Source: a virus (taxonomy: Duplodnaviria > Caudoviricetes). Taken from it: a stretch of DNA of 53,840 nucleotides. The DNA lies in IMG/VR virus record IMGVR_UViG_3300032295_000430, positions 1 through 53,840 of that record; one strand, 5' to 3'. Positions 1 to 53,840 of the stretch are shown piece by piece (position 1 is the stretch's first letter; each line of letters starts with the position of its first letter). The notes under the pieces are model-generated. The model worked only from the letters and a program-made list of their open reading frames with translations, searched no databases and had not been told where the DNA came from. A program made the translations under genes and the position numbers.

Positions 1-19
1 AGTTTGGGCACAAGGTGGA
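1..19. repeat. 19-bp terminal overlap (copy 1), circular-assembly signature
   Basis: AGTTTGGGCACAAGGTGGA at 1-19 is identical to 53822-53840. Confidence 0.95.
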
Positions 20-643
20 ACGTATGTATACCCCGCTTCTGCCACTGTAATGAAAATCTCCAGTTCTAGCGCGGATGATGCGGCGGCTGGCACTGGCGCA
101 AGAACAATTTCAATTGCTGGTCTTGATGCTAACTACAACGAAATTAGCGAAACAGTAATTCTTAACGGCCAGACCGAAGTTAACACGGTTAATAGTTACT
201 TGCGCATTTCTCGTATGTTTGTTGTTACCGCTGGTTCTGGCGCAACTGCCGCAGGAACTATTTATGCTGGTACAGGCACTGTTACTTCTGGTGTCCCCGC
301 AACCGTCTACGGCATGATTGCTTTGAATGCAAACCAAACGCAGATGGCGTTTTGGACTGTGCCTGCTGGGTACACCTTGTATCTGATGGGTGTTTTTTAT
401 TCATCTGGAAATTCAACCGCAAACGCTTGGACAAACTTTCAAATGATTCAGCGTCCACTAGGTGGAGTTTTTAGGCAACAAAGTTCTACACGTACTCCGG
501 GTAGTGGAGACTTCGTGCTTGACTTGCACACACCTGTTGCTTTCCCTGAAAAAACAGACATTGAAATTAGGGCAGTTGCTTCAGCCGGGACTTCTAATGT
601 GTCTGCTGAGTTTGAAGGTATCTACATTAAGAATCCTGACTAA
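2..643 (+). CDS. 3' part of a virion-associated beta-rich protein whose ORF starts at 53685 and wraps the junction
   Basis: Frame is continuous across the overlap (…VETVWAQGG|TYVYPASATVMKISSSS…); the ATG at 50 is internal; lies in the head module. Confidence 0.75.
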   Translation, partial: VWAQGGTYVYPASATVMKISSSSADDAAAGTGARTISIAGLDANYNEISETVILNGQTEVNTVNSYLRISRMFVVTAGSGATAAGTIYAGTGTVTSGVPATVYGMIALNANQTQMAFWTVPAGYTLYLMGVFYSSGNSTANAWTNFQMIQRPLGGVFRQQSSTRTPGSGDFVLDLHTPVAFPEKTDIEIRAVASAGTSNVSAEFEGIYIKNPD

Positions 644-645
644 TC

Positions 646-831
646 ATGCCAAGCAAACCAAACGGCTTGTATGCCAACATCAACGCCAAACGTAAACGTA
701 TCGCTGAAGGCTCTGGTGAAAAGATGCGCAAAGTTGGTAGCAAGGGTGCGCCTACAAAACAAGACTTTAAAGAGTCGGCAAAGACTGCCAAGATGAAAGC
801 TGGCGGCTCTGCTAAAAAAGCTTGTTGGTAA
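646..831 (+). CDS. small basic protein (GLYANINAKRKRI type) with MKAGG tag
   Basis: 61 aa, Lys-rich, tightly packed in the operon. Confidence 0.75.
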   Translation: MPSKPNGLYANINAKRKRIAEGSGEKMRKVGSKGAPTKQDFKESAKTAKMKAGGSAKKACW

Positions 832-833
832 TC

Positions 834-1238
834 ATGCCAGCCAAATCCAAAGCCCAGTTTCGCCTGATGAAGGCCGTTGCCAACAACCCTAAGTTTGCCA
901 AAAAAGTGGGCATTTCTGAGGATGTGGCGGATGAATATACGCAGTCTAATGTAGGAAAAAAGGCTTACGGGAAGCTGCCAGAGAAGAAGAAAGACGGCGG
1001 CCCTTCTCTTTCCGTAGGTCGGGGGGAGAAGTTATCGGCAGATCAGGGCGCGGGTCTGACAGCGAAGGGTCGAGCAAAGTACAACCGGGAGACGGGGAGC
1101 AATCTGAAGGCTCCGCAACCCGAGGGCGGAAAGCGCCGGGACTCGTTTTGTGCCCGGATGGAGCCGACAGCAAGAAGCTCTGAGCGCGGATCTCGTGCTC
1201 GGGCGTCAATGAAGCGGTGGAATTGTCCGGGTTGGTAA
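834..1238 (+). CDS. basic protein with C-terminal RRDSFCARM (DUF6321-like) domain
   Basis: ATG 834; two halves joined by KKDGG; RRxSFCARM…RASMKRWNC motif recalled from phage proteins. Confidence 0.7.
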   Translation: MPAKSKAQFRLMKAVANNPKFAKKVGISEDVADEYTQSNVGKKAYGKLPEKKKDGGPSLSVGRGEKLSADQGAGLTAKGRAKYNRETGSNLKAPQPEGGKRRDSFCARMEPTARSSERGSRARASMKRWNCPGW

Positions 1239-1247
1239 GGAGATAAA

Positions 1248-1541
1248 ATGCCAGATACAGACTTCAGATCTTATCCGACCGCGACTGGTCAGGTTTACGA
1301 AATAGATGGTGTCCCTGTCTCCAAGGCGGAGTTTGACACTCGTGCCGCCGCTTCTAAGCAGGCTGTGCAGAACTTTCGGACTACCAAAACAGAGGGTGCT
1401 GAAGATTTAGAGGATATGGCTGCTGCCGCTAGAGCCCGGCTCCTAAAAAAGCCAGCCCCAAAGAAACATGGTGGAAGCATGAAAATGGGGAAATCCAAGA
1501 TTTCTACCCATCAAAAGTCAAAAAAAGCGTCTTCATGGTAA
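1248..1541 (+). CDS. hypothetical protein with basic KKHGG tail
   Basis: AAGGAG RBS; 97 aa. Confidence 0.75.
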   Translation: MPDTDFRSYPTATGQVYEIDGVPVSKAEFDTRAAASKQAVQNFRTTKTEGAEDLEDMAAAARARLLKKPAPKKHGGSMKMGKSKISTHQKSKKASSW

Positions 1542-1550
1542 AGGATTGTC

Positions 1551-2609
1551 ATGGCGTATTCTGGAACCGTAGGACAAACAGTCGTTTCAGTCCAAGATCT
1601 GATCGATCACGGGGCTAGACGGTCTGGAAAGCTGGCTGAGGAGCTGACTTCTGAGCAGATTTACGCTGCCAAGCAGTCTCTTTTCTTCCTGCTGAGCAAC
1701 CTATCCAACATTGGCATCAACTACTGGGCTATTAGCCAGAAGGTTTTTGGCCTGAATGCCGACAAGTTCATTTATGAGCTACCTGCCGGGTCAATTGATG
1801 TCCTGAATGTGAACTACCGGACGATGAACCGCCCCACGGGCGACGTTTATGCGTCTTCTGGCAACGCAGCCAACGCTGTTGATAGTGACATCACTACTGT
1901 AGACGTACAAACATCCCCTAACGGCTATATTGCAATCAACTATGGCACTAACAACCCTATTTACTCTGGCTCTATTGGTATTTTACCGGGCGTTTCTGGA
2001 TCTTTTCACATCCTTTTAGAGGTCTCCAACGACGGTTCAAATTGGACGCTTCTGGAAGATACGGGCGTGACCACTTGGGTAGATAACCAGTGGCTCTGGT
2101 ATCAGATTGATCCGGGTGCAAGCGTTCAGTATTACCGCATGCGTGAGACTGGTGGCAATACGCTGCAAGTCCGTGAGTTCTATGTCGGCAATATGAGCCG
2201 GGAAGTTCCGATGGCTCGTCTGAACCGGGATGATTACACCTCCCTGCCAAACAAGAACTTTACCGCCAACCAGCCGTATCAGTTCTGGTTTAACCGCACG
2301 ATCCCATTCCCGCAGATCACTCTATGGCCGACTCCGTCTGACCCGTTTGTGCAGATGGTGGTTTGGTATTCCCGGCAGATTATGGATGTAGGCGCTCTGA
2401 ATGGGCAGCTTGAGATCCCTGACCGCTGGTATCTGGCTGTGCAGAACATGCTGGCTCATCAGATGGCTATGGAGCTCCCCGGCGTTGATCTGCAGCGGGT
2501 TCAGTACCTTGAGGTGCAGGCAGAGAAGTATTTGAATCTGGCTGAATCCGAAGAGCGTGACAAGTCGCCTATTTATTTGGCACCGAATATCGCTGTTTAC
2601 ACAAGGTAA
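1551..2609 (+). CDS. head-tail adaptor-like structural protein (P22 gp4 / tail tubular A-like) with a discoidin-like insertion
   Basis: Helical N-terminus (LIDHGARRSG…AKQSLFFLLSNL); ITLWPTP…IPDRWYLAVQNMLAHQMA C-terminus typical of adaptors; central NAVDSD…VSNDGSNW…YYRMR segment. Confidence 0.6.
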   Translation: MAYSGTVGQTVVSVQDLIDHGARRSGKLAEELTSEQIYAAKQSLFFLLSNLSNIGINYWAISQKVFGLNADKFIYELPAGSIDVLNVNYRTMNRPTGDVYASSGNAANAVDSDITTVDVQTSPNGYIAINYGTNNPIYSGSIGILPGVSGSFHILLEVSNDGSNWTLLEDTGVTTWVDNQWLWYQIDPGASVQYYRMRETGGNTLQVREFYVGNMSREVPMARLNRDDYTSLPNKNFTANQPYQFWFNRTIPFPQITLWPTPSDPFVQMVVWYSRQIMDVGALNGQLEIPDRWYLAVQNMLAHQMAMELPGVDLQRVQYLEVQAEKYLNLAESEERDKSPIYLAPNIAVYTR

Positions 2610-2612
2610 ACC

Positions 2613-2954
2613 ATGGCAATCTTTTTAGATACGCGTGGCTACTCTGATATAGCGATTGCTGTCTGTGATCGCTGTAAAATGAAGCGCCCGCATGCCGAGC
2701 TTTCTAAAGACCCAAACTTTCCGGGTTTGATGGTGTGTGAGCAGGGTTGCAAGGATCAGTTTGATCCATATAGGTTACCGGCAAGAAAGACTGAAAGAAT
2801 TACGCTTCGATTTCCCCGGCCTGATGTAAGTGTCGCAGTTGACCCAGATGCGCTGTTGACAAATGGCCCGAACAACTATGAGATAACGACCGAAGGCAAT
2901 ACGGACACACCGGAAAACAACGGCAATCTCGACAACATTGCACCGAGTCCATAA
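2613..2954 (+). CDS. conserved virion-module protein with Zn-finger-like CDRC…C…C
   Basis: AVCDRC…VCEQGCKD; RFPRPD. Confidence 0.65.
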   Translation: MAIFLDTRGYSDIAIAVCDRCKMKRPHAELSKDPNFPGLMVCEQGCKDQFDPYRLPARKTERITLRFPRPDVSVAVDPDALLTNGPNNYEITTEGNTDTPENNGNLDNIAPSP

Positions 2955-5578
2955 TGGCACAAGTACAGATTACTCAACTTCCAGCAGCCGGTGCCATAAC
3001 AGGCACCGAGTTAGTGCCTATTGTCCAAAACGGCGTGACCGTCAGGACAACCACTGGCGCAATTTCTGCCTCCCCAAGTCAAACCCAAACCTTCCTGACG
3101 CTAAATCAGGAGCCTTCGCTGCCAAATAGCCGGCGTCTATCCAGTGGGACAGGCATTGGCCTGACGGATGGCGGAGCTCAATCTACCCTCGCAATCACGT
3201 TAAACGGGGCTTCTGGGAGCCTTGAAGTAGCAAGTAATGGGTTGATAGCCAAGACGGCCTCAAACGCCGTCACAGCCCGTTCTATTGCGGTTACGGGCGC
3301 TGGTTTGTCGATCACTGATGGAAATGGAGTTGCTGGCAATCCGACTTTGTCTTTGAGTGGACTGGCGGCTGCATTTGCCAATATTGGCGGCACTGGCATC
3401 GTTGCTGTGCAAAACGGCACCACCGCAGGCGGCATCAGCATTCTTGGCACCACAAATCAAATTAGTGTGGCAAATGGAAACGGAGCCGGCAATCCAACAA
3501 TATCCATTTCAGACAATCCGGTAATTCCCGGTGTTGCTGCAATGACGATACCTTTGGGCTCAAGTGCTCAACAGCCTGTTGGTTCTCCGGGGCAATTTAG
3601 ATTTAATTCCGATACTCAGACGTTTGATGGTTATTCTGCGGGCTCATGGAGGCAATTCTCTTTGGCCGGCGGCGTCACAACTTTTAGTGCTGGATCAACA
3701 GGATTTACCCCCGTTCTGCCAACTTCTGGAAGTGTAACTTTAGGCGGTACTTTAAATACTTCCTCTGGCGGCACTGGTACTAGCGGGCTAACTGGTTATG
3801 TGTATGGTAATGGCGGATCAGCAATGACCGCCTCCTTGACTATTCCGACAACCAGTCTATCTGGCACGATTTCCAATGCGCAGCTTGCCAATAGCTCAAT
3901 CACCATTAACGGGACTCCGGCCAGTCTTGGCGGGTCTGTCACAGTAACGGCAGGAACTAGCAATCCTTTAGTAATGAGCACAGGTCTTACTGGGGGTTTG
4001 TATGACGGATTAACCACGGTCACTATCGCTATAGATTCTACGGTTGCCACGTTAACCGGCACTCAAACTTTAACAAGTAAGTCAATTTCTGGGGCAAGCA
4101 ATACTTTCTCCTCTATCCCAAATTCTGCATTAAATAATAGCTCGGTTTCTTTCAATGGCGTATCCGTTGCACTGGGAGCCTCCGGCACCATTACAGCCGC
4201 CACCACCTCGGCGCTGACCATTGGCACAGGGTTGCAGGGCACGAGCTTTAATGGATCGACGCCGGTTACCATTGCAATTGACTCGACCGTTGCGACCCTG
4301 ACTGGTACTCAGACGCTGACCAACAAGACGATTGATGCGGCCAGCAATACCTTGTTAAACATCCCCAATTCGTCGCTGACCAATAGCTCGGTGACCATTG
4401 GTACTACTGCAATTTCCCTTGGGGCATCCTCTCTGACCTTGGGTGGCCTGACTTCGGTGGCGGTAACGCAAGACCCGACCTCTGCGTTGCAGTTGGCTAC
4501 AAAGCAATATGTTGACTCAGTGGCAGAGGGTTTGCATGTCCACGCCTCTTGCGCGGCAGCGACCACAGGTACTTTGGCGTCGATTACTGGCGGCACTGTT
4601 ACCTATAACAACGGTACTGCCGGGGTAGGTGCGACGCTTACTCTATCAAATGCGCTGACGGTTCTGGATGGATATACCCTGCTAAACGGGGATCGCGTAC
4701 TGGTCAAAAACGAGGCTACGCAGGCCAATAACGGTATCTACACTTGGGCGACAGGCGGTACGGTCTTAACCCGCGCAACGGACTTTGACACCTCAGTTGA
4801 GATTGCCAGCGGTGACTTTACCTTTGTTTCTAATGGTTCTTTGTACGCCAATACAGGCTGGGTGCAGACTCAACCAGTTACAACTATTGGCACTGACGCA
4901 ATTATTTGGCAGCAGTTCTCTGGTTCTGGCACTTATACTGCAGGTACTGGCTTAACCCTGTCAGGTAGTCAGTTCAGCATTACAAATACTGGGGTTACGG
5001 CGGCGTCTTATGGCTCTGCCTCCTCTGTACCTACCTTTACGGTAAATGCTCAAGGTCAATTAACTGTAGCGGCAAACGCTTCAATTGCTATCAATGGCAA
5101 CCAGATCACCTCTGGTACTGTGGGTTCTGCCTACATCAGCGGCTCATATACCGGGATTACGGGCGTTGGCACACTGACGGCTGGTACTTGGACGGCAAGC
5201 ACAATATCAACGGCCTATGGCGGCACAGGGCTTACCAGCTACACCGCTGGCGACATGCTGTATTTCTCGACTGGTACTGCGCTCACAAAGCTTGGTATTG
5301 GAGCCAGCACGTACCTGCTGTCTTCGACGGGAAGCGCCCCATCGTGGACTGACCCGGCAAGCGTGACTGTAGGTACGGCCACAAACGCAACAAATGCAAC
5401 CAATGTTGCAGTGTCGGCATCGAGCGCGAATGCTTCGTTTTACCCAACTTTCGTCAGCGCAACTACGAGCAATTTGCCTATAGCCGTTGACTCTGACCTT
5501 ACTTATAATCCTTCTACTAACACACTGGCGACTGGCACTGTGACTGCCACAACCGGCATATTTGGCGGGACATTCTAA
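2954..5578 (+). CDS. tail fibre / large structural protein
   Basis: 874 aa, G/T/S-rich; VQITQLPAA N-terminus; ATKQYVD and GDRVLVKNE…NGIY motifs; internal repeats. Confidence 0.8.
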   Translation: MAQVQITQLPAAGAITGTELVPIVQNGVTVRTTTGAISASPSQTQTFLTLNQEPSLPNSRRLSSGTGIGLTDGGAQSTLAITLNGASGSLEVASNGLIAKTASNAVTARSIAVTGAGLSITDGNGVAGNPTLSLSGLAAAFANIGGTGIVAVQNGTTAGGISILGTTNQISVANGNGAGNPTISISDNPVIPGVAAMTIPLGSSAQQPVGSPGQFRFNSDTQTFDGYSAGSWRQFSLAGGVTTFSAGSTGFTPVLPTSGSVTLGGTLNTSSGGTGTSGLTGYVYGNGGSAMTASLTIPTTSLSGTISNAQLANSSITINGTPASLGGSVTVTAGTSNPLVMSTGLTGGLYDGLTTVTIAIDSTVATLTGTQTLTSKSISGASNTFSSIPNSALNNSSVSFNGVSVALGASGTITAATTSALTIGTGLQGTSFNGSTPVTIAIDSTVATLTGTQTLTNKTIDAASNTLLNIPNSSLTNSSVTIGTTAISLGASSLTLGGLTSVAVTQDPTSALQLATKQYVDSVAEGLHVHASCAAATTGTLASITGGTVTYNNGTAGVGATLTLSNALTVLDGYTLLNGDRVLVKNEATQANNGIYTWATGGTVLTRATDFDTSVEIASGDFTFVSNGSLYANTGWVQTQPVTTIGTDAIIWQQFSGSGTYTAGTGLTLSGSQFSITNTGVTAASYGSASSVPTFTVNAQGQLTVAANASIAINGNQITSGTVGSAYISGSYTGITGVGTLTAGTWTASTISTAYGGTGLTSYTAGDMLYFSTGTALTKLGIGASTYLLSSTGSAPSWTDPASVTVGTATNATNATNVAVSASSANASFYPTFVSATTSNLPIAVDSDLTYNPSTNTLATGTVTATTGIFGGTF

Positions 5579-7371
5579 TGGCACAGACAAATTACACGCC
5601 CATATCGCTGTATTACAGCACCACGGCATCCGCCGTTCCCACCAATACCAATTTGGTAAATGGTGAGTTGGCAATCAACATTACAGATGGTAAGTTGTAC
5701 TACAAGGACAATTCTGGCGTAGTGCAACTTATTGCTTCAAAGGCAGGCGCTTCTGGATCTGTCACAACAGTTTCTGTGGTGTCAGCAAATGGCTTGGCGG
5801 GGACTGTTGCAAATGCAACCACTACCCCGGCAATTACTCTTTCTACTACAGTTACCGGGGTATTAAAAGGTAATGGAACCGCAATTTCTGCGGCTGTATC
5901 TGGCACTGACTATGCGCCTGCTACTTCTGGCACATCCATCTTATATGGTAATGGATCGGGTGGTTTTAGTAACGTAACAGTTGGCTCTGGCCTTTCGTTC
6001 GCTGCCGGCACATTATCTGCCGCTGGCGGTAGTGGCAGCGTTACTTCTGTGGCTCAGACGTTTACAGGCGGTCTTATCTCTGTCGGCGGCTCTCCAATTA
6101 CCACGAGCGGTACTTTAGCCTTGACAGTAGCTGGCACTTCTGGCGGCATTCCTTACTTTTCCAGCGGCACAACTTGGGCAAGTTCTGCGGCTTTGGCAGC
6201 AAATGCTTTGGTGGTTGGTGGTGGTGCTGGAGCAGCCCCGGCAACAATTACTACTGGCACAGGCGTTGTAACGGCTTTGGGTGTAAATACGGGTTCTGCA
6301 GGCGCATTTGTGGTCAATGGTGGCGCTTTAGGTACGCCTTCAAGCGGCACACTAACTAATGCAACAGGTCTTCCTCTTTCTACGGGCGTAACTGGAACTT
6401 TACCATTCGCTAACGGCGGTACGGGTGAGACAACTAGACAGAATGCAATGGATGCGTTGGCGGGTGCGGTCACATCTGGTCAATACCTGCGCGGTAACGG
6501 CACCGACGTTGTAATGTCAGCAATTCAAGTGGCAGATGTCCCTACGCTAAATCAAAACACTACAGGCACGGCTAGTAATGTGACGGGTACAGTAGCGGTT
6601 GCAAATGGCGGTACAGGTAGAACAACCAACACCGCGTATGCAGTTATTTGTGGCGGCACAACAACTGGAGGAATACAACAATCAATTGCAAGTGTAGGAA
6701 CAGCCGGGCAGGTACTAACCTCGAATGGCGCCGGCGCGTTACCTACATTTCAGACGGCTAGTGGTGGTGGCGGTTTCTCAAACATGCAAGTCTTCACCAG
6801 TAGTGGAACCTTTACTGTTCCTGCTGGTATTACTAAAGCTAAAGTCACCGTGGTTGGTGGAGGCGGTGGTGGCGGAAGTGCATCTGGCTCTGGATGTTGT
6901 CCGGGACCGACACTTGCACCCGGTGGCGGGGGAGGCGGTGCGGCAATAGAAATTGTTTCTGGCCTTACTCCCGGAGGTACAGTTTCGGTGACTGTTGGGG
7001 GTGGCGGTGGAGCAGCTTCTACAGGGGGTACATCATCGTTTGGCGCTTTTTGCTCTGCAACGGGCGGCGCAGGTGGTCCATCACAAAACAACAATGGCAC
7101 TACTGCTGGTACGGCTGGCGGAATTGGGTCAGGGGGAGATTTAAATATTAGGGGTGGCCCCGGACAATCTGCTGCTTACGGCGGTACGTCTGCTCTTGCC
7201 GGTGCCTCTGGCGGAAGTTCAATCCTTGGCGGAGGCGGGCAGGGAGGCCTTAATGGCGCTGGAGGAGCAGGCGGTGCTTATGGTGGCGGTGGCGCTGGAG
7301 CAACAAATCAAGGGGGCGGAACAGTTAGTGGCTCTTCTGGTGCCGCAGGCGTAGTTATTGTGGAGTATTAA
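5578..7371 (+). CDS. tail fibre protein with C-terminal glycine-rich domain
   Basis: GELAINITDGKLYYK N-terminus; FTSSGTFTVPAG…VVGGGGGG…GVVIVEY glycine-rich domain. Confidence 0.8.
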   Translation: MAQTNYTPISLYYSTTASAVPTNTNLVNGELAINITDGKLYYKDNSGVVQLIASKAGASGSVTTVSVVSANGLAGTVANATTTPAITLSTTVTGVLKGNGTAISAAVSGTDYAPATSGTSILYGNGSGGFSNVTVGSGLSFAAGTLSAAGGSGSVTSVAQTFTGGLISVGGSPITTSGTLALTVAGTSGGIPYFSSGTTWASSAALAANALVVGGGAGAAPATITTGTGVVTALGVNTGSAGAFVVNGGALGTPSSGTLTNATGLPLSTGVTGTLPFANGGTGETTRQNAMDALAGAVTSGQYLRGNGTDVVMSAIQVADVPTLNQNTTGTASNVTGTVAVANGGTGRTTNTAYAVICGGTTTGGIQQSIASVGTAGQVLTSNGAGALPTFQTASGGGGFSNMQVFTSSGTFTVPAGITKAKVTVVGGGGGGGSASGSGCCPGPTLAPGGGGGGAAIEIVSGLTPGGTVSVTVGGGGGAASTGGTSSFGAFCSATGGAGGPSQNNNGTTAGTAGGIGSGGDLNIRGGPGQSAAYGGTSALAGASGGSSILGGGGQGGLNGAGGAGGAYGGGGAGATNQGGGTVSGSSGAAGVVIVEY

Positions 7372-7372
7372 T

Positions 7373-7627
7373 ATGAAAGCACTTATTTCACCTCAAGAAG
7401 TAATTAATAATTTTGACAGTACAACTGGCTATCGTGTTGCACAAGTTTCTGAACAAGATTTTGAAGTTGCTTTGCCTTTGTTTTGGATAGATTGTGCTAA
7501 CGATGTGCTTGCGGATCGGTTTTATTACGATCCCGTAAGCAGTGAGATTAAAGCTATTCCTGTTCCACCTCCGCCAGAGCCAAAGGTTAGCAATGTGGTT
7601 GGAGATGCGCCGGATGTCATTGCTTAG
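7373..7627 (+). CDS. putative tail-fibre-associated / assembly protein
   Basis: Directly follows the fibre; ATG 7373 with GGAG RBS. Confidence 0.55.
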   Translation: MKALISPQEVINNFDSTTGYRVAQVSEQDFEVALPLFWIDCANDVLADRFYYDPVSSEIKAIPVPPPPEPKVSNVVGDAPDVIA

Positions 7628-7880
7628 TCAGCCGCTAAATGCCGGAAAACTAACCGGCACAGTGTATACGTTTGAAAAGGCTGGCGACATGTTGCCAATG
7701 CACACCCATCAAGAGGGCAATGCACATATAACCATAGTTGCACGGGGAAAAATAAAGGCGCATGGTAATGATTGGTCAGCAGAATATGGAGAAGGAACAG
7801 TAATAGATTTTCCATCAGATCAGTCGCATGAGTTTATTGCTTTAGAGGATAACAGTAGGATTGTTAATATTGTGAAATAA
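7614..7880 (+). CDS. cupin-fold protein
   Basis: LPMHTH…HITIVARG…FPSDQSHEF cupin His motifs; ATG 7614. Confidence 0.75.
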   Translation: MSLLSQPLNAGKLTGTVYTFEKAGDMLPMHTHQEGNAHITIVARGKIKAHGNDWSAEYGEGTVIDFPSDQSHEFIALEDNSRIVNIVK

Positions 7881-7886
7881 CCCAAT

Positions 7887-8603
7887 GTGGATCCACTTAC
7901 CTTACTAGCTGCTGCAAACGCCGCAGTTTCTGCCGTAAAGGCCGGCTGTAAACTTTATAAGGATATTAAGGGGGCAGCCGGCGAGGTCAAGGATGTACTG
8001 GATGATCTTAAGGCGCAGTATGACAAGGTAACAGGTGGGAATCCAACCCCGGCACAGAAAGCGCAATACGTTGCTGAAGTGCAGCGAGTGCAGGAGATTG
8101 CTAAGGCTGATCCAAATGATGTCTTCATTAAGATTGGCAATGATCTTGGTGTTCTGATGGATGAGTACGACAAGATCGGTAAGGTCTTTATCCAGCAGGA
8201 AGCAGAAGCGCAGCAGGTGTATACAGGTGCAGATTCAATTGGCAAGCGTGCTCTAGTGCGCGTCATCATACGGTCAAGGTTGGACGCAATGCTTGCCGAA
8301 CTCCGAGAAACCATGGTTTACAGAGCGCCGCCTGAGTTGGGTGACCTGTGGGGTAAATACGAGAAGATGTGGCAGAAAATTGTTGTTGAGCAGGACGAGG
8401 CACATAAACGTGAGACAGCAAGGTTGCAGATCGAAGCGGCGCAAAGACGCAGACGGATTAGAAAAAGGAAAGAAGAAGCGGTATGGGTTGGAGCAATCCT
8501 TTTCGTCGTGGCGTGGTACGTAGGAGTCCTAATCCTCCTCCGCCTGAGTCAGACGTACCGTGGGCATTACTCGTCGCCGTGGTGGTCTTGTGTTTTGTGC
8601 TAG
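7887..8603 (+). CDS. coiled-coil protein with C-terminal transmembrane helix
   Basis: MDPLTLLAAANAAVSAVK N-terminus; TM segment AVWVGAILFVVAWYVGVLILL; upstream of holin. Confidence 0.75.
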   Translation: MDPLTLLAAANAAVSAVKAGCKLYKDIKGAAGEVKDVLDDLKAQYDKVTGGNPTPAQKAQYVAEVQRVQEIAKADPNDVFIKIGNDLGVLMDEYDKIGKVFIQQEAEAQQVYTGADSIGKRALVRVIIRSRLDAMLAELRETMVYRAPPELGDLWGKYEKMWQKIVVEQDEAHKRETARLQIEAAQRRRRIRKRKEEAVWVGAILFVVAWYVGVLILLRLSQTYRGHYSSPWWSCVLC

Positions 8604-8734
8604 TGATTGCGCTACCTGTTATGGGTGTGATGTACATGGATATGAATAACGCGTTGTACCGGGCGCAGGAAGAAACCCGCAAGATGAAAGAGTTGCGGAT
8701 AAAAGTTTTACGGGAAATGAGGGGTGAAGAATGA
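8483..8734 (+). CDS. small membrane protein overlapping the upstream gene (start uncertain)
   Basis: TM segment WALLVAVVVLCFVLVIALPVMGVM; stop overlaps the holin ATG (ATGA). Confidence 0.6.
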   Translation: MGWSNPFRRGVVRRSPNPPPPESDVPWALLVAVVVLCFVLVIALPVMGVMYMDMNNALYRAQEETRKMKELRIKVLREMRGEE

Positions 8735-9018
8735 ACGATGCAACTGACTGGATGACAACAAAGTGGCGTCCGATGATGGCGATCACTTATATGATTATCT
8801 GCTTGTGTGACTTTGTGCTGTTCCCGATCCTGTGGACGATTGTGCAGTTCTGGGAAACCCAAGCTGCTAACGACGCTTTCCGTGAGTGGACTTCTCTGAC
8901 GTTGCAATCTGGTGGATTCATCCACATCACATTCATGGCAATTCTTGGTATCTCTGCTTGGACACGAGGGCAGGAGAAGATTGAGTCAATCAAAGCCGGG
9001 AAAGAAGAAAATGCCTAA
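8731..9018 (+). CDS. holin (3TM / gene-transfer-release holin-like)
   Basis: KWRPMMAITY…LFPILW…MAILGISAWTRGQEK; adjacent to spanins. Confidence 0.7.
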   Translation: MNDATDWMTTKWRPMMAITYMIICLCDFVLFPILWTIVQFWETQAANDAFREWTSLTLQSGGFIHITFMAILGISAWTRGQEKIESIKAGKEENA

Positions 9019-9502
9019 CCCTTATGTGATTATCGGTGCGCTTGTTTTTGCTATCTGCTCGTACTTCTATGGGCATCATACGGGTGTGCAGGTAACCAAG
9101 GCGGAGTGGGAGGCAGAGAAAGCGGTAGCCGCCGCAGAAGCTGCAAAGATATTGAAAGCGGAGCAGGACAAAGTACGTGAGTTCGAACATCTTCTGGCGA
9201 ACACACAAAACAAAGTGGAGAAGGTATATGTTGACAAGATTAGGACTGTGGAAGTGGAGCGCAAGCAGCTTGTTGATGTTGCTCGTACTGACGGGTTGTT
9301 CATCGACGCCGCGTGTCCAGACAGTAGTAACGCCGTGCCCAGTGCTGCCCCCAGTACCAGCAGCGATAATGGAGGAAAGAAAGCCCGACTTTCAGGAGAG
9401 GCTGCGGAAGCTCTTATCACCATTGCAGCCGACGCCGACGAAATCGTCCACCAACTAAAAGCTTGTCAGGAGATACTGAGGTTGGAACGGGAGCTTAAAT
9501 GA
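9011..9502 (+). CDS. Rz: Rz-like inner-membrane spanin
   Basis: N-terminal TM followed by coiled coil; LSGEAAEALITIAADAD…LKACQ C-terminus; ATG 9011. Confidence 0.8.
   Translation: MPNPYVIIGALVFAICSYFYGHHTGVQVTKAEWEAEKAVAAAEAAKILKAEQDKVREFEHLLANTQNKVEKVYVDKIRTVEVERKQLVDVARTDGLFIDAACPDSSNAVPSAAPSTSSDNGGKKARLSGEAAEALITIAADADEIVHQLKACQEILRLERELK
9228..9458 (+). CDS. Rz1: Rz1-like outer-membrane lipoprotein spanin embedded in Rz (+1 frame)
   Basis: GGAGAAGG RBS; lipobox LVLTG-C; Pro-rich mature part; fully inside Rz. Confidence 0.8.
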   Translation: MLTRLGLWKWSASSLLMLLVLTGCSSTPRVQTVVTPCPVLPPVPAAIMEERKPDFQERLRKLLSPLQPTPTKSSTN

Positions 9503-9930
9503 CCTGCGCAGTAGAAAGCTGCCAAGCAAAGGCTTTGGCAAAAGGTATGTGCAACGCGCACTACATTCGTGCTCGTCGCGGGAAAGACTTAGCCCCTCCC
9601 GTACAGTATTTTAACGCCACCAAAACTTGCATAGAATGCGGGGAGCCTACCAAGGGCAAAGGCGGACATGGGCGCTGTGCAGCGCACTACAAACTACATA
9701 AGCGCCTGACGTTTAAACAAAAGTTAATTGATATGCTGGGCGGAAAGTGTCAGATGTGCCAAGGTCAGTTCCACCATGCGGCGTTTGATTTTCACCATAG
9801 AGAAGCCAAAGTTGAGAACATAAGCAGTATGTTTGACTCGAAGTCAGAAGCTGAAGTTTTGGAAGAAGTTAAAAAATGCACATTGTTGTGCGCCAACTGT
9901 CATAGGATTCATCATGCGCGAAAACTTTGA
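9499..9930 (+). CDS. HNH homing endonuclease with N-terminal Zn fingers
   Basis: CQMC…FDFHH…LLCANCHRIHH. Confidence 0.85.
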   Translation: MTCAVESCQAKALAKGMCNAHYIRARRGKDLAPPVQYFNATKTCIECGEPTKGKGGHGRCAAHYKLHKRLTFKQKLIDMLGGKCQMCQGQFHHAAFDFHHREAKVENISSMFDSKSEAEVLEEVKKCTLLCANCHRIHHARKL

Positions 9931-10426
9931 AGAAGCACTTAAAGCAATACTTAAACATGAAGGTGGTTTTGTAAACCACAAACTTGACCCCGGCGGCATG
10001 ACCAACCTTGGAGTGACTAAGAAGGTTTGGGAGGAGTGGGTAGGCAAGGCCGTTGGTGAGAAGGAAATGCGTGCGTTGACCCCTGAGACAGTCGCCCCGA
10101 TGTACCGCAAGAAGTATTGGGACGCCGTGAAGGCTGATGATCTGCCTGACGGTCTGGACTACCTGATGTTTGACTTTGCCATCAACGCTGGCCCCGGTCG
10201 TGCAATCAAAACCATGCAGAAGGCTATTGGTGCCACTCCTGACGGCGCTATCGGCCCTAAGACCATGCAGGCATTAAAAGATGCCAATCAAGGTGAATTA
10301 GTGGCAAAATTCAGTGCAGAAAAGGAAGCGTTTTACCGCAGTCTGCCTACGTTTGCGACTTTTGGTAAAGGCTGGCTGCGCCGAGTAGCAGAAGCCAAGA
10401 CTCACGCAGAGACTATGCTGGCTTAA
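9914..10426 (+). CDS. endolysin, glycoside hydrolase family 108 with peptidoglycan-binding C-terminus
   Basis: HEGGFVNHKLDPGGMTNLGVT; DGAIGPKT; FGKGWLRRV; ATG 9914. Confidence 0.9.
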   Translation: MRENFEEALKAILKHEGGFVNHKLDPGGMTNLGVTKKVWEEWVGKAVGEKEMRALTPETVAPMYRKKYWDAVKADDLPDGLDYLMFDFAINAGPGRAIKTMQKAIGATPDGAIGPKTMQALKDANQGELVAKFSAEKEAFYRSLPTFATFGKGWLRRVAEAKTHAETMLA

Positions 10427-10438
10427 TAAGGAAAAGCA

Positions 10439-11068
10439 ATGGCCGTCTCGATGACCTACACCTCGCTGTTTAACGACATCTCCAGCTATCTGGAGCGTAC
10501 AGACACCGCCACCCTAGACAAGATCCCGACATTCATTATGTTGGCTGAGCAGACCATTGCCAGCGAGATCAAGTTCCTTGGCAACCTGACCGTCAATGAA
10601 TCAAACATGGTGTCTGGAAATCCTGTGATCACCAAGCCTGCCCGCTGGCGCAAGACGGTGTCCATGAATGTGACGGTAGACGGCGTAAGACAGCCTGTTT
10701 TCCTGCGTACCTATGAGTTTATGCGCCAATATTGGCCTCATGAGGCTGAGGAAGGCGCACCCAAATACTATGGCGACTACGACTATACGCACTGGCTGGT
10801 GGTGCCTACCCCGGCTGAAGCCTATGATTTTGAGGTGATGTACTACGAAGAGGTTCAGCCTCTGGACGCTACCAACCAGACCAATTGGTTCACCCAGTAC
10901 GCCCCACAGGCCATGCTGTATGGCTCCCTGCTGCAGGCCATGCCGTTTTTAAAGAACGATGAGCGCATGCCTATGTGGAGAGCGGAATACGACAAGATCG
11001 TTGCCCAACTGAAAACAGAGAACATTCAGCGTTTGGGTGACCGTCAGGCGATTGCTCAGGATAGCTAA
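10439..11068 (+). CDS. tail adaptor / tail tubular protein A-like
   Basis: IPTFIMLAE…PKYY…VVPTP…LYGSLLQAMPFLKNDER pattern; position. Confidence 0.65.
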   Translation: MAVSMTYTSLFNDISSYLERTDTATLDKIPTFIMLAEQTIASEIKFLGNLTVNESNMVSGNPVITKPARWRKTVSMNVTVDGVRQPVFLRTYEFMRQYWPHEAEEGAPKYYGDYDYTHWLVVPTPAEAYDFEVMYYEEVQPLDATNQTNWFTQYAPQAMLYGSLLQAMPFLKNDERMPMWRAEYDKIVAQLKTENIQRLGDRQAIAQDS

Positions 11069-11070
11069 CT

Positions 11071-12309
11071 ATGACCTTTACTAGCCCGTTCACCGGGGAT
11101 GTTATTGTCCCAACGGATGTCAGCTATCAAGAGATAGCCCTGACAACGAATAAAACGCTCGTATGGCCGACTTTTGCCACAGGCAATGATCTCTATGCCT
11201 CCCGCATCATTGACGCCACAGCGAACGCTTCAGGCCGTACATTGAAGATGCCTGCAGCGGATCAGGTATCCGTTGGTACAGACTGCCTGCTCAATAACTA
11301 TGGCGGCTTTGACTTCAATGTTTTGGATAACGATGGCGGTGTAATTTGTACCGTGGCGTCAGGGAAGGCTCAGTACATTTACATTACTGACAACACCTCT
11401 GCCGCTGGCTCGTGGGGCATTATTGCCTTTGGTTCGACCACCACGACCTCTAATGCGAGTGTCTTGGCTGGCCTTGGATTGACGGCGATCTCTACTACGC
11501 TTAACCAGAGTCACCCAGCCTCGTCCTTTGTGAACGGCTACACGTTTGTGGCGAACGACCGAGCTCAGACCAAGGTTTGGGCTTCTGGATCTGGTTCTGT
11601 CACTTTGCCCGACGCCAGCACAATTGGCAATAATTGGTTTTTCCTGTTAAAGAACAATGGCACAGGTACATTGACCGTTGCTTGCACTGGCGCAAACATG
11701 ATTGATGGTAACTCCACCAAGAACTTTGCCCCAGATGAGTCTGCCTTCATTATCAGTACGGGCGCAGAATTCGTCACTGTAGGCTACGGCCAAAGCGCTA
11801 ACTTTATTTTTACTGCGCTGGTTAAGCCGGTTACAACCGGCACTTACCTCATTACGCCTAGCGAAGCCTCCAATACGATTCAGGAGTACGTCGGCAGTCT
11901 TACAGGAAACGTAATTGCTCAATATCCTCCTGCGGTCAATTTGTACGTTATTTCCAATCAGGTAGTCGATAACGGATACTCTTTGACAATTACTACTGGC
12001 GTTGTTGGGGGTGCGAATGCAATTGTTCCTCCCGGCCAGCAGGTCACATTAATTTGTGACGGCACCAATTTCTTGAACGCTAATACTATTCAGGCTGGCG
12101 CTACCTCAATTAGCTTGATTAATGGAACTGTGGGTACGCCTGCGCTTAATTTTGCTGCTGAAACAGGCACAGGTCTTTACCGTCCGGGCGTTGGGCAGAT
12201 GAACATTTCTATTTTGGGCACAAATCGGGTTGCGTTTAGCGCGACCGGGGTCAATGTGACGGGCTCTGGGAACTTTACGACGGGTATTGCCGGAGGTGTA
12301 TTCACATGA
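11071..12309 (+). CDS. tail structural protein
   Basis: 412 aa, beta-rich, within the tail cluster. Confidence 0.6.
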   Translation: MTFTSPFTGDVIVPTDVSYQEIALTTNKTLVWPTFATGNDLYASRIIDATANASGRTLKMPAADQVSVGTDCLLNNYGGFDFNVLDNDGGVICTVASGKAQYIYITDNTSAAGSWGIIAFGSTTTTSNASVLAGLGLTAISTTLNQSHPASSFVNGYTFVANDRAQTKVWASGSGSVTLPDASTIGNNWFFLLKNNGTGTLTVACTGANMIDGNSTKNFAPDESAFIISTGAEFVTVGYGQSANFIFTALVKPVTTGTYLITPSEASNTIQEYVGSLTGNVIAQYPPAVNLYVISNQVVDNGYSLTITTGVVGGANAIVPPGQQVTLICDGTNFLNANTIQAGATSISLINGTVGTPALNFAAETGTGLYRPGVGQMNISILGTNRVAFSATGVNVTGSGNFTTGIAGGVFT

Positions 12310-14111
12310 CCAAGAAGGTATTTAGCCCGGATACAAAGCCCGGAGTTCAGCGGGACGGCACGGTTCTTGACAAGCTGTTCTACAACGATGGCCGCTGGGT
12401 TCGCTTTCAGCGTGGCCGTCCAAGAAAGATGCTCGGCTACCGCCAAATTGTTGGGGATATGGCTGGCCCGTCTCGGGGCATTTACATCAACGTCCAAGAC
12501 AATTTCAACTTTATTTTTAATGGGTATTCCGATGGCTTGCAGGTCATCCCCATTGACAACAACGGCGTTGGATCTGGGGTAAGTAACTTCACCCTAACTG
12601 ATTTCACCCCAGATGTTGATAACCTTTGGCAGTTTGATACGCTTTATGACACTACTGGTGGCGGTCAGGAGTCATTGGTTGCCCATCCGGGACAAAACCT
12701 TAGTGACATTTCAAACACCGTCAATACGCCAGTATTGATTGGCGACATTGCTGGCACAACCATGACGGCTGTAGAGGATTCTGGCACTCCAATTGAAGTC
12801 AGTGGTGGATGCGTGGTCTTGCACCCGTACCTTTTTGTCTATGGCAATAATGGCCTGATTAAGAACTGTGCCGCCGGAGATCCTACGGATTGGACTGGCG
12901 CTGACGCCAACGAGACTAACGTGGCGGGTACAAAGATCGTTCAGGGCTTGCCAGTACGAGGTGGTTCTAACTCGCCTTCTGGCCTCTTCTGGTCTTTGGA
13001 CTCCCTGATCCGGGTTTCCTATAACCCGACAACCATTTCTAACGGCGTCACAACTACGACGTTGTTTTGGCGGTATGACATTATTTCCAGCCAGTCATCA
13101 ATCTTGTCTGCGCAGTCAGTTATTGAGTACGACGGCGTCTACTACTGGTGTGGCGTTGACCGCTTCCTGATGTACAACGGTGTTGTCAAAGAGATTCCGA
13201 ACAACATGAACCAGAACTGGTTCTTCGACAACCTGAACTATGCACAGCGCCAGAAGGTTTACGTGTCCAAGGTTCCTCGTTATGGCGAGATCTGGTGGTT
13301 CTACCCTCGTGGCGACTCTGTTGAGTGCAATGACGCGATTGTTTACAACATTCGTGAGCAGACTTGGTATGACGCTGGTCAGGCACTTGGTGCCCGCCGG
13401 TCGGCTGGGTTCTTCTCTCAGGTTTTCCCATTCCCTGTAAACGCCGGGACGGCCATCAATGCCAGCGGTGGTGCAAACCTATTCACGCTGACGGCTGGCT
13501 CTGGCTATACGAACGGCACCTATACCAACGTCGCCCTAACTGGCGGCACTGGAACTGGTGCTCAGGCCACGATTACAGTGGCTGGCGGCATAGTAACGAG
13601 CGTCGTTATTACCGCCAATGGAACCAACTATGCGGTTGGCAACGAACTGACGTATGCCTTGCCGGGTGGCGGATCCAACTTTAAGATCACGCTTACGTAT
13701 GTCATGAGCTTTGTTTCTTTGTGGCAGCATGAGTTTGGTACTGATGAGATTAAAGGTATCCAAGTCAACGCTATTGAAAGCTACTTTGAGACCTCAGACC
13801 TTGGTTGGGTTGGCGGCGGGCCTTCACAGCCGTCACTCACTGGGGATAACTTCTGGCTGCATCTGGAGCGCGTGGAGCCCGACTTTATACAATCTGGAAA
13901 CATGGAGCTCTACGTCACTGGCCGACCTTATGCACAGGAGGAGGATCAAACCTCTGCGGCTTATGTCTTTTCTCCAACAACAGGAAAAATTGACATGCGT
14001 GAACAGCGCCGTGAATGTAGACTGAAGTTTGTGTCAAATACCGTTAATGGTAATTACCAGCTTGGACGGTTATTGCTGTCAGCCAATATTGGCGACGTAA
14101 GGGGTTATTGA
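12306..14111 (+). CDS. tail nozzle / tubular protein B-like (beta-propeller, P22 gp10 / T7 gp12 position)
   Basis: 601 aa; WVRFQRGRPRK; EIWWFYP…YNIREQTWY; precedes the ejection genes. Confidence 0.65.
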   Translation: MTKKVFSPDTKPGVQRDGTVLDKLFYNDGRWVRFQRGRPRKMLGYRQIVGDMAGPSRGIYINVQDNFNFIFNGYSDGLQVIPIDNNGVGSGVSNFTLTDFTPDVDNLWQFDTLYDTTGGGQESLVAHPGQNLSDISNTVNTPVLIGDIAGTTMTAVEDSGTPIEVSGGCVVLHPYLFVYGNNGLIKNCAAGDPTDWTGADANETNVAGTKIVQGLPVRGGSNSPSGLFWSLDSLIRVSYNPTTISNGVTTTTLFWRYDIISSQSSILSAQSVIEYDGVYYWCGVDRFLMYNGVVKEIPNNMNQNWFFDNLNYAQRQKVYVSKVPRYGEIWWFYPRGDSVECNDAIVYNIREQTWYDAGQALGARRSAGFFSQVFPFPVNAGTAINASGGANLFTLTAGSGYTNGTYTNVALTGGTGTGAQATITVAGGIVTSVVITANGTNYAVGNELTYALPGGGSNFKITLTYVMSFVSLWQHEFGTDEIKGIQVNAIESYFETSDLGWVGGGPSQPSLTGDNFWLHLERVEPDFIQSGNMELYVTGRPYAQEEDQTSAAYVFSPTTGKIDMREQRRECRLKFVSNTVNGNYQLGRLLLSANIGDVRGY

Positions 14112-14356
14112 TGTCTGACGTATCGCTTATTTATGATCCGAGGGGGCATACATTTGAGTCGTGGGCATCTTTAATGTGTGAGCTGTATGCAACACAGCAG
14201 TTGGCAATACCTATGCAGGGCACAGATTGGCGTCAGTGGGGCGAGGGCTTGAAGGCCATTGACGTTTTCACCAATGAAGGTATACCGGGGCCGGCGGTCT
14301 TTAATGACTGGCAGGATTGGGCACAGGCTGTTGTAGGAGCCGTTCAACCAAGATAA
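14111..14356 (+). CDS. hypothetical Trp-rich protein of the tail cluster
   Basis: Translationally coupled (TGATG); 81 aa. Confidence 0.7.
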   Translation: MSDVSLIYDPRGHTFESWASLMCELYATQQLAIPMQGTDWRQWGEGLKAIDVFTNEGIPGPAVFNDWQDWAQAVVGAVQPR

Positions 14357-14358
14357 CA

Positions 14359-14643
14359 ATGATCGACTTTATAAAACTATTTAACGCTACAGCAAAAGTC
14401 GCAAAACCGATGTCCCCAGACTTTGATAATGCAAAAAGTCTGGATGATCAACTTCAAGACATAGACGTAGACAGTCTTGATAGTTTGCTCATTGGTTTGT
14501 ATATGTGTGAACTCTACGGGATTCCTGAAGACAAGGGGAAAGAGCTTGTCCCTGTGACAGTCCGCGAGATCCACGACTTTTTGATGCAACACAAGACGAA
14601 AGAGCCGGAGTCCATTGAGGCGGCGATAGAGGCCATCAAATGA
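14359..14643 (+). CDS. acyl carrier protein (ACP)
   Basis: 94 aa, acidic; LQDIDVDSLDSLLIGLYMCELYGIP contains the DSL phosphopantetheinylation Ser (S39) and helix II; TVREIHDFL helix. Confidence 0.85.
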   Translation: MIDFIKLFNATAKVAKPMSPDFDNAKSLDDQLQDIDVDSLDSLLIGLYMCELYGIPEDKGKELVPVTVREIHDFLMQHKTKEPESIEAAIEAIK

Positions 14644-15749
14644 TCTATCTCACTCACTATAGGACGGCGGCTACCAGTAACGTGGAGTTGATGGAGGACG
14701 CAGTCTATCCGCAGCGGGTGCACTGGTTCCCAGAGACTTACGCCAAGGTGAAGATGGGGCTGACGTACCCGCCTCATAAGCTGGCTGAGAAGGTGCTGGA
14801 TCCTGCCCTGCTGAAGATGCTGAGGGAGCAGGAGGTAGGCAAGACGGCCTTTATTCTGGCAAGCGGTAACTCTCACTTTGCCGGGATTAACCAGCGCAAG
14901 TACGACAGCAAGCTGAGCTATGACTACAAGTTTTTGCCACTTACTCTGACTCAGGTGTATGCCGGCAGGGTAGCTCAGCAGTGTGGGGCTCAGGATCATG
15001 TTGTGACGGACGCCAGCGCCTGCGCATCTAGCCTGAAGGCTTTGATGGATGTGAATACGCTGATGAGTCACTACGGGTTTGCACGGGTCATTGTGTTGAC
15101 GGTAGAGGATGGGGTATCGAATGCTGTCCTGCAGTTCTTTGGTGAATCCAAGGCCGTCTTGACGGATGAGGAAGAGAAGACGGGGATCAAGCCGAGTGCC
15201 TTTGACAAGCAAAACCGGGGCTTTTATGTTGGACAGGGAGCCGCTCTTGCCGTCTTTGACAACTGGCTTACCCTTGATAAGACGGGGGATACGCCACTTG
15301 CTCAACTCTGCGGGGCTTATACCGCCTCAGAGGCCAGCACTAATGCAATTGGGCAACTAGAGAACGGTAGTGGCTTCATTAAGGCTATGGAAGGCGTCTT
15401 TGAGTTTTCTACGGTCAAGCCTCAGGATGTCAGAATTGTAAAAACCCATGGTACGGGGACAATTTCTAATAACATTTCGGAGTTAACTGCTTTACAATCT
15501 ACACTTAAAAGTTTCGTTGCCACCTCATACAAGCAGAGAATCGGTCATACGATGGGTGCGAGTGGGCTGCTGGAGACTTTGATGCTCTTGGAGGACATGC
15601 GTTCAGGCGTGATTCCAGAGATTCCGAACCGGACGGAAAGTGATGAAGTATTTTTATCTGAGCCTATCAGCCCGCCACCCGGCGCGGTGCTGAGCCTTGC
15701 AGCGGGGATGGGAAACGTCTACAGCGCAGCAATCTTTAAACCTATGTAG
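14640..15749 (+). CDS. beta-ketoacyl-ACP synthase (FabB/FabF-type condensing enzyme)
   Basis: SACASS (C128), KTHGTGT (H270), SYKQRIGHTMGASG (H303), GFYVGQGAA, SLAAGMG. Confidence 0.92.
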   Translation: MIYLTHYRTAATSNVELMEDAVYPQRVHWFPETYAKVKMGLTYPPHKLAEKVLDPALLKMLREQEVGKTAFILASGNSHFAGINQRKYDSKLSYDYKFLPLTLTQVYAGRVAQQCGAQDHVVTDASACASSLKALMDVNTLMSHYGFARVIVLTVEDGVSNAVLQFFGESKAVLTDEEEKTGIKPSAFDKQNRGFYVGQGAALAVFDNWLTLDKTGDTPLAQLCGAYTASEASTNAIGQLENGSGFIKAMEGVFEFSTVKPQDVRIVKTHGTGTISNNISELTALQSTLKSFVATSYKQRIGHTMGASGLLETLMLLEDMRSGVIPEIPNRTESDEVFLSEPISPPPGAVLSLAAGMGNVYSAAIFKPM

Positions 15750-15757
15750 GTATTAAG

Positions 15758-16195
15758 ATGCTTGTTGATAGCAAAAAGAACTTGCTGGAAGTCGAGCCAA
15801 TCATCATTTTAGGTGCCGATGAGACTGGCTCAAATCTGCCGCCGGCAACTATTTATGCTGCCGTTGTCACCGAGCTCAATCAGAAGAATGTGACCCTGTT
15901 TAAAGAGGGCAATACGCTATTCATTATTCACCATAAAGGCCCACGCGAGGGCTTTTTCCGTGCCATCAACGCCGATACCGCAAGAAACTATCTTGAGAAC
16001 TCTTACACGTTTATTCAAGCTGCGCGTAAGTATGGGTATGATGTCCTGCATTCTCATTTTGAGAACCCCACAGTATTAAATATCTTTAAGGCAATCTCTC
16101 GTAACCCACCCTTTCCGGGCATGGGATACACAGCAAAGGAAGAAAAGGGCGGCATTTCTGTCACGTTGAAGCTTGGTGAGCCAAGGGAGATATGA
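15758..16195 (+). CDS. hypothetical protein, possible GNAT-fold acyltransferase
   Basis: Strand-strand-helix-strand-N-helix pattern (NTLFIIHH/EGFFRAINAD/TARNYLENSYTFIQAARKYG/YDVLHSHFEN/PTVLNIFKAI); T7 gp13-equivalent position; function inferred. Confidence 0.45.
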   Translation: MLVDSKKNLLEVEPIIILGADETGSNLPPATIYAAVVTELNQKNVTLFKEGNTLFIIHHKGPREGFFRAINADTARNYLENSYTFIQAARKYGYDVLHSHFENPTVLNIFKAISRNPPFPGMGYTAKEEKGGISVTLKLGEPREI

Positions 16196-16196
16196 C

Positions 16197-18194
16197 ATGA
16201 GTGCTGTTGTCAAAGCTGTTGAGAAAGTCGTAAGTACCGTTGTCGATGTGGTCGAGGCGGTCATTAATGATCCGTTGCCAACGCTTGCCACCATTGGTTT
16301 GTCCATGGTTGGCATCCCACCGTATGTTACGCAGGCTGCAATCACTGCCGCTAGGGGCGGAGACCTTGAGGATATTGCAAAGTCTGCCGCGATTGCTTAT
16401 GCCACGCCAGCAGTTGCCGCAAAGATTGCCCCCGCTGTAGGTTCCACAGTTAGCACTGTAGTTACAAATGAAGCTGCTGCAAAGGCGTTAACTGCTGCCA
16501 CAAGTCAAAGTCTGGTCGCCGGTAGCTTAACCGCTGCGACAGGTGGTGACTGGCAGCAAGCGGCTGCAGGTGCCTTTGCTGGATCTATGGCCGCTTCTGG
16601 CTACGATGAATATGTCGCCCCAAAGGTAATGGCGCAGGCTCAAAGTTTGGGTCTATCTGCAGAAAGCCACGCAAATATTCAGAACGCTTTGAAGTCGAGC
16701 GTTGCCTCTGGTACTGGGGCTGCTGCGGCTGGTGGTGACTTTGCTACCGGCTTTGCCAACGCTTTTGTTGAAAGTGGTTTTGAGACATTGTCCGCAAAGG
16801 CCGACCAAGGCTTGCAGGACATGAAAAAGTCCTTCTTGAAGGACAAAGGCATGCAGGACAATGAGCCGACCCGTGCTGGCATTCCAAGCGACATGGTGCC
16901 CGAGGTTCCTGAGTCTCCTGAAGGAAAGTACGCTCAAAAGAATTCTGTCTCAATTGAAGACCAGTTAGATCAAATAGCTGCGCAGCCAAAAAATCCTTAT
17001 TTGGGCAGGCAATTGGGTGATGCTTTTGCAACTACCGATGGAATATCTGGTTTGGATATTTCAGCGCCATCTAATATTTCGTCTTTAAAGCAATTTGAAG
17101 CCCTTGAGGGAGAAACAGGCACTCCTGTAGTTAAGGTAAAAGATAAAGAAGGGGTTGTTTCTTACCAGCGCGACATTAAAAAAACAGATGCCTCTGGAAA
17201 GGAAACTGGTTACACCATTGTTTATGACCCTGAGTTTAATCAATTTTATTATGAATATGGCAATGTCTCTCCAGAAGGGAAGGGCGCAGAAGTTTTTGCC
17301 AGCAAAACTCGACCCGGCACAACTTTAGATGATTTAAAAAGGGGCGCATTTTCTGGCAATACTTCTGATTTGTCCAAGCTGACTGAGTTTGGTCAGTTGC
17401 CATCAGGCGTTGATACAACCGGCATTCAGTCTGGGGCTTTGTCTTCAGGATCTTTGAGTAAGATTCTTTCACAGGCAAACAAATCATCTGATGCTGCTGT
17501 TGAGGCAAAGGCTCAGGCGGCTATTAATCCAACGCCAGAAAATATTGCTGCTGCTGAGCAAGCACAACTGACTGCTGAGTTGGATCAAAAGGTTCTTGCT
17601 GACGCCCAAAAACAAATTTCTGTTGAGGAAGTGCCTCCAACCGGTGAGGTGCCACCTCAGTCTGCAAATGCTCCTGTGGCGAGTAATGTGCCGGCTCAAC
17701 CTGCAGAAAGCGCCACGCCGACAATTAATCAAACTAACGAAAGAATTTTATATTCAATCTTGTCTGGTAACGCAACAACTGGCGCTCCAACGCCCGTTCA
17801 AGGGCAGACAGGCGCAGACGCTTCAGGATTGTCTCCTCTGCAGCAGGCTGGCATAGCGGACGTTGAAGGCGCTGGTGGAATTTCTGATCCTATTGGCGGC
17901 CAGATAGGGAAGATTGGTACATTGACTGGTGGTACCAGAATGCCCGGAACTGGTGGTTCTGGTTTGTCTTTGAATGCGCCTAGTGGTGGTTTGCAGTTCT
18001 CGTCTTTTGGAAGAACTGGATATGCTCCCCAACAAACTAATCTTGTTGGGTCGTTGATACCAAATTTATTGACTGAATTGAATAATCAATCATTAATGAT
18101 GATGTCCCCAGAGGAATATGCATTAAGAACGCAGGCGGGGAATATTTTTAGAGTTGCGCGTGGTGGATTGATCACGCTTAAAAAGCAGAGGTAA
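16197..18194 (+). CDS. putative internal virion / DNA ejection protein 1
   Basis: Amphipathic N-terminus plus G/A-rich hydrophobic helices; after the nozzle; ends in a VARGG tag; ATG 16197 with GGAG RBS. Confidence 0.6.
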   Translation: MSAVVKAVEKVVSTVVDVVEAVINDPLPTLATIGLSMVGIPPYVTQAAITAARGGDLEDIAKSAAIAYATPAVAAKIAPAVGSTVSTVVTNEAAAKALTAATSQSLVAGSLTAATGGDWQQAAAGAFAGSMAASGYDEYVAPKVMAQAQSLGLSAESHANIQNALKSSVASGTGAAAAGGDFATGFANAFVESGFETLSAKADQGLQDMKKSFLKDKGMQDNEPTRAGIPSDMVPEVPESPEGKYAQKNSVSIEDQLDQIAAQPKNPYLGRQLGDAFATTDGISGLDISAPSNISSLKQFEALEGETGTPVVKVKDKEGVVSYQRDIKKTDASGKETGYTIVYDPEFNQFYYEYGNVSPEGKGAEVFASKTRPGTTLDDLKRGAFSGNTSDLSKLTEFGQLPSGVDTTGIQSGALSSGSLSKILSQANKSSDAAVEAKAQAAINPTPENIAAAEQAQLTAELDQKVLADAQKQISVEEVPPTGEVPPQSANAPVASNVPAQPAESATPTINQTNERILYSILSGNATTGAPTPVQGQTGADASGLSPLQQAGIADVEGAGGISDPIGGQIGKIGTLTGGTRMPGTGGSGLSLNAPSGGLQFSSFGRTGYAPQQTNLVGSLIPNLLTELNNQSLMMMSPEEYALRTQAGNIFRVARGGLITLKKQR

Positions 18195-18196
18195 TT

Positions 18197-19573
18197 ATGG
18201 CAGACGAAACATCAAATATTGATTACAGCAGTATTGATGACATTGGAACTGAATATTCCGCTAATAATGATCCATCAACAGTTCCTGTGGCGCTTTCTTC
18301 TGCGGGCGCTGGAGATGCTTCATTAAAGGATATTGCAAGTGCCATTATGGGCACAGGCACAGCAAAGGGTGCTGCTCTTGGCGCATTGTTTACTGAGCTT
18401 TTAAAGCAACAAAAGTCTGGCGAGGGCGTTGTCCGTCCGATGGATATGTCTCAGAACATCATCCCCGGAAGAGACACTATAGTTGCTGCGCCAAGGTTCG
18501 TGCCTTATGCTGAGTATGGCGCTCGTGATGTGCCTGCAATGTCTGAAGACATGATGCGGTCTTTCGGTGCTCCGACTGGCCTTGGTTCTCTGATGCCGAT
18601 GAGCCAGTATTCATCTATGCCAATGATGGCCTCTCGCCCTGCGACAACCTTCTCTTCTGTTGGTAGTGGCCGCAACGTAATGCCAACCCTAAACCTGACG
18701 CCTCGTTCTAACGAGCCAATCAGCCCTCTGACGGGTGCTTTGTTGGGTGGTGCTTTGGGTTACTTGGTGACGCCGGAAAGTGCTGCCTCTAATGCTGGAT
18801 CTCGTGCCGTGGGTCAACTATATGACATTGCTGGCGGCGCTTTGGGGAATATAGGTGGTGCATTAGCTGATTTCTTTAAGCCAAGGCCGCAGGATAATTC
18901 TCCTGATTCAAGCCTTGATCCTTACACTTATGTGCCGCCATATGACCCTGATTATGATACACCCTCCACAAATATCTTTGGTGGCGGCATGGGCAGCAAT
19001 TCATACTATCAGCCAAGTACGTCTTATACGTATACACCACCTATTACGTCCGACTATTACACCCCTACTACGAGGCCGACTTACAATTATGGCAGCGACA
19101 GCAGCAGTTATTGGGGCGGAAAAGACGGCGGTATGGCAACGCCTTTGATGGCTGAGGGTGGCTCAGTTCAAGAGCCAAGCTTTTACACCTATGGCACTGT
19201 TGTTGACCCTATGCAAATGCTTGGCGGTGCTCAAAACACTGGTATGGCACAAGGCGGTATGGCACAAGGTGGTTTGCATGTTCCGACCGTTGATGGCCGT
19301 CATGACTACCGTGCCGGCTCCCGCGTCATGGGTGAGGGTGATGGGCAGTCGGATGACATCCCTGCCATGCTTGCAGACGGCGAGTATGTGTTTGATGCGG
19401 ATACCGTAGCCCAACTTGGCAACGGATCCTCAAAGGCAGGTTCTGACATGCTGGACAAGTTCCGTGAAGAAATCCGCGCCCATAAGCGTTCAGCGCCTGT
19501 GAATAAAATCCCACCGGCATCCAAATCACCTCTACAGTATCTGAAGCAGGCTCAATCGAGGAGCAAGAAATGA
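18197..19573 (+). CDS. putative internal virion protein with GG tags and C-terminal GDGQSDDIPAMLADGEYV domain
   Basis: Low-complexity middle; KDGG/MAEGG/MAQGG x2, then a domain resembling tape-measure C-terminal GEFV domains. Confidence 0.6.
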   Translation: MADETSNIDYSSIDDIGTEYSANNDPSTVPVALSSAGAGDASLKDIASAIMGTGTAKGAALGALFTELLKQQKSGEGVVRPMDMSQNIIPGRDTIVAAPRFVPYAEYGARDVPAMSEDMMRSFGAPTGLGSLMPMSQYSSMPMMASRPATTFSSVGSGRNVMPTLNLTPRSNEPISPLTGALLGGALGYLVTPESAASNAGSRAVGQLYDIAGGALGNIGGALADFFKPRPQDNSPDSSLDPYTYVPPYDPDYDTPSTNIFGGGMGSNSYYQPSTSYTYTPPITSDYYTPTTRPTYNYGSDSSSYWGGKDGGMATPLMAEGGSVQEPSFYTYGTVVDPMQMLGGAQNTGMAQGGMAQGGLHVPTVDGRHDYRAGSRVMGEGDGQSDDIPAMLADGEYVFDADTVAQLGNGSSKAGSDMLDKFREEIRAHKRSAPVNKIPPASKSPLQYLKQAQSRSKK

Positions 19574-20055
19574 GACGCGGCCCAAGATATGAGGCTATGC
19601 AAAAGGGGGAATCGCATTATTTTACTGGCGTCCCCTGTAAGCATGGTCATATTTCCATGAGGCACACAAAATGCAAATCGTGTATGGAATGCCGCGCTAT
19701 AGTAAACAGAAGATTAAGGGAACAAGAATCGCCAGAACAAAAAGAAACTAGGCTTGAAATGTCTCGATCTTGGTTTAAAAAGAACAAGCATATGCGTTCT
19801 GTTTATGAGGCGGAGTATCAACATTCAAAACTTCAAAGAACCCCAAAATGGCTTAATGAAGAAGATTTTTGGATGATAAAAGAGATATATAGTTTGGCGG
19901 CTTTAAGAAGTAAGGTTTTTGGTTTCTTGTGGCATGTTGATCATATTATCCCTGTCAGAGGGAAAAAAGTATCTGGTCTTCATGTTCCGTCAAATCTTCA
20001 AGTTATACCTTGGATTGATAACGTAAAGAAGCATAACAAGTTTGATGGAGTATAA
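19570..20055 (+). CDS. HNH homing endonuclease
   Basis: PCKHGH…CMEC; QRTPKW…WHVDHIIP…VSGLHVPSNLQVI…N; AT-richer than its flanks. Confidence 0.9.
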   Translation: MRRGPRYEAMQKGESHYFTGVPCKHGHISMRHTKCKSCMECRAIVNRRLREQESPEQKETRLEMSRSWFKKNKHMRSVYEAEYQHSKLQRTPKWLNEEDFWMIKEIYSLAALRSKVFGFLWHVDHIIPVRGKKVSGLHVPSNLQVIPWIDNVKKHNKFDGV

Positions 20056-20057
20056 AA

Positions 20058-20942
20058 ATGGCCGATTTATTTCAAGGTGAAGCGCTACCAGCGTTAACGA
20101 CCGTTACCCAAGCGCAGCAGACTGCGCCTGAGTTCTATACCAACTATCTGCAAGACATCGCCAACCTCGGTCAGGCAGGCGTCCAGATGGGCGGTGTGGC
20201 CGGCATGTCACCACTGCAGCAGCAGGCGCTTGCCATGGCACCTACGGCGGCTTTCTCGGGCATGGGCACCATGGGTACTGGCGCTGATCTGGCGACGGCT
20301 GCAGGGTCTACTACAGCCCCTCAGATGGTCGGTCAGTACATGAACCCATACACCACCAACGTTGTGGATGAGATGGCTCGTCTGCAGAACCGCCAAATCC
20401 AGCAAAGCATTTTGCCTTCGTTGCGGGGCGCGGCTGGTGCCATGGGTTCGTTTGGCTCAAAGAGACAGTTTGATGCGACAGGACAGACTCTGCGTGATTT
20501 GCAGGCTGACCTGCTGGGCAAGCAGGCTGGTGTATTGAGCGCTGGCTATCAGAACGCTATGACGGCGGCTCAGGCAGATCTTCAGCGTGCGATGCAATCC
20601 GGTCAGGTACTGGGTGGGCTGGGTCAACTGCAGAGTCAGGCTGGCACGACAGGTCTGGGTACATTGAGCACGCTGGGTGGCACAGAGCAGGCTTTGGGGC
20701 AGCGTATGCTGGACTACCCAATGGCTCAGGCTCAGGCGTACTCCAAGCTTCTGCAGGGCTACCAGATTCCGACCGGGGAGACCAAGCAGACTGTGGGCTC
20801 TACAGGCTACAGCACAAGCCCACTGGCACAGCTTACAGGTCTGCTGGCAGCGCTTGGTAGCTTTGGTAAGCCGACTGCTACGACCACAATAACAGGCACT
20901 CCAGTAAGCTCTGGTGTTGTTGGTGGTGCTCCAACAAAATAA
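20058..20942 (+). CDS. putative DNA ejection / pilot protein
   Basis: Q/G/A-rich; QYMNPY…GSFGSKR pattern; C-terminal hydrophobic helix. Confidence 0.6.
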   Translation: MADLFQGEALPALTTVTQAQQTAPEFYTNYLQDIANLGQAGVQMGGVAGMSPLQQQALAMAPTAAFSGMGTMGTGADLATAAGSTTAPQMVGQYMNPYTTNVVDEMARLQNRQIQQSILPSLRGAAGAMGSFGSKRQFDATGQTLRDLQADLLGKQAGVLSAGYQNAMTAAQADLQRAMQSGQVLGGLGQLQSQAGTTGLGTLSTLGGTEQALGQRMLDYPMAQAQAYSKLLQGYQIPTGETKQTVGSTGYSTSPLAQLTGLLAALGSFGKPTATTTITGTPVSSGVVGGAPTK

Positions 20943-20954
20943 ACGAGGTTAGAT

Positions 20955-23009
20955 ATGGCAGATAACGAGAAGGGCGGGCTATCTTCTGTAGACCCTATGG
21001 CCGATTTTTCACAAAAAATTCGGCAGCAAACCTTAGAAAGCCAGCAGGTTTTGGACGCCCATCGTAAACGGTTGATGGAGTTAGTGTCCTCCCGTCAACA
21101 GATGCCGTTCGACCCTGCCATGATGGCGCTGTCGGCTGGCTTGTTGTCGCCTACAAAGACTGGTGGCTTCGGTGAGTCGCTTGCCGCTGGTATGACCGGC
21201 TATGCTGCGGAAGCAGAGAAGCAGTTCCGCCGTCAGCAGGAAGAGGCCAAGCTTGGGTATGAGCTTGAGATGGCTGCGCAGGAGCAAAAGCGCAAGATGA
21301 TGGGTCAGCAGTTCTTTGGTGAGCTGGCGTCAAGAAAGAAGACTACGCTTTCGCCGCAATCGGCAACAGAAGCTCCCGCAGTAGTGCCTTCAGCAGCTCC
21401 TTCAGATGCATCCAGTGCACCTCCTGTAGTAAGAGCAGACGCTTCCATTCGTTCAGAAGTTGCGCAAGCGCCTGTAAAAGAAGCGCCACCGGCTCCAAGT
21501 TCGCCTAGTCAAGTGTTGGCGCAGGTTAACAAGAATGACCAGCAAATTAGAAACTTGCTCGGGAAGATTCAAACTAGCGGTTCAGATGCATTTGCTGACA
21601 TCAGCAATGAAGAGATTGCTATGCTTGAAATGTACTCCCCAGAGTACGCAAAGATGATCAACAGCTACCGTGATGCTGTAAACAAAGGCACCACGCTGGA
21701 TGTATCAAGGCTGAATGCTTTCGTGTCTGCATCCAAGCTTGAGCTGGACAAAGTTCAAGAGATGCGCAATCAAGCTGAACTTGAATTGAAACAGAAAGAA
21801 TCTAAGCTCAGAGAACGTGAGGTTGGAACCAAGGAAGAAAGCATTAAACGTAATTTGCCGGGCGTTGGCACAACTGAAATGCCTTTGAAGTTTTGGAATG
21901 CGCTTGACGCTGCCGAAGACTTTGACGCAGTTCAAAAGCTTTACAAGAAATTTAATTTGCCACTTAACACAACTGTTGGTACTGATGGTCAGTTGCGCTT
22001 TATGACGCCTAGTGAAATCGAGGTAAAGAAAGAGCGCGAACAGGCGCGGTTTACTCAATCTCCAATCAAGCGTCAGATACCTGAGCTTGGCACTGGAACG
22101 TATGAGATCAACCCAATTGACTTTGCTGACTATCAGGCTGCAAAGAGAAAAGGGCCAGATGCTCTGCAGTTGTGGTTCAACCAAAGTGAATTCTCTGGTC
22201 AGAACGTCAAAATACCTAATGCAAAGATTGGTAACTTTGGCGCAGACTCAAAGGTTGAGAGCGTTGAAGAGCGTGCTGTCACAGAGTCCCGGCAGAAAAA
22301 GCTTGCTGAGAAAGAAGCCGAAAACACTATTGCTTTGGATGGCACTATCCGTAACGCTGGCAGACAGGCTGATGCAATTATTCAGAACTCCGACAACTTG
22401 TTAGATCTAATGAAGAAGCCTGAATACTCTGGTGCTTGGGGTATGTTCTCTGGCCCCGGCGTCAAGAATGCCGCCGTTCGATTCATCAGTAGCGGTATTG
22501 ATGTGGGTAACTTCAGGGTTGGTATGCCTGCGTTTGAAGCTGCTTTGAAGCAGGCGAAGATGACTGACGATCAGGTTGAGGCGTCTATTCGTGCTATGCA
22601 GATCTATGGTGAGCAGAAGCTTCAGGTTGCTCGTCGAGACCTTGCTGGTGAGGGTTCTGTGTCTGACGGTGAACGTCGATTGGTCGGCGATGTTGCCGGC
22701 GGCGTTGATATGCCTCTTAAGTCTGCAATGGCACTTGCTGAGTTGTTTAAATATCGTGGTGAGTTCGACAAGAAAACCGCCACGATGTACAACCAGTGGC
22801 GTGACAAGAACCCTGCTATGGCTGGTAACCGCTTCTTTGACACTGACGAATATCGTTCTTTGGTTAAGAGTTACGATGTTGTAATGAATGATCTGCGTCA
22901 GAAGTATTACCCAAGTAAAACAAAGCCAGCGGCCAAATCAGAATCTTCGCAGTCAAGTACAGCACCGGCCAAAAAAGGCAAAGAAAATCCTTACTTACAG
23001 GGGCAATGA
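20955..23009 (+). CDS. putative ejection protein (helical)
   Basis: 684 aa; AGLLSPTKTGGFGESL; coiled coils; GSVSDGER. Confidence 0.55.
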   Translation: MADNEKGGLSSVDPMADFSQKIRQQTLESQQVLDAHRKRLMELVSSRQQMPFDPAMMALSAGLLSPTKTGGFGESLAAGMTGYAAEAEKQFRRQQEEAKLGYELEMAAQEQKRKMMGQQFFGELASRKKTTLSPQSATEAPAVVPSAAPSDASSAPPVVRADASIRSEVAQAPVKEAPPAPSSPSQVLAQVNKNDQQIRNLLGKIQTSGSDAFADISNEEIAMLEMYSPEYAKMINSYRDAVNKGTTLDVSRLNAFVSASKLELDKVQEMRNQAELELKQKESKLREREVGTKEESIKRNLPGVGTTEMPLKFWNALDAAEDFDAVQKLYKKFNLPLNTTVGTDGQLRFMTPSEIEVKKEREQARFTQSPIKRQIPELGTGTYEINPIDFADYQAAKRKGPDALQLWFNQSEFSGQNVKIPNAKIGNFGADSKVESVEERAVTESRQKKLAEKEAENTIALDGTIRNAGRQADAIIQNSDNLLDLMKKPEYSGAWGMFSGPGVKNAAVRFISSGIDVGNFRVGMPAFEAALKQAKMTDDQVEASIRAMQIYGEQKLQVARRDLAGEGSVSDGERRLVGDVAGGVDMPLKSAMALAELFKYRGEFDKKTATMYNQWRDKNPAMAGNRFFDTDEYRSLVKSYDVVMNDLRQKYYPSKTKPAAKSESSQSSTAPAKKGKENPYLQGQ

Positions 23010-24475
23010 TGGATAAGGCAACGCCAATTCTTGAGAGTCCGCAATGGAAAAACGCCTCCAAAGAAGAGAGGGAGTTGATTTTTGCTCGTCGTGTTGCAAA
23101 AGATCCTGACTATGCAAATGCTGACGGTGAAACTCAGGCGTTGATACGTCAGCGTTTTGGGCTGGGAGATGTGACGCCAGTTGAAAAGCCTGCCCCAGCA
23201 CCAGCAGAAGCCCCTGCTGAGGCTCCCGCTGAAGAGTTTTCTCCTGTTGCGCCAATGCCTGAGCACATTGCAAATCCGCCTGCTATGCAAGGCCGTAGTT
23301 TCGACAATGTCGATATGGGCTTGGCTGGGGGTAGCTTAGGTGCCGTTAAAGGATTGCTAGAGAAATACCTTCTTTCGCCTGATAAGCTCCAGCGCGATCT
23401 GTATGCCCGGTCAATTAAAAATGTTCTGGCGGAAGCTGGTATAGACCTTTACCGCGTCAAAGATGAAGCCACTTTGATTGACATGGCGCGTAACCTGACT
23501 GGTCAGCAGTTGGCTGGCAAGCAGGCTCAATTAGGGCAATTGACTGAGCAGGCTGGGCAGTTCCGCAGCATGCTGCCACCTGAGCCACCAATTAGTACAG
23601 GTTTCCCTTCGGCGCTTGACGATCTAGCGCAGGCTGGTCGTGCCTCTGGCGCTAAGGTAGAGGGTGCCTCTGGTGCTTCTAACTGGATGCGTGCCATGGC
23701 AGGTGAGGGGCATCAGCTTCCGAATGTAGCCCTTGAGGCTGCACAGGACATGACTAAGACCAACCCAAGGGGTGGTCAGGCGCTGATCAATAAAGACTTA
23801 GCCAATCTGCAAAAGATTAATCAATTGGGTGGTGGTCAGTACCAGCTTGCCGGCCAAGGTCGTGGTCAGTTGATGCTGCCACCGCAGGAAGCCGCTGCAG
23901 TTACGGCTCAAGAGTCCGCTAGAGTCGCCCAGCAGGCCGAAGTAGCCAGAGACGCGCTTCGGATCATCCAGCCCCAAATAGCGACCGTAGAGGCTGAAAT
24001 AGCCCGTCTGTCGCGCCTTGGTAAGGATGTATCTCAGTTCACAGCACGGCTTGAGGGTTTGCGTAGAGCTGAGCGCACTGCTCGTAATGCTCTTGGCCGG
24101 GGCTTGAATATTCCTGCGCAGGCAGAGATTGGGCCTCTGGCTAGGCTTGGCTATAGCTCCTCTGTTGGGCGTGTACTGCCTGTGTTGGGTAACGCTTTGG
24201 CGGGCGCTAGTGCCTTCTATGACATTGGTGAGGCGTTTGACCGTAGCAGCAACAAAGACCCTCTGGGGGCTGCTGTGCACGGCCTGTCGGCTGTATTTAA
24301 TACGATGTCTATGGTGCCGCCAACCTCTCCAATCGCAGCGGGCGTTAAGGGGGTGGGCATACTGGGAAGCTTAGGAATGATGGTTCCTAAATTTATGCTC
24401 CCCGGTGAGTCAGATCTTATGAACAGGATTGAGCAAATTCGCCCCGGAGAAAGATTCCCCGCAGGGCAGAAATAG
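23006..24475 (+). CDS. putative ejection protein with C-terminal hydrophobic helices
   Basis: Last gene of the late operon. Confidence 0.55.
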   Translation: MMDKATPILESPQWKNASKEERELIFARRVAKDPDYANADGETQALIRQRFGLGDVTPVEKPAPAPAEAPAEAPAEEFSPVAPMPEHIANPPAMQGRSFDNVDMGLAGGSLGAVKGLLEKYLLSPDKLQRDLYARSIKNVLAEAGIDLYRVKDEATLIDMARNLTGQQLAGKQAQLGQLTEQAGQFRSMLPPEPPISTGFPSALDDLAQAGRASGAKVEGASGASNWMRAMAGEGHQLPNVALEAAQDMTKTNPRGGQALINKDLANLQKINQLGGGQYQLAGQGRGQLMLPPQEAAAVTAQESARVAQQAEVARDALRIIQPQIATVEAEIARLSRLGKDVSQFTARLEGLRRAERTARNALGRGLNIPAQAEIGPLARLGYSSSVGRVLPVLGNALAGASAFYDIGEAFDRSSNKDPLGAAVHGLSAVFNTMSMVPPTSPIAAGVKGVGILGSLGMMVPKFMLPGESDLMNRIEQIRPGERFPAGQK

Positions 24476-24528
24476 TCTGTAGTGCCACCCGCCTTGCAAC
24501 GACGGGTGGTTTCATCCTTGGTGGATGT

Positions 24529-24560
24529 CCCCCGAGCTCCCCTTCCTCGGGGGTTTTTTT
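24529..24560 (+). terminator. Rho-independent terminator ending the late operon
   Basis: CCCCCGAG-loop-CTCGGGGG followed by T7, between convergent operons. Confidence 0.85.
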
Positions 24561-24810
24561 ATCCCCTTCGCTCCCTGATAAGCTTGGCAACCTCTGGGTT
24601 GACGTTATCCAGAATCTTCAAGATCTCATCACGCTCGGCCTTGGCAATGTCTTTGCCTACCACCAGTATGAGCTTCTCTGAGTATTCAATCAATTCAACC
24701 TCGTCAACGTACATCCCCCCCGGCATGCTGTTCCCACACTGAAAGAACACCTGCTTGATGATGTCTTCGTTGACGAACTTTTGTGCCTCTTCACGCATTT
24801 CTTTACTCAC
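24559..24810 (-). CDS. hypothetical protein
   Basis: Packed in the leftward operon. Confidence 0.65.
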   Translation of the reverse strand: MSKEMREEAQKFVNEDIIKQVFFQCGNSMPGGMYVDEVELIEYSEKLILVVGKDIAKAERDEILKILDNVNPEVAKLIRERRG

Positions 24811-25179
24811 TTAAACCTCCAGTCGCATAACTTCAAATACATTGTTTTCTTTGTCTTTTCTGCCTGTATGGCCGCCAGAGCCAAATATTCCATGCGCATA
24901 AGAAGCGGCTGTAGAGGCTATTGCTTGCAATTCATAATCCCCGGCAGGTATGTACGCAACCTCACCAACCTTGAGGTCAGCAATGTAAGGCTTTACATAA
25001 TTTAAAAGGATGCCTCTTCCATATTTATAAGAAAACGCTCTTTTGCCTTCGCGTCTTTTTTTTACAACAACCTCCAAAGTCCCGTGCTTCTCTCCGTTTG
25101 CCAAAATGGCGTATTCAACTTCAATGGAGTTGAGTAACTTTATGGCTTTAGTCAAAACAGATTTTTGTATCTCTAACAT
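24811..25179 (-). CDS. hypothetical protein
   Basis: 122 aa, AT-rich. Confidence 0.7.
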   Translation of the reverse strand: MLEIQKSVLTKAIKLLNSIEVEYAILANGEKHGTLEVVVKKRREGKRAFSYKYGRGILLNYVKPYIADLKVGEVAYIPAGDYELQAIASTAASYAHGIFGSGGHTGRKDKENNVFEVMRLEV

Positions 25180-25192
25180 GTCAGTACCCCTT

Positions 25193-25966
25193 TCATTCGT
25201 GTTGATTTTTAAGCTGCCAGTACGCCAGAAGGTGCGTGAACATCTCCCAGCCTCTTTGTAGGTCTTCTTCTGCCCACTCTTTAATTACAGCCAACTCCGG
25301 GTCATTGCGAGACACAAACACGTTTGCGCATCTTGCCTCCGGCATCCCTAGCCCTACCCGGTAGGCGGCAAGCTGAAGCAGGTGCTCGTCGTACCATAGG
25401 GGCTTGGATGTGTCGGTGAACTCCTTAGTCTTGATGTCCACCACGATCCCGCCTGCGTCTGTGGTGTGCATGTCGCACTTACCGCCAAACCCCAGCTCAT
25501 GGCCGAAGGAACGCTCAGCAATCCAGTTTAAATCGCCGTAGTGGCTCTTAATCAGGTTGACGCAGGCTGCGACATGGAATGGGTATCTGGACTCCTTCTT
25601 GCCCTCGTAGAAGCTTTGGATGGCCTCGTGGATCTCTGTGCCCTTGTCTGCTGCATCCTTGCCCTGCTGTTTAGAGTCCTGTACCACCCGCTTTAGCCAT
25701 ACTGACTCTGGCTCATCCTCGTCCCGTGGCAGGGTCAAAGCGGCCAGAATAGCCTGCTCCTGCAGCCAAACAGTTAGCCCCGGCTTGGCAACGATGTTCA
25801 GAATGGTGGTGACGCTGGGGATTAAGTTCATCTCTCTGGCGTCCCGCAGGGTGGTGTTCCGTGGTGATCCGTCTTTCTTTGACGGCACGGTGTACATAGG
25901 CGCACCGTCTCTGGTGTACCAGTGTGTAGATTCAGAAGAGTGAACCTGTTTCGCTATGAGTGACAT
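25193..25966 (-). CDS. PD-(D/E)XK exonuclease (Cas4/lambda-exo-like)
   Basis: PSVTTIL; GTEIH; E…GGKCD…VVDIKT; QLAAY. Confidence 0.85.
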   Translation of the reverse strand: MSLIAKQVHSSESTHWYTRDGAPMYTVPSKKDGSPRNTTLRDAREMNLIPSVTTILNIVAKPGLTVWLQEQAILAALTLPRDEDEPESVWLKRVVQDSKQQGKDAADKGTEIHEAIQSFYEGKKESRYPFHVAACVNLIKSHYGDLNWIAERSFGHELGFGGKCDMHTTDAGGIVVDIKTKEFTDTSKPLWYDEHLLQLAAYRVGLGMPEARCANVFVSRNDPELAVIKEWAEEDLQRGWEMFTHLLAYWQLKNQHE

Positions 25967-26234
25967 GTTTTGTCCTAAGTTTTATTGGATGGATATTCTT
26001 GCCTGTAATCGAGCACTTACGGGATGGCAGCTCTTCCAGCAACCCCATGGATAAGAGCTCGTTGACCCTCCCGCAGATTGCTGAAAGCTCAAACCCGGTA
26101 AGTCTTGCAAGCTCTTTCCTTGAGTAGTCTGTAGTGGGTGACATCTTTTCAAGGATGACTGACGCCTGCTTCCCAACCTTTCCAGTATCCTTGTGCTCGA
26201 TGTAGGCTTCTATCGAAGTCGAAGCAACGGTCAT
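25932..26234 (-). CDS. winged-HTH DNA-binding protein
   Basis: SRKELARLTGFELSAICGRVNEL…GLLEE…RKCSITG. Confidence 0.7.
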   Translation of the reverse strand: MTVASTSIEAYIEHKDTGKVGKQASVILEKMSPTTDYSRKELARLTGFELSAICGRVNELLSMGLLEELPSRKCSITGKNIHPIKLRTKHVTHSETGSLF

Positions 26235-26443
26235 TGTTCCCCCAAAAATCCTTCAATGTCTTCAATCGACATGCCGGTTTTCTTGTGAATGATGATCTTC
26301 ATCTCCGCGCTGACGATGTTCCTGTTGGCCCGGATCTTACTGACGGTAGGAGGCTTAATACCTAGCGCCTTCGCCAAGGCTGCGTCATTCTTCAGCCCAT
26401 ATTCTTTTTTTAAAAAATCCAGTAGCGGGTGCGCTAGGTACAT
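26231..26443 (-). CDS. XRE-family HTH protein
   Basis: NDAALAKALGIKPPTVSKIR. Confidence 0.8.
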   Translation of the reverse strand: MYLAHPLLDFLKKEYGLKNDAALAKALGIKPPTVSKIRANRNIVSAEMKIIIHKKTGMSIEDIEGFLGEQ

Positions 26444-26453
26444 TTATTTCTCC

Positions 26454-27098
26454 TTAGAATGGTTCGTTGGGATCGTCGCCGAATCCGTCATCGTATGGTG
26501 CTTGCTTCCCACTATCCTTGTTCCGCGCTTGGAACTCAGGGCTTGTCGAGATAGTCTTGCGGATGCCTTCAGATAGCTTGTTGAATGTATCCTCGTCACT
26601 TTTCTCAATGCTGTAGATCATTGTGTCGTTATGAGGATCTGGCAGGCCAGCCTTCTTGATCTGCGCAGGCACTGGGTTGATGGTCTCAATGTTGGTGTAT
26701 TCCTTGCCATCACCGCCAACGCTCTTTGTGACGTTTAGCATTGCCCAGACGCCCAAGAGCTTCTCAAGGTTGAAGCCTCTGCGCTCGTCTGCAGTAAATG
26801 CCGATCCACGCCACGACTCAAGATCCTGAGACAGTGTGGCCTTCTCACCGAGGGACAGGGTGTAGCGCTTTGAGATGGACAGTGGCTCACCCTTGTCAGT
26901 CAAGAGAGGGTTGCCTTGCGCGTCTTCTGAGTGGATCTCAAATTGCACCAAGACCTTACGCAGGAACTTGTCTGTACCTTTGTAGGTGGACTTCTGTGTA
27001 CCAAGATCGACAATACGGAAGCAACGGGCAAGGTGCATACCTGTTGGAACCGGGGTGAATGAAGAGTTATTGGACTCTGCTTTCGCTATTAAAGACAT
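26454..27098 (-). CDS. putative single-stranded DNA-binding protein
   Basis: GMHLARCFRIVDLGTQ; OB-like strands; acidic C-tail ending DDPNEPF. Confidence 0.65.
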   Translation of the reverse strand: MSLIAKAESNNSSFTPVPTGMHLARCFRIVDLGTQKSTYKGTDKFLRKVLVQFEIHSEDAQGNPLLTDKGEPLSISKRYTLSLGEKATLSQDLESWRGSAFTADERRGFNLEKLLGVWAMLNVTKSVGGDGKEYTNIETINPVPAQIKKAGLPDPHNDTMIYSIEKSDEDTFNKLSEGIRKTISTSPEFQARNKDSGKQAPYDDGFGDDPNEPF

Positions 27099-27252
27099 GA
27101 TTTTCCTTTCGCTTCAGGGCGGGTAGACCACATTCAGATCGAAGAATCGCCCAGTCTTCTTCGGTGGCAAAACCTTTGTATGCGCTATCAAACGCTTGTT
27201 CAAGTATGTGCTGGCGCTCAAGCATCATCTGCTGGTATTCGGCGTCAGTCAT
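27067..27252 (-). CDS. hypothetical protein
   Basis: 61 aa, in operon. Confidence 0.6.
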   Translation of the reverse strand: MTDAEYQQMMLERQHILEQAFDSAYKGFATEEDWAILRSECGLPALKRKENHVFNSESRVQ

Positions 27253-27377
27253 ATGTTCTTCTCATCTAATTTTGCGTGTACTTTATCTTCAACATATGCT
27301 TTTGCAATGTCGTATGCCAAAACAATAAACGCAACAGGAACCATCAATCCCACAAGCGGGATTAAAATTATCTTCAT
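27249..27377 (-). CDS. small membrane protein (MKIILIPLVGLMVPVAFIVLAY…; not in the ORF track)
   Basis: 42 aa; ATGA-coupled on both sides. Confidence 0.6.
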   Translation of the reverse strand: MKIILIPLVGLMVPVAFIVLAYDIAKAYVEDKVHAKLDEKNI

Positions 27378-27940
27378 GTGTTCTTTTCCTTTAGCTTGGA
27401 TTCGATGTGCTCTACCGACCATCCAGTAGCCTCTTCTCTTTCCTCATCCGTCAGCCCCTGCCATTCGCGCTGTGGTGGGGCGTTAACGGTCAAGATGCCA
27501 TCCTGCTTTGCACCGCACTTTGTGCATTCAACTTCCATTAGATACTTGTCAGCCACCGGCTTCGGTTCAGCCTGTGGTGGGGTGGTGTAGAGTGGTTGGT
27601 CTGTCGGGTATAACTTTTCCGGTACAACCTGCCATCCGTAGCCCGTAAAACTATGCAACCACGCCACCGGCTCCGGTTCAGGCTGCGCTTCGTAGTTCGC
27701 CCTCACAAGCACTACGCTTGCGGCATGATCTGGCAGAAACTCAATGCGCCATAAATCGCCTTTAATCACCACATCACGATACTCCGGTTCAGGCTGCGCG
27801 AGCCGGGCGCGAAGTCTTGAAACAGCTATAGAGCATTCATGAAACGCATTACCGTCCATTGCATCTGCTGCCCGCTGCCCCATACCAAGAAACGCATCCA
27901 GCACCTGCTGCGCTTCCTCGCGTGTTAGTGTGATGGTCAT
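27374..27940 (-). CDS. mosaic accessory protein with AQPEPEPVA repeats
   Basis: Repeated QPEPE/EPVA junctions; WQGLTDEE…KLKEKN C-terminus. Confidence 0.75.
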   Translation of the reverse strand: MTITLTREEAQQVLDAFLGMGQRAADAMDGNAFHECSIAVSRLRARLAQPEPEYRDVVIKGDLWRIEFLPDHAASVVLVRANYEAQPEPEPVAWLHSFTGYGWQVVPEKLYPTDQPLYTTPPQAEPKPVADKYLMEVECTKCGAKQDGILTVNAPPQREWQGLTDEEREEATGWSVEHIESKLKEKNT

Positions 27941-28089
27941 TTAACCACCTCGCATTTAAAGTCTTTGTCGCCAACATAAAAACCGCCTTGACGCTGACAC
28001 TCGGTTGCTATCGTTCCGTGTGCAAATGCCCACCCAAAAATCCCACCAACAAGCACAAGGAACCCAGCAGCCAAAAAGTTATCAATCAT
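27937..28089 (-). CDS. small membrane protein (MIDNFLAAGFLVLVGGIFGWAF…; not in the ORF track)
   Basis: 50 aa; ATGA-coupled; GGAG RBS. Confidence 0.6.
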   Translation of the reverse strand: MIDNFLAAGFLVLVGGIFGWAFAHGTIATECQRQGGFYVGDKDFKCEVVK

Positions 28090-28355
28090 TGTTGTTCTCC
28101 TGTAGCTTTGTCGATGGCGTCATCAATCGGTTTTAGCCATGCTGGAGGACGTTTAGCATCAAACCCACGCGAATCGTCATACCAACCAACGGCTGTTTCT
28201 CGCGCCAACTTCAACGCCTCCACCAACTCAGCATTCACCTCATGCAATCGGCGTAGTTTTGCGGCGGCTTTGTGGCGTAAAGCAAGTGATAACGGCTGCT
28301 GCTGGTCTTTGAGTCGCTTGGCTATGCTCAAGGCTTCGGGTTGTTTGTCAGTCAT
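28086..28355 (-). CDS. hypothetical protein (MTDKQPEAL…LRRLHEVNAELVEAL type)
   Basis: Common lambdoid accessory pattern. Confidence 0.7.
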   Translation of the reverse strand: MTDKQPEALSIAKRLKDQQQPLSLALRHKAAAKLRRLHEVNAELVEALKLARETAVGWYDDSRGFDAKRPPAWLKPIDDAIDKATGEQQ

Positions 28356-28534
28356 GGCATGAACTCCCATAGCTTTATAAATACGCCAATGTTTGCAAGA
28401 ACAAAGCCAATCATCACCATAAGCAATCCAACCCAGTCGGCAAGATTGTATGTTTTGGTGCTTTCATAAGGTGAGCCATAGGTTCTGACCAATAGCCAAC
28501 CAGTAATAAACATGGAAAATCCGATAGCAGTCAT
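28352..28534 (-). CDS. two-TM membrane protein
   Basis: 60 aa, hydrophobic. Confidence 0.6.
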   Translation of the reverse strand: MTAIGFSMFITGWLLVRTYGSPYESTKTYNLADWVGLLMVMIGFVLANIGVFIKLWEFMP

Positions 28535-28770
28535 GGCGCATATCCTGTTAATTGCGGCGCATCAAATGCTTTGCCAAACGTAATCTCTGTGGCATCCAGC
28601 ATCGTGTAAGAGCCAAGAATGTAATCCTCTGTCTTGCCGTGGCAGTGCGCCCGAAACAGCTTGCCGTCATAGTCTGGCAGGTACATGGAGTCCATCTTTT
28701 CCACCGGCTTGTTGCATACCGCACAGATGGGCAGCGCAAGCGTCAGGTTATACAAAGCAATCTCGTTCAC
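28531..28770 (-). CDS. hypothetical protein with CAVC…HCH putative metal site
   Basis: Coupled ORF. Confidence 0.6.
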   Translation of the reverse strand: MNEIALYNLTLALPICAVCNKPVEKMDSMYLPDYDGKLFRAHCHGKTEDYILGSYTMLDATEITFGKAFDAPQLTGYAP

Positions 28771-28997
28771 ATTGCCCCCTCAACATAGTTCCACTGCAAG
28801 CCCATCATTGCACCCATCATCTCAAGGCGCGTGGTTTTCTTAGTAGACGCAGAAAAACCGTGCAGTTCGTGATCGTCTGTAATGCCTACCGCTACAAACG
28901 CTTTGATACTGCCGTTGGCTATGGCTTCGCGCAGATCATCAACAACCTGCAACGCTTCTTCAGTGTCTACCTGCTTTGGAAATTCAACGATCTTCAT
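28767..28997 (-). CDS. hypothetical protein (MKIVEFPK…)
   Basis: Start taken at the internal ATG with GGGG RBS. Confidence 0.6.
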   Translation of the reverse strand: MKIVEFPKQVDTEEALQVVDDLREAIANGSIKAFVAVGITDDHELHGFSASTKKTTRLEMMGAMMGLQWNYVEGAM

Positions 28998-29199
28998 GAT
29001 TGCCCCTTGCGCGGATATGGTCAGCACAATCTTGCGCCCCAACAGAAAACATATAGCCTTTGGTTTTTACGTATCTATCCGCACGTTTTTCACACACCTT
29101 CGCACATTCCTCGCGCTCTAACGCCATGGCAAAATAAATGCGGTCTTTTAAATTTTGTTTGCCGGCAAGCGCCAGATTGATAATTTCTTCTGTGTTCAT
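28984..29199 (-). CDS. hypothetical EREECAK…IRARG protein
   Basis: Motif shared with the ORFs at 32582 and 39200. Confidence 0.65.
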   Translation of the reverse strand: MNTEEIINLALAGKQNLKDRIYFAMALEREECAKVCEKRADRYVKTKGYMFSVGAQDCADHIRARGNHEDR

Positions 29200-29366
29200 A
29201 ACTTATCCCAAGGTTTGTATACAGGATCAGCCTTTACCAAAAGTCGTGGCATTGTCAGCGCCTGCACGATCAGCGCATTTTGTTTGACTATGGCGTGATT
29301 GGTTTCCAGTACATCTCTCAGTAAAGCCGTAAAGTCATCGTGCTGTGTTTTTTCGTTGTCATTCAT
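29196..29366 (-). CDS. hypothetical protein (MNDNEKTQHDDF…; not in the ORF track)
   Basis: 56 aa; ATGA-coupled; flanked by a 12-bp direct repeat. Confidence 0.55.
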   Translation of the reverse strand: MNDNEKTQHDDFTALLRDVLETNHAIVKQNALIVQALTMPRLLVKADPVYKPWDKL

Positions 29367-29545
29367 AACTTATGCCCCCTCATCTGTCTGCACTGCTCCC
29401 TGTGCTTGCTGTCAAAGTCAGGACTAATCTCAGCCACGCCGCACATTAACTGTGGCTCCTCTGTTATGACCTTGCTGCCGTAGTACAGAGAGAACAAGGC
29501 TATGGCTATGTAAAAGGCAACTGCTATGATTTCAGGCGGCTTCAT
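29363..29545 (-). CDS. membrane-anchored protein with CGVAEISPDF…C motif
   Basis: N-terminal TM. Confidence 0.65.
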   Translation of the reverse strand: MKPPEIIAVAFYIAIALFSLYYGSKVITEEPQLMCGVAEISPDFDSKHREQCRQMRGHKL

Positions 29546-29640
29546 TCTTCATCTCCCATCATCAGGTAGATGCCCAGTGATATAACAATGACCATCAAGC
29601 CAAGGCCAGCGCCCACAAGTAGAATGCCGAAGGTCATCAT
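29542..29640 (-). CDS. tiny membrane peptide (MMTFGILLVGAGLG…)
   Basis: Coupled to both neighbours; 3' part of track ORF 29542..29772. Confidence 0.5.
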   Translation of the reverse strand: MMTFGILLVGAGLGLMVIVISLGIYLMMGDEE

Positions 29641-29864
29641 TTTGCAAAGATAGCAAGCGCCAAGATGCTGATGACAACCGTGCTGACGTAGGTGACGTTC
29701 TTCAGCCAGAACTTCCGCAGGAATTCCGGGTCGTTGATCAAGGCAACCTGCACTCTTTCCATATCGGGGCAATATTCCATGGGCTCACGCTCTTCATAGA
29801 ACTGACCAATCAAAACGCCGGTTGAGGTGCGGTAAGGGGTAATTTTCTTTTTTGACTCTTCCAT
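29637..29864 (-). CDS. hypothetical protein with C-terminal TM; first gene of the leftward operon
   Basis: GGAGG RBS; PYRTSTGVLIG motif. Confidence 0.7.
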   Translation of the reverse strand: MEESKKKITPYRTSTGVLIGQFYEEREPMEYCPDMERVQVALINDPEFLRKFWLKNVTYVSTVVISILALAIFAK

Positions 29865-29891
29865 TTGTCTAACCTCCAGTTAAGTATTCAC

Positions 29892-29920
29892 ACAATACAA
29901 CATTTAATTGGGCATTACAA
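29892..29920 (-). promoter_or_regulatory. leftward sigma70-like promoter
   Basis: TTGTAA-17 nt-TATTGT on the minus strand. Confidence 0.5.
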
Positions 29921-29924
29921 GTTC

Positions 29925-29953
29925 TTGCGCAATTATTTTTATCGTGGTTTAAT
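29925..29953 (+). promoter_or_regulatory. rightward sigma70-like promoter
   Basis: TTGCGC-17 nt-TTTAAT. Confidence 0.5.
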
Positions 29954-29975
29954 TGGGGCTTCAAAAGGATACATC

Positions 29976-30176
29976 ATGAACTTACAAGAATACTTTGCTT
30001 CTCAACCCCGAGGTGCCAAGACGGCTATGGCTTATGCGTTGAACATCAGCAAGACTTGGCTGTCTTTGATCGTGTCTGGCAAGGAGCTCCCGAGCCCTGC
30101 GCTGGCGGTCGCCATTAGTGCTTATACCAAAAACAAGGTCAGCAGAAAAACCTTGCGTGCCGACATTTTCGGCTAG
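29976..30176 (+). CDS. Cro-like / YdaS-type HTH regulator
   Basis: MNLQEYF…KTAMAYALNISKTWLSLIVSG…PSPALAVAI…VSRKTLRADIF; ATG 29976. Confidence 0.8.
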   Translation: MNLQEYFASQPRGAKTAMAYALNISKTWLSLIVSGKELPSPALAVAISAYTKNKVSRKTLRADIFG

Positions 30177-30186
30177 TATGATTATC

Positions 30187-30243
30187 GGGAACAGCTAGGG
30201 TAGCTCCTGAAAAGCCGATTCGTTACCGGCCTGCTGCGTCCCA
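30187..30243 (+). ncRNA. C4-like antisense RNA
   Basis: GCTAGGGTAGCTCCTGAAAAG-CCG…CGG-CCTGC resembles the recalled C4 antisense RNA consensus; loop TCGTTAC is complementary to downstream GTAACGA. Confidence 0.65.
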
Positions 30244-30275
30244 CCTATTTTGTAACGAGCCAATAACGTGAGGCT

Positions 30276-30944
30276 ATGATGCATTATTACCAATTCAACA
30301 TTGGCGACTACGCCAGCCATACCAGACATTTAACTTTGCTTGAGGATCTTGCATACCGCAGGCTTCTTGATGCTTACTATTTGCAAGAGCGCCCGTTGAA
30401 CACCGGTGTAACGTCCGTTGCTCGTCAGATCAACATGCGTGACCATGAAGCTGAGGTAAAAGCGGTGCTTGAGGAGTTCTTTGAGCTCACAGATGATGGT
30501 TGGGTCAGCCGTCGGGCGGATCGGGAAATTGAGCATTTCCAAGCTAAAAAAGAGCAAGCATCAAGAGCCGGTAAGGCATCCGCTCAACGGAGGAGCAACG
30601 CCCGTTCAACGGACGTTCAACCAACCAATAACCAAGAACCAATAACCAATGTAGAGGCAAAACCAAAGCAGTCTCGTGGAACTCGACTGCCTGCTGACTG
30701 GGTTGCTTCGGAAGACCAGATTGCATTTTGCAAAACAGATCGGCCTGACCTAAACCCGACCGCTGTTGCTGACCGCTTTAAAGACTTCTGGATTGCGCAG
30801 CCCGGCACGAAGGGCGTAAAGCTTGACTGGGACGCAACGTGGCGGAACTGGGTGCGTAACGAAAAGGCTGGTGGTGGAACCAAAGCTGCCTCCAAACCGA
30901 CAGCCGTGCCCGACTGGGCTCCAAAACGGGCTACAGGAGCATGA
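30276..30944 (+). CDS. replication initiator, DUF1376 (YdaU) family
   Basis: MHYYQFNIGDYASHTRHLTLLEDLAYRRLLDAYY; C-terminal RLPADW…FKDFW…DWDATWRNWVRN. Confidence 0.85.
   Translation: MMHYYQFNIGDYASHTRHLTLLEDLAYRRLLDAYYLQERPLNTGVTSVARQINMRDHEAEVKAVLEEFFELTDDGWVSRRADREIEHFQAKKEQASRAGKASAQRRSNARSTDVQPTNNQEPITNVEAKPKQSRGTRLPADWVASEDQIAFCKTDRPDLNPTAVADRFKDFWIAQPGTKGVKLDWDATWRNWVRNEKAGGGTKAASKPTAVPDWAPKRATGA
30582..30650. other. putative replication origin (iteron-like repeats inside the initiator gene)
   Basis: TCAACGG/CGTTCAAC repeats followed by AACCAATAACCAAGAACCAATAACCAA. Confidence 0.45.
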
Positions 30945-31288
30945 GAGGCCATCAAGCACTCCTGACTATGCGGCGCGAGAAAAAACGCCCACAGGGCGTC
31001 TGGATCAGCCACAGACCGTCTCCTGACTGCATGACTTGGCATCTGGCGGCAGATACCTTGCCTTACCCGGAGATCGAGATCCTGCCGACAGAGAACCCGG
31101 AGGTTCTGGATCTGCGGTTTGTGGTGGGTCTGACGGTGCACGTATCGGGTTGTGATGATTACAAAGTTGCAAAGAAGCTGCACGACGCGCTTAAGCAGGC
31201 GGCAGCAAGAAGGGTGATCACTGTTGTGGGTGATCATGTGATTATTGATAGCGAAACTGGCGAATGGAATGACTATGTACCTGAGTGA
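30941..31288 (+). CDS. hypothetical protein (DLRFVVGLTVHVSG motif)
   Basis: Coupled, between initiator and helicase. Confidence 0.7.
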   Translation: MRGHQALLTMRREKKRPQGVWISHRPSPDCMTWHLAADTLPYPEIEILPTENPEVLDLRFVVGLTVHVSGCDDYKVAKKLHDALKQAAARRVITVVGDHVIIDSETGEWNDYVPE

Positions 31289-32225
31289 TGACGATATTGA
31301 TTTTGACGCCTACCTGTCGATGACAGACCATGAGGCGAAGGTTAAGGAAGCCCGAGTCTGGGTGGACGAGCTTGAGGAGGAGTTGGTCAATCCTCCGGTG
31401 GATCGATCTGTCTTGTTGCCGTGGGGCACGACGATTGACAGCTTTGCCTTCCGTCCCGGCGAGGTCACTGTCTGGGCTGGCAGCAATGGCTCCGGCAAGT
31501 CTCTGATGACCGGGCAGGTTGCCTTGGGGCTCATGAAGCAGAACCAGAAGATCTGCATAGCCAGCTTTGAGATGAAGCCGAAGATCACCCTGAAGCGGAT
31601 GATCAGACAGTTTGCCGGCAAGTCGCTGGAATCCAACAACTATGTCCAGACGCCTGATGCCCAGAAGCGGGATGCCTACGGTCGGTTCAAGATCTTCGTG
31701 GACAAGAAGCTGTACCTGTACGACCAGCAGGGCACGGTCAACGCTCAGATGATCGAGGCGGTCTGCCACCACTGCGCGACTAAGCTGGGTGTGCAACATG
31801 TGTTCATCGACAGCCTGATGAAGTGCGTGCCGGGTGAAGACTCGTATAACGATCAGAAGAACTTTGTGGACAAGCTGACGGCCATTGCTCGAGATCAGGA
31901 CATCCACATCCATTTGGTGCACCACATCAGAAAGCTTGCTAGCGAAGAGGTGCGGCCAAGCAAGTCAGATCTGCGGGGCTCGTCATCGATCACGGATCAG
32001 GTGGACAATGTTTTGATCCTGTGGAGAAACAAGAAGAAGCAGCATAGCATGGAGCGTGGTGAGGATGTAGATCCGATGACACCTGACGCATACTTGATGT
32101 GCGAGAAGCAGCGTAATGGTGAGCGTGAGCCATGGTTTGAATTTTACTTTCATAACGACAGCCAGCAGTTCATCGACAAGTTTAACGGACTACCATTGGC
32201 TTTTGATCAGAAGGGTGATTTTTGA
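31269..32225 (+). CDS. DnaB-like SF4 replicative helicase
   Basis: FRPGEVTVWAGSNGSGKS Walker A; SFEM; VFIDSL; LVHHIRK; DLRGSSSITDQVDNV; EKQRNG. Confidence 0.9.
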   Translation: MTMYLSDDDIDFDAYLSMTDHEAKVKEARVWVDELEEELVNPPVDRSVLLPWGTTIDSFAFRPGEVTVWAGSNGSGKSLMTGQVALGLMKQNQKICIASFEMKPKITLKRMIRQFAGKSLESNNYVQTPDAQKRDAYGRFKIFVDKKLYLYDQQGTVNAQMIEAVCHHCATKLGVQHVFIDSLMKCVPGEDSYNDQKNFVDKLTAIARDQDIHIHLVHHIRKLASEEVRPSKSDLRGSSSITDQVDNVLILWRNKKKQHSMERGEDVDPMTPDAYLMCEKQRNGEREPWFEFYFHNDSQQFIDKFNGLPLAFDQKGDF

Positions 32226-32413
32226 AAAATGTACCAACAGAAATATGGCGTTCTCTCGTCAGCGAAGTTATCAGAATGCGGATTAAAGACAGAAACAAAG
32301 CTCATGACTTTTTGCGAATGTGGGAAAAAAATCATGATGATTCAGCGCTCAGGGATGCTGTCAAAGATCAGTGGGCGAAGGGCAACCGGGGTGAGAAAGG
32401 GGACTGGAAATAA
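32222..32413 (+). CDS. hypothetical protein (QWAKGNRG…W)
   Basis: Coupled. Confidence 0.65.
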   Translation: MKNVPTEIWRSLVSEVIRMRIKDRNKAHDFLRMWEKNHDDSALRDAVKDQWAKGNRGEKGDWK

Positions 32414-32598
32414 TGGAATGGGCAATAGCTTGGTTTCTGGTGATATACCAAAATAACTTCATCACATATTCACCGCCTTTTGCAACAAAGAAAGATTGTG
32501 AGTTAATGTATGACGTTGCAAAACAATTAAATCAAAATTTGCGTGCAACCTGTGCGCAGGTTGACATAGCGAGGGTGACAAATGAGCGAGTTAAGTAA
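32413..32598 (+). CDS. small exported-like protein with two Cys
   Basis: Hydrophobic N-terminus; FATKKDC…ATC. Confidence 0.55.
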   Translation: MEWAIAWFLVIYQNNFITYSPPFATKKDCELMYDVAKQLNQNLRATCAQVDIARVTNERVK

Positions 32599-32872
32599 TT
32601 TTCAAAAGCAGTTCTTGGCAAGTAGTGGCACGGTACAGGTCTTCACACAAAAAGAATTTGATGAGGCTCTGGTGCTGGCAAAGGCTGAGATCATGACGGT
32701 AGCGATTGAGACCACGAAGCAGGCAATTTTTATTGAGCGTGAAGAGTGCGCAAAGATTGCCGAGCAAATTGAGCGCGAAAGGTTTGATGCTGTTGGCGAC
32801 CCAAGGGTTCCTGAATTTAAGCCTCAAATTGCTGAAGCCATTCGCAACCGAATACCAGTGCAACGGCAATGA
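32582..32872 (+). CDS. hypothetical EREECAK…AIRNR protein
   Basis: GAGG RBS. Confidence 0.65.
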   Translation: MSELSNFQKQFLASSGTVQVFTQKEFDEALVLAKAEIMTVAIETTKQAIFIEREECAKIAEQIERERFDAVGDPRVPEFKPQIAEAIRNRIPVQRQ

Positions 32873-33330
32873 CCATTTGGATTGGAATTGATCCCGGCCT
32901 AAGGACTGGGGCGATTGGGGCGGTAGACCACCATGGCGGATTTGTTGGTGCGTACGATATACCTGCAATCAATGACAAGATTGATTCTAAAGCGCTGAAG
33001 CAATTGATTCTTGACTTGACCGTACCGGGAGATGATTATGCGATCTGTATTGAGCAGGTGGGCGTCATGCCCAAACAAGGGCTTGTTAGCAGTGGGCGTT
33101 TTATGCGTGCCTTTGGTTCTATTGGCGCTGTTGCTGAACTCTCTGCTGATCGGGTGTTTTACGTTATACCTCAAGTATGGAAAAAAGCCATGAACCTAAA
33201 CTCAGAGAAAGAACGATCACTTGCTGCAGCACGGATTGCTTTCCCGCAGGCGAAGCTTTTATTGAAGAAGGATCACGGCAAGGCTGAAGCTTTACTGATA
33301 GCGGAATATGCGAGGAGGACTTTCTCATGA
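32869..33330 (+). CDS. RuvC-like Holliday junction resolvase
   Basis: IGIDPG; CIEQV; PQVWKK; DHGKAEALLIA. Confidence 0.85.
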   Translation: MTIWIGIDPGLRTGAIGAVDHHGGFVGAYDIPAINDKIDSKALKQLILDLTVPGDDYAICIEQVGVMPKQGLVSSGRFMRAFGSIGAVAELSADRVFYVIPQVWKKAMNLNSEKERSLAAARIAFPQAKLLLKKDHGKAEALLIAEYARRTFS

Positions 33331-33512
33331 GTATGTTTGACACAGAAGAACAGATGCGGTGTGCGTTTGCTGCGTTTGCTTTGCAGGGATTGATGGCTGC
33401 AGTAGACCCAGAGATACTGGAGAGCGAACACAACCGTAGGTTCATTGCTGAGGCTGCATTCGATATGGCCGACATGATGATGGGGGTCAGAGGTGCAAGC
33501 ACTAGACACTGA
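33327..33512 (+). CDS. hypothetical protein (FAAFALQGLMA…AFDMADMM)
   Basis: GAGGAGG RBS; common phage pattern. Confidence 0.7.
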   Translation: MSMFDTEEQMRCAFAAFALQGLMAAVDPEILESEHNRRFIAEAAFDMADMMMGVRGASTRH

Positions 33513-33696
33513 GATCTATCAGGCATTTATGCGCGGCGAGTCCATCGGCGCAATTGCAAAGAAAAACAAAATGGACAAAGGGCAGGTGAGGAGGATAGTC
33601 AATCGTGTCGTTGAAGAACGTAGCATCGGAACCGAGGTTGTGCACCAATTGCAGGGTAAGGAAGCCGACAAAGAACGGCGGGTACAAGGTGATTGA
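33493..33696 (+). CDS. small HTH protein
   Basis: GESIGAIAKKNKMDKGQVRRIV. Confidence 0.55.
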   Translation: MQALDTEIYQAFMRGESIGAIAKKNKMDKGQVRRIVNRVVEERSIGTEVVHQLQGKEADKERRVQGD

Positions 33697-33775
33697 GAAC
33701 GGCATGCGTCAACGTTGGGTGTGTGGCGACTGCAAACCAAAGATGGAATTGAAGGGGGAATTCAATGGAACGTGA
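33605..33775 (+). CDS. putative Zn-ribbon protein (not in the ORF track)
   Basis: GTG start after GAGGAGG; LCTNC…RWVCGDC; overlaps the upstream ORF. Confidence 0.45.
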   Translation: MSLKNVASEPRLCTNCRVRKPTKNGGYKVIENGMRQRWVCGDCKPKMELKGEFNGT

Positions 33776-34097
33776 TATTGATCCGCACCGGGCGGTCGAT
33801 TACATCCGGGACAATGGAAAGTTTTATGCCAAGGCCAAGGCTGACCGGATCTACATGGAAGAGTACCGCAAGAGCCTGAAGGCAATCCTGATGAAGCGGT
33901 CGATGGAGACTGCTGTCAATGCGCAGGAGCGCGAGGCGTACAGTCACCCGGAGTATGTTCAGCTACTGGAGGGGCTCAGGGAGGCCGTAGAGGCCGAAGA
34001 GAAGCTCCGTTGGGACATGGTGGCAGCACAGGCTAGGGTTGAGGTCTGGCGCTCACAGGAGGCCACCAATCGGGTTGAGGGCAAAGTCACCCTATGA
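33765..34097 (+). CDS. conserved helical protein (AQEREAYSHPEY)
   Basis: 110 aa coiled coil; possibly recombination-mediator-like. Confidence 0.65.
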   Translation: MERDIDPHRAVDYIRDNGKFYAKAKADRIYMEEYRKSLKAILMKRSMETAVNAQEREAYSHPEYVQLLEGLREAVEAEEKLRWDMVAAQARVEVWRSQEATNRVEGKVTL

Positions 34098-34387
34098 ACA
34101 ACAAGCTGACGGCGGCTGACCGCAAACATTTGGCGCGGGTTAAGAGCCTACCGTGTAGCGTCTGCAACGCACCGCCGCCAAGCTCCGCCCACCACATCAA
34201 TCAGGGCCAGCAGTACACCACGGTAGCGCTCTGCTATGACTGCCATCAGGGCAGCTTCATGGGCTGGCACGGCCAGAAGCGGGCATGGGCTATCCGCAAG
34301 ATGGACGAGCTCGACGCCCTGAACGTCACCATCCAGCGCCTGCTGACCGATGGGTTGCCACTTGAGCAAGAAGAAAAAATATTTTAA
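34094..34387 (+). CDS. HNH-like Zn-binding nuclease (Ref/DUF968-like)
   Basis: LPCSVC…AHHI…ALCYDCH…GWH. Confidence 0.7.
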   Translation: MNNKLTAADRKHLARVKSLPCSVCNAPPPSSAHHINQGQQYTTVALCYDCHQGSFMGWHGQKRAWAIRKMDELDALNVTIQRLLTDGLPLEQEEKIF

Positions 34388-34395
34388 TAAAGTAG

Positions 34396-34425
34396 TTGAC
34401 AAGTCGTTTAAGTCAGGATTAAACT
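34396..34425 (+). promoter_or_regulatory. strong sigma70 promoter
   Basis: TTGACA-18 nt-TAAACT with an AT-rich UP element. Confidence 0.7.
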
Positions 34426-34471
34426 CTGTTCACGGTCGATCAAGACCGGATGCGAACTAGGAGAACTGACC

Positions 34472-34780
34472 ATGAAAGCAAACGACATTTCCCTGACCCA
34501 AGTTGACGTACTGGGTAACCTGCTGGCTCAAATCGCCGATCTGACCAAGCAGGCAGATGCTATCAAAGACGGCATCAAAGAAGCCGGCGCTGACGGCCTA
34601 CTGGAAGTTAACGATAAGGGTGTCCGCTTCATCGACGGCAATCTTTTCCGTGCCACTTACACCGAATCCAATCGCTCGACGTTTGACAGCAAAAAATTCA
34701 TCGAGGACTTCGGCGCTGACGTTTACGCCAAGTACACCAAGACCTCTGCGGTCTTCACCGTCAAAGTCACTTCACGTTAA
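34472..34780 (+). CDS. hypothetical early protein
   Basis: AGGAG RBS; conserved leader. Confidence 0.8.
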   Translation: MKANDISLTQVDVLGNLLAQIADLTKQADAIKDGIKEAGADGLLEVNDKGVRFIDGNLFRATYTESNRSTFDSKKFIEDFGADVYAKYTKTSAVFTVKVTSR

Positions 34781-34793
34781 TCGGGTGCAACAA

Positions 34794-35363
34794 ATGAAAC
34801 ATGAACATTTGCCTGCGCTCAATAAGTACACATCGCCTAACCAATACGCGGCGTTGCAGGAGGTAGAGTCAGAGGGTTCGCTTTTCAGCTTATTGACGCA
34901 AGGGCGCATGGGTACGACGATAGGTGCGCTAATCCGCAGTGCGTGGATTGATTCTGAGGTCATCAAGAGTGATGAGGGTGTGACAAGCGAAAGGTGGTAT
35001 GTCACAGAGGCTGGCAAGCACGCCATGCAGCTATACGAGATTAAACAAGAGCAGGACAAAAAGAAGGCCGAAGCGGAAGCAGAGTGCCGACGCATATGGG
35101 AACAACAAAGGCAGCAGCAAGTGGCGCTGGAGAAGGAAGCGCTGGAGTTGCTGGATCAATACTACAAACGTGTGAAAGCAATGAAGGAAGAGCTGGAGGG
35201 GGAATGGAAAAACATAACCACGGTAGCGGCCAAGGGCAGCATTGATCAGTACAAGTGGTCGCGCATGATCAGCTTAGCCAAAGAGCGAAACGGTATGAAC
35301 GAACCAAATAAATGGAATGGCAGTTGGGTAAATGCTAGGCGCGAACGAGACAACGATTGGTAA
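34794..35363 (+). CDS. hypothetical protein (winged-helix-like N-terminus plus coiled coil)
   Basis: WYVTEAGK; ATG 34794. Confidence 0.65.
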   Translation: MKHEHLPALNKYTSPNQYAALQEVESEGSLFSLLTQGRMGTTIGALIRSAWIDSEVIKSDEGVTSERWYVTEAGKHAMQLYEIKQEQDKKKAEAEAECRRIWEQQRQQQVALEKEALELLDQYYKRVKAMKEELEGEWKNITTVAAKGSIDQYKWSRMISLAKERNGMNEPNKWNGSWVNARRERDNDW

Positions 35364-35394
35364 AAATTAATTTATAAACAACGAGGAGAAAATT

Positions 35395-35544
35395 ATGGGC
35401 TGGGTTATTGGTATAGGTTGTTTTGCTGCGTGGCTGACGCATATCTTCACCTGCTTTGCAGAGGGGCTCTGGGGCTTCCTGATTGCCGGGGCTATCATGT
35501 TCCCCATTGGGATCCTGCACGGCTTCTACCTGTGGTTCCGCTGA
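35395..35544 (+). CDS. small membrane protein (MGWVIGIGCFAAWLTHIFTC…; not in the ORF track)
   Basis: 49 aa; GAGGAG RBS. Confidence 0.7.
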   Translation: MGWVIGIGCFAAWLTHIFTCFAEGLWGFLIAGAIMFPIGILHGFYLWFR

Positions 35545-35646
35545 TGGACGTTGATGACATCGTTTGGGTCTGCTGCATCTTGATGGCGTGCTTTGTTGCT
35601 GTTTTGTTAGCGGCAGGAGTTATTTAAATTATTTTGCTTTGGGGTG

Positions 35647-35675
35647 TTGACACCCATGATTGTTTAACCTAAGAT
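35647..35675 (+). promoter_or_regulatory. strong sigma70 promoter
   Basis: TTGACA-17 nt-TAAGAT. Confidence 0.75.
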
Positions 35676-35720
35676 TACATCACTGACACGTTAGTCAGGA
35701 TGCGAAAAGGAGAACTGACC

Positions 35721-36170
35721 ATGTTGCACTTTCAAGTAAACGCCAATAAAGAAGTTGTACAAGTCGCCGCTGAGTTGCCACAGGGCGATAAGCAGTGGGT
35801 ATCGACCAGCGCAGACGGCTCCGGCTGGATGAGCCGCCGCGACATCAACTCGATGGATGACGCTGGCAAGCTGGCTCAGTCGGCCACAGAGGCCACAGGC
35901 AAGCTGTACCTGCCCGTTGATGCTGGTAGCGGTGTCTGGCCTCGTTTTGACGTTATCGAGGCTCCTGCGGTCGGTGACGAGGTTTCCTACGCTTTCAATG
36001 GCGACTACTATCCTTGCGGCACCATCAAATCCATCAGCGCCAGCTTCCGCCTGATCACCACCACCGAAGGCCAGAAGTTCTACCGCCGCCGTGAGTCAGC
36101 ATGCTGGAAGTACAACGGTGTCTGGTCAATGGTTGACGGCCACCGCAGCGAATTGAACCCAAGCTTCTGA
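35721..36170 (+). CDS. hypothetical early protein
   Basis: ATG 35721 after AGGAG; ends LNPSF. Confidence 0.8.
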   Translation: MLHFQVNANKEVVQVAAELPQGDKQWVSTSADGSGWMSRRDINSMDDAGKLAQSATEATGKLYLPVDAGSGVWPRFDVIEAPAVGDEVSYAFNGDYYPCGTIKSISASFRLITTTEGQKFYRRRESACWKYNGVWSMVDGHRSELNPSF

Positions 36171-36177
36171 TCAACCC

Positions 36178-36199
36178 GCCCGGCCAAGCGCCGGGCTTT
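36178..36199 (+). terminator. GC hairpin with a short U-tail (weak terminator or processing site)
   Basis: GCCCGGC-CAAGC-GCCGGGC-TTT. Confidence 0.4.
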
Positions 36200-36214
36200 A
36201 CCGGAGAACTGACC

Positions 36215-36340
36215 ATGGATAACACGACAAAAGACACGATGCCCGAATGGGCGAAAGAAGTTGACTGGGCGTTTGAGCGCCGCGAGGAAGCCCGCCTTGA
36301 CGCTATGTGGGAAGCCCGTTTCGAGAAAGAGGAGGATTAA
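36215..36340 (+). CDS. small acidic protein (MDNTTKDTMPEW…; not in the ORF track)
   Basis: 41 aa; same GGAGAACTGACCATG start context. Confidence 0.65.
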   Translation: MDNTTKDTMPEWAKEVDWAFERREEARLDAMWEARFEKEED

Positions 36341-36342
36341 TC

Positions 36343-36504
36343 ATGACACGCCAATACGAAGCTTGGGAGTCTGACGGCGCTTTCCTGTTCAAGCAGTTTG
36401 CCTACGTTGCCTACGTTAAGGGCTCCTGCGGTGACGATACATGTGCGCATGGTGCGACGCCTGAAGAGGCCATCGAGAACCTGCGTGAGATGCTGGAGGA
36501 CTGA
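36343..36504 (+). CDS. HicB-like antitoxin N-terminal domain protein
   Basis: YVAYV…CAHGATPEEAIENLREML; GGAGGA RBS. Confidence 0.55.
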   Translation: MTRQYEAWESDGAFLFKQFAYVAYVKGSCGDDTCAHGATPEEAIENLREMLED

Positions 36505-36506
36505 TC

Positions 36507-36839
36507 ATGGACAGAGAAGAAGTTTTAAAACTAGATCCATGGGATCGTAGTCAGTTTTTGCGCACCATGCTACGTGAGCAGCCGAAGCTTACGAATGCCG
36601 AAATTTCCCGGCGTACTGGTTACAGCGCCGCTTGGGTTAGAGATGTACGCAGGGATGTTGAGAGGGAGCCGGAGCGCAGACGTATCTACCGCCTCAACAG
36701 GGCTGCGCCTGACCTGCTGTACGCGCTGGAGGATCTGCTGGCGGCGGTGGCCGCACATGATGGGCCAAAGTCCATCGACGAGCTGGGTGTTATTGGCCGC
36801 GCCATGACGGCCATCAAAAAAGCTAAGGGAGAAGAATGA
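36507..36839 (+). CDS. HTH plus AAPDLLYAL module protein
   Basis: TNAEISRRTGYSAAWVRDVRR. Confidence 0.7.
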   Translation: MDREEVLKLDPWDRSQFLRTMLREQPKLTNAEISRRTGYSAAWVRDVRRDVEREPERRRIYRLNRAAPDLLYALEDLLAAVAAHDGPKSIDELGVIGRAMTAIKKAKGEE

Positions 36840-37036
36840 TGCTGGCTTACTGCGACTACATTGCAGCCCTTATACGGGGCAACCTGAAGGCCAATGACGT
36901 AGACAAGCTACTGTCCAGCGTTTCAGCCCCACAGCTTCATCTGGCGGCTTCTGGAGCTTTCCTGAGCACCAAGAAGACCCTCAACGTCGAGGATCGGTAC
37001 GGCAAGAAGTACAAGGTAACAGTGGAAGAAGTGTAA
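36836..37036 (+). CDS. hypothetical protein
   Basis: Coupled; ends KYKVTVEEV. Confidence 0.7.
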   Translation: MMLAYCDYIAALIRGNLKANDVDKLLSSVSAPQLHLAASGAFLSTKKTLNVEDRYGKKYKVTVEEV

Positions 37037-37056
37037 AGCTTGAGTTAAAGTAGTAA

Positions 37057-37382
37057 TGGGGAAAGCGGATGCTGTGACGGCGCGCAGAAAGAGCCACCGG
37101 AAGCCTACGGGCGCACAGACGCAGCGAGTACCCAGCACCAAGACGCATGAGGATTGATCGGTAGGACGGTCTTGCAGGGAGGATAGGAAGCTGATGAGCT
37201 CGTCACTCAAAGGCGACCGAAAGTGGAGATACTGCAGCTACCGATACAGAGTAGGAAAGCAAACTAAGGTTGACCCCGAAGTCCTTCCCTGCCTGTAAAG
37301 CAGTCCTCAGTCGTGTTGGTGTCAGTGAATAGCCGGCAGTGGCATATTGCACACGGGCAATAGGGAATAGCTGTCACCAACA
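37057..37382 (+). ncRNA. structured non-coding RNA cluster, part 1 (loop-E hairpin plus CACCAA/TTGGTG element A)
   Basis: Multiple long helices; see findings. Confidence 0.55.
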
Positions 37383-37406
37383 TTCACCTAATTATGGAGG
37401 GAAGCC

Positions 37407-37553
37407 ATGAAATACCTGATCGCACTTTGGCTGGCAGCTACGGCCACCATGAGCTACGCAGCCTGCACCTACAACAATTACTGTGGCCCCAATGGCTGCG
37501 TGTATTGCACTACGTGCTGCTACGGTGGGAGCTGCAATACCACCTGTAACTGA
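37407..37553 (+). CDS. secreted cysteine-rich mini-protein (not in the ORF track)
   Basis: MKYLIALWLAATATMSYA-ACTYNNYCGPNGCVYCTTCCYGGSCNTTCN; GGAGG RBS; signal peptide plus 8 Cys. Confidence 0.75.
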   Translation: MKYLIALWLAATATMSYAACTYNNYCGPNGCVYCTTCCYGGSCNTTCN

Positions 37554-37566
37554 CATACAATGTCAA

Positions 37567-37756
37567 TGGAGGGGCTGTAGTGCTGGCTTCGGGGACTTTG
37601 GTCAGTTCACCCCGGCACTGCAGCCTGCTCCACCAAGACGCATGACCATTGCTGGGCGCGAACCCGGAAAGCGAACTAACCCAGAACCGGAGCCAAAGAA
37701 CACTAGGTCGCTTTGGTAGGAAGACGGGGAAAGAGTAGTGGTCAGCCGTGTTGGTG
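37567..37756 (+). ncRNA. structured non-coding RNA cluster, part 2 (long hairpin ending CCA plus element B)
   Basis: Second copy of CACCAAGACGCATGA…TCAGNCGTGTTGGTG with compensatory changes. Confidence 0.55.
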
Positions 37757-37833
37757 AAGCTCATCGGAAAGAGCGGTATGGGAAAACACGATAACCCACT
37801 CGTCTGTAGCTGGTTCGACTCCAGCCACCAACA
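37750..37833 (+). ncRNA. tRNA-like RNA lacking a canonical anticodon arm
   Basis: Acceptor GTTGGTG/CACCAAC+A; D-arm GCTC-ATCGGAAA-GAGC; T-arm GCTGG-TTCGACT-CCAGC. Confidence 0.65.
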
Positions 37834-37855
37834 ACCTAACTACAGAGGAAAAATA

Positions 37856-38041
37856 ATGGAAAACAAAGACATTCGCATCACGTTGCAATACAATCTTGAA
37901 GAGATCAATCACCTGCTGACATTACTTGGCGCTTTGCCATTCAGCCAGTCAGCCGCGTTGATTAACAACATTCAAATGCAAGCTATGCCGCAACTACCTA
38001 AAGTTGCCGAAGAGAATCAGGATCAGGCAGAGCAGCAGTAA
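37856..38041 (+). CDS. hypothetical protein
   Basis: ATG 37856, GAGGA RBS. Confidence 0.7.
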   Translation: MENKDIRITLQYNLEEINHLLTLLGALPFSQSAALINNIQMQAMPQLPKVAEENQDQAEQQ

Positions 38042-38062
38042 ACAATTGCTTAAGGGCATGAG

Positions 38063-38257
38063 ATGGACAAGGATCTGGAAACCCGCTTTGCTGTACACGA
38101 GGCCATTTGCAACGAACGAGCCGCAAAGATCTCAGACCAGCTTGAGAAGGGCGCAAACCGCATGCAGAAGATCGAGTATCTGCTGTACGGCGTAATGATC
38201 ATGGTCTTACTCGGCCCCGGAGCCGCAGCAGAGTTCCTAAAGAAGTTCTTCAGTTAA
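38063..38257 (+). CDS. small coiled-coil plus TM protein (HEAICNER; XhlA-like)
   Basis: C-terminal TM. Confidence 0.65.
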   Translation: MDKDLETRFAVHEAICNERAAKISDQLEKGANRMQKIEYLLYGVMIMVLLGPGAAAEFLKKFFS

Positions 38258-38298
38258 CGCAAAGCAACACATCAATCGAATACCTTAAGGAGGGAAAG

Positions 38299-38523
38299 AT
38301 GGCAGATCAGTTGACCGAGTTGGATCTCGTTAAAGCCAAAGTAACGCTGAATCAGGTAGCAGACGATATGTTCACCCTTGCACAAGAGGTAGACCGTTTA
38401 CTCCACGCGCTGGAGATGATCGTCGAGGTGCCGAACAATACTGCAAGCCATAACAGGGCAGTCAGTGAGATGGTAAAGATCGCCACAGAGGCGCTCAACT
38501 ACGCCGATGACGTTGCGCATTAA
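38299..38523 (+). CDS. hypothetical helical protein
   Basis: AAGGAGG RBS. Confidence 0.7.
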   Translation: MADQLTELDLVKAKVTLNQVADDMFTLAQEVDRLLHALEMIVEVPNNTASHNRAVSEMVKIATEALNYADDVAH

Positions 38524-38575
38524 TCAACCTGACATTACACTCTCAGCATCCGCAATCATTCAATAGGACTGAGAT

Positions 38576-39097
38576 ATGTCTGATCCCACCACAGTTGCCG
38601 CCGAGCAATCGAAGCCCGCAAAGAAACGCGCAGGCAGGAAGACTGAGTACGATCCCTCTATAGCAGCAGAGATATGCACAAGAATCTCATGTGGAGAATC
38701 ACTGAGACAAATATGCATGGAAGAGAGGATGCCAGTACACAGCACCATCTATCTTTGGCTGTTGCAGAATAAGCAATTCTCAGACAACTACACGAGAGCC
38801 AGAGAAGAACAGGCAGATACATTAGCTGATGATATACAAGCTATTGCTGATGAGCCGCCTGCAGAGATCGTTGATGATAAGGGCATAAGCCGCGTAGATG
38901 GTGGCTGGGTGACATGGCAGAAGAACCGCGTAGACGCCCGCAAGTGGGTGGCTGCTAAGCTCAAGCCCAAGAAGTACGGTGAGCGTCAGGTGCTGGCCGG
39001 GGATGCAGAGAACCCGCTGGAGGTAAAGGTGGAGTCCACGATCTTCGACACGTTGCTGCACAACCTTGAGCTGACTAAGCAGGCCAAGTCCAAATGA
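38576..39097 (+). CDS. terS: terminase small subunit (Sf6-like)
   Basis: GRKTEY…ICTRISCGESLRQIC…YTRARE…VDARKWVAAKLKPKKYG. Confidence 0.88.
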   Translation: MSDPTTVAAEQSKPAKKRAGRKTEYDPSIAAEICTRISCGESLRQICMEERMPVHSTIYLWLLQNKQFSDNYTRAREEQADTLADDIQAIADEPPAEIVDDKGISRVDGGWVTWQKNRVDARKWVAAKLKPKKYGERQVLAGDAENPLEVKVESTIFDTLLHNLELTKQAKSK

Positions 39098-39199
39098 TCG
39101 AGGGTTTCTTCCTTGGCTTCATCTGTGGCTTTGCCGTGTGGGCTGCAATCATCCGGCTATCTTTGGCTTATGGCTTCATTCGTTATCGGGGGCAGGGGG

Positions 39200-39385
39200 A
39201 TGACTAAGGTAGATGCTGAGCGTGAGCGTATTGCTCTAATGGTCGAGCAAATGGGCATATTGGGCTACGGTACGCTGGCGATTGCCGCCGCTATACGCTG
39301 TGGCGTCAAGATGCCTGATATTGAAAAGATACATTCTCCGGCTGACAGGCGCAAACTCGCCAATAGCCCGTGGAGCGCTCCCTGA
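39200..39385 (+). CDS. hypothetical AERERIA…IAAAIR protein
   Basis: Stop overlaps the terL ATG. Confidence 0.55.
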   Translation: MTKVDAERERIALMVEQMGILGYGTLAIAAAIRCGVKMPDIEKIHSPADRRKLANSPWSAP

Positions 39386-40821
39386 TGGGTGACATTGCTG
39401 AGCTCCTGCGCGACCCTGAGCTCCGCCAGCAATACGTCAAGCTGCCCGCTACCTACCGCGCTGCTTTCGAGTGGCGCTCCCTCTGGCTCACAAAGGCTCA
39501 CGCCCATCAAGTCCGCCCGCCGGGTGATTGGTGGGACATCTGGCTGATGCTGGCTGGCCGGGGCGCAGGCAAGACCCGAACCGCCGCTGAAGAGCTCGGC
39601 TGGTGGGCATGGGATAACCCCGGCACCCGCTGGGTGGTGGCCGCGCCTACCTCGTCTGACGTTCGCTCGACCTGCTTTGAGGGCGACTCCGGCCTGCTCT
39701 CAGTCATCCCTAGTGTGCTGATCAAGGACTACAACAAGGCGCTGCATGAGCTCATGCTGGTCAATGGGAGTCTGATCAAGGGCATCCCGGCATCCGAGCC
39801 TGAGCGCTTCCGAGGCCCGCAGTTCCATGGTGGCTGGTGTGACGAGCTGGCTGCATGGGAGTACCTGCAAGAGTCATGGGACATGATGCAGTTCGGCCTG
39901 CGTCTGGGTAAGAAGGTCAGGCTGATCTGCACCACGACCCCGAGGCCGAAGGATCTGATCGTGGAGCTGGTAGGCCGGGAGGGCGACGATGTGGTGATCA
40001 CCCGCGCTTCGACGTATGCCAACATCGACAACCTCGCCGACAACTTCCGTAAGCAGATCCTGCAATACGAGGGCACCAGCCTTGGCCGGCAGGAGATCGA
40101 GGCCGAGCTGATCGACCCTGAAGAGTCTGGCATGGTCAAGCGGGAGATGTTCCGCCTGTGGCCTCCGAACAAGCCCTTCCCTAAGTTTGAGTTCATCCTG
40201 CAAAGCTATGACTGCGCGTACACGGAAAAGACTGTCAACGACCCGACGGCTGCAACGACTTGGGGAGTGTTTAAACCCGAGGACGGCCCCATGGGCGTCA
40301 TGCTCATCGATGCATGGCAGGATCGGCTTCAGTACCCGGATCTACGTCCGAAGGTTATTGAGGAATACAAAGTCTCATACGGCGCTGACCCCGAGGAAGA
40401 GGGCAGAGGAAACTTCACCGGCGGCAAGAAGGTGGATCTTGTTCTTATTGAGGACAAGGCGGCTGGCATATCCCTGATACAGGACTTGCAGCGTGCCCAC
40501 CTGCCAGTGCGTGCATACAATCCCGGCAGGGCTGACAAGATCCAGCGCCTGTCCATCGTGGCAAACATCATTGCGCACCGCCGTGTGTACATCCCTGAGA
40601 GCTCAATCAAGAGGGGCTATGTGAGAGACTGGGCTGAAGGCTTTGTGAGTCAGATCTGCTCTTTCCCCGAGTCAACACACGATGACTATGTGGACAGTTG
40701 CACACAGGCTCTGCGATACTTACGCGATGCGGGCTGGCTTGACATTGACCCGAAGCCTGTGGATGACGACGACGACTACGTCGAGCCGAGCCGGAAGCGC
40801 TCTAACCCTTACGCGACCTGA
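39385..40821 (+). CDS. terL: terminase large subunit
   Basis: AGRGAGKT Walker A; GWCDE Walker B; TTTP; QSYD, IEDKAAG and HDDYVD nuclease motifs. Confidence 0.95.
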   Translation: MGDIAELLRDPELRQQYVKLPATYRAAFEWRSLWLTKAHAHQVRPPGDWWDIWLMLAGRGAGKTRTAAEELGWWAWDNPGTRWVVAAPTSSDVRSTCFEGDSGLLSVIPSVLIKDYNKALHELMLVNGSLIKGIPASEPERFRGPQFHGGWCDELAAWEYLQESWDMMQFGLRLGKKVRLICTTTPRPKDLIVELVGREGDDVVITRASTYANIDNLADNFRKQILQYEGTSLGRQEIEAELIDPEESGMVKREMFRLWPPNKPFPKFEFILQSYDCAYTEKTVNDPTAATTWGVFKPEDGPMGVMLIDAWQDRLQYPDLRPKVIEEYKVSYGADPEEEGRGNFTGGKKVDLVLIEDKAAGISLIQDLQRAHLPVRAYNPGRADKIQRLSIVANIIAHRRVYIPESSIKRGYVRDWAEGFVSQICSFPESTHDDYVDSCTQALRYLRDAGWLDIDPKPVDDDDDYVEPSRKRSNPYAT

Positions 40822-40823
40822 TC

Positions 40824-43800
40824 ATGCCTAGCCCAAAAGACATTAAGAACCTACTCAAAGCAACCCAAGGCACGAAGGCCGGCAAGGCAGCGGATCTGGA
40901 GGAGTTGCTGGCGACGCTGCCCAAGGGCACCAAGGCGCAGCAGCTTGAGGCTGAGCTGATGTTCAAGCGGCTGGCTGAAGAGCAGGCGGCACGGTATGCC
41001 GCTCACACGCCACCGACCGAGCAGGGTAATGCCGCGCTGTCTGAGGCCAAGAAGGCGCTGAAAAAGAAGCAGGCTCCTGCCGTCATCATCCCCAGCAAGA
41101 TCTCAAACGTCCAGAAGGCTATCCGCGAAAGCAAGGGGTCGTTCGGTGCTAAGCGTGTGCAGCGGGCTGCTGATGAGATCAAGAACCTTGAAAGGCTGTA
41201 TACCGAAGAGGCGCTAAAAAAAGCGTTCGGCGGCGATAACGCCAAAGCCTTGATGACTATGAACCCGGAGGATTTTGAGAGATTTGCAATTCCGCTGGTT
41301 ATGCAAGAAAAAGGGTGGCCGGGTTCTGGGCCTAGGAAAGAAACCCTTCCAACACGGGAATACATCAATTATTTATCGGGCATTGATGAATTTCATGATG
41401 TCCCATTCCTTGAAATAAATAAACAACGACAAGGCTTGCCTTTAATACCTTTTGTCTCTGGGCATGAGGGGCGTCATCGTAATCGGGCGCTAGCTCAACG
41501 TGATGAGCCTGCTGGCTTAGTTCAATTTCTGCCCCGTGCTGAGTTGCGTGAGCCCTTCCCCCGTAGAGACCAAGAGGAATATCTGGAGGCGCTGAGGAAT
41601 GAACTGGAGATGACTGGCAACATGGTCTTGCCTGAGCGATACCTTGAAGATGGGGATGTCTACATCAAACGCCCAGAGATTAAACTGCCAGACATCTACG
41701 CCGAGGGTGGTGGCGTGCACATGGCCGGTGGTGGCAAAGCACTCAAGGCGCTGAAAGGTGCTGGCAAGGCGGCAGACGCCACGCAGGATGTCCAGTCGAT
41801 AGTGAGTGCCGGCAAGCCACTGACAGCCGCTGAGCGTGCCATGGTGGGCAAGCTTGCTGAGGAATACACCGCTAATCAGCCCGTCACCAGATTGTCTGAG
41901 GCGCTTGGCAACGTAGGCGCTGAGGGCAAGAACCTCCGGGTTACGCAAACCGACCGCACAAGCGCTCGGAACTTGGGTGGTGCCCCGTTCTCCATGATGC
42001 AGAAGGTTGACCCTCGTTACGCACAGGCCAAGGCAACGTGGGGCGTTAAGACGCCGGGTGCGGCCAAGAACATTACCAACCAGTCAGATGCGGATGTCAT
42101 ATGGTCTACCCTGATTGGATCAAAGACACAACACCGGTCTAACGAGCTGATTTTTGACAAGCTGTACAAGGCTTTCCAGAAGTCGGCCAAGGAAGGCAAC
42201 CTAAGCACAGAGTTGCGTACTAAGTTCAATGCGGCACTGGAGCCCATCTTTGGCGAGGGCGCTGACATTCTTGACCCGAAGCTTCGCAAAGAGATTGACA
42301 CGTTTGAGAAGCGGGCAATTGTCGGCAACCTGTTGTTGGGCAAGGACATTGGTGGCGCACAGCGTGGTGGCTCAATCATCCCCGGCATGAAGATCATGGC
42401 CGAGACTACTGAGCCGATGCTCAAAAACGCTGAGACGTTCTCTATCGGCCCACGCTTGTTTACATTGGATCAGGGTGTGATTACCCGCCCCGACCTGCAT
42501 CCTGCGTTCCCTGAGATATTGACGGGCGAGGATCTGAATCAGCTATTCATACCTGTCCCCAATCGTATTGCTCTGCCTACGTTCAATGAAGAGTTCAGGG
42601 CTAGGACAGGGCGCAAGAAGCCGTCATATTACGACCTGACGATGACGCCAGAAGGTGACCCGTACCCAACGCAGTTCGTTGACGAAGATTACCTAAACTT
42701 CCTCCAGAAGGAAGGCTACGCCGATGGCGGTGCTGTACACATGGCAGGCGGTGGTGATGCGGGCGAGGTGTCTGGCGATATGTTCAAACCTAAGCCGCTG
42801 ACAATTCCCTCCCCGCTGACTGACATGGTTGATGCAATCAGGCGGCAGTTCGGCAAAGAGAAGCGCTCGATGAGCAAGCCCGGAGCCGCGACAGACGTTC
42901 TGCTGCGTGGCCCCGTTGCGTTTGCTGCTGGCACGCCGATGGATCTGGTGGAGATGGCTGGTCAAGGTATTGACTATCTGCAGACAAGAATCCCCGGCCT
43001 GCGCACAAACGCTTCCGTAATGGATGAGCCAAGGTCTGTAGTGGACAAGCGCACACCAGACACAAATTACGAACCAAGGTTTAAATTTGCCCCAGAGCCA
43101 AAGGTGCAACCTAGCCTTCCGTTTGATGCAAGCCGATACATTCAGACAAGCGACCCGAAGCTGCGTGCTTTTATAAATAAGCGTCAAAAAGAAATAAATT
43201 CTGGCCTGCAACTTCCAATCGTTGAAGAGGCTCGGATGCCTTACGGTACAGAAGACTTCCAAAACAAGCTGCGTCAATCCGGCCTGACCACGGATGAAGA
43301 GCGCCCGCTGTTTGAGATTGGCACTGCGATTGCGTCCCCGTTTGCCGCACAGAAGGCGCTGAAGTACGGCAAGGCAGGCGCTCAGGCGCTGGCACCTACG
43401 TTCTCAGACATCTTGGAGACGCAGCTTCAAAACGTGACTGCCCCGATGCGTATGAGCATAGTTCCTGAAGGCGGCACTGTTGGCGGCAAGCTCAAAGCCC
43501 CGGCTAATGACATTGGCTTCTACAACCCCGTTGAGAAGGCGGCACTGAATGTGCAGCGTAAGAAGGGGCCGGGATCTGCGTTTGTATCCGACCTGAAGAA
43601 ACAGCCGGGTGTGAATGACGAGCGCCTTGCTGAGCTTGGCCTGAGCGACCTAGCATCCCGTCCTAATGTGACGAGGGAAGAGGTGCTGGCCGCTGCTCAG
43701 CAGAACCGCATACCGTTGCGTGAGACTGTCCTTAAAGAGGGTAAGGAGAGTCTGGAAGAGCTTAGCGACAACATATATCAGCTCAAAGATGACATGTCCT

Positions 43801-45695
43801 ACATGGACAACGACAGCCGGGAGTGGGCTGAGGCTGACCGTACTTTGACAAGGCTGCAGAAAGAATATGAGGCAGAGTCTCAAGCTAAGCGGGCTATGTT
43901 CGGGCCTAAGACTCATGCCGACTACAACATGCCCGGTGGTCAGAACTACCGTGAGATTCGTGTTGCGTTGCCTGCCGTAGAAAAGCCTCAATACTTTATT
44001 GCGTACAAAGACGGCAGCACCATGGGCACGGGGTTTGCCAGCAAGGCTGATGCAGAGGCTGAGCTTGCGGACTTGTTTGGCAGCAGGCCAGATCTTGAAA
44101 TTCGGCAAGGTAGTGGTAGCCGATCAATGACGGCAAAAAATGAAGAAAACTTCATGAACTCAACCCACCATGGTGATGAGCCCAACGTACTGTTCCACCT
44201 TCGCGTAGCTGATCACACTGACGTTGAGGGCAAGAAGGGTTTGTTGATTGATGAGTTGCAGTCTGACTGGCATCAACAGGGTAGGGAAAAGGGATATAAA
44301 CAAAATGCAGAGAAGGATTACAACAGCTATTTTGAGTCTTTGGGTGATCGTTTTATTGCTGAGCAAAAACAACAAAACATAAAAGCTGGGATGACCCCAA
44401 CAGATGCAGAATATTACGCCACAGAAATGTACTCAAGTTTAGCTCAGAGAGAAGGCCATCGTGGAATTGCTCGTGCACTGGGTGAGGAAGACAAACTGGT
44501 TGAGCTATCCAATCAATATAAACGAGACATAAACGCTTTACCTGACGCCCCTTTCAAAGACAACTGGTATCAGCTTGGCCTGAAGCGTGCAATCAAAGAG
44601 GCCGCAGACAGCGGCAAAGAGCGCGTGTACCTGACTACGGGGCAGAGGCAGGCTGATCGGTATGATTTGAGTAAACAGGTTAACCAAATTGATGTTGTAC
44701 CAAGAACGGATGCTGCAACAGGAGAGCAAACAAAAAGCATTGGGTTAAATCTTACTAACGGTGATTTTTATCGACTGGGCGTAGATAAAAATGGAATTGT
44801 GGACAATGTCAGCAATCAATCAATTTCCAATTTAAAAGGCAAACCTCTTGCAGAAGTTGTTGGAAAAGATGTTGCAAAGAAAATTTTGGAAGAGAATGCA
44901 CAAGTCTTGTCCGGCCTCGACCTCAAAGTCGGTGGCGAAGGTATGCGCCAGTATTACGACAAGAACTACCTGAACTTCTTGAAGAAGTACGCCAAGCAGT
45001 TTGGTGCGACGGTGGGAGAAACTACACTTCCGGGTGCGGCTAAAACACGCAATCAGTTGTCCGCTAGTGATATGCATAACATGATGGACAACCCTGAATT
45101 TAAAAAAATTCTTGATGAAGAGTTTATGAAGTTGGCCGACAAGCCTTTAATTACTGGAAAAATTGAACCGCAGGGCAATAATGAATTCAAAATAATGTGG
45201 AGTGATGGATCTTTTTCTGGTGGTTACAGCGCAGAAGGCGCAAGAGAAAGACTCGCCGTAGGCCGCAATTTAAAGAATGAAGAAGGCCAAGCATGGAACG
45301 CCGCATTAAAGCGGTTTGGTGGTGAGAAGGTGTACTACATCGACATCACACCAAAGATGCGCGAGTCTGCCGCCAAAGGCCAATCGTACAAAGATGGTGG
45401 CGCAGTAGCCATGGCCGAAGGCGGTCAACTGACCTTTGCCAAAGCCAACCAACTTCTGCAGCAGTATGTCGCCAATATGGCTAATGATGGCGCTGTACAC
45501 ATGGCTGAGGGTGGCGCTGTGGACTACGAGTCCCGCTTTAATGAGATGCTGCAGAAGCATGTGCAGGGCATGGCAGAGGGCGGCGAAGTGAATACCTATG
45601 ATTCAGACCCCGACATGTCTGACGGTGGTCGGTTTATTCAAGCGCCTGCCTTTGCTGATGGCGGCGCAGTGAAATCAATCTGGACAGTTAATTAA
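40824..45695 (+). CDS. 1623-aa multidomain (polyvalent-type) protein segmented by GG tags
   Basis: GHEGRHR (ParB-like) in segment 1; IDELQSDWHQQGR…PDAPFK in segment 3; AxGG-AVHMAGGG linkers. Confidence 0.75.
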   Translation: MPSPKDIKNLLKATQGTKAGKAADLEELLATLPKGTKAQQLEAELMFKRLAEEQAARYAAHTPPTEQGNAALSEAKKALKKKQAPAVIIPSKISNVQKAIRESKGSFGAKRVQRAADEIKNLERLYTEEALKKAFGGDNAKALMTMNPEDFERFAIPLVMQEKGWPGSGPRKETLPTREYINYLSGIDEFHDVPFLEINKQRQGLPLIPFVSGHEGRHRNRALAQRDEPAGLVQFLPRAELREPFPRRDQEEYLEALRNELEMTGNMVLPERYLEDGDVYIKRPEIKLPDIYAEGGGVHMAGGGKALKALKGAGKAADATQDVQSIVSAGKPLTAAERAMVGKLAEEYTANQPVTRLSEALGNVGAEGKNLRVTQTDRTSARNLGGAPFSMMQKVDPRYAQAKATWGVKTPGAAKNITNQSDADVIWSTLIGSKTQHRSNELIFDKLYKAFQKSAKEGNLSTELRTKFNAALEPIFGEGADILDPKLRKEIDTFEKRAIVGNLLLGKDIGGAQRGGSIIPGMKIMAETTEPMLKNAETFSIGPRLFTLDQGVITRPDLHPAFPEILTGEDLNQLFIPVPNRIALPTFNEEFRARTGRKKPSYYDLTMTPEGDPYPTQFVDEDYLNFLQKEGYADGGAVHMAGGGDAGEVSGDMFKPKPLTIPSPLTDMVDAIRRQFGKEKRSMSKPGAATDVLLRGPVAFAAGTPMDLVEMAGQGIDYLQTRIPGLRTNASVMDEPRSVVDKRTPDTNYEPRFKFAPEPKVQPSLPFDASRYIQTSDPKLRAFINKRQKEINSGLQLPIVEEARMPYGTEDFQNKLRQSGLTTDEERPLFEIGTAIASPFAAQKALKYGKAGAQALAPTFSDILETQLQNVTAPMRMSIVPEGGTVGGKLKAPANDIGFYNPVEKAALNVQRKKGPGSAFVSDLKKQPGVNDERLAELGLSDLASRPNVTREEVLAAAQQNRIPLRETVLKEGKESLEELSDNIYQLKDDMSYMDNDSREWAEADRTLTRLQKEYEAESQAKRAMFGPKTHADYNMPGGQNYREIRVALPAVEKPQYFIAYKDGSTMGTGFASKADAEAELADLFGSRPDLEIRQGSGSRSMTAKNEENFMNSTHHGDEPNVLFHLRVADHTDVEGKKGLLIDELQSDWHQQGREKGYKQNAEKDYNSYFESLGDRFIAEQKQQNIKAGMTPTDAEYYATEMYSSLAQREGHRGIARALGEEDKLVELSNQYKRDINALPDAPFKDNWYQLGLKRAIKEAADSGKERVYLTTGQRQADRYDLSKQVNQIDVVPRTDAATGEQTKSIGLNLTNGDFYRLGVDKNGIVDNVSNQSISNLKGKPLAEVVGKDVAKKILEENAQVLSGLDLKVGGEGMRQYYDKNYLNFLKKYAKQFGATVGETTLPGAAKTRNQLSASDMHNMMDNPEFKKILDEEFMKLADKPLITGKIEPQGNNEFKIMWSDGSFSGGYSAEGARERLAVGRNLKNEEGQAWNAALKRFGGEKVYYIDITPKMRESAAKGQSYKDGGAVAMAEGGQLTFAKANQLLQQYVANMANDGAVHMAEGGAVDYESRFNEMLQKHVQGMAEGGEVNTYDSDPDMSDGGRFIQAPAFADGGAVKSIWTVN

Positions 45696-45706
45696 AGGAA
45701 AGAATC

Positions 45707-48187
45707 ATGCCTGAGATGCCTATCGACCCTGAGTTTGGTCGCTTTATTGATGGCCTGCAGCAGACGCCTGATGGCGGCGCTATCGTTGAGCTTGAAGACG
45801 AGGAGCAGGAAATAGAAGAAATGCCTGATGGCTCGGCTGTCATTCGCTCTAAGTTCAAGACACCGGAAGAGGATGAGGACTTCTACGAGAACCTCGCAGA
45901 GACCCTGAATCCTTTGGACATGGACTCAATCGCCATGCGCTATCTGGATCTGATTGAGAAGGACAAGGAAGACCGCAAAGGCCGTGACAAGCAGTACGAG
46001 GACGGCCTGCGCCGCACTGGTATGGGTAACGACGCTCCGGGTGGTGCCAACTTCAGCGGTGCCTCCAAGGTGGTTCACCCGATCATGGCGGAGTCCTGCA
46101 TTGACTTCGCATCCCGTGCGATTAAGGAACTGTTCCCGCCTGACGGCCCGACCCGTACCAAGATTCTGGGTGAGGTGACGCCTGAGAAGACTGAGGTGGC
46201 CGAGCGCAAGCGTGATTACATGAACTGGCAGCTCACCGAGCAGATCGAAGAGTACCGCGACGAGCAGGAGCAGATGCTGACTCAGCTTCCGTTGGGTGGC
46301 TCACAGTACATGAAGCTCTGGTACGACGAGAAGAAGCGCCGTCCATGCGCTGAGTTCGTGCCTATCGACAACGTCTATCTGCCATTTGCATCCGGTAACT
46401 TTTACACCGCCCAGCGTGTGACTGAGGTTCATGAGATCACGGACTTTGAGTACAAGCAACGGATTGCCCGTGGCCTGTACCGGGACGTTAGCTTCATCCG
46501 TTCGACCTTGGAGCCTGAGCAGACTGGCCCTGAGAAGGCTAACGACAAGATCGAAGGCAAGTCGATGTCGGACAACGTGGACGGTTTGCGCCACATTTAC
46601 CACGTTTACACATGGCTGGAGCTTGAGGATGACACCCGCAGCGACGGTGAGATGGCTCCGTACATCATGATGATTGACGGCCAAGACCACGAGATGCTGG
46701 GCTTGTACCGTAACTGGGAAGATGGCGACGAGACGATGACCAAACTCGACTGGCTGGTTGAGTTTAAGTTTATCCCATGGCGTGGTGCCTACGCTGTTGG
46801 CCTGCCGCACCTGATTGGTGGCATGTCTGCGGCTCTGACAGGTGCTTTGCGGGCGCTTTTGGATACAGCTCACATCAATAACTCGGCCACGATGATGAAA
46901 CTGAAGGGCGGGAAGATCTCCGGCCAGTCAGATCAGATTGATGTGACGCAGGTTATTGAGATTGAAGGCGCTCCCGGCGTGGATGATGTGCGAAAAATTG
47001 CCATGCCACTGCCATTTAACCCGCCATCGTCGGTGCTTATGGAGCTTTTGGGCTGGCTTTCGACCCAAGCCAAGGGGGTAGTGACCACCGCAGAGGAAAA
47101 AATCGCTGATGTGAACGCTAATGCGCCTGTTGGCACCACTCAGGCGCTGATTGAGCAGGGTTCTGCCGTGTTTTCCTCGATCCACGCCCGTCTGCACGAG
47201 TCTCAGAAGCGGGTTTTGATGATTTTGGGGCGGATTAACCGCTGGTATCTGGACGATCAGAAGCGCGGCGATGTTGTTGCTGACCTTGAGGTCGATAAAT
47301 CGGACTTTATACGCAATTCCGACATCGTTCCGGTATCTGACCCCCATATTTTCAGCGAAACCCAGCGTATTGCGCAGATCCAGACGGTTGTTCAGTTCGC
47401 AGAGAAGCATCCTGACCTGTTTGACCGCCGTGCCGTGATCTCTCGGGCTCTAAAGCAGATGAAGGTGCCCAATGTGGCCGAGCTGATGCCTTCTGCCATC
47501 AAGCCGGGTGAGATGAATGCGATTGACGAGAACATGTCAATGGCACTGGGCAAGCCTGCCTTTGCGTATCCCGGTCAGGATCATCTAGCTCATATTATGA
47601 GCCACCTGAACTTTGCTTTGGATCCCACTATGGGCAGCAATCCTATCGTTGCCATGGCCTGCCTGCCGCAGGAGATGGAGCACATCAAGCAGCACATGGT
47701 TCTTTGGTACAAGGATCAGATGACAAAGTACGCTTCTGGCGATACGGGCATTGACTTCAGCAAGTACGACGAGAAAGGCATGACCAAGTCTATTGACCAG
47801 ACGGTTGCTGTTGCCTCTGAGCATGTGAAGATGGATACGCAGAAGGTCTTTGAGAAGGTGATGCCTGCCCTGCAGCAGTTGGGTCAGACGGTGGCTCAAA
47901 TGGTTCAGCAGCAGAAGCAGTCGGCTCAGATGTCTGATCCTGAGTCGCAGGCAGTGCTGCAGGCGTCGATGGCCGAGACCGAACGTCGTGCGATGCGCGA
48001 TAAGGCTGACATTGAGATGCAGACTCAGAAGCTGCAGACACAGGTTGCCATCAATACTGAGAACAACCTGACGAAGGAAAGGATGAAAGCGGCTGAGATT
48101 ACAGTCGATGGCGTCCAGTTACAGAAGGAACAGCAGGAAACTGCCCTATCGCTGCAGGAAGCAGCACAACGCAACTTAGGAGTTTAA
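45707..48187 (+). CDS. portal protein
   Basis: 826 aa; VHPIMAES…MNWQL…LPLGGSQYMK…GTTQALIEQG; position after terL. Confidence 0.85.
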   Translation: MPEMPIDPEFGRFIDGLQQTPDGGAIVELEDEEQEIEEMPDGSAVIRSKFKTPEEDEDFYENLAETLNPLDMDSIAMRYLDLIEKDKEDRKGRDKQYEDGLRRTGMGNDAPGGANFSGASKVVHPIMAESCIDFASRAIKELFPPDGPTRTKILGEVTPEKTEVAERKRDYMNWQLTEQIEEYRDEQEQMLTQLPLGGSQYMKLWYDEKKRRPCAEFVPIDNVYLPFASGNFYTAQRVTEVHEITDFEYKQRIARGLYRDVSFIRSTLEPEQTGPEKANDKIEGKSMSDNVDGLRHIYHVYTWLELEDDTRSDGEMAPYIMMIDGQDHEMLGLYRNWEDGDETMTKLDWLVEFKFIPWRGAYAVGLPHLIGGMSAALTGALRALLDTAHINNSATMMKLKGGKISGQSDQIDVTQVIEIEGAPGVDDVRKIAMPLPFNPPSSVLMELLGWLSTQAKGVVTTAEEKIADVNANAPVGTTQALIEQGSAVFSSIHARLHESQKRVLMILGRINRWYLDDQKRGDVVADLEVDKSDFIRNSDIVPVSDPHIFSETQRIAQIQTVVQFAEKHPDLFDRRAVISRALKQMKVPNVAELMPSAIKPGEMNAIDENMSMALGKPAFAYPGQDHLAHIMSHLNFALDPTMGSNPIVAMACLPQEMEHIKQHMVLWYKDQMTKYASGDTGIDFSKYDEKGMTKSIDQTVAVASEHVKMDTQKVFEKVMPALQQLGQTVAQMVQQQKQSAQMSDPESQAVLQASMAETERRAMRDKADIEMQTQKLQTQVAINTENNLTKERMKAAEITVDGVQLQKEQQETALSLQEAAQRNLGV

Positions 48188-48189
48188 TC

Positions 48190-48372
48190 ATGGCCGTAAC
48201 TTTGAAAGAAGAGCAGTCTGAGGCAGTGCGTCAGCAACACCGCAATGCGGCTGGTGCATGGATTACTGGTCAAGAGTACAAAGAACAGGGCTCGGCTACA
48301 CAGCCGCTGGCCAATTCCGATCACGGTAACTTTCAGGGAGGCTCAAAAGGCATAGACAAAAACAACGCATGA
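48190..48372 (+). CDS. hypothetical protein
   Basis: AGGAG RBS. Confidence 0.65.
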   Translation: MAVTLKEEQSEAVRQQHRNAAGAWITGQEYKEQGSATQPLANSDHGNFQGGSKGIDKNNA

Positions 48373-48554
48373 GACACGAAAGCGACTTTATTGGCGCTGT
48401 AAAAGCGCGTCAGCACGAGATTGCCGCATCGTTGGCAGCGGGTAACTGCGTCAACTTTGAGACATATCAACGGCTGGTTGGCGAATATCAGGGGCTGGAA
48501 TATGCCCTTGCCATACTTAACAATCTATTAAGGGAAGAAGATGAACATGAATGA
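48369..48554 (+). CDS. conserved small head-module protein
   Basis: YQRLVGEYQGL. Confidence 0.7.
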   Translation: MRHESDFIGAVKARQHEIAASLAAGNCVNFETYQRLVGEYQGLEYALAILNNLLREEDEHE

Positions 48555-48978
48555 ACCGGTAGCTTCTAGCGAGGCTGAATTAGCTTGGGCATTCCCGAGC
48601 GTTAACCCCGGTGCTGAACCTCTTGGAGCAAGGATTTTGGTGCAACTGCGTCGTACCAAGAAGAAAGCAACCAGTGCCGGGATTATCTTGGTTGAAGAAA
48701 CCAAAGAGACCGAGAAGTGGAACAACATGGTAGCCAAGGTGCTGATGATTGGCCCGCTGGCATTTAAGAAGCGCGACACGATGGAGCCGTGGCCTGAAGG
48801 CGCATGGGCGCAAGTGGGTGACTACATCCGTGTCCCGAAATGGGGTGGCGACCGCTGGGAAGTACCTGTCCCCGGCGACGAGGATTACGAAGATCCTGCC
48901 CTATTTATGATTCTTAACGACCATGAACTCATTGCACGAGTCACTGGTGATCCGCTGGAAATGCGGGCTTTTATCTAA
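48541..48978 (+). CDS. groES: GroES/Cpn10-like co-chaperonin
   Basis: EPLGARILV…TSAGIIL…AKVLMIGP…VGDYI…ILNDHELIA. Confidence 0.85.
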   Translation: MNMNEPVASSEAELAWAFPSVNPGAEPLGARILVQLRRTKKKATSAGIILVEETKETEKWNNMVAKVLMIGPLAFKKRDTMEPWPEGAWAQVGDYIRVPKWGGDRWEVPVPGDEDYEDPALFMILNDHELIARVTGDPLEMRAFI

Positions 48979-48987
48979 GGAGTAACA

Positions 48988-49998
48988 ATGGCAACCGACG
49001 CAACCGATAAGCAGACGGCTGATCTGCTGATTAACGAAGGGCAAGACGGTTCTGCAACCGTAACCTTGCCTGATGGAATGGAAGGGGATGATCCTGAGCT
49101 GAGGCAGGGTGGTGCTGCTGATGACGATCATGGCTCAGATGAAGACGATGAGGCTGCTGAGGCGGCTGAGATCGAGGCTACTGGCGACGTAGACCCAGAG
49201 CAAGAGCGCATCCGTGCTGCTAAGCGGGCAAAGCGCAAGGCTCGTAAGGAATACCACCGCCAGAACCAAGTTGAGAAGGACGTTCGCCTGCAAAACCTGC
49301 AGCGCCAGAACCAAGAGCTTCTGGAGCGTCTTTCTGTTGTTGAGAAAAAGACAGCCGGTAGTGAATTAGCACGGCTGGACAAAGCGATTGAAGACCAGCA
49401 CAACCGTATTGAGTTTGCCAAGCGCAAGATTGCCGAGGCGACCTCCAATGGTGACGGCACCCTGCTGACCTCAGCCCAAGAGATGTGGTTTGAAGCCCGT
49501 CGCAAGGCAGAGGATCTGGAGTCGTATAAGCAGCGCATGGTTCAGCCTGAGCGCCAGCAGACGATCCAGCAGGATCCCCGTGTCCAACGGCACGCCTCCC
49601 GCTGGTTGGAGAGCAACCCTTGGTATGACCCACAGGGTGGCGACATTGACTCAAAAATTGCCTTGACGATTGATCAGGCCATGGCCGAAGAGGGCTGGGA
49701 TCCTGCAACGCAAGATTATTGGAAAGAGCTTGACAATCGCTTGTCAGAAAGGCTACCGAACCGCTACAATGATTACAGCAGCGAGAAACCGGCACAGCGC
49801 CGTCCTCGGAGCGTGGTAACTAGCAGTGGTCGTGAGATAGCGTCGAGTAATAGTGGAGGGCGGGGGAATACCTTCACCCTTACCCCGGATCAAGTCCGGG
49901 CTATGAAAGATGCAGGCATGTGGGACGATTCTGAGAAACGTAACCGCATGATCAAGCGCTATGCAATGGAAGCCCGTAACCGTCAAGGAAGGAACTAA
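48988..49998 (+). CDS. putative capsid scaffolding protein
   Basis: Acidic N-terminus; long coiled coil; WLESNPWY; LTPDQVRAMK C-terminus. Confidence 0.7.
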   Translation: MATDATDKQTADLLINEGQDGSATVTLPDGMEGDDPELRQGGAADDDHGSDEDDEAAEAAEIEATGDVDPEQERIRAAKRAKRKARKEYHRQNQVEKDVRLQNLQRQNQELLERLSVVEKKTAGSELARLDKAIEDQHNRIEFAKRKIAEATSNGDGTLLTSAQEMWFEARRKAEDLESYKQRMVQPERQQTIQQDPRVQRHASRWLESNPWYDPQGGDIDSKIALTIDQAMAEEGWDPATQDYWKELDNRLSERLPNRYNDYSSEKPAQRRPRSVVTSSGREIASSNSGGRGNTFTLTPDQVRAMKDAGMWDDSEKRNRMIKRYAMEARNRQGRN

Positions 49999-50000
49999 TC

Positions 50001-50540
50001 ATGGATTCTCGTCTGAAAAAATCTCTCTCTGCAGGTGGGCGCGAATCACGCGCTAGTCACGACTCGGTTCGTGAGGCACCGGAGGAAACATTTGTGTCGT
50101 CTGATGAACGTCGAAAGATGTGGAAAGATGAGTGGACACAAAGCGCATTGCCAAATGCTCCATTGATTCCCGGCTGGCATGTTTGCTGGTTATCGACAAC
50201 CAATAGTTACGACAGCATCGATAAGCGGGTTCGCCTTGGTTATGTTCCTGTGATGGAACAGGACGTAAAAGGGTTTGAGAACTACCGTGTAAAGGCTGGC
50301 GAACATACTGGTTATATCGCGTGTAATGAGATGCTGCTGTTTAAGATCCCGATGGATATGTACCAAGACATCATGGCGCACTTCCACCACGAGGCTCCTC
50401 TTGAGGAAGCCAACAAGATCCGAATGCAAGCAGAAAACATCCAAGGCCGTGATAGTTCGGGTAGAAGACTCGGACAAGTCGAGGGTGAGGGCATTGAGCA
50501 AATGGACAAACCACTGTCTGCGCCGACATTTGCCGGCTAA
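50001..50540 (+). CDS. conserved head-module protein
   Basis: PGWHVCWLS…LGYVPV…LLFKIP. Confidence 0.7.
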   Translation: MDSRLKKSLSAGGRESRASHDSVREAPEETFVSSDERRKMWKDEWTQSALPNAPLIPGWHVCWLSTTNSYDSIDKRVRLGYVPVMEQDVKGFENYRVKAGEHTGYIACNEMLLFKIPMDMYQDIMAHFHHEAPLEEANKIRMQAENIQGRDSSGRRLGQVEGEGIEQMDKPLSAPTFAG

Positions 50541-50569
50541 GACACTTGTTAAACTGATAGGAGTAAATT

Positions 50570-51145
50570 ATGTCTAGCACTAATGCTCCGTTCGGCCTGC
50601 GCCCTGCGTTTCATCCTTCGGGTCTGGATCGCGCTCAAGCTCTGGCTGGCGGTATTACATCGGCTTACAACGCCGATATTCTCAAAGGTCAACCTGTGAA
50701 GTATGTCACTGGTGGCGTTATTCAACCTGCAGCAGCCGGTGAAGCCTTCGTTGGCGCATTTGCTGGTGTAGAGTGGACTGACACTACTGGTCGCCGTCGT
50801 GTGTCGAACTACTGGCCTGCAAACACTGCATACCAGACTGGTTCTTGCATTGCGTACTTCTACGCTGATCAAAACATCGTGTATGAAATTCAAGCTGACG
50901 GTAGCTTGGCTCAAACCTCTATTGGTGATGAAGCCGATCTTTCAAACACGACTGCTGGATCGAATGTGACTGGTCTTTCTCAGGCAACTCTGTCCACAAC
51001 TCTAGTTGGCGCTGGTAATAGTGCACAAATGCGCATTATTGATCTTGCTCCGTATACCGATAACGCTTGGGGCGACACTTACGTGATCGTCCGCGCCAAC
51101 ATCAGCGAGTACCAGTTTGCTCCTGCTGCTGGCACCGCCATCTAA
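50570..51145 (+). CDS. putative capsid decoration / minor capsid protein
   Basis: MSSTNAPFGLRP; immediately before the major capsid gene. Confidence 0.6.
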   Translation: MSSTNAPFGLRPAFHPSGLDRAQALAGGITSAYNADILKGQPVKYVTGGVIQPAAAGEAFVGAFAGVEWTDTTGRRRVSNYWPANTAYQTGSCIAYFYADQNIVYEIQADGSLAQTSIGDEADLSNTTAGSNVTGLSQATLSTTLVGAGNSAQMRIIDLAPYTDNAWGDTYVIVRANISEYQFAPAAGTAI

Positions 51146-51161
51146 TAAGGAGGAGTGAACC

Positions 51162-52076
51162 ATGGCAGCTCCAATGAGAAGTACCGACTTTCGTAGCATT
51201 GTCGAACCAATCCTGAATGAGTGTTTTGACGGTGTCTACGATCAGCGTACCGATGAATGGTCGCGTGTTTTCCGCGAGTCGGAAGGCATCCCACGTAACT
51301 ACCACGAAGAGCCAGTCCTGTACGGCTTTGGCGCGGCTCCACAACTGCCTGACGGTACTCCAGTATCGTATCAGCAGGGTGGCGTGCTGTTCCTCAAGCG
51401 TTACGTCTACTCCGTCTATGGTCTGGCATTTGCTCTGACCAAAGTTCTGGTTGAAGACGGTGACCATATCCGTATCGGTCAGGTGTATGCCCGTCACTTG
51501 GCTCAGTCTTTGATTGAGACCAAAGAAACGCTGTCAGCCAACGTGCTGAACCGCGCTTTCAACTCGGCTTACCCCGGCGGCGACGGTGTGCAACTGAACT
51601 CGGCTTCGCACCCAATCGTTAACGGCACCGCTTCCAACCTGCTGGCAACAGCAGCTAACCTGTCGCAGACCTCGCTTGAGCAGATGCTTATCCAGATCCG
51701 TCAAGCTGTGGACAACAACGGCAAGAAGATCCGTCTGGTTCCCCGCCAACTGGTGGTCGCTCCCGGCAACATCTTCCAAGCTGAAGTTCTCCTGAAGTCG
51801 GTTCTGCGTAGCGGCAACGCTAACAACGACATCAACCCGATCAAGTCGATTGGTCTGCTGGACGAAGGCGCTGCAGTTCTGTCGCGTCTGACTTCTGCTA
51901 CCGCATGGTGGGTTCAGACCGATGCTCCAGAAGGCATGAAGCTTCTGATGCGTCGTAAGCTGGAGAAGACCATGGAAGGTGACTTCGAAACTGACTCGAT
52001 GCGCTACAAGGCGACTGAGCGTTACGATGTGGGCTTCACTGACTGGCGTGCAATGTACGGCACACCGGGCGTCTAA
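51162..52076 (+). CDS. major capsid protein (HK97 fold, Mu gpT-like)
   Basis: AAGGAGGAG RBS; strong codon bias; PRQLVVAP; GDFETDSMRYKATERYDVGFTDWRAMYG. Confidence 0.88.
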   Translation: MAAPMRSTDFRSIVEPILNECFDGVYDQRTDEWSRVFRESEGIPRNYHEEPVLYGFGAAPQLPDGTPVSYQQGGVLFLKRYVYSVYGLAFALTKVLVEDGDHIRIGQVYARHLAQSLIETKETLSANVLNRAFNSAYPGGDGVQLNSASHPIVNGTASNLLATAANLSQTSLEQMLIQIRQAVDNNGKKIRLVPRQLVVAPGNIFQAEVLLKSVLRSGNANNDINPIKSIGLLDEGAAVLSRLTSATAWWVQTDAPEGMKLLMRRKLEKTMEGDFETDSMRYKATERYDVGFTDWRAMYGTPGV

Positions 52077-52085
52077 ACATGGGTT

Positions 52086-52103
52086 GGGGGGCTTCGGCCT
52101 CCC
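52086..52103 (+). terminator. C(UUCG)G hairpin after the major capsid gene (attenuator/stabiliser)
   Basis: GGGGGGC-TTCG-GCCTCCC; weak U-tract. Confidence 0.55.
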
Positions 52104-52121
52104 TCTTCACAGGAGAACGAA

Positions 52122-52571
52122 ATGGCACAAACTTATTTCGGTTCTACTTTGCGCTCCGGTTCTGGCACGTTGACTGACACCACTGACGGCGGTTTCGTCG
52201 TTTTGAGTCAAACAACTACTGTCACTACCGCTGCCGCTGGAACCGCAACTAGCGCAACAATCACCCTTCCTGCCTCGTCCCAGATTATCGACATTTATGC
52301 CGATATGACCGTGAACGAATCAGTAGGTGGTGGTACTGCTACAGCAATTGCAATGACCGTCGGCACAGTTGCCGCAGGCACTCAGTACGTTTCTTCGACT
52401 GATGTGTTTGCCGGTGGTAGAGCCGCTTTGACTTTTACTGCCGCACAATTAAGCGCAATGGCTGACATTGGTAACAATACCAATGTTGTTGTTACGCTCG
52501 ATCCTAACGGCACAATCGCCACAACTCAGGGTGTTATCCGCCTGACAGTTGTATACGCTCAAAAAGTTTAA
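52122..52571 (+). CDS. virion structural protein (beta-sandwich)
   Basis: AGGAG RBS; T/A/G-rich; after the major capsid gene. Confidence 0.7.
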   Translation: MAQTYFGSTLRSGSGTLTDTTDGGFVVLSQTTTVTTAAAGTATSATITLPASSQIIDIYADMTVNESVGGGTATAIAMTVGTVAAGTQYVSSTDVFAGGRAALTFTAAQLSAMADIGNNTNVVVTLDPNGTIATTQGVIRLTVVYAQKV

Positions 52572-52582
52572 GGAGGCACGAC

Positions 52583-53641
52583 ATGGGCCAATTTAAACCA
52601 ATGGTCAAAATGATGACCACGGAGCCTACCGTTGAGCTCAAACTCGCAAAAGGCGGCGCTGTAGCAATGAAAAAGGGTGGCTCTACTACCAAAGCCAAGA
52701 AGATGGCTATGGGTGGTTTAGGCACTATGGCTGCTCCTTCTATGCCTTCCAATATGCCTGCGTCAATGCCGGCAGGCCCAGCCCCTAAGAAGCCTTCTAT
52801 GGCTTCTCGTCGCAAGGCAATGATGGCGTCTAAGATGCCAGTACGCCCTGTGATGAAAGACGGTGGCATGCCTGAGTCACTGAAGAAGCACGCCGATATG
52901 CCTGCATCTAAAGCTCACAAGGGCTTGAAGACAGGTGGCGTTGTGATGGGTCAGGGCGGCTACAAGGATGGCTGCAGCGTAATCCCTGTGAGTGCCTCTA
53001 AAAAGGGCGCTGAGGGCTACGTTGAGACCAAGATGCACACTGCAACCCCTGATCGTTCGCCAGCTAAAACTGGTGGCGTGAAGATGGGCAACGGCGGTGG
53101 CTATAAAAAGGGCGGTGTGGCTAAGTATGCTAAGGGTGGCGGCGTTGAAAACAACGTCAGCACCACTCCTGCTGGCGTAACCAACACCACTACTGGTGGC
53201 GTTAGAAAAGGCAATGCTGGTGGTTATCGCAAAGGCGGTGCCACAAAAAAGTTTGCTGACGGTGGGGCTGTGCAGGACGATGGTCGTGCCGTCAAGATGC
53301 CACAAGGTAGTAAGCGTCCTCCAACACCTGTAAGTATTAATCAACTCTCTGGCACCTACAAAAAGGGTGGCAAGGTTAAGAAGTACGAAGGTGGCGGTGG
53401 CGTAAGCGACAACGAAATGGCTTACAACAAGTTTTATGAGGATGAAGAGAAGGAAAATCGGGAGACTCGTGATCAATTCATGAGAGCTTTGAAGAGCCCG
53501 ATTAGTACCATCAGGAAGATTCCTCGTAAGATTGGTGAGGCTATGGATGCATTGGGTGGTAAGGGCTCTGTTAGCACCAAAGAGCGCGAAGTCACTCGCA
53601 CTGTTGTCCCCGGCAAGAAACGTGGTGGCAAGGCTTGTTGA
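52583..53641 (+). CDS. basic low-complexity protein with many [MYFL][AKR]xGG repeats
   Basis: AGGAGG RBS; K/G/M-rich. Confidence 0.8.
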   Translation: MGQFKPMVKMMTTEPTVELKLAKGGAVAMKKGGSTTKAKKMAMGGLGTMAAPSMPSNMPASMPAGPAPKKPSMASRRKAMMASKMPVRPVMKDGGMPESLKKHADMPASKAHKGLKTGGVVMGQGGYKDGCSVIPVSASKKGAEGYVETKMHTATPDRSPAKTGGVKMGNGGGYKKGGVAKYAKGGGVENNVSTTPAGVTNTTTGGVRKGNAGGYRKGGATKKFADGGAVQDDGRAVKMPQGSKRPPTPVSINQLSGTYKKGGKVKKYEGGGGVSDNEMAYNKFYEDEEKENRETRDQFMRALKSPISTIRKIPRKIGEAMDALGGKGSVSTKEREVTRTVVPGKKRGGKAC

Positions 53642-53644
53642 AAT

Positions 53645-53668
53645 GGGCGGGGGCTTCGGCTCCCGCTT
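53645..53668 (+). terminator. C(UUCG)G hairpin
   Basis: GGGCGGGGGC-TTCG-GCTCCCGCTT. Confidence 0.55.
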
Positions 53669-53684
53669 CTAATTGAGGATTGAT

Positions 53685-53840
53685 ATGGGAACTTATTCTT
53701 CCGCAACCCGTCAGGGCGCGTATGAGCCATTTGAACTGCAAGTAGCCCGTGGGCAAGTTGATGGTCACAAAACCTTATTTAAATTCGGCATCAATGGTGA
53801 TGTCGGTACATCTGTAGAAACAGTTTGGGCACAAGGTGGA
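53685..53840 (+). CDS. 5' part of the junction-spanning ORF (MGTYSSATRQGAYEPFELQVARG…)
   Basis: GAGGA RBS; continues in frame at position 20 to the stop at 643. Confidence 0.8.
   Translation, partial: MGTYSSATRQGAYEPFELQVARGQVDGHKTLFKFGINGDVGTSVETVWAQGG
53822..53840. repeat. 19-bp terminal overlap (copy 2)
   Basis: Identical to 1-19. Confidence 0.95.

Follow-up and report, generated by a model that had tools for sequence, protein, structure and literature searches.

The DNA analysed here (the window) is the whole 53,840-nucleotide Caudoviricetes virus record IMGVR_UViG_3300032295_000430. All 75 of its ORFs (16,962 amino acids) were scanned for the pentapeptide [MYFL][AKR]xGG, hereafter the strict motif. 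The genes and features concerned are collected in Table 1. The large terminase and portal genes flank ORF40824, which places it in a late/virion gene setting.

Table 1. Motif-bearing proteins, ORF40824 features and head genes in the window
Feature	Length	Position	Strand	Description
ORF646	61 aa	646..831	+	Basic small module "B", phrog_16028
ORF834	134 aa	834..1238	+	Module "A" (1 to about 50), joint KKDGG, module "C" (DUF6321)
ORF1248	97 aa	1248..1541	+	Basic; KKHGG at residues 72-76
ORF16197	665 aa	16197..18194	+	Ala/Gly-rich internal-type protein, end ...VARGGLITLKKQR
ORF18197	458 aa	18197..19573	+	Disordered Ser/Tyr/Pro-rich region, motif copies (308-359), tape-measure-type C-terminal element
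Large terminase		39370..40821		
ORF40824	1623 aa	40824..45695	+	Polyvalent-type multi-module protein, between large terminase and portal
Doublet YAEGGGVHMAGGG	residues 292-304	41697..41735	+	M1/M2 joint of ORF40824 (translation)
Doublet YADGGAVHMAGGG	residues 632-644	42717..42755	+	M2/M3 joint of ORF40824 (translation)
ORF40824 C-terminal tail		45387..45665	+	Five motif copies (YKDGG, MAEGG x3, FADGG) between conserved mini-peptides
Portal protein		45707..48187	+	phrog_1216; motif copies 0
ORF48988	336 aa	48988..49998	+	Probable scaffolding protein: acidic N-terminus, coiled coil
Major capsid protein		51162..52076	+	Pfam Phage_capsid_4 and Mu-like gpT; motif copies 0
ORF52583	352 aa	52583..53641	+	Basic (pI 10.2), Gly/Lys-rich, 10 strict motif copies

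The 75 ORFs contain 27 strict matches. Shuffling each protein 2000 times, the null model for a pattern that was chosen after the fact, gave 4.70 on average (sd 2.12) and at most 15. The frequency is thus above the compositional expectation, and every instance listed in the original prediction is present in the translations. However, its description of the tag as genome-wide was overstated, as 23 of the 27 strict matches are confined to ORF18197, ORF40824 and ORF52583. None of the 2000 shuffles reached the 10 matches of ORF40824 (0.55 expected) or the 10 of ORF52583 (0.36 expected), the latter having longer internal repeats, so that its copies are not independent; about 11 copies had been claimed for this protein, which is correct as to multiple copies but one above the strict count. 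ORF18197 has three matches (0.20 expected; shuffle fraction 0.002). Taken singly, ORF646 (shuffle fraction 0.03), the single match in the probable scaffold ORF48988 (0.03) and the two in the fibre protein ORF5578 (0.087) are near chance, ORF5578 being the Gly-richest protein with 30 GG sites. The single copies in ORF646, ORF834, ORF1248 and ORF16197 are each non-significant alone, yet they are kept in relatives, at module boundaries. The claim that early proteins lack the motif holds (0 in 34 proteins, 3916 amino acids) but is uninformative, since 0.64 matches are expected there and P(0) = 0.52.

The fuller consensus is phi-[A/K]-x-G-G-x-V, in which phi, a bulky M, Y, F or L, stands three places before the first Gly. 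Ala or Lys directly follows the bulky residue in 99% of 1382 sites, and Val is found two places past GG in 44-62% of sites. This seven-position pattern recurs across non-homologous contexts. Motif codons differ between sites, any two of which have at most 18 of 21 nucleotides in common, and selection therefore acts on the protein and not on the DNA. Several copies lie 2-13 residues short of a C-terminus, and in doublets the copies are 8 residues apart. The motif occupies aligned positions in relatives. Comparison of these sequences supports the notion that it is a selected, position-specific signal and no effect of composition. Literature text searches turned up no description matching this motif.

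ORF40824, for which no Pfam family was found, consists of modules M1 (1-291), M2 (305-631) and M3a/M3b (645-1520) and a C-terminal tail (1521-1623) that is conserved in relatives L002 and L027. M1, M2, M3a and M3b are found in 8, 19, 21 and 34 database proteins, respectively, in varying orders, positions and combinations. The motif follows the end of M1 in 5/5 cases and that of M3b in 6/6, while the 17 sequences following M2 comprise 15 strict motifs and 2 other GG peptides; in relatives, M2 is trailed by the same doublet irrespective of what stands after it. In AlphaFold2 models, the M1/M2 doublet has a pLDDT of about 25-30 (model residues 8-20), and confidence is below 50 from model residue 350 on, at the M2/M3 doublet, immediately past a confident helix. 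As the doublets border a domain of confident fold while their own pLDDT values are below 50, they are predicted to be accessible linkers. This agrees with the claim that the motif sits at termini, in linkers or in disorder, except that the LKVGG match (residue 1367) falls within a folded module, as part of its invariant GGEGM block. In BFVD, the M2 model has a match to a PcfJ-like phage protein (E 2.6e-21), and relatives sharing M2 or DUF6321 carry the domains ART-PolyVal (PF18760), SLT (PF01464) and MuF (PF04233).

All 38 homologues of ORF52583 examined (38/38), down to 42% identity, have 5-13 copies with aligned, invariant GG columns; the N-terminus is near-invariant, and the protein has a C-terminal Cys. 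The family comprises 495 cluster representatives, and the best 150 of the 495 have 5-16 copies each (median 9 versus 0.35 expected). Its members are named only "hypothetical protein" in their sources, and ORF52583 is the founder of a previously unnamed protein family built around the motif.

In the small-module proteins the motif marks fusion joints. ORF646 has MKAGG at residues 50-54, followed by a 7-residue tail with a Cys-Trp end; ORF834 has KKDGG at residues 52-56, ahead of its DUF6321 Pfam match (70-129); and the GG of ORF1248 is kept in 2/2 homologues (KKSGG, NKHGG). The cassette proteins are strongly basic (pI 9.8-10.4). In 55 distinct proteins of related phages, xxxGG is present at 56/56 small-module fusion joints, 42 of them strict and 14 with K, H or Q in the first place. 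The strict motif is missing from 8/8 proteins of related phages that consist of C only, and the start of separate C genes coincides with the joint position. Both B-only proteins retain the motif and a short tail, and some A-B proteins stop without a motif at the end. Because joints always carry the motif and the eight stand-alone C modules lack it, this pattern of fusion and fission favours a cleavage or linker role. Polyvalent-type proteins of other lineages share these joints: among 120 DUF6321 proteins, 133 motifs were counted versus 21.7 expected, and 37 of the proteins have at least two. One protein, P0085, has another repeated joint sequence eight times, which fits lineage-specific junction "dialects", as would be expected of sites evolving with a protease. 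However, GG is missing at 63/102 DUF6321 joints of other lineages, and such fusions therefore do not require the motif.

ORF18197 carries GKDGG, MAEGG and two copies of MAQGG. Searches by phmmer with its C-terminal element, which contains the block G-x-G-x-G-x-S-D-x-I-P-A-x-L-x-x-G-E-[FY]-V, detected the tape measure proteins of Douge (8zdo_S, E 0.0025) and JBD30 (8rk3_A, E 0.0053) as well as six PHROG tape measure families (E 9.5e-6 to 0.0064). A motif-like peptide stands immediately before this "hook" element in ORF18197, in gp066c of Caulobacter phage RW and in two siphovirus tape measure proteins. In ORF16197, VARGG had been placed at the extreme C-terminus; it is near the end, at residues 653-657 of 665, but 8 residues short of it, and it is kept as VARGG or VRRGG in relatives L085 and L083. 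Motif copies are likewise retained in relatives of ORF18197.

The statement that no classical prohead protease gene is visible agrees with Pfam, PHROGs, NCBIfam and PDB-sequence searches, in which many late ORFs had no match. No protease of any kind was found in the 75 ORFs with these profiles, including any family match to a cysteine protease of the adenain/African swine fever virus clan, nor was there a protease candidate among the genes common to the window and five whole relatives but missing from the motif-poor phage RW. ORF48988 matched no family in PHROGs, Pfam and further profile searches, and ORF50001 has no family and a poorly predicted fold (pLDDT 48). The single copy in ORF48988, LRQGG, is unconserved, being lost in the 96%-identical L081 homologue; with this and a capsid protein devoid of copies, nothing points to a classical prohead protease that acts on the motif.

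Several known systems resemble the one described here. Prohead proteases recognise short motifs, [LI]-x-E in T4, including its capsid targeting sequence, and S/A/G-x-E in phiKZ and SPN3US. These motifs are common to unrelated head-internal or ejected proteins and are abundant in a core protein that is sacrificed; the T4 scaffolding core is degraded. The window likewise has a short motif common to unrelated proteins, with many copies in one core-type protein. It differs in having GG in place of E, in internal or C-terminal positions of the motif, in its one unconserved scaffold copy and motif-free capsid protein, and in having no prohead protease recognisable in the profile searches. The analogy to T4 capsid targeting that had been drawn fails on position, since the motif is never an N-terminal leader, and a targeting sequence of the T4 type was rejected, the N-termini of the motif proteins being mutually unrelated. 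A double-glycine leader for export by a C39 peptidase was also rejected: the motif is not in N-terminal leaders, and no gene for a C39-domain transporter was found in the window.

Adenovirus and African swine fever virus both process core-protein precursors, the adenovirus protease cutting at (M/I/L)-x-G-G|x and the African swine fever virus polyproteins being cut at GG|x; the adenovirus precursors cut at GG are basic and DNA-bound. Similarly, a hydrophobic residue precedes an invariant Gly-Gly in our motif, and substrates would be basic. However, the bulky residue is one position further out (P5, if the cut follows GG) and P4 is A or K, in 99% of the 1382 sites; the adenain/African swine fever virus consensus (hydrophobic P4, Gly at P2 and P1) was rejected on this ground. 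Moreover, the window is that of a bacteriophage.

By the current view, polyvalent and cargo proteins of phages enter the host and are perhaps cut into separate effectors, but hardly any of their cut sites or loading signals are known. Polyvalent proteins are large late proteins of shuffled, unrelated domains, presumed to be packaged and delivered; Iyer, Burroughs, Anand, de Souza and Aravind 2017 (PMC5512222) predict their processing into separate units via embedded zincin MPTase domains. The words "glycine" and "linker" each occur 0 times in the main text of that paper. ORF40824 is similar in having several unrelated domains, recombined between relatives, among late genes. In contrast to polyvalent proteins, the window has a defined junction peptide and no detected peptidase domain. 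Nor is the peptide confined to the polyvalent type of protein, as it also fills the basic repeat protein ORF52583 and the small module proteins.

Our reading of these sequences is that the motif may be the junction code of this phage clade, on packaged, polyvalent-type proteins; its carriers are probably virion cargo that is ejected. It would sit in disordered linkers where cargo modules are joined or cargo proteins end, namely in polyvalent-type ORF40824, tape-measure-like ORF18197, ORF16197, ORF52583, ORF646, ORF834 and ORF1248. We tentatively favour, as something short of probable, the idea that the motif is the recognition site of a candidate phage or host protease. Acting while the head matures or once the proteins have been ejected, such a protease would split fused precursors into modules and chop ORF52583 into short basic peptides, much as core-protein precursors are processed in adenovirus and African swine fever virus and the T4 scaffolding core is degraded. 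The sorting or processing code that had been proposed is thus partly supported: the motif is a conserved, position-specific joint signal at the protein level, which may serve for cutting, for docking or only as a hinge. If it is a cleavage site, the mature products of uncultured phage proteomes become predictable, and the site points to a missing protease. The motif also pinpoints positions that can be tested in hundreds of related phages.

Alternatively, and rather unlikely in our view, the motif could be a docking peptide (a short linear motif) that stays uncut and binds a virion component or another cargo protein. With equal doubt, its partners might be the capsid interior, scaffold, portal or tail lumen, binding serving to load the procapsid or to order ejection, and ORF52583 with its about 10 copies might, just as doubtfully, be a multivalent adaptor. 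Copies near C-termini and 8-residue doublets favour docking: cutting there seems of little purpose, whereas docking makes sense. The motif is short, multi-copy and in disorder, the two B-only proteins keep it, and conservation of the capsid protein within the clade is unusually high (84-99.7%), which would suit a shared hub. The peptide before the hook of ORF18197 has its like in the JBD30 and Douge tape measure proteins, where [YF]-A-x-G-G directly precedes the C-terminal element. The available sections of the JBD30 paper (PMC11445458) predict an anchoring role for this hook in the tail lumen, inside the baseplate, which speaks against cleavage. In these and the corresponding sections of the Douge paper (PMC13033339), the hook region is unresolved in the structures and the peptide is not discussed. 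However, the window phage has podovirus-type adaptor genes (SU10 adaptor) and no tail tube, and it is difficult to name a partner that podovirus cargo and siphovirus tape measure proteins would share. Also against cleavage and in line with docking, short segments of the crAss001 cargo protein gp45 mediate its docking to the portal and tail barrel, according to the accessible portion of Bayfield et al. 2023 (PMC10172136), in which the stem "cleav" occurs 0 times. That cargo also consists of strings of modules, although crAss001 belongs to another lineage, whereas the window phage, known here from its sequence, has 54 kb and an HK97/Mu-gpT-type capsid. Unfavourable to docking are the stand-alone C modules and the A-B proteins that end without the motif, which show that it is not a tag needed by every unit, and no partner or receptor gene was identified in the window. 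If docking is correct, the motif might be used as a portable tag to direct foreign proteins into capsids.

Similarly unlikely is an uncut hinge, i.e., a standard flexible linker of the clade, spread by module shuffling without a specific recognition factor; by this account, to be doubted to the same degree, beads-on-a-string cargo would be packed and threaded partly unfolded through portal and tail. The joints and the C-only proteins fit a hinge, as does the predicted disorder, and the portion of the crAss001 paper cited (PMC10172136) describes cargo stored in capsid or tail and extruded partly unfolded, some unfolding being needed for passage through the tail. Since other lineages join DUF6321 without GG, the exact peptide is replaceable. 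However, a hinge leaves unexplained why the seven-position pattern recurs in non-homologous contexts, why copies stand at protein ends with nothing joined, and why one family keeps 9-16 copies with invariant GG columns. Finally, a functionless artefact of Gly/Lys/Ala richness or recent internal DNA duplication is very improbable: the post hoc pattern, the near-chance single matches, the ORF52583 repeats and the LKVGG in a folded core would suit it, but it is already contradicted for ORF40824, ORF52583 and ORF18197, given the shuffles, the few matches in Gly-rich ORF5578, the varying codons and the copies aligned down to 42% identity and across the best 150 of 495 representatives.

Extending the cleavage reading, it is possible, if on the doubtful side, that a large clade of uncultured freshwater phages, with other lineages using the same joint, runs a polyprotein economy served by a candidate protease. 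Fusions joined via phi-[A/K]-x-G-G-x-V would comprise effector modules, small basic proteins associated with DNA and a sacrificial repeat protein; they would be cut within the capsid or once a new cell has been infected, and the basic, Cys-ending tails after the last GG might be released as cofactor-like peptides. If true, bacteriophages would have their own version of the core processing of adenovirus and African swine fever virus, with cut sites that are exact and predictable.

All instances of the peptide named in the original prediction were found in the sequence. When its strict form, [MYFL][AKR]xGG, was counted in 75 chosen ORFs, 27 matches were obtained, compared with 4.70±2.12 (maximum 15) in 2000 per-protein shuffles, bearing out that observation. 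Twenty-three of these matches lie in three proteins: the 1623-aa polyvalent-type ORF40824 (10 copies, 0.55 expected), the 352-aa basic repeat protein ORF52583 (10, 0.36 expected) and the 458-aa ORF18197 (3, 0.20 expected). Gly content alone does not yield the pattern: of the 30 GG sites in the Gly-richest protein, fibre ORF5578, just 2 belong to strict matches. Taken by themselves, the matches of ORF646, ORF5578 and the scaffold lie near chance level, and LKVGG of ORF40824 is part of an invariant stretch within a folded module, not of a linker. The motif is indeed absent from the early proteins; however, this early-versus-late contrast carries no weight as evidence, because only 0.64 matches were expected (P(0) = 0.52). 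At 23 motif sites the codons vary synonymously, any two 21-nt sites sharing at most 18 bases. Conservation therefore acts at the protein level, and the idea of a repeat or recombination linker at the DNA level is rejected.

A portal search confirmed at least 608 relatives, the best 80 loci of which were kept. All 38 ORF52583 homologues among these 80 have 5-13 strict copies and 30 of the 38 have a final Cys, while the GG pairs are invariant columns in a 22-sequence alignment with identities down to 42%. When 1.84 billion cluster representatives were searched with an ORF52583 profile, 495 members were recovered at E ≤0.001 (224 at E ≤1e-30). Among these 495, every one of the best 150 has five or more copies (maximum 16, median 9; 0.35 expected); an M-G-x-F start occurs in 98, a final Cys in 87, and an ending of GG, 0-4 residues and Cys in 84. 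Seen more widely, the motif follows the logo phi-[K/A]-x-G-G-x-V (phi = M, Y, F or L), in which 44-62% of sites have Val two places past GG; copies are preferentially spaced 8-10 and 12-13 residues apart. Ten clusters were looked up and 65 members read; the source names, where given, were all "hypothetical protein".

ORF646, ORF834 (small basic cassette proteins) and their relatives draw on a set of five or six small modules, namely A, A2, B, C (= DUF6321), D and E, and 13 ways of stringing them together were seen. All 56 joints in 55 distinct proteins of this type carry xxxGG; 42 are strict, and in the other 14 the first place is taken by K, H or Q, as it is in KKDGG of the window. Proteins made of module C only lack the strict motif (8/8), and their genes begin at the would-be joint. 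Both B-only proteins retain the motif, followed by a short Cys-containing tail. In the related locus L012, an ORF646-type B module is inserted between two motif copies of the ORF52583 homologue, which demonstrates that modules move between the repeat protein and proteins of the small-module type. Each of the four basic cassette proteins closes with a basic patch and a Cys or Trp; such ends might serve as an additional C-terminal signal, or else as a site for a metal or a disulfide.

Modules M1, M2, M3a and M3b of ORF40824 were found elsewhere in relatives, in other positions and other combinations. Wherever alignments reach it, the motif follows the end of M1 (5/5) and M3b (6/6); after M2, 15 of 17 cases have the strict motif and two another GG. 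No strict copy is present in five of the 41 ORF40824-type ORFs. Residues 285-660 were modelled with AlphaFold2 from an 11-row alignment (mean pLDDT 75, pTM 0.72); the model has a confident domain at its residues 47-349, and both flanking doublets, in which two copies stand 8 residues apart, score below 50. The confidently folded M2 matched a "PcfJ-like protein" in BFVD (E 2.6e-21) and, secondly, a Flavobacterium phage "structural protein" (E 6.4e-4). Against the PDB, Foldseek gave no match to this fold, and VIA-align gave weak YTH/ASCH-like and death-fold-like rows (Z ≤5.8), below a meaningful level. The M3b profile had no matches in PDB sequences and Pfam, and Atlas searches returned only unnamed viral clusters. 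In the tail of ORF40824 and its relatives, conserved mini-peptides lie between motif copies, for example ...N-T-x-P-D-x-S-D-x-G-x-x-I-Q-x-P-A-F... and ...V-D-Y-x-x-x-F/Y...; they reappear in the distant polyvalent-type proteins P0039 and P0046.

Relatives of ORF18197 retain two to four motif copies directly upstream of its C-terminal element, and relatives of the 665-aa internal-type ORF16197 retain a C-terminal VARGG/VRRGG. The tape measure proteins of the Douge and JBD30 phages match the ORF18197 element and likewise have a [YF]-A-x-G-G peptide ahead of it. As far as the available text of these reports goes, the matching region is unresolved in the JBD30 (PMC11445458) and Douge (PMC13033339) structures, and for JBD30 it is predicted by its authors that a hook holds the tape measure protein anchored in the baseplate (PMC11445458). 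In Caulobacter phage RW, one copy stands before and one after the ORF18197-like element. The five whole relatives have 9-24 strict copies each, in the same protein classes; RW has 5, and ORF40824, ORF52583 and the small-module cassette are all missing from it.

Beyond this clade, DUF6321 is C-terminal in many long metagenomic proteins, some with ART-PolyVal, SLT, MuF or SU10-adaptor domains. The 120 DUF6321 proteins listed contain 133 strict motifs (21.7 expected) with a bimodal distribution, 78 having none and 37 two or more. Directly upstream of DUF6321 the joint is strict in 34, has another GG in 4 and no GG in 63, mostly phi-x-E-E-x-G instead; in one protein the domain is N-terminal, and in 18 its start was not located. 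The 1529-aa metagenomic protein P0085, which contains DUF6321, represents a second junction "dialect": its modules are joined by another conserved peptide, roughly V-V-A-G-L-R-E-L, which occurs eight times.

These results point to some factor that reads the motif peptide, since: the fusion joints match gene boundaries exactly; the setting is disordered; and the pattern spans seven positions. Of the readings considered, the one we tentatively favour is that the motif is a cleavage site. Cleavage would account best for joints always having the motif and single modules not, and for one basic protein being filled with copies; there are precedents in the scaffolding core of T4 and the core precursors of adenovirus. 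Several points stand against it: no protease has been found; the capsid protein has no copies and the scaffold no conserved ones; and some copies sit within a few residues of a C-terminus or form 8-residue doublets. Searches of the ORFs and profiles in Pfam, PHROGs, NCBIfam and PDB sequences gave neither a protease nor a receptor, and capsid-protein PHROG matches to "protease" families span only the capsid part of those families. The genes that the window shares with five relatives, and that RW lacks, are those of the small-module proteins, ORF52583, an ORF of 61 aa, an exonuclease-like protein and unknowns, with no protease-like candidate among them.

The 179-aa ORF50001, between the scaffold and capsid genes, is rich in invariant residues (His, Cys, Asp and Glu); its position and its invariant His and Cys make it a positional candidate for a hidden protease. 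It has no family or PHROG match, its PDB profile search was empty, and its AlphaFold2 model is poor (pLDDT 47.9). Situated in the midst of virion genes, ORF14640 resembles beta-ketoacyl synthases (phrog_35856; Pfam Ketoacyl-synt_C, E 3.4e-16, and N-terminal domain, E 1.6e-9), and L085 has a 369-aa ORF at the same position. Because ORF14640 was found in 0/5 whole relatives, it was rejected as a Cys enzyme of a conserved motif machinery.

A docking peptide would fit the copies near C-termini, the 8-residue doublets and the connection to the tape-measure hook, and it would have a precedent in the cargo docking by short segments that the accessible part of a crAss001 report describes (PMC10172136); we regard docking as rather unlikely. 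A plain uncut hinge, which also seems improbable to us, would account for the motif distribution, but it leaves the sequence pattern and the terminal copies unexplained. Set beside the shuffles and the family-wide counts, an artefact is hardly credible, and only a very slight chance falls to all further readings taken together.

Polyvalent proteins and their presumed processing are already known (PMC5512222), and in the available text of that paper neither "glycine" nor "linker" occurs. Literature searches with DUF6321/DUF3008/DUF5872, with prohead protease/cleavage motif/ejection proteins/Gly-Gly and with literal motif strings did not find the motif described in phages.

Positions of features discussed in the text (window coordinates, except for L012)
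Feature	Position	Strand	Remark
Direct repeat, exact, 19 nt	1-19; 53822-53840		at both ends
ORF split by the ends	53673-53840 joined to 20-643		
Basic cassette C-terminus	53617-53641		...KKRGGKAC
Basic cassette C-terminus	811-831		...SAKKACW
Basic cassette C-terminus	1212-1238		...RWNCPGW
Basic cassette C-terminus	1521-1541		...KKASSW
HNH/endonuclease VII-like gene	9499-9930	+	
ORF14640	14640-15749	+	
HNH/endonuclease VII-like gene	19570-20055	+	between ORF18197 and ORF20058
ORF40824 module M2	41736-42716		residues 305-631
ORF40824 tail	45426-45665		
GroES/Cpn10-like protein	48541-48978	+	Pfam E 1.2e-5
ORF50001	50001-50540	+	
Capsid protein	51162-52076	+	
ORF52583 homologue of L012	17321-18439		L012 coordinates

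The IMG/VR virus record of 53,840 bases has a completeness estimate of 96%. The repeat common to both ends indicates that the assembly closes on itself, and the ORF split by the ends is, once closed, an intact 263-aa beta-rich protein (phrog_8198). The late block is on the + strand, in the order small and large terminase, ORF40824, portal, GroES-like protein, probable scaffold ORF48988, two unknowns, major capsid protein, variable protein ORF52122 and ORF52583; past the end junction follow the 263-aa protein, ORF646, ORF834, ORF1248, SU10-type adaptor proteins, the fibre, the lysis genes and large internal-type proteins, among them ORF16197 and ORF18197. Two HNH/endonuclease VII-like genes are inserted within this block; neither was found in RW or the 5 whole relatives compared, and L085 has none between its ORF18197 and ORF20058 homologues.

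By capsid protein, the closest cultured phages are Caulobacter phages RW, RLK, KcrB and GB2A (76% identity), followed by HTVC023P-type pelagiphages and roseophage CRP-901 (~40%). The capsid protein stands out from its neighbours by a much higher conservation: across 52 loci its identity is 84-99.7%, compared with 58-95% for the portals of these loci; against RW, the values are 76% and 46%, respectively. The GroES/Cpn10-like protein encoded between portal and scaffold, possibly a co-chaperonin for capsid-protein folding, is kept in all relatives and in RW.

Follow-up and report, generated by a model that had tools for sequence, protein, structure and literature searches.

The window analysed here is the whole 53,840-nt stretch of the IMG/VR virus IMGVR_UViG_3300032295_000430 (Duplodnaviria; Caudoviricetes; record positions 1-53,840). 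The region singled out in the first-pass annotation, 19121-19573, corresponds to the final 150 codons plus stop (K309 onward) of the ORF P0001, for which we predict a tape-measure-like virion protein (Table 1). Two hydrophobic segments are conserved in the upstream part of the protein. In the first, G58, A59, G62 and L64 are invariant across our 29-sequence alignment (A1), and the Kyte-Doolittle mean over 19 residues, 1.14, is moderate and below that of a classical membrane helix; the second (mean 1.21) keeps P177, G180, L182, G184 and G188 at 90% or more in A1 and is predicted to form helices at 177-191, 200-214 and 216-226. The linker that follows keeps neither its length nor its sequence across A1. 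As the first-pass annotation had reported, KDGG (residues 309-312, 19121-19132), MAEGG (318-322, 19148-19162) and MAQGG-MAQGG lie ahead of the core, and both the coordinates and Tandem Repeats Finder (period 15, 2.2 copies, 94% matches) confirm these tags and the 15-bp repeat. The tag pair is conserved in A1 as KDGG[ML]A.PLMA[DE]GG, and in two fused relatives (L007 and L006) an element of the KDGG...AEGG type closes each tandem unit. We asked whether the doubled MAQGG arose by recent slippage in this genome alone and discarded the idea, because close relatives carry MA[QK]GGMA[QH]GG and distant ones MAQGGEAKQGG in A1, so that the doubling is kept at the protein level. The stretch after it, residues 377-408, reads VMGEGDGQSDDIPAMLADGEYVFDADTVAQLG.

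Table 1. Features of the module gene, its neighbours and two further tag-bearing genes of the window
Feature	Position	Strand	Description
Upstream ORF P0002	16173..18194	+	673 aa; ends ...FRVARGGLITLKKQR
ORF P0001	18197..19573	+	458 aa; tape-measure-like, predicted virion protein carrying the module (ORF list and translation)
Gly/Ala-rich hydrophobic helix GTAKGAALGALFTELL	18323..18409	+	P0001 residues 43-71; AlphaFold2 helix 43-71
Second conserved hydrophobic/helical segment PLTGALLGGALGYL...	18725..18874	+	P0001 residues 177-226
Variable low-complexity linker, rich in G, S, Y, P, D, T	18885..19117	+	Composition of residues 201-310
Tag pair KDGG-MATPLM-AEGG	19121..19162	+	P0001 residues 309-322
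15-bp tandem repeat encoding MAQGG-MAQGG	19241..19273	+	P0001 residues 350-359 (codons 19244-19273)
Core GEGDGQSDDIPAMLADGEYV	19331..19390	+	P0001 residues 379-398; invariant in A1 and A2; common to tape-measure proteins (TMPs)
C-terminal helical tail with HKRSAP..KIPP..KSPL.YL	19397..19564	+	Helices 401-407, 413-431, 445-456
HNH/endonuclease VII-like gene	19570..20055	+	phrog_1035 3.5e-19; Pfam HNH 7.7e-4, below family cut-off
Conserved downstream neighbour	20058..20942	+	294 aa; BLASTP to the gene after the module gene: GB2A 1.4e-24, MW202545 3.9e-18
Polyvalent-type P0122	40824..45695	+	1623 aa, between terminase and portal; 8 tags; tag array 1523-1617
Basic protein P0123	52583..53641	+	352 aa, encoded after capsid gene; 3 tags

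Focusing on the C-terminal module, the A1 columns G311, G312, A319, G321, G322, A351, G353, G354, G359 and G379-V398 are invariant or nearly so. S385, D386, D387 and E396 are strictly invariant within the P0001 family (A1 and the module-only alignment A2), and the HKRS stretch is invariant or nearly so; the invariance of these four acidic and serine positions exceeds the need of a simple docking strand and could reflect metal binding or chemistry. The distance from the core to the C-terminus is 67-78 residues in 70 ORFs from 80 loci, among which complete ORFs range from 397 to 2269 residues, and 2474 metagenomic proteins among 4317 candidates scored were related to P0001 at E<=0.001. AlphaFold2 gave no globular model either for the whole of P0001, which is predicted to be mostly disordered (pLDDT 46.6, pTM 0.21), or for the module with a 45-sequence alignment (pLDDT 55, pTM 0.32), a low-confidence result that does not prove the absence of a fold. 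Both models agree on the C-terminal helices, at low confidence, and the module's own N-terminal tags (model residues 1-15) fall below pLDDT 50 in the monomer model. The earlier statement that the domain occurs once per genome was borne out in the window, where the module profile matched the six-frame translation in a single place (E 4.9e-52; next match E 1.4). A PDB sequence search with full-length A1 returned no matches at E<=10. Matches for the module in the ESM Atlas were uncharacterised viral clusters apart from a lead to crAss_CARG1 (0.83), an identity we rejected, as the score is below a meaningful level and Pfam does not confirm it.

Tags of the strict form [MFY]AxGG are enriched in three proteins of the window: P0001 (3 against 0.08 expected; 0 of 5000 within-protein shuffles reach 3), ORF 40824-45695, P0122 (8 against 0.13; 0 of 5000), and ORF 52583-53641, P0123 (3 against 0.10; 1 of 5000). 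The claim that the tag occurs in many proteins holds for these three and, in the looser form VARGG at the end of the upstream ORF 16173-18194, for a fourth, but not for the glycine-rich fibre ORF 5578-7371, whose one strict match is at chance level (948 of 5000 shuffles). Under the wider definition hAxGG (h = M, F, Y, L, I, V or W), 234 of 262 family proteins carry at least one tag in the 120 residues that precede the core, with distance peaks at 30-39, 60-69 and 90-99 residues; in TMPs, FALGG or YAxGG directly abuts the core. PHROG scans of tag-only segments and of ORF 52583-53641 found nothing beyond one match at E 0.17, and a literature search for the tag pentapeptide strings gave nothing relevant among the matches listed. 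A degenerate DNA pattern for the twin tag matched only 10 contigs of 4-13 kb, too short for genome-level counts.

The upstream ORF P0002 is probably the N-terminal half of a once-fused protein whose other half is P0001, as judged from relatives: a single 639-residue MW202545 protein aligns with P0002 in its N-terminal part and with P0001 in its C-terminal part, and fused forms of 879-1029 residues also occur (L006 and L007). As in the window, the long upstream ORF ends in a tag-like motif (..RRGGL.., ..KIGGL..) in the split relatives L003, L004 and L005, and the short forms L039, L063 and L064 have a short upstream ORF without a tag-like end. The genes upstream of P0001 further include a ketoacyl-synthase-like gene and a 145-residue ORF. 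Downstream, the HNH-like gene sits between the module gene and its conserved neighbour, with no counterpart at the same place in MW202545 or GB2A. The module gene is placed after the tail genes and heads a block of large uncharacterised proteins, which in GB2A and MW202545 ends three genes downstream in a gene annotated as lytic tail protein or transglycosylase SLT domain, and in MinM2 ends in a 2803-residue giant protein. For the window ORFs 20955-23009 and 23006-24475, we detected no lytic or other domain and no BLAST match to the lytic-annotated genes of the relatives.

Several observations point to a short-tailed phage. Among the 47 ORFs scanned, we found no match to major-tail, sheath or tail-chaperone families. 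ORF 2954-5578 gave a match (3.8e-13) to orf22, a component of the portal-tail complex in LME-1, a phage with a short tail. Pelagiphage HTVC023P, described as podovirus-like in morphology, shares 40% identity with the window in the capsid protein and itself has a divergent module copy (E 5.7e-6) with Glu at the position of S385. P0001 resembles the internal virion, or ejection, proteins of podoviruses (T7 gp14-gp15-gp16 type) in that its gene follows the tail genes and opens a block ended in relatives by a lytic-annotated or giant gene, and in being predicted to be disordered with hydrophobic helices, but differs in that the searches run detected no resemblance in sequence to T7, to P22 or to any ejection protein of solved structure. 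The available part of the Riverwalk-cluster paper gives no morphology.

Profile and pairwise sequence comparisons show that the module has a homologous motif in siphophage TMPs, located in their last third to tenth, in agreement with the link that the first-pass annotation had named. Seven of the 12 PHROG families matched at E<=1 are tape-measure families (best 9.6e-6) and the other five are of unknown function. With tblastn, the 54-residue core matched 362 phage records at E<=1; among the 60 rows listed, eight are the family itself and 51 of the 52 others are annotated as tape measure. Domain-profile matches to TMPs ranged from E 1.9e-11 to 5.7e-4: the A2 profile aligned with residues 927-963 of the 1350-residue Seahorse TMP (E 1.9e-11), with residues 953-993 and 1378-1431 of the 1639-residue Appletree2 TMP, and with two PDB chains found only with A2, namely 8zdo_S (Douge gp16; E 1.7e-9, two copies) and 8rk3_A (JBD30 gp46; residues 1013-1056, E 5.7e-4). 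No paper that uses the term 'GEFV' for a tape measure came up in a literature search. The likeness consists of hAxGG, then G.G..SD.I.A.L..GE[FY]V, then ..a..V...G, spans only about 45 residues, and is found in both cases in the last part of a long protein that has hydrophobic segments and little structure. By comparison, the TMPs continue for 100-700 residues after the motif, whereas the P0001 family has a fixed 67-78 residues and its own conserved tail, HKRSAP..KIPP..KSPL.YL. The genomic settings also differ: Seahorse and Appletree2 are annotated with the canonical TMP gene order, whereas P0001 does not lie after a major tail gene and between a frameshifted tail-chaperone and distal tail or hub genes, and the ORFs scanned in the window include no tail tube or tail-chaperone genes. 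Siphophage TMPs determine how long the tail is and occupy its long tube as a trimer or hexamer.

For lambda gpH, where the comparable stretch is residues 729-782, the strings named in the first-pass annotation are present in J02459 (FATGG at 733-737, GEFVF at 754-758 and YATGG at 778-782), while the profile match scores low (1.7 bits, E 0.017 with gpH as the only sequence searched) and the S-D pair of the core is missing. The stretch starts just C-terminal of the glycine-rich processing region, placed at about 690-730 by the passages of PMC12617516 on gpH, which state that the exact site and the catalyst are unknown and that residues ~690-817 have no resolved structure. In JBD30, residues 1022-1066 are predicted to form a hook of two helices and a beta-hairpin, likened to the part of T5 that retains the TMP once the hub is open, and the authors suggest cleavage at residue 1066, immediately behind the hook (PMC11445458, sections on gp46). 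The corresponding parts of the T5 study (bioRxiv 10.1101/2022.09.20.507954) place the 43 C-terminal residues of pb2* in a crevice of the open hub and report cleavage of pb2 in tail assembly. The role of the module in TMPs is itself only a proposal, because solved TMP structures have only the last 33 (JBD30) and 42 (Douge) residues built and the module lies outside the built parts.

With moderate confidence, we interpret the finding as a docking or anchor module that ends a disordered, tape-measure-like protein of variable length, ejected by a short-tailed phage of the HTVC023P/Riverwalk type, and that is homologous to the siphophage TMP "hook" region; the module looks like a docking piece, not an enzyme. 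The protein, split here into ORFs 16173-18194 and 18197-19573, would consist of two conserved Gly/Ala-rich hydrophobic helices, a low-complexity linker and one extended C-terminal module, in which between one and four h-A-x-G-G turns lead into G.GDGQSDDIPAMLADGE[YF]V, followed by helices. Such an element may fold only on assembly and, on the model of the proposals for the JBD30 gp46 'hook' and the T5 pb2* C-terminus, would keep the protein's C-terminal end in place within the tail channel or hub, before or after ejection; the hydrophobic helices may help in crossing the envelope. On this view the tags would form short beta-turns within the module and not be its substrates. Those in P0122 and P0123 fall outside what this docking reading accounts for.

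P0122 has the features of the polyvalent proteins of Iyer, Burroughs and Aravind (2017; PMC5512222), being very large, multidomain and encoded beside the portal gene; although Pfam finds no family in the window's own protein, shorter relatives matching its N-terminal half carry ART-PolyVal, LPD23 and PcfJ domains. At least one tag is present in 102 of 105 relatives, 74 of 186 tags fall in the last 120 residues, and a conserved domain closes with the invariant residues Y724, A725, G727 and G728. Twin 13-mers occupy residues 292-304 and 632-644, 340 residues apart. An invariant GHEGRHR adjoins the first tag; its reading as a zincin (HExxH) found no support in Pfam or the PDB, one relative has a precomputed ParB-like match, and an Atlas lead (0.81) points to a cluster with ParB_N in 26% of members, so HEGRH may be a ParB-like GxxRxxA box instead of a zincin site. 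For the basic protein P0123, MW202545 has a counterpart by BLAST match and synteny (449 residues, 5 tags) and MinM2 a syntenic one after the capsid gene (308 residues, 2 tags); tag-rich ORFs in G001 (368 residues, 5 tags), G002 (419, 4) and G005 (405, 2) are likened to it by size alone.

These distributions bear on two other explanations. According to the first, which we consider unlikely, the tags, with or without the core, are substrates that mark cuts in virion proteins during maturation or after ejection, made by a protease encoded elsewhere or by the host. The adenovirus protease and pS273R of African swine fever virus cut after Gly-Gly. The likeness lies only in the idea of several virion proteins sharing a short x-x-G-G motif; nothing among the ORFs scanned in the window resembles such an enzyme, nor was any other protease recognised among the 47, and the window tag differs in that, counted back from the putative cut, Ala is fourth and an aromatic residue or Met fifth. 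The break between P0002 and P0001, like that in L003, L004 and L005, comes right after a tag-like motif, and the 340-residue spacing of the P0122 twins resembles domain boundaries, both as expected of cutting sites, although no homologue examined has its end exactly at GG. The invariant motif at the domain end in P0122 relatives and the C-terminal crowding of their tags fit a processing site, yet a conserved domain-end motif suits a docking strand equally well, and the neighbouring HEGRH, in its possible ParB-like reading, would supply no zincin. Processing in the TMPs themselves favours this explanation: gpH is cut just before FATGG, T5 pb2 is cleaved, and a JBD30 cut is proposed directly after the hook.

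The second, doubtful in our estimation, takes hAxGG as an address label on proteins that would be packed in the head and exported through the tail (polyvalent, basic and tape-measure-like), serving incorporation or stacking, with the core as a separate anchor. It would account for tag enrichment in exactly P0122, P0123 and P0001, for the same pattern in MW202545, MinM2, G001, G002 and G005, and for the near-constant presence of the tag among P0122 relatives, and it agrees with the proposal in PMC5512222 that polyvalent proteins are packaged and delivered. In the main text of that paper, hAxGG is absent and glycine, linker, GG motif and tape measure have 0 occurrences. The tag arrays of P0122 and P0001 share their spacing, although their local alignment is not significant (E 0.47), and convergence of the tags is possible because the motif is short and G/A-rich. 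Clear tags outside the module protein are missing in 4 of 10 module-bearing genomes examined. A combined version, to which we give only a slim chance, has hAxGG labels on proteins travelling from head to tail dock by strand addition, or be cut, at the C-terminal module of the tape-measure-like protein as a hub.

The first-pass annotation had suggested that the C-terminal domain acts in trans, as a reader or protease that binds or cuts the hAxGG tags of other virion proteins. A single-copy module beside two further tag-enriched proteins, the invariant S385, D386, D387, E396 and (nearly so) HKRS, and the processing of lambda gpH beside its motif copy by a catalyst given as unknown in those same passages of PMC12617516 would suit this suggestion. 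Tag-rich phages also did not commonly lack the domain: eight of eight large contigs with the tag-ending polyvalent domain hold one module, although these contigs were chosen for that domain and the co-occurrence may be shared descent because they are probably one phage lineage. We nevertheless regard a trans-acting enzyme or reader as very unlikely, because neither AlphaFold2 model gives a confident fold, the core shared with TMPs is so short, the serine is Glu in HTVC023P and the S-D pair is missing from lambda, no protease family in Pfam, NCBIfam, PHROGs or PDB is matched by the module, the family's tags lie in cis, ahead of the core at preferred distances, the tail-gene regions examined of lambda (J02459 9000-20000), Seahorse and Appletree2 show tags in the TMP alone, and the module is kept without tag-rich partners in GB2A (17 CDS examined) and HTVC023P (44 of 60.9 kb examined) and with one single tag elsewhere in each of G003 and G004.

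Returning to the proposed docking or anchor module, its breadth is considerable: 21,937 representatives of 50%-identity clusters match at E<=0.001 and 10,174 at E<=1e-10, while the Pfam and NCBIfam copies searched hold no model for it. It is thus a very common module, yet one without a Pfam or NCBIfam model or a solved structure, and its lambda copy adjoins the gpH processing region. Its position at the extreme C-terminus in HTVC023P-type short-tailed phages would link podovirus ejection proteins to TMPs, the module offers a compact, testable element with which to study tail retention and release of such proteins, and the GG motif recurring in polyvalent proteins is a cheap lead on cargo loading or cutting. 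If true, the hub version of the label explanation would explain why lambda gpH is processed beside FATGG...GEFVF...YATGG and would give a function to a motif found in about 22,000 protein clusters.

The flagged stretch encodes the C-terminal end of the protein P0001, and every motif string named in the first-pass annotation was found in its translation (table), as was the reported 15-bp tandem duplication, which Tandem Repeats Finder placed at 19241-19273 (2.2 copies, 94% matches). The strict tag [MFY]AxGG occurs three times in P0001 against 0.08 expected, with at least three seen in 0 of 5000 within-protein shuffles. Conservation of the last 150 residues is strong: 2474 proteins reached E<=0.001 (4317 candidates scored), with 65-94% identity among the 120 listed, and the GG pairs and the core (G379-V398) were invariant or almost so in a 29-sequence alignment. 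Since relatives keep the doubled MAQGG at the protein level, it is an old feature of the P0001 clade, and a slip private to the window genome is rejected. The module, comprising these C-terminal tags, the core and the helices, is widespread: a profile search recovered 21,937 representatives of 50%-identity clusters at E<=0.001, the best 150 of which were all close family. Pfam and NCBIfam had no model for it.

Flagged stretch and motif strings within P0001
Feature	Position	Strand	Description
Flagged stretch	19121-19573	+	final 150 codons and stop codon of ORF 18197-19573 (P0001, 458 aa)
KDGG	P0001 residues 309-312	+	translation
MAEGG	P0001 residues 318-322	+	translation
MAQGG-MAQGG	P0001 residues 350-359	+	translation
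VMGEGDGQSDDIPAMLADGEYVFDADTVAQLG	P0001 residues 377-408	+	translation

The link between the module and tape-measure proteins is real, with homology evident at the sequence level. Tape-measure families made up 7 of the 12 PHROG families matched by the C-terminal 159 aa of P0001 at E<=1 (best 9.6e-6), and tblastn with the 54-aa core reached 362 phage records (E<=1). The 60 rows listed comprised 8 from the module family and 52 from outside it, all but one of the latter annotated as tape measure. The module-only profile (A2) matched the tape measures of Arthrobacter phage Seahorse (927-963 of 1350, E 1.9e-11) and Mycobacterium phage Appletree2 (two copies, FALGG directly before the second), and among PDB sequences it matched Douge gp16 (two copies, E 1.7e-9) and JBD30 gp46 (residues 1013-1056, E 5.7e-4). 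The PHROG, tblastn and profile matches confirm the likeness to siphophage tape measures named in the first-pass annotation, and the lambda gpH strings also given there are present in J02459 (FATGG 733-737, GEFVF 754-758, YATGG 778-782), where the module profile aligns weakly (1.7 bits). Because the built part of the tape measure covers the last 42 residues in the Douge structure and the last 33 in that of JBD30 (PMC11445458), the module is without a solved structure.

The window divides the coding sequence of the module protein between two ORFs (16173-19573), with a stop at 18192-18194 followed by an ATG at 18197. One 639-aa protein of MW202545 covers both, its N-terminal end matching the upstream 673-aa ORF and its C-terminal end P0001, and GB2A has a 580-aa version named tape measure by its depositors. 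Fused forms in relatives span 639-1029 aa, some with tandem duplicated units; in two (L006, L007), P0001-like units repeat in tandem and all end in KDGG.ATPLMK[DE]GG, and the MW202545.1 protein (L002/L086) has one and a half tandem module copies, matched twice by the profile within a single open frame of 644 aa. Where the upstream ORF is long, in the window and in three split relatives (L003, L004, L005), it closes with a tag-like ..R/KxGGL..; in three other short forms (L039, L063, L064) it is short and lacks this ending. The core string SDD[IVL]PA was always 67-78 aa from the C-terminus in 70 ORFs from 80 related viral loci (the other 10 loci yielded no ORF with the exact string), and the complete ORFs among them ranged from 397 to 2269 aa. 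AlphaFold2 models were of low confidence for both whole P0001 (pLDDT 46.6, pTM 0.21) and the module (pLDDT 55, pTM 0.32, 45-sequence alignment); both predicted helices at 401-407, 413-431 and 445-456 and coil for the core. P0001 also has two conserved hydrophobic helices rich in Gly and Ala, at residues 43-71 and 177-226, of moderate hydropathy (1.1-1.2).

First and foremost, the tags belong in cis to the module itself. In 234 of 262 family proteins, the 120 aa preceding the core contain one or more hAxGG (h = M, F, Y, L, I, V or W), at distances from it that peak at 30-39, 60-69 and 90-99 aa; tape-measure proteins have a tag directly adjoining the core, and in the tail-gene regions examined of lambda, Seahorse and Appletree2 the tags were in the tape measure only. 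Tags in trans occur in a 1623-aa protein, P0122 (8 against 0.13 expected), and a 352-aa basic protein, P0123 (3 against 0.10), of the window. Two tag-bearing proteins each were likewise seen in other genomes, with counts of 5 and 2 in MW202545, 2 and 2 in MinM2, 5 and 2 in G001, 4 and 4 in G002, and 2 and 2 in G005, so that tag-rich partners accompany the module in 6 of 10 module-bearing genomes. They were absent or nearly so among 17 CDS of GB2A and nearly absent in G003 and G004 (one single tag each), and glycine runs were the only pattern matches in 44 of 60.9 kb of HTVC023P; the module is kept without tag-rich partners. That the tags serve as address labels of packaged proteins, as their presence in P0122 and P0123 might suggest, is in our view unlikely. 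Tag-rich phages were not found to lack the module: all 8 large contigs examined (44-56 kb, completeness 82-100%) carried exactly one, although these were picked for a tag-ending polyvalent domain and very likely represent one lineage, so the co-occurrence is no independent evidence. The candidate catalytic serine is not universal, HTVC023P having GDKDEDTMLAQLADGEFV there and lambda gpH no S-D pair, and with the tags in cis and the module kept without partners, the proposed trans reader or protease of the tags is unsupported.

P0122 (40824-45695, between terminase and portal) is a polyvalent-type protein, judging by the ART-PolyVal, LPD23 and PcfJ domains in shorter relatives of its N-terminal half. 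At least one tag occurs in 102 of 105 such relatives, typically DIYA[KE]GG.V then MAGGG, with Y724, A725, G727 and G728 invariant where a conserved domain ends; the main text of the polyvalent-protein paper (PMC5512222) does not mention an hAxGG-type motif. P0122 contains the 13-mer YA[ED]GG[GA]VHMAGGG in two near-identical copies, one at residues 292-304 and the other at 632-644, and residues 1523-1617 form a tag array. Just before its first tag (41450-41700, residues about 210-290) is an invariant GHEGRHRNRA. It reads as HExxH, but a GxxRxxA box from a ParB-like domain is a possible alternative, suggested by a precomputed PF02195 match in one relative and an Atlas lead (0.81); Pfam and PDB gave no match for this region. 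P0123 (52583-53641), lysine- and glycine-rich and encoded after the capsid gene, has 18 separate GG sites, many as K[KD]GG or hAxGG, and no family match. In MW202545 a protein in synteny matches it, and MinM2 encodes a tag-bearing protein at the syntenic place.

The window is 53,840 bases long and comes from IMG/VR as a virus record (estimated completeness 96%); its late genes lie in the order small and large terminase, 1623-aa protein, portal, GroES-like gene, capsid, 352-aa basic protein, adaptor-like gene, tail and fibre genes, lysis genes, ketoacyl-synthase-like gene, 673-aa and 458-aa pair, HNH gene and three more ORFs. Capsid protein identity is 90% with MW202545, 76% with Caulobacter phages RW, GB2A, RLK and KcrB, and approximately 40% with roseophages CRP-901/902 and with pelagiphage HTVC023P. 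The beta-ketoacyl-synthase-like gene (14640-15749; Pfam 3.4e-16 and 1.6e-9), amid virion genes and two genes ahead of that for the module protein, is kept in MW202545 at 63% identity. Two HNH-type endonuclease genes lie within the late region (9499-9930 and 19570-20055); the second overlaps the module-gene stop (ATGA 19570-19573), parting the module gene from its conserved neighbour, and has no counterpart at that place in MW202545 or GB2A. In Synechococcus phage MinM2 (L088 15886-24297), a block opens with the module protein and closes with a 2803-aa protein annotated RelA/SpoT.

According to its authors, JBD30 gp46 is predicted to form a hook at 1022-1066 from two helices plus a beta-hairpin, overlapping the region of module homology; they propose a cut at residue 1066 and liken the hook to the T5 element holding the tape measure in the opened hub (PMC11445458). 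Processed pb2 of T5 is described with its last 43 residues in a crevice between hub subunits (bioRxiv 10.1101/2022.09.20.507954). For lambda, the Ur-lambda paper locates the cut in gpH at about residues 690-730, which are glycine-rich, states that exact site and catalyst are unknown, and reports residues about 690-817 as unresolved (PMC12617516). The tags could mark processing sites, which we consider as unlikely as the address-label reading. The best-supported reading, to which we give about an even chance, is that the module is the C-terminal docking element or anchor of a tape-measure-like protein that a short-tailed phage probably ejects; by analogy with the JBD30 and T5 proposals, it would dock or anchor that protein's C-terminus. 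We treat the phage as short-tailed, judging from genes and relatives: major tail, sheath and tail-chaperone families had no match among 47 ORFs scanned, HTVC023P is reported to resemble podoviruses in morphology, and ORF 2954-5578 (874 aa) matches orf22 of the portal-tail complex (PDB 9EFK, E 3.8e-13) of Legionella phage LME-1, reported as short-tailed. MW202545.1 is described in its record as Siphoviridae, although its annotation includes no gene for a tail tube, chaperone or sheath. The LME-1 match provides a structural lead on the tail of this phage group.

Follow-up and report, generated by a model that had tools for sequence, protein, structure and literature searches.

A conserved RNA stalk with exchangeable inserts and tRNA-like neighbors in a candidate modular noncoding RNA array of uncultured tailed phages

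What is the function of a string of small folded RNAs, lying upstream of the packaging genes of an uncultured tailed phage, in which tRNA look-alikes alternate with a conserved stalk carrying exchangeable inserts? The string occupies positions 37057 to 37833 (+ strand) of IMG/VR record IMGVR_UViG_3300032295_000430, all 53,840 nucleotides of which were analyzed and are called the window here. A sequence-only reading had interpreted it as a processed cassette system of noncoding RNAs (ncRNAs) with mutually exclusive folds. Every sequence reported in that reading is present where it was placed, the two repeated elements and their common arms are real, and the interpretation is partly supported by the evidence below.

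The two elements, E1 (37136 to 37321) and E2 (37631 to 37756), are copies of a 19-pair stalk, here called the clamp (CCAAGACGCAUGAGGAUUG / CAGUCCUCAGYCGUGUUGG), which encloses exchangeable cargo. The stalk has 19 positions, 16 of them paired, and a 2x2 internal loop at positions 11 and 12. The window contains just two exact copies of the 15-nt 5' arm, at 37136 and 37631, and an imperfect complement of the arm lies at 37307 to 37321 and 37742 to 37756; at up to 3 mismatches, 6 matches to the arm were found against 1.46 expected, a number that 0 of 100 shuffles reached. The inner stems GGAUUG/CAGUCC and CCAUUGCU/AGUAGUGG differ and yet pair as had been claimed, G.U pairs included. The enclosed sequences, described previously as unrelated, are indeed mostly so and are exchangeable, except that the E1 and E2 cargoes have in common a 14-nt motif, GGAAAGCRAACUAA (37254 to 37267 and 37666 to 37679). 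Across the family, the cargo is hypervariable and ranges in length from 24 to about 260 nt.

The array design recurs in more than 150 other viral contigs. A search of phage contigs, which the sequence-only reading had proposed, yielded at least 160 distinct clamps in at least 155 viral loci from two scans taken together, one anchored on the 5' arm (at least 117 loci, 60 of those listed also having the 3' arm) and one on the 3' arm (at least 120 loci and at least 125 distinct clamps). No sequence in alignment A2 has lost any of the 16 stalk pairs (768 of 768 cells pair), and five stalk pairs have changed on both sides (36 cells), which none of 500 shuffles matched; the covariation that had been anticipated among homologs is present in these five pairs and also in the A-unit helix described below. 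Among the matches listed from the 3'-arm scan, 113 of 125 distinct clamps keep 16 of 16 stalk pairs and the other 12 keep 15; at stalk positions 3 and 4 these clamps have C-G in 100 and U.G in 22 or 25, with 3 other pairs. Opposite fixed G's, variation of the 5' arm is almost only C to U. Non-canonical positions are also fixed: G.G or C-G at position 7, C.Y at position 11, an A.G kept in 59 of 60 clamps listed from the 5'-arm scan and 125 of 125 from the 3'-arm scan, and a U.G at position 19 kept in 58 of 60 and 121 of 125 of the same matches. In each scan, the arm that did not serve as the anchor is nearly invariant. In a diverged chromosomal copy, a lower-stem A:U has become U:A, and the downstream partner has changed in step. 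Model R1 scored E1 at 64.1 bits on the + strand versus 25.1 on the - strand and E2 at 65.1 versus 15.6; sense scores ran from 44 to 67 bits and antisense scores from 19 to 33. We conclude that the clamp is, by the measure of sequence comparison, a real, strand-specific structured element.

Searches of databases and literature found little that corresponds to it. An Rfam scan, also proposed earlier, matched no family: nothing reached gathering level in the window, only noise appeared at E <=10 in 36900 to 38000 and 37130 to 37330, and seven relative loci gave only noise at E <=1, with no Y RNA-type family. BLAST of the whole region against deposited phage genomes found no match; E2 with its tRNA-like unit gave only T-arm-sized matches, and a 66-nt clamp gave one real match, in an unannotated stretch of MW202484.1, as well as a match in Mycobacterium phage Barnyard that we attribute to chance. 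No clamp-like element was detected by BLAST in 5,426 E. coli genomes, where only the tRNA parts of one relative (L074) matched. A scan of bacterial genomes returned 5 exact matches, three of which (Vibrio, Roseburia and Desulfovibrionaceae) were rejected as chance because they have no 3' arm. Of 151 genomes in the order of the metagenome-assembled genome (MAG) G002 that were searched with model R1, only 3 matched, G002 itself among them. We found no description of the element in the literature on phage structured RNAs, tRNA-like RNAs or tRNA-operon processing; it may already be among the 8,495 unnamed candidate structured RNAs of an IMG/VR catalog (PMC10690425, in excerpt).

Ribozymes were considered separately. 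At E <=10, the ribozyme families in Rfam (hammerhead, HDV-like, hatchet, pistol and twister) have no match in 36900 to 38000 or 37130 to 37330. A CUGAUGA...GAAA arrangement in the E1 cargo was rejected as a hammerhead by eye, as it has neither the A:U pair nor the H nucleotide at the would-be cleavage site. One relative (L086) has a hammerhead type I match of 19.9 bits, below the gathering score of 34. HDV-like theta ribozymes, in the excerpts of PMC10879173, are likewise conserved structured RNAs beside tRNA genes in uncultured phages, with a possible bearing on tRNA maturation. The clamp, in contrast, is a plain nested stalk with its partner strand at the far 3' end, and the cargo, where the partner of HDV P1 must lie, is not conserved; an HDV-like fold was ruled out on this topology. 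A search for a link to RtcB found no such gene.

Read 5' to 3' on the + strand, the array opens with unit 1 (37057 to 37134), a stalk of a second conserved type (GGGGAAAGCGGAUGC ... GCAGCGAGUACCC) whose interior varies and after which comes G-CACCA. Its end sequences recur with other interiors in L015, L002, L004, L038, L063/L092 and L207. Taken by itself it folds no better than shuffles (z = -0.25), which makes unit 1 a weak part of the array; its helix stops 2 nt before the E1 5' arm. E1 follows, with its stalk at 37138 to 37156 / 37301 to 37319 and a 144-nt cargo at 37157 to 37300; its fold has a long closing helix (z = -3.98), and 0 of 200 shuffles were as stable. Overlapping the end of E1 is an A-unit (37314 to 37382, inverted repeat I4; fold z = -3.39), closed by UGUUGGUG (37314 to 37321, common to the E1 3' arm) and CACCAACA (37375 to 37382); its body is found again in L001, L006, L093, L097 and L207. 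Between the array halves lies a 48-amino-acid open reading frame (37407 to 37553, + strand) for a cysteine-rich peptide with an N-terminal hydrophobic leader, which has relatives (tblastn; 43 to 96% identity) in 11 other array-bearing loci and no PHROG match.

The second half begins with a hairpin, GGAG...CUCC plus A-CCA (37568 to 37635), also present in L117. Its helix (37568 to 37631, z = -4.81) stops exactly before A-CCA, and its closing C plus A-CCA (37631 to 37635) are the first five bases of the E2 5' arm. The claim that the 5' CACCA of each element doubles as the CCA-like end of an upstream hairpin therefore stands for E2; for E1, given the fold and the 2-nt gap of unit 1, the case is much weaker, and the arrangement is not universal in the family. 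E2, of the CCAUUGCUGG subtype, has its stalk at 37633 to 37653 / 37734 to 37754 and a conserved multi-stem cargo; its long closing helix gives z = -3.48, with 0 of 200 shuffles as stable. In an alignment of 15 E2-type sequences, 6 of 34 predicted pairs have compensatory changes. The array closes with a tRNA-like A-unit (37749 to 37833), of which L034 has a near-identical copy: an 8-pair acceptor-like helix, whose 5' strand is the E2 3' arm, with D-arm-like and canonical T-arm-like hairpins and no normal anticodon arm. Its likeness to a tRNA, which had been put forward for its acceptor stem, holds for the acceptor helix (7 to 8 pairs in a tRNA), the D-arm and the T-arm, with its UUCGANU-type loop and a gap of 0 between T-arm and 3' strand. 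The likeness does not extend to the whole: the 34 nt that separate the D stem from the T stem contain no arm of 5 pairs with a 7-nt loop, 26 nt are skipped there in the Rfam alignment, the score of 25 bits on Rfam tRNA-Sec (E = 0.024) is below the gathering score of 47, and ARAGORN did not call it. The single tRNA that ARAGORN called over the window is outside the array.

The clamp 3' arm UGUUGGUG has two potential partners, as the sequence-only reading had proposed: it can pair with its own 5' arm, which holds the upstream ACCA tail, or with CACCAACA downstream, present at both 37375 to 37382 and 37826 to 37833. Since the A-unit helix reuses the clamp 3' arm, the clamp and A-unit folds exclude each other. 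Across the family, the A-unit closing helix (UGUUGGNN/NNCCAACA) covaries; its two variable positions read UG/CA, UA/UA, UU/AA, GU/AC, AA/UU or CG/CG. An 8-pair partner lies within 200 nt downstream in 86 of 148 clamp contexts listed versus 3 of 148 in the control; the other 62 have no clean 8-pair partner. Both competing helices covary, and on comparative grounds both are under selection for pairing. In a thermodynamic fold of the whole region, the full clamps were kept and the acceptor-like helices were unformed. In a scripted search, 9 of 86 A-units and 9 of 146 cargoes had a T-arm motif, where 0.2 was expected.

Clamps occupy the place that spacers have in a tRNA operon. Upstream of them there is a tRNA, a tRNA-like RNA or a hairpin, usually ending in A-CCA. 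What follows downstream is a tRNA or an A-unit, although a terminator closes some clamps and others lead directly into a ribosome-binding site (RBS). The upstream helix stops exactly before A-CCA in 34 of 61 contexts. Among the 125 listed 5' arms, 46 (~37%) read UCA or CUA, keeping the pairing and losing the CCA, so that a tRNA-type 3' end is not a general rule. In relatives, clamps are joined base-for-base to the CCA of tRNA-Tyr, -Gly, -Met and -Leu; the order is tRNA-Tyr, clamp, tRNA-Gly in L074 and clamp, tRNA-Gly, clamp in L164. Some relatives have real tRNAs in place of the hairpins, and for this reason we prefer to regard the elements as the spacers in a transcript resembling a tRNA operon.

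We propose, and give about an even chance to, a co-transcribed modular ncRNA array in which the clamp would be a bistable spacer and which host tRNA-processing nucleases would cut into stable RNAs. During transcription the clamp would form first, making the spacer double-stranded and masking the neighboring ends. Once the downstream strand was made, the acceptor-like helix would form and create an RNase P substrate. The leftover stalk, about 20 pairs long and interrupted at its center by a 2x2 internal loop, would be cut by a double-strand-specific or other endonuclease, and the upstream 3' end would be shortened to CCA. This would leave tRNA-like RNAs and stalk-borne cargo RNAs as separate stable products; our leading guess for their role is tRNA mimicry, decoy or sponge.

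Known systems resemble parts of this arrangement. Bacterial polycistronic tRNA transcripts are separated by RNase P, RNase E and exonucleases, and clamps are placed like their spacers, external and internal transcribed ones included: they fit exactly between two tRNAs or tRNA-like units, beginning at the encoded CCA and stopping at the 5' end of the next unit. We know of no ordinary tRNA spacers that are conserved 19-pair stalks carrying exchangeable structured cargo. The RNase III signals of phage T7, like the stalks from which rRNA is processed, are built from the sequences on either side of the released RNA: these pair over about two helical turns, interrupted midway by an internal loop, and leave the distal part free to vary. 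The clamp is also a helix of about 20 pairs with a central loop, between cistrons of what would be a long phage transcript, a likeness of geometry only; its conservation and fixed mismatches exceed what RNase III needs, and its lower stem also supplies the next unit with its acceptor-like strand. The stable RNAs of the T4 tRNA cluster (species 1 and 2), P1 C4 and P4 CI are non-tRNA small RNAs matured by tRNA-processing enzymes, and they are likewise co-transcribed with tRNAs or shaped like them, but they have no sequence or Rfam similarity to the clamp and are without a common stalk and exchangeable cargo. RNase P can separate polycistronic tRNA transcripts in E. coli, and the model given in excerpts of the same sources (PMC2190699 and PMC4176162), cleavage just after CCA combined with RNase P at each 5' end, fits the clamp layout.

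Sequences from RNA libraries are in keeping with the array but, as they cross its junctions, cannot show RNA ends. They consist of contigs of four runs, in which uncovered parts and contig ends carry no weight: one contig covers 37765 to 37833 with 0 differences, and others span the hairpin-to-E2 and tRNA-like-to-next-clamp junctions of relatives, with DNA carry-over possible.

The specificity of host RNase III and RNase P is loose, and the clamp sequence is conserved far beyond what either needs, which points to a sequence-specific partner. A rival reading, unlikely in our judgment but deserving weight, accordingly takes the clamp as a sequence-specific handle for a conserved protein of host or phage; each unit would be a Y RNA-like small ribonucleoprotein (RNP) displaying its cargo or a neighboring tRNA-like unit as a decoy, tether or sponge, for instance against tRNA-recognizing factors, and processing would be secondary. 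Fixed non-canonical positions are typical of protein recognition sites, so those of the clamp speak for a handle, as does the near invariance of the nonanchor arm. T-arms in some cargoes point the same way, although Y RNAs have mid-RNA T-/D-arm hairpins and only 9 of 146 cargoes have the T-arm motif, none of them, by eye, in E1 or E2. Y RNAs, as outlined in excerpts of PMC4201824, likewise have a long stem joining the two ends, a variable or tRNA-like loop module, tandem paralogs and tRNA co-transcription, and the clamp 5' arm GACGCAUG is one specified position off the YrlA motif given there, GNCGAAN0-1G. A one-mismatch match to that motif is, however, expected by chance at about 0.1 over the arm (an estimate). 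The same excerpts place Y RNA genes on one strand with a Ro60 (TROVE) gene and no more than ~4 kb from it; unlike YrlA and Yrn1/Yrn2, the clamp family has no Ro60 nearby and no Rfam match, Y RNA-type families included, and no TROVE/Ro60 gene was found in the 96%-complete phage record or in MAGs G001 and G002, both incomplete, which hold family members. Nor is any protein family common to the clamp neighborhoods of the 158 listed loci, the best being the terminase large subunit in 56 (within 6 kb; neighbor clusters were named by eye, not by profile).

A bolder version, which strikes us as somewhat less probable again, would make the clamp the universal handle of a new phage RNP/RNA-display class. 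One conserved factor, of host or phage, would bind the G.G, C.Y, A.G, U.G signature, and cargo and tRNA-like modules would be traded by recombination at common junctions. As decoys or sponges, these modules would engage host factors that recognize tRNA ends or elbows (tRNA-targeting defense nucleases or CCA-modifying toxins, for example), and the bistable junction would time ACCA exposure.

Two mutually exclusive helices are the usual anatomy of an RNA switch, and the clamp and A-unit have such a pair. They could accordingly form a cis-acting leader or intercistronic element, an attenuator, antitermination element or stabilizing hairpin whose alternative folds control or stabilize flanking mRNAs (terS-terL, a small helix-turn-helix [HTH] gene or the 48-amino-acid peptide gene), with the cargo a free-drifting loop. 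We regard this as improbable. The position of the array suits it: in many loci the last A-unit stops 10 to 25 nt before an RBS, and a small HTH gene (median 81 to 85 nt; 23 of 62 and 25 of 158 listed loci) or terS (median 159 nt; 41 of 158) lies closely downstream, the terminase small subunit being the second commonest neighbor within 6 kb. Flanking open reading frames matched only the small terminase subunit and families of unknown function among PHROGs and Pfam. A promoter and terminator scan of the window found nothing above shuffles and none around the array, as a leader would have it; by eye, however, some relatives have their own, with an extended -10 box just before the clamp in L004 and promoter, clamp and terminator hairpin in L016, so that these arrays have the look of ncRNA genes in their own right. 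In L074 and L164, clamps lie between bona fide tRNAs with no open reading frame involved. Neither alternative fold is a terminator (there is no U tract), and cargo families such as the E2 type, with its 6 covarying pairs, are conserved and structured rather than drifting.

A DNA-level origin, either as a mobile miniature inverted-repeat element or as an attC-like recombination site that folds when single-stranded, with repeats kept alike by a transposase or recombinase and cargo captured, is very improbable. Imperfect inverted repeats with fixed mismatches do flank hypervariable interiors in arrays, modules are gained, lost and reordered among close relatives, and repeats bound by one protein would also covary. 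Integron attC sites likewise occur in cassette arrays as imperfect palindromes whose ends are conserved, whose center varies and in which certain fixed bases stay unpaired, but they are defined by folding opposite the cassette genes, whereas the clamp folds on the sense strand and tolerates G.U. Its asymmetry is of the RNA type: among the listed clamps, 46 C-to-U cells stand opposite G at positions 3 and 4 versus 3 that do not pair, and the position-19 U.G is kept. The complementary strand scores 30 to 50 bits lower, the clamp is always co-oriented with the neighboring tRNAs and open reading frames and is joined base-for-base to tRNA CCA, no integrase, transposase or recombinase family is among the 14 commonest neighbor clusters within 6 kb, and the boxes are, by eye, off the attC R''/R' consensus. 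Equally improbable is the reading of cargoes or A-units as antisense immunity RNAs of the phage P1 C4/P4 CI type, RNase P-processed and pairing with their own downstream transcript, with hypervariability reflecting heteroimmunity: it would fit a position in the leaders of early operons whose first gene is a small HTH gene, tRNA-like ends suited to RNase P and hypervariable interiors, but it is weakened by the complementarity test, in which the longest exact complementarity of 58 cargoes to their own 1.5-kb flanks was distributed as for unrelated flanks (mode 8 in both; >=11 nt only in L117 [13, downstream], L002 [13, upstream] and a second L117 cargo [11, upstream]), and no Rfam family, C4 included, matched at E <=10.

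If the proposed reading of a tRNA-operon-like ncRNA array holds, uncultured phages possess a natural, modular means of producing many small RNAs from a single transcript, in which a fixed stalk, tRNA-like punctuation and swappable cargo resemble engineered tRNA-flanked RNA arrays. The few structured RNAs known from phages would also gain a large and well-supported family. At least 160 distinct copies strong, with both competing helices covarying and its boundaries defined, the family is a ready substrate for studies of RNA processing, co-transcriptional fold switching and tRNA mimicry in phage-host conflict, and its fixed non-canonical positions offer a search for a binding partner something that can be tested directly.

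The viral record is 96% complete, and its array lies between small ORFs of unassigned function on one side and the terminase small and large subunit genes (38576 and 39370) on the other. All of the features described in the sequence-only reading were found where it had placed them. The clamp is a conserved 19-position stalk, made of a 5' arm and a 3' arm, that encloses an exchangeable insert (cargo). Exact copies of the 15-nt 5' arm lie at 37136 and 37631, and its imperfect complement, far over chance, at 37307 to 37321 and 37742 to 37756. Folding against shuffled sequences supported a long closing helix in both units, E1 (37136 to 37321; z = -3.98) and E2 (37631 to 37756; z = -3.48). The two cargoes had been read as unrelated; a 14-nt motif is common to both, so they are not wholly so.

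Searching viral contigs for further copies revealed a large family, with at least 160 distinct clamps at no fewer than 155 loci when two arm scans were combined. The scan with the exact 15-mer of the 5' arm gave at least 117 loci; a 3' arm followed within 420 nt in 60 of the 117 listed (45 distinct), and the remaining 57 were set aside as chance matches of the 15-mer. The 19-nt 3'-arm scan gave at least 120 loci and, among the matches listed, 126 distinct elements, from which one with only 11 of 16 pairs was removed. The 160 distinct clamps listed span 66 to 300 nt (median, 95.5). Most clamps listed belong to the E1-like GGAUUG subtype, whose cargo is unrelated between phage lineages. In the second, E2-like subtype (CCAUUGCUGG), the interior (about 86 nt) is conserved and has its own multi-stem fold, supported by 6 covarying pairs across all 15 distinct copies among the matches listed. 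Deposited phage genomes held one copy, unannotated, in MW202484.1 (uncultured virus, spring water). The motif is rare in bacterial genomes, where five exact matches (one genome per species) included two real copies, on metagenome-assembled genome (MAG) contigs labeled Rhodocyclaceae and Burkholderiales; BLAST of E. coli genomes found no clamp. When 151 genomes from the MAG's order were searched with a covariance model of the clamp (R1), 3 matched, the MAG itself among them, and together these copies hint at the hosts.

The stalk is a genuine helix, specific to one strand. Because an anchored arm is invariant by construction, each set is informative only for the opposite arm. Among the matches listed, the 5'-arm-anchored set (60 distinct clamps; L120 was left out because its 3' arm was mislocated) was paired at positions 3 to 6, 8 to 10, and 13 to 21 in all 60. 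Position 7 was G.G in 53 and C-G in 7, position 11 was C.C or C.U, position 12 was A.G in 59, and position 19 was U.G in 58. All 16 pairs were intact in 113 of the 125 retained 3'-arm-anchored elements listed and 15 pairs in the other 12; opposite two G's, their free 5' arm gave C-G 100 times and U.G 22 or 25 times, with 3 non-pairing cells. Such near-exclusive C/U variation is characteristic of RNA pairing rather than of a DNA repeat. The clamp alignment A2 comprised 48 of the 61 distinct units among the matches listed, omitting L120, seven near-identical E2-type rows, and five units of the GGAUUG subtype, of which four were near-duplicates and the fifth, L044, had a deviant 3' arm. All 768 of its stalk cells were paired, with both-side changes at 5 pairs (36 cells); none of 500 shuffles reached the observed level, and slid controls were all less than 47% paired. 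R1 scored 64 to 65 bits on the plus strand of the window versus 16 to 25 on the minus strand, and 44 to 67 (sense) versus 19 to 33 bits (antisense) on 14 other loci.

In many loci, clamps alternate with A-units, downstream units closed by an 8-pair acceptor-like helix (UGUUGGNN ... NNCCAACA) whose 5' strand is the clamp 3' arm, and the following clamp begins one base on. As had been noticed in the window, the 3' arm UGUUGGUG can also pair perfectly with another strand, CACCAACA, which lies downstream at 37375 to 37382 and 37826 to 37833. Of the 148 distinct contexts among the matches listed, 86 had such a partner no more than 200 nt away, versus 3 of 148 with the strand read backwards; the other 62 had no clean 8-pair partner. 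The A-unit helix covaries, as does the stalk, its two variable positions being UG/CA in 43 cases, then UA/UA, UU/AA, GU/AC, AA/UU, CG/CG, and wobble forms. In two diverged chromosomal copies, A:U became U:A in the lower stem, and in one the downstream partner changed in step. Since six of the eight bases of the A-unit strand also lie in the clamp lower stem, the two helices cannot coexist; the proposed mutually exclusive folds are thus borne out, and both helices are under selection. The minimum-energy fold of 37040 to 37850 retains full clamps, and the alternative fold may be used as a switch. At locus L117 (minus strand), the unit that follows the E2-type cargo is exactly complementary, over 13 nt, to the cargo's conserved AACCGGAAAGCC region, with a 9-nt version in the same place in L075; this may represent a contact between domains or a third competing fold.

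Clamps are spacers in a tRNA-operon-like array, equivalent to the tRNA spacers of such operons. The CCA of tRNA-Tyr, -Gly, and -Met overlaps the clamp start, and in L086 that of tRNA-Leu is likewise joined to a clamp. The order is tRNA-Tyr, clamp, tRNA-Gly in L074 and clamp, tRNA-Gly, clamp in L164; some clamps terminate at a terminator or lead into a ribosome-binding site. Among the matches listed, tRNAs were present in 15 of 121 loci, 34 of the 61 distinct upstream contexts had a predicted helix that stopped immediately before A-CCA, and T-arm motifs occurred in 9 of 86 A-units and 9 of 146 cargoes versus 0.2 expected. The 5' arm had been read as the CCA-like end of an upstream hairpin. This holds for E2, where the hairpin at 37568 to 37631 stops right before the A-CCA that begins the clamp; the unit preceding E1 is weak alone (z = -0.25). 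In the family, CCA itself is dispensable: UCA or CUA stands in its place in 46 of the 125 free 5' arms listed.

Other modules accompany the clamps, and close relatives L117 and L207 carry the same modules in other order or number. Another type of conserved stalk, GAAAGCGGAUGC ... GCAGCGAGUAC, surrounds variable interiors in A-unit positions at 37057 to 37134 and in L002, L004, L015, L027, L038, L063, L092, and L207. The anticodon-arm replacement of the tRNA-like unit (37774 to 37808) is nearly letter-identical in L034, with differing D- and T-arms, and by eye could form a small pseudoknot (UGGG/CCCA crossing ACGA/UCGU). One cargo family (L055, L060, and the second clamp of L117) combines, by eye, a T-arm, a 4- to 5-pair acceptor-like helix (UGGGC/GCCCA), and a crossing helix (CUUGA/UCAAG), and so is possibly a pseudoknotted tRNA mimic on a stalk. 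L086 carries, in a long unit between two clamps (1615 to 1662, minus strand), a type I hammerhead look-alike with the full conserved core, scoring 19.9 bits (E = 0.028), below the gathering score of 34; a self-cleaving module would suit the processing theme.

The array is co-oriented with neighboring genes. Within 6 kb at the 158 loci listed, no protein family generally accompanies it; the commonest neighbor was the terminase large subunit (56 loci), the small subunit occurred at 41 (median, 159 nt downstream), and a small HTH ORF was also among the commonest. By eye, L004, L016, L048, and L071 have an apparent promoter and terminator of their own; scanning the window found neither at its array. 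Contigs with E1-type arms around other cargoes came from two metagenomic RNA-Seq runs flagged as probably DNA. Contigs from two RNA libraries, in which DNA is possibly present, covered a relative's hairpin-to-E2 junction (37571 to 37690), and an RNA-library contig, with the same proviso, matched the tRNA-like unit (37765 to 37833) with 0 differences and extended into a further clamp. These contigs, whose ends are uninformative about RNA ends, tentatively suggest that the array is transcribed.

A 48-aa ORF at 37407 to 37553, in which a hydrophobic leader is combined with eight cysteines among the last 29 residues, could encode a secreted disulfide-rich peptide; it had no PHROG match. It accompanies the array, as tblastn found relatives at 11 other array-bearing loci (43 to 96% identity), with a tandem pair in L139. 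Elsewhere in the window, a 369-aa ORF (14640 to 15749) matches both halves of beta-ketoacyl synthase (PF00109, E = 1.6e-09; PF02801, E = 3.4e-16), an unusual match for a phage. An ARAGORN tRNA-Leu(CAA) call at 3230 to 3300, inside an 874-aa ORF (2954 to 5578), is probably false, as no Rfam tRNA reached gathering level there. A 1,623-aa ORF (40824 to 45695) lies immediately 3' of the large terminase gene; at E up to 0.001, Pfam gave no match for it or for seven other large ORFs tested.

The anatomy of the array, the selection on its two helices, and the equivalence of clamps to tRNA spacers are established, and from them we favor, at about even odds, a processed polycistronic ncRNA array, as proposed; its enzymatic steps and the role of its RNA products are inferred. 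RNase P would cleave at the 5' end of every acceptor-like helix or tRNA, and an endonuclease would cut the stalk. The clamp stalk has two helical turns and a central 2x2 loop, a geometry that resembles T7-type RNase III signals. The upstream end would then be trimmed back to CCA, in agreement with the E. coli model (PMC2190699, PMC4176162). Extreme conservation of the stalk sequence argues for a further sequence-specific partner and keeps alive, as an unlikely alternative, a protein-binding handle or Y-RNA-like RNP; no Ro60 gene was found in the phage record or in the incomplete MAGs with family members, and the Y RNA motif was matched imperfectly. A DNA-level element (given the strand scores and C/U variation), an antisense role of the cargo, and known ribozymes (Rfam models) were tested and found wanting.

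The Rfam scan of the window and relatives matched no family. The clamp is not described in the literature searched; it may stand, without name or assigned function, in the IMG/VR catalog of candidate structured RNAs in PMC10690425, which has 8,495 unnamed entries. That the array is something categorically new is improbable; we place it with the tRNA-like RNAs and structured spacers found in polycistronic transcripts.
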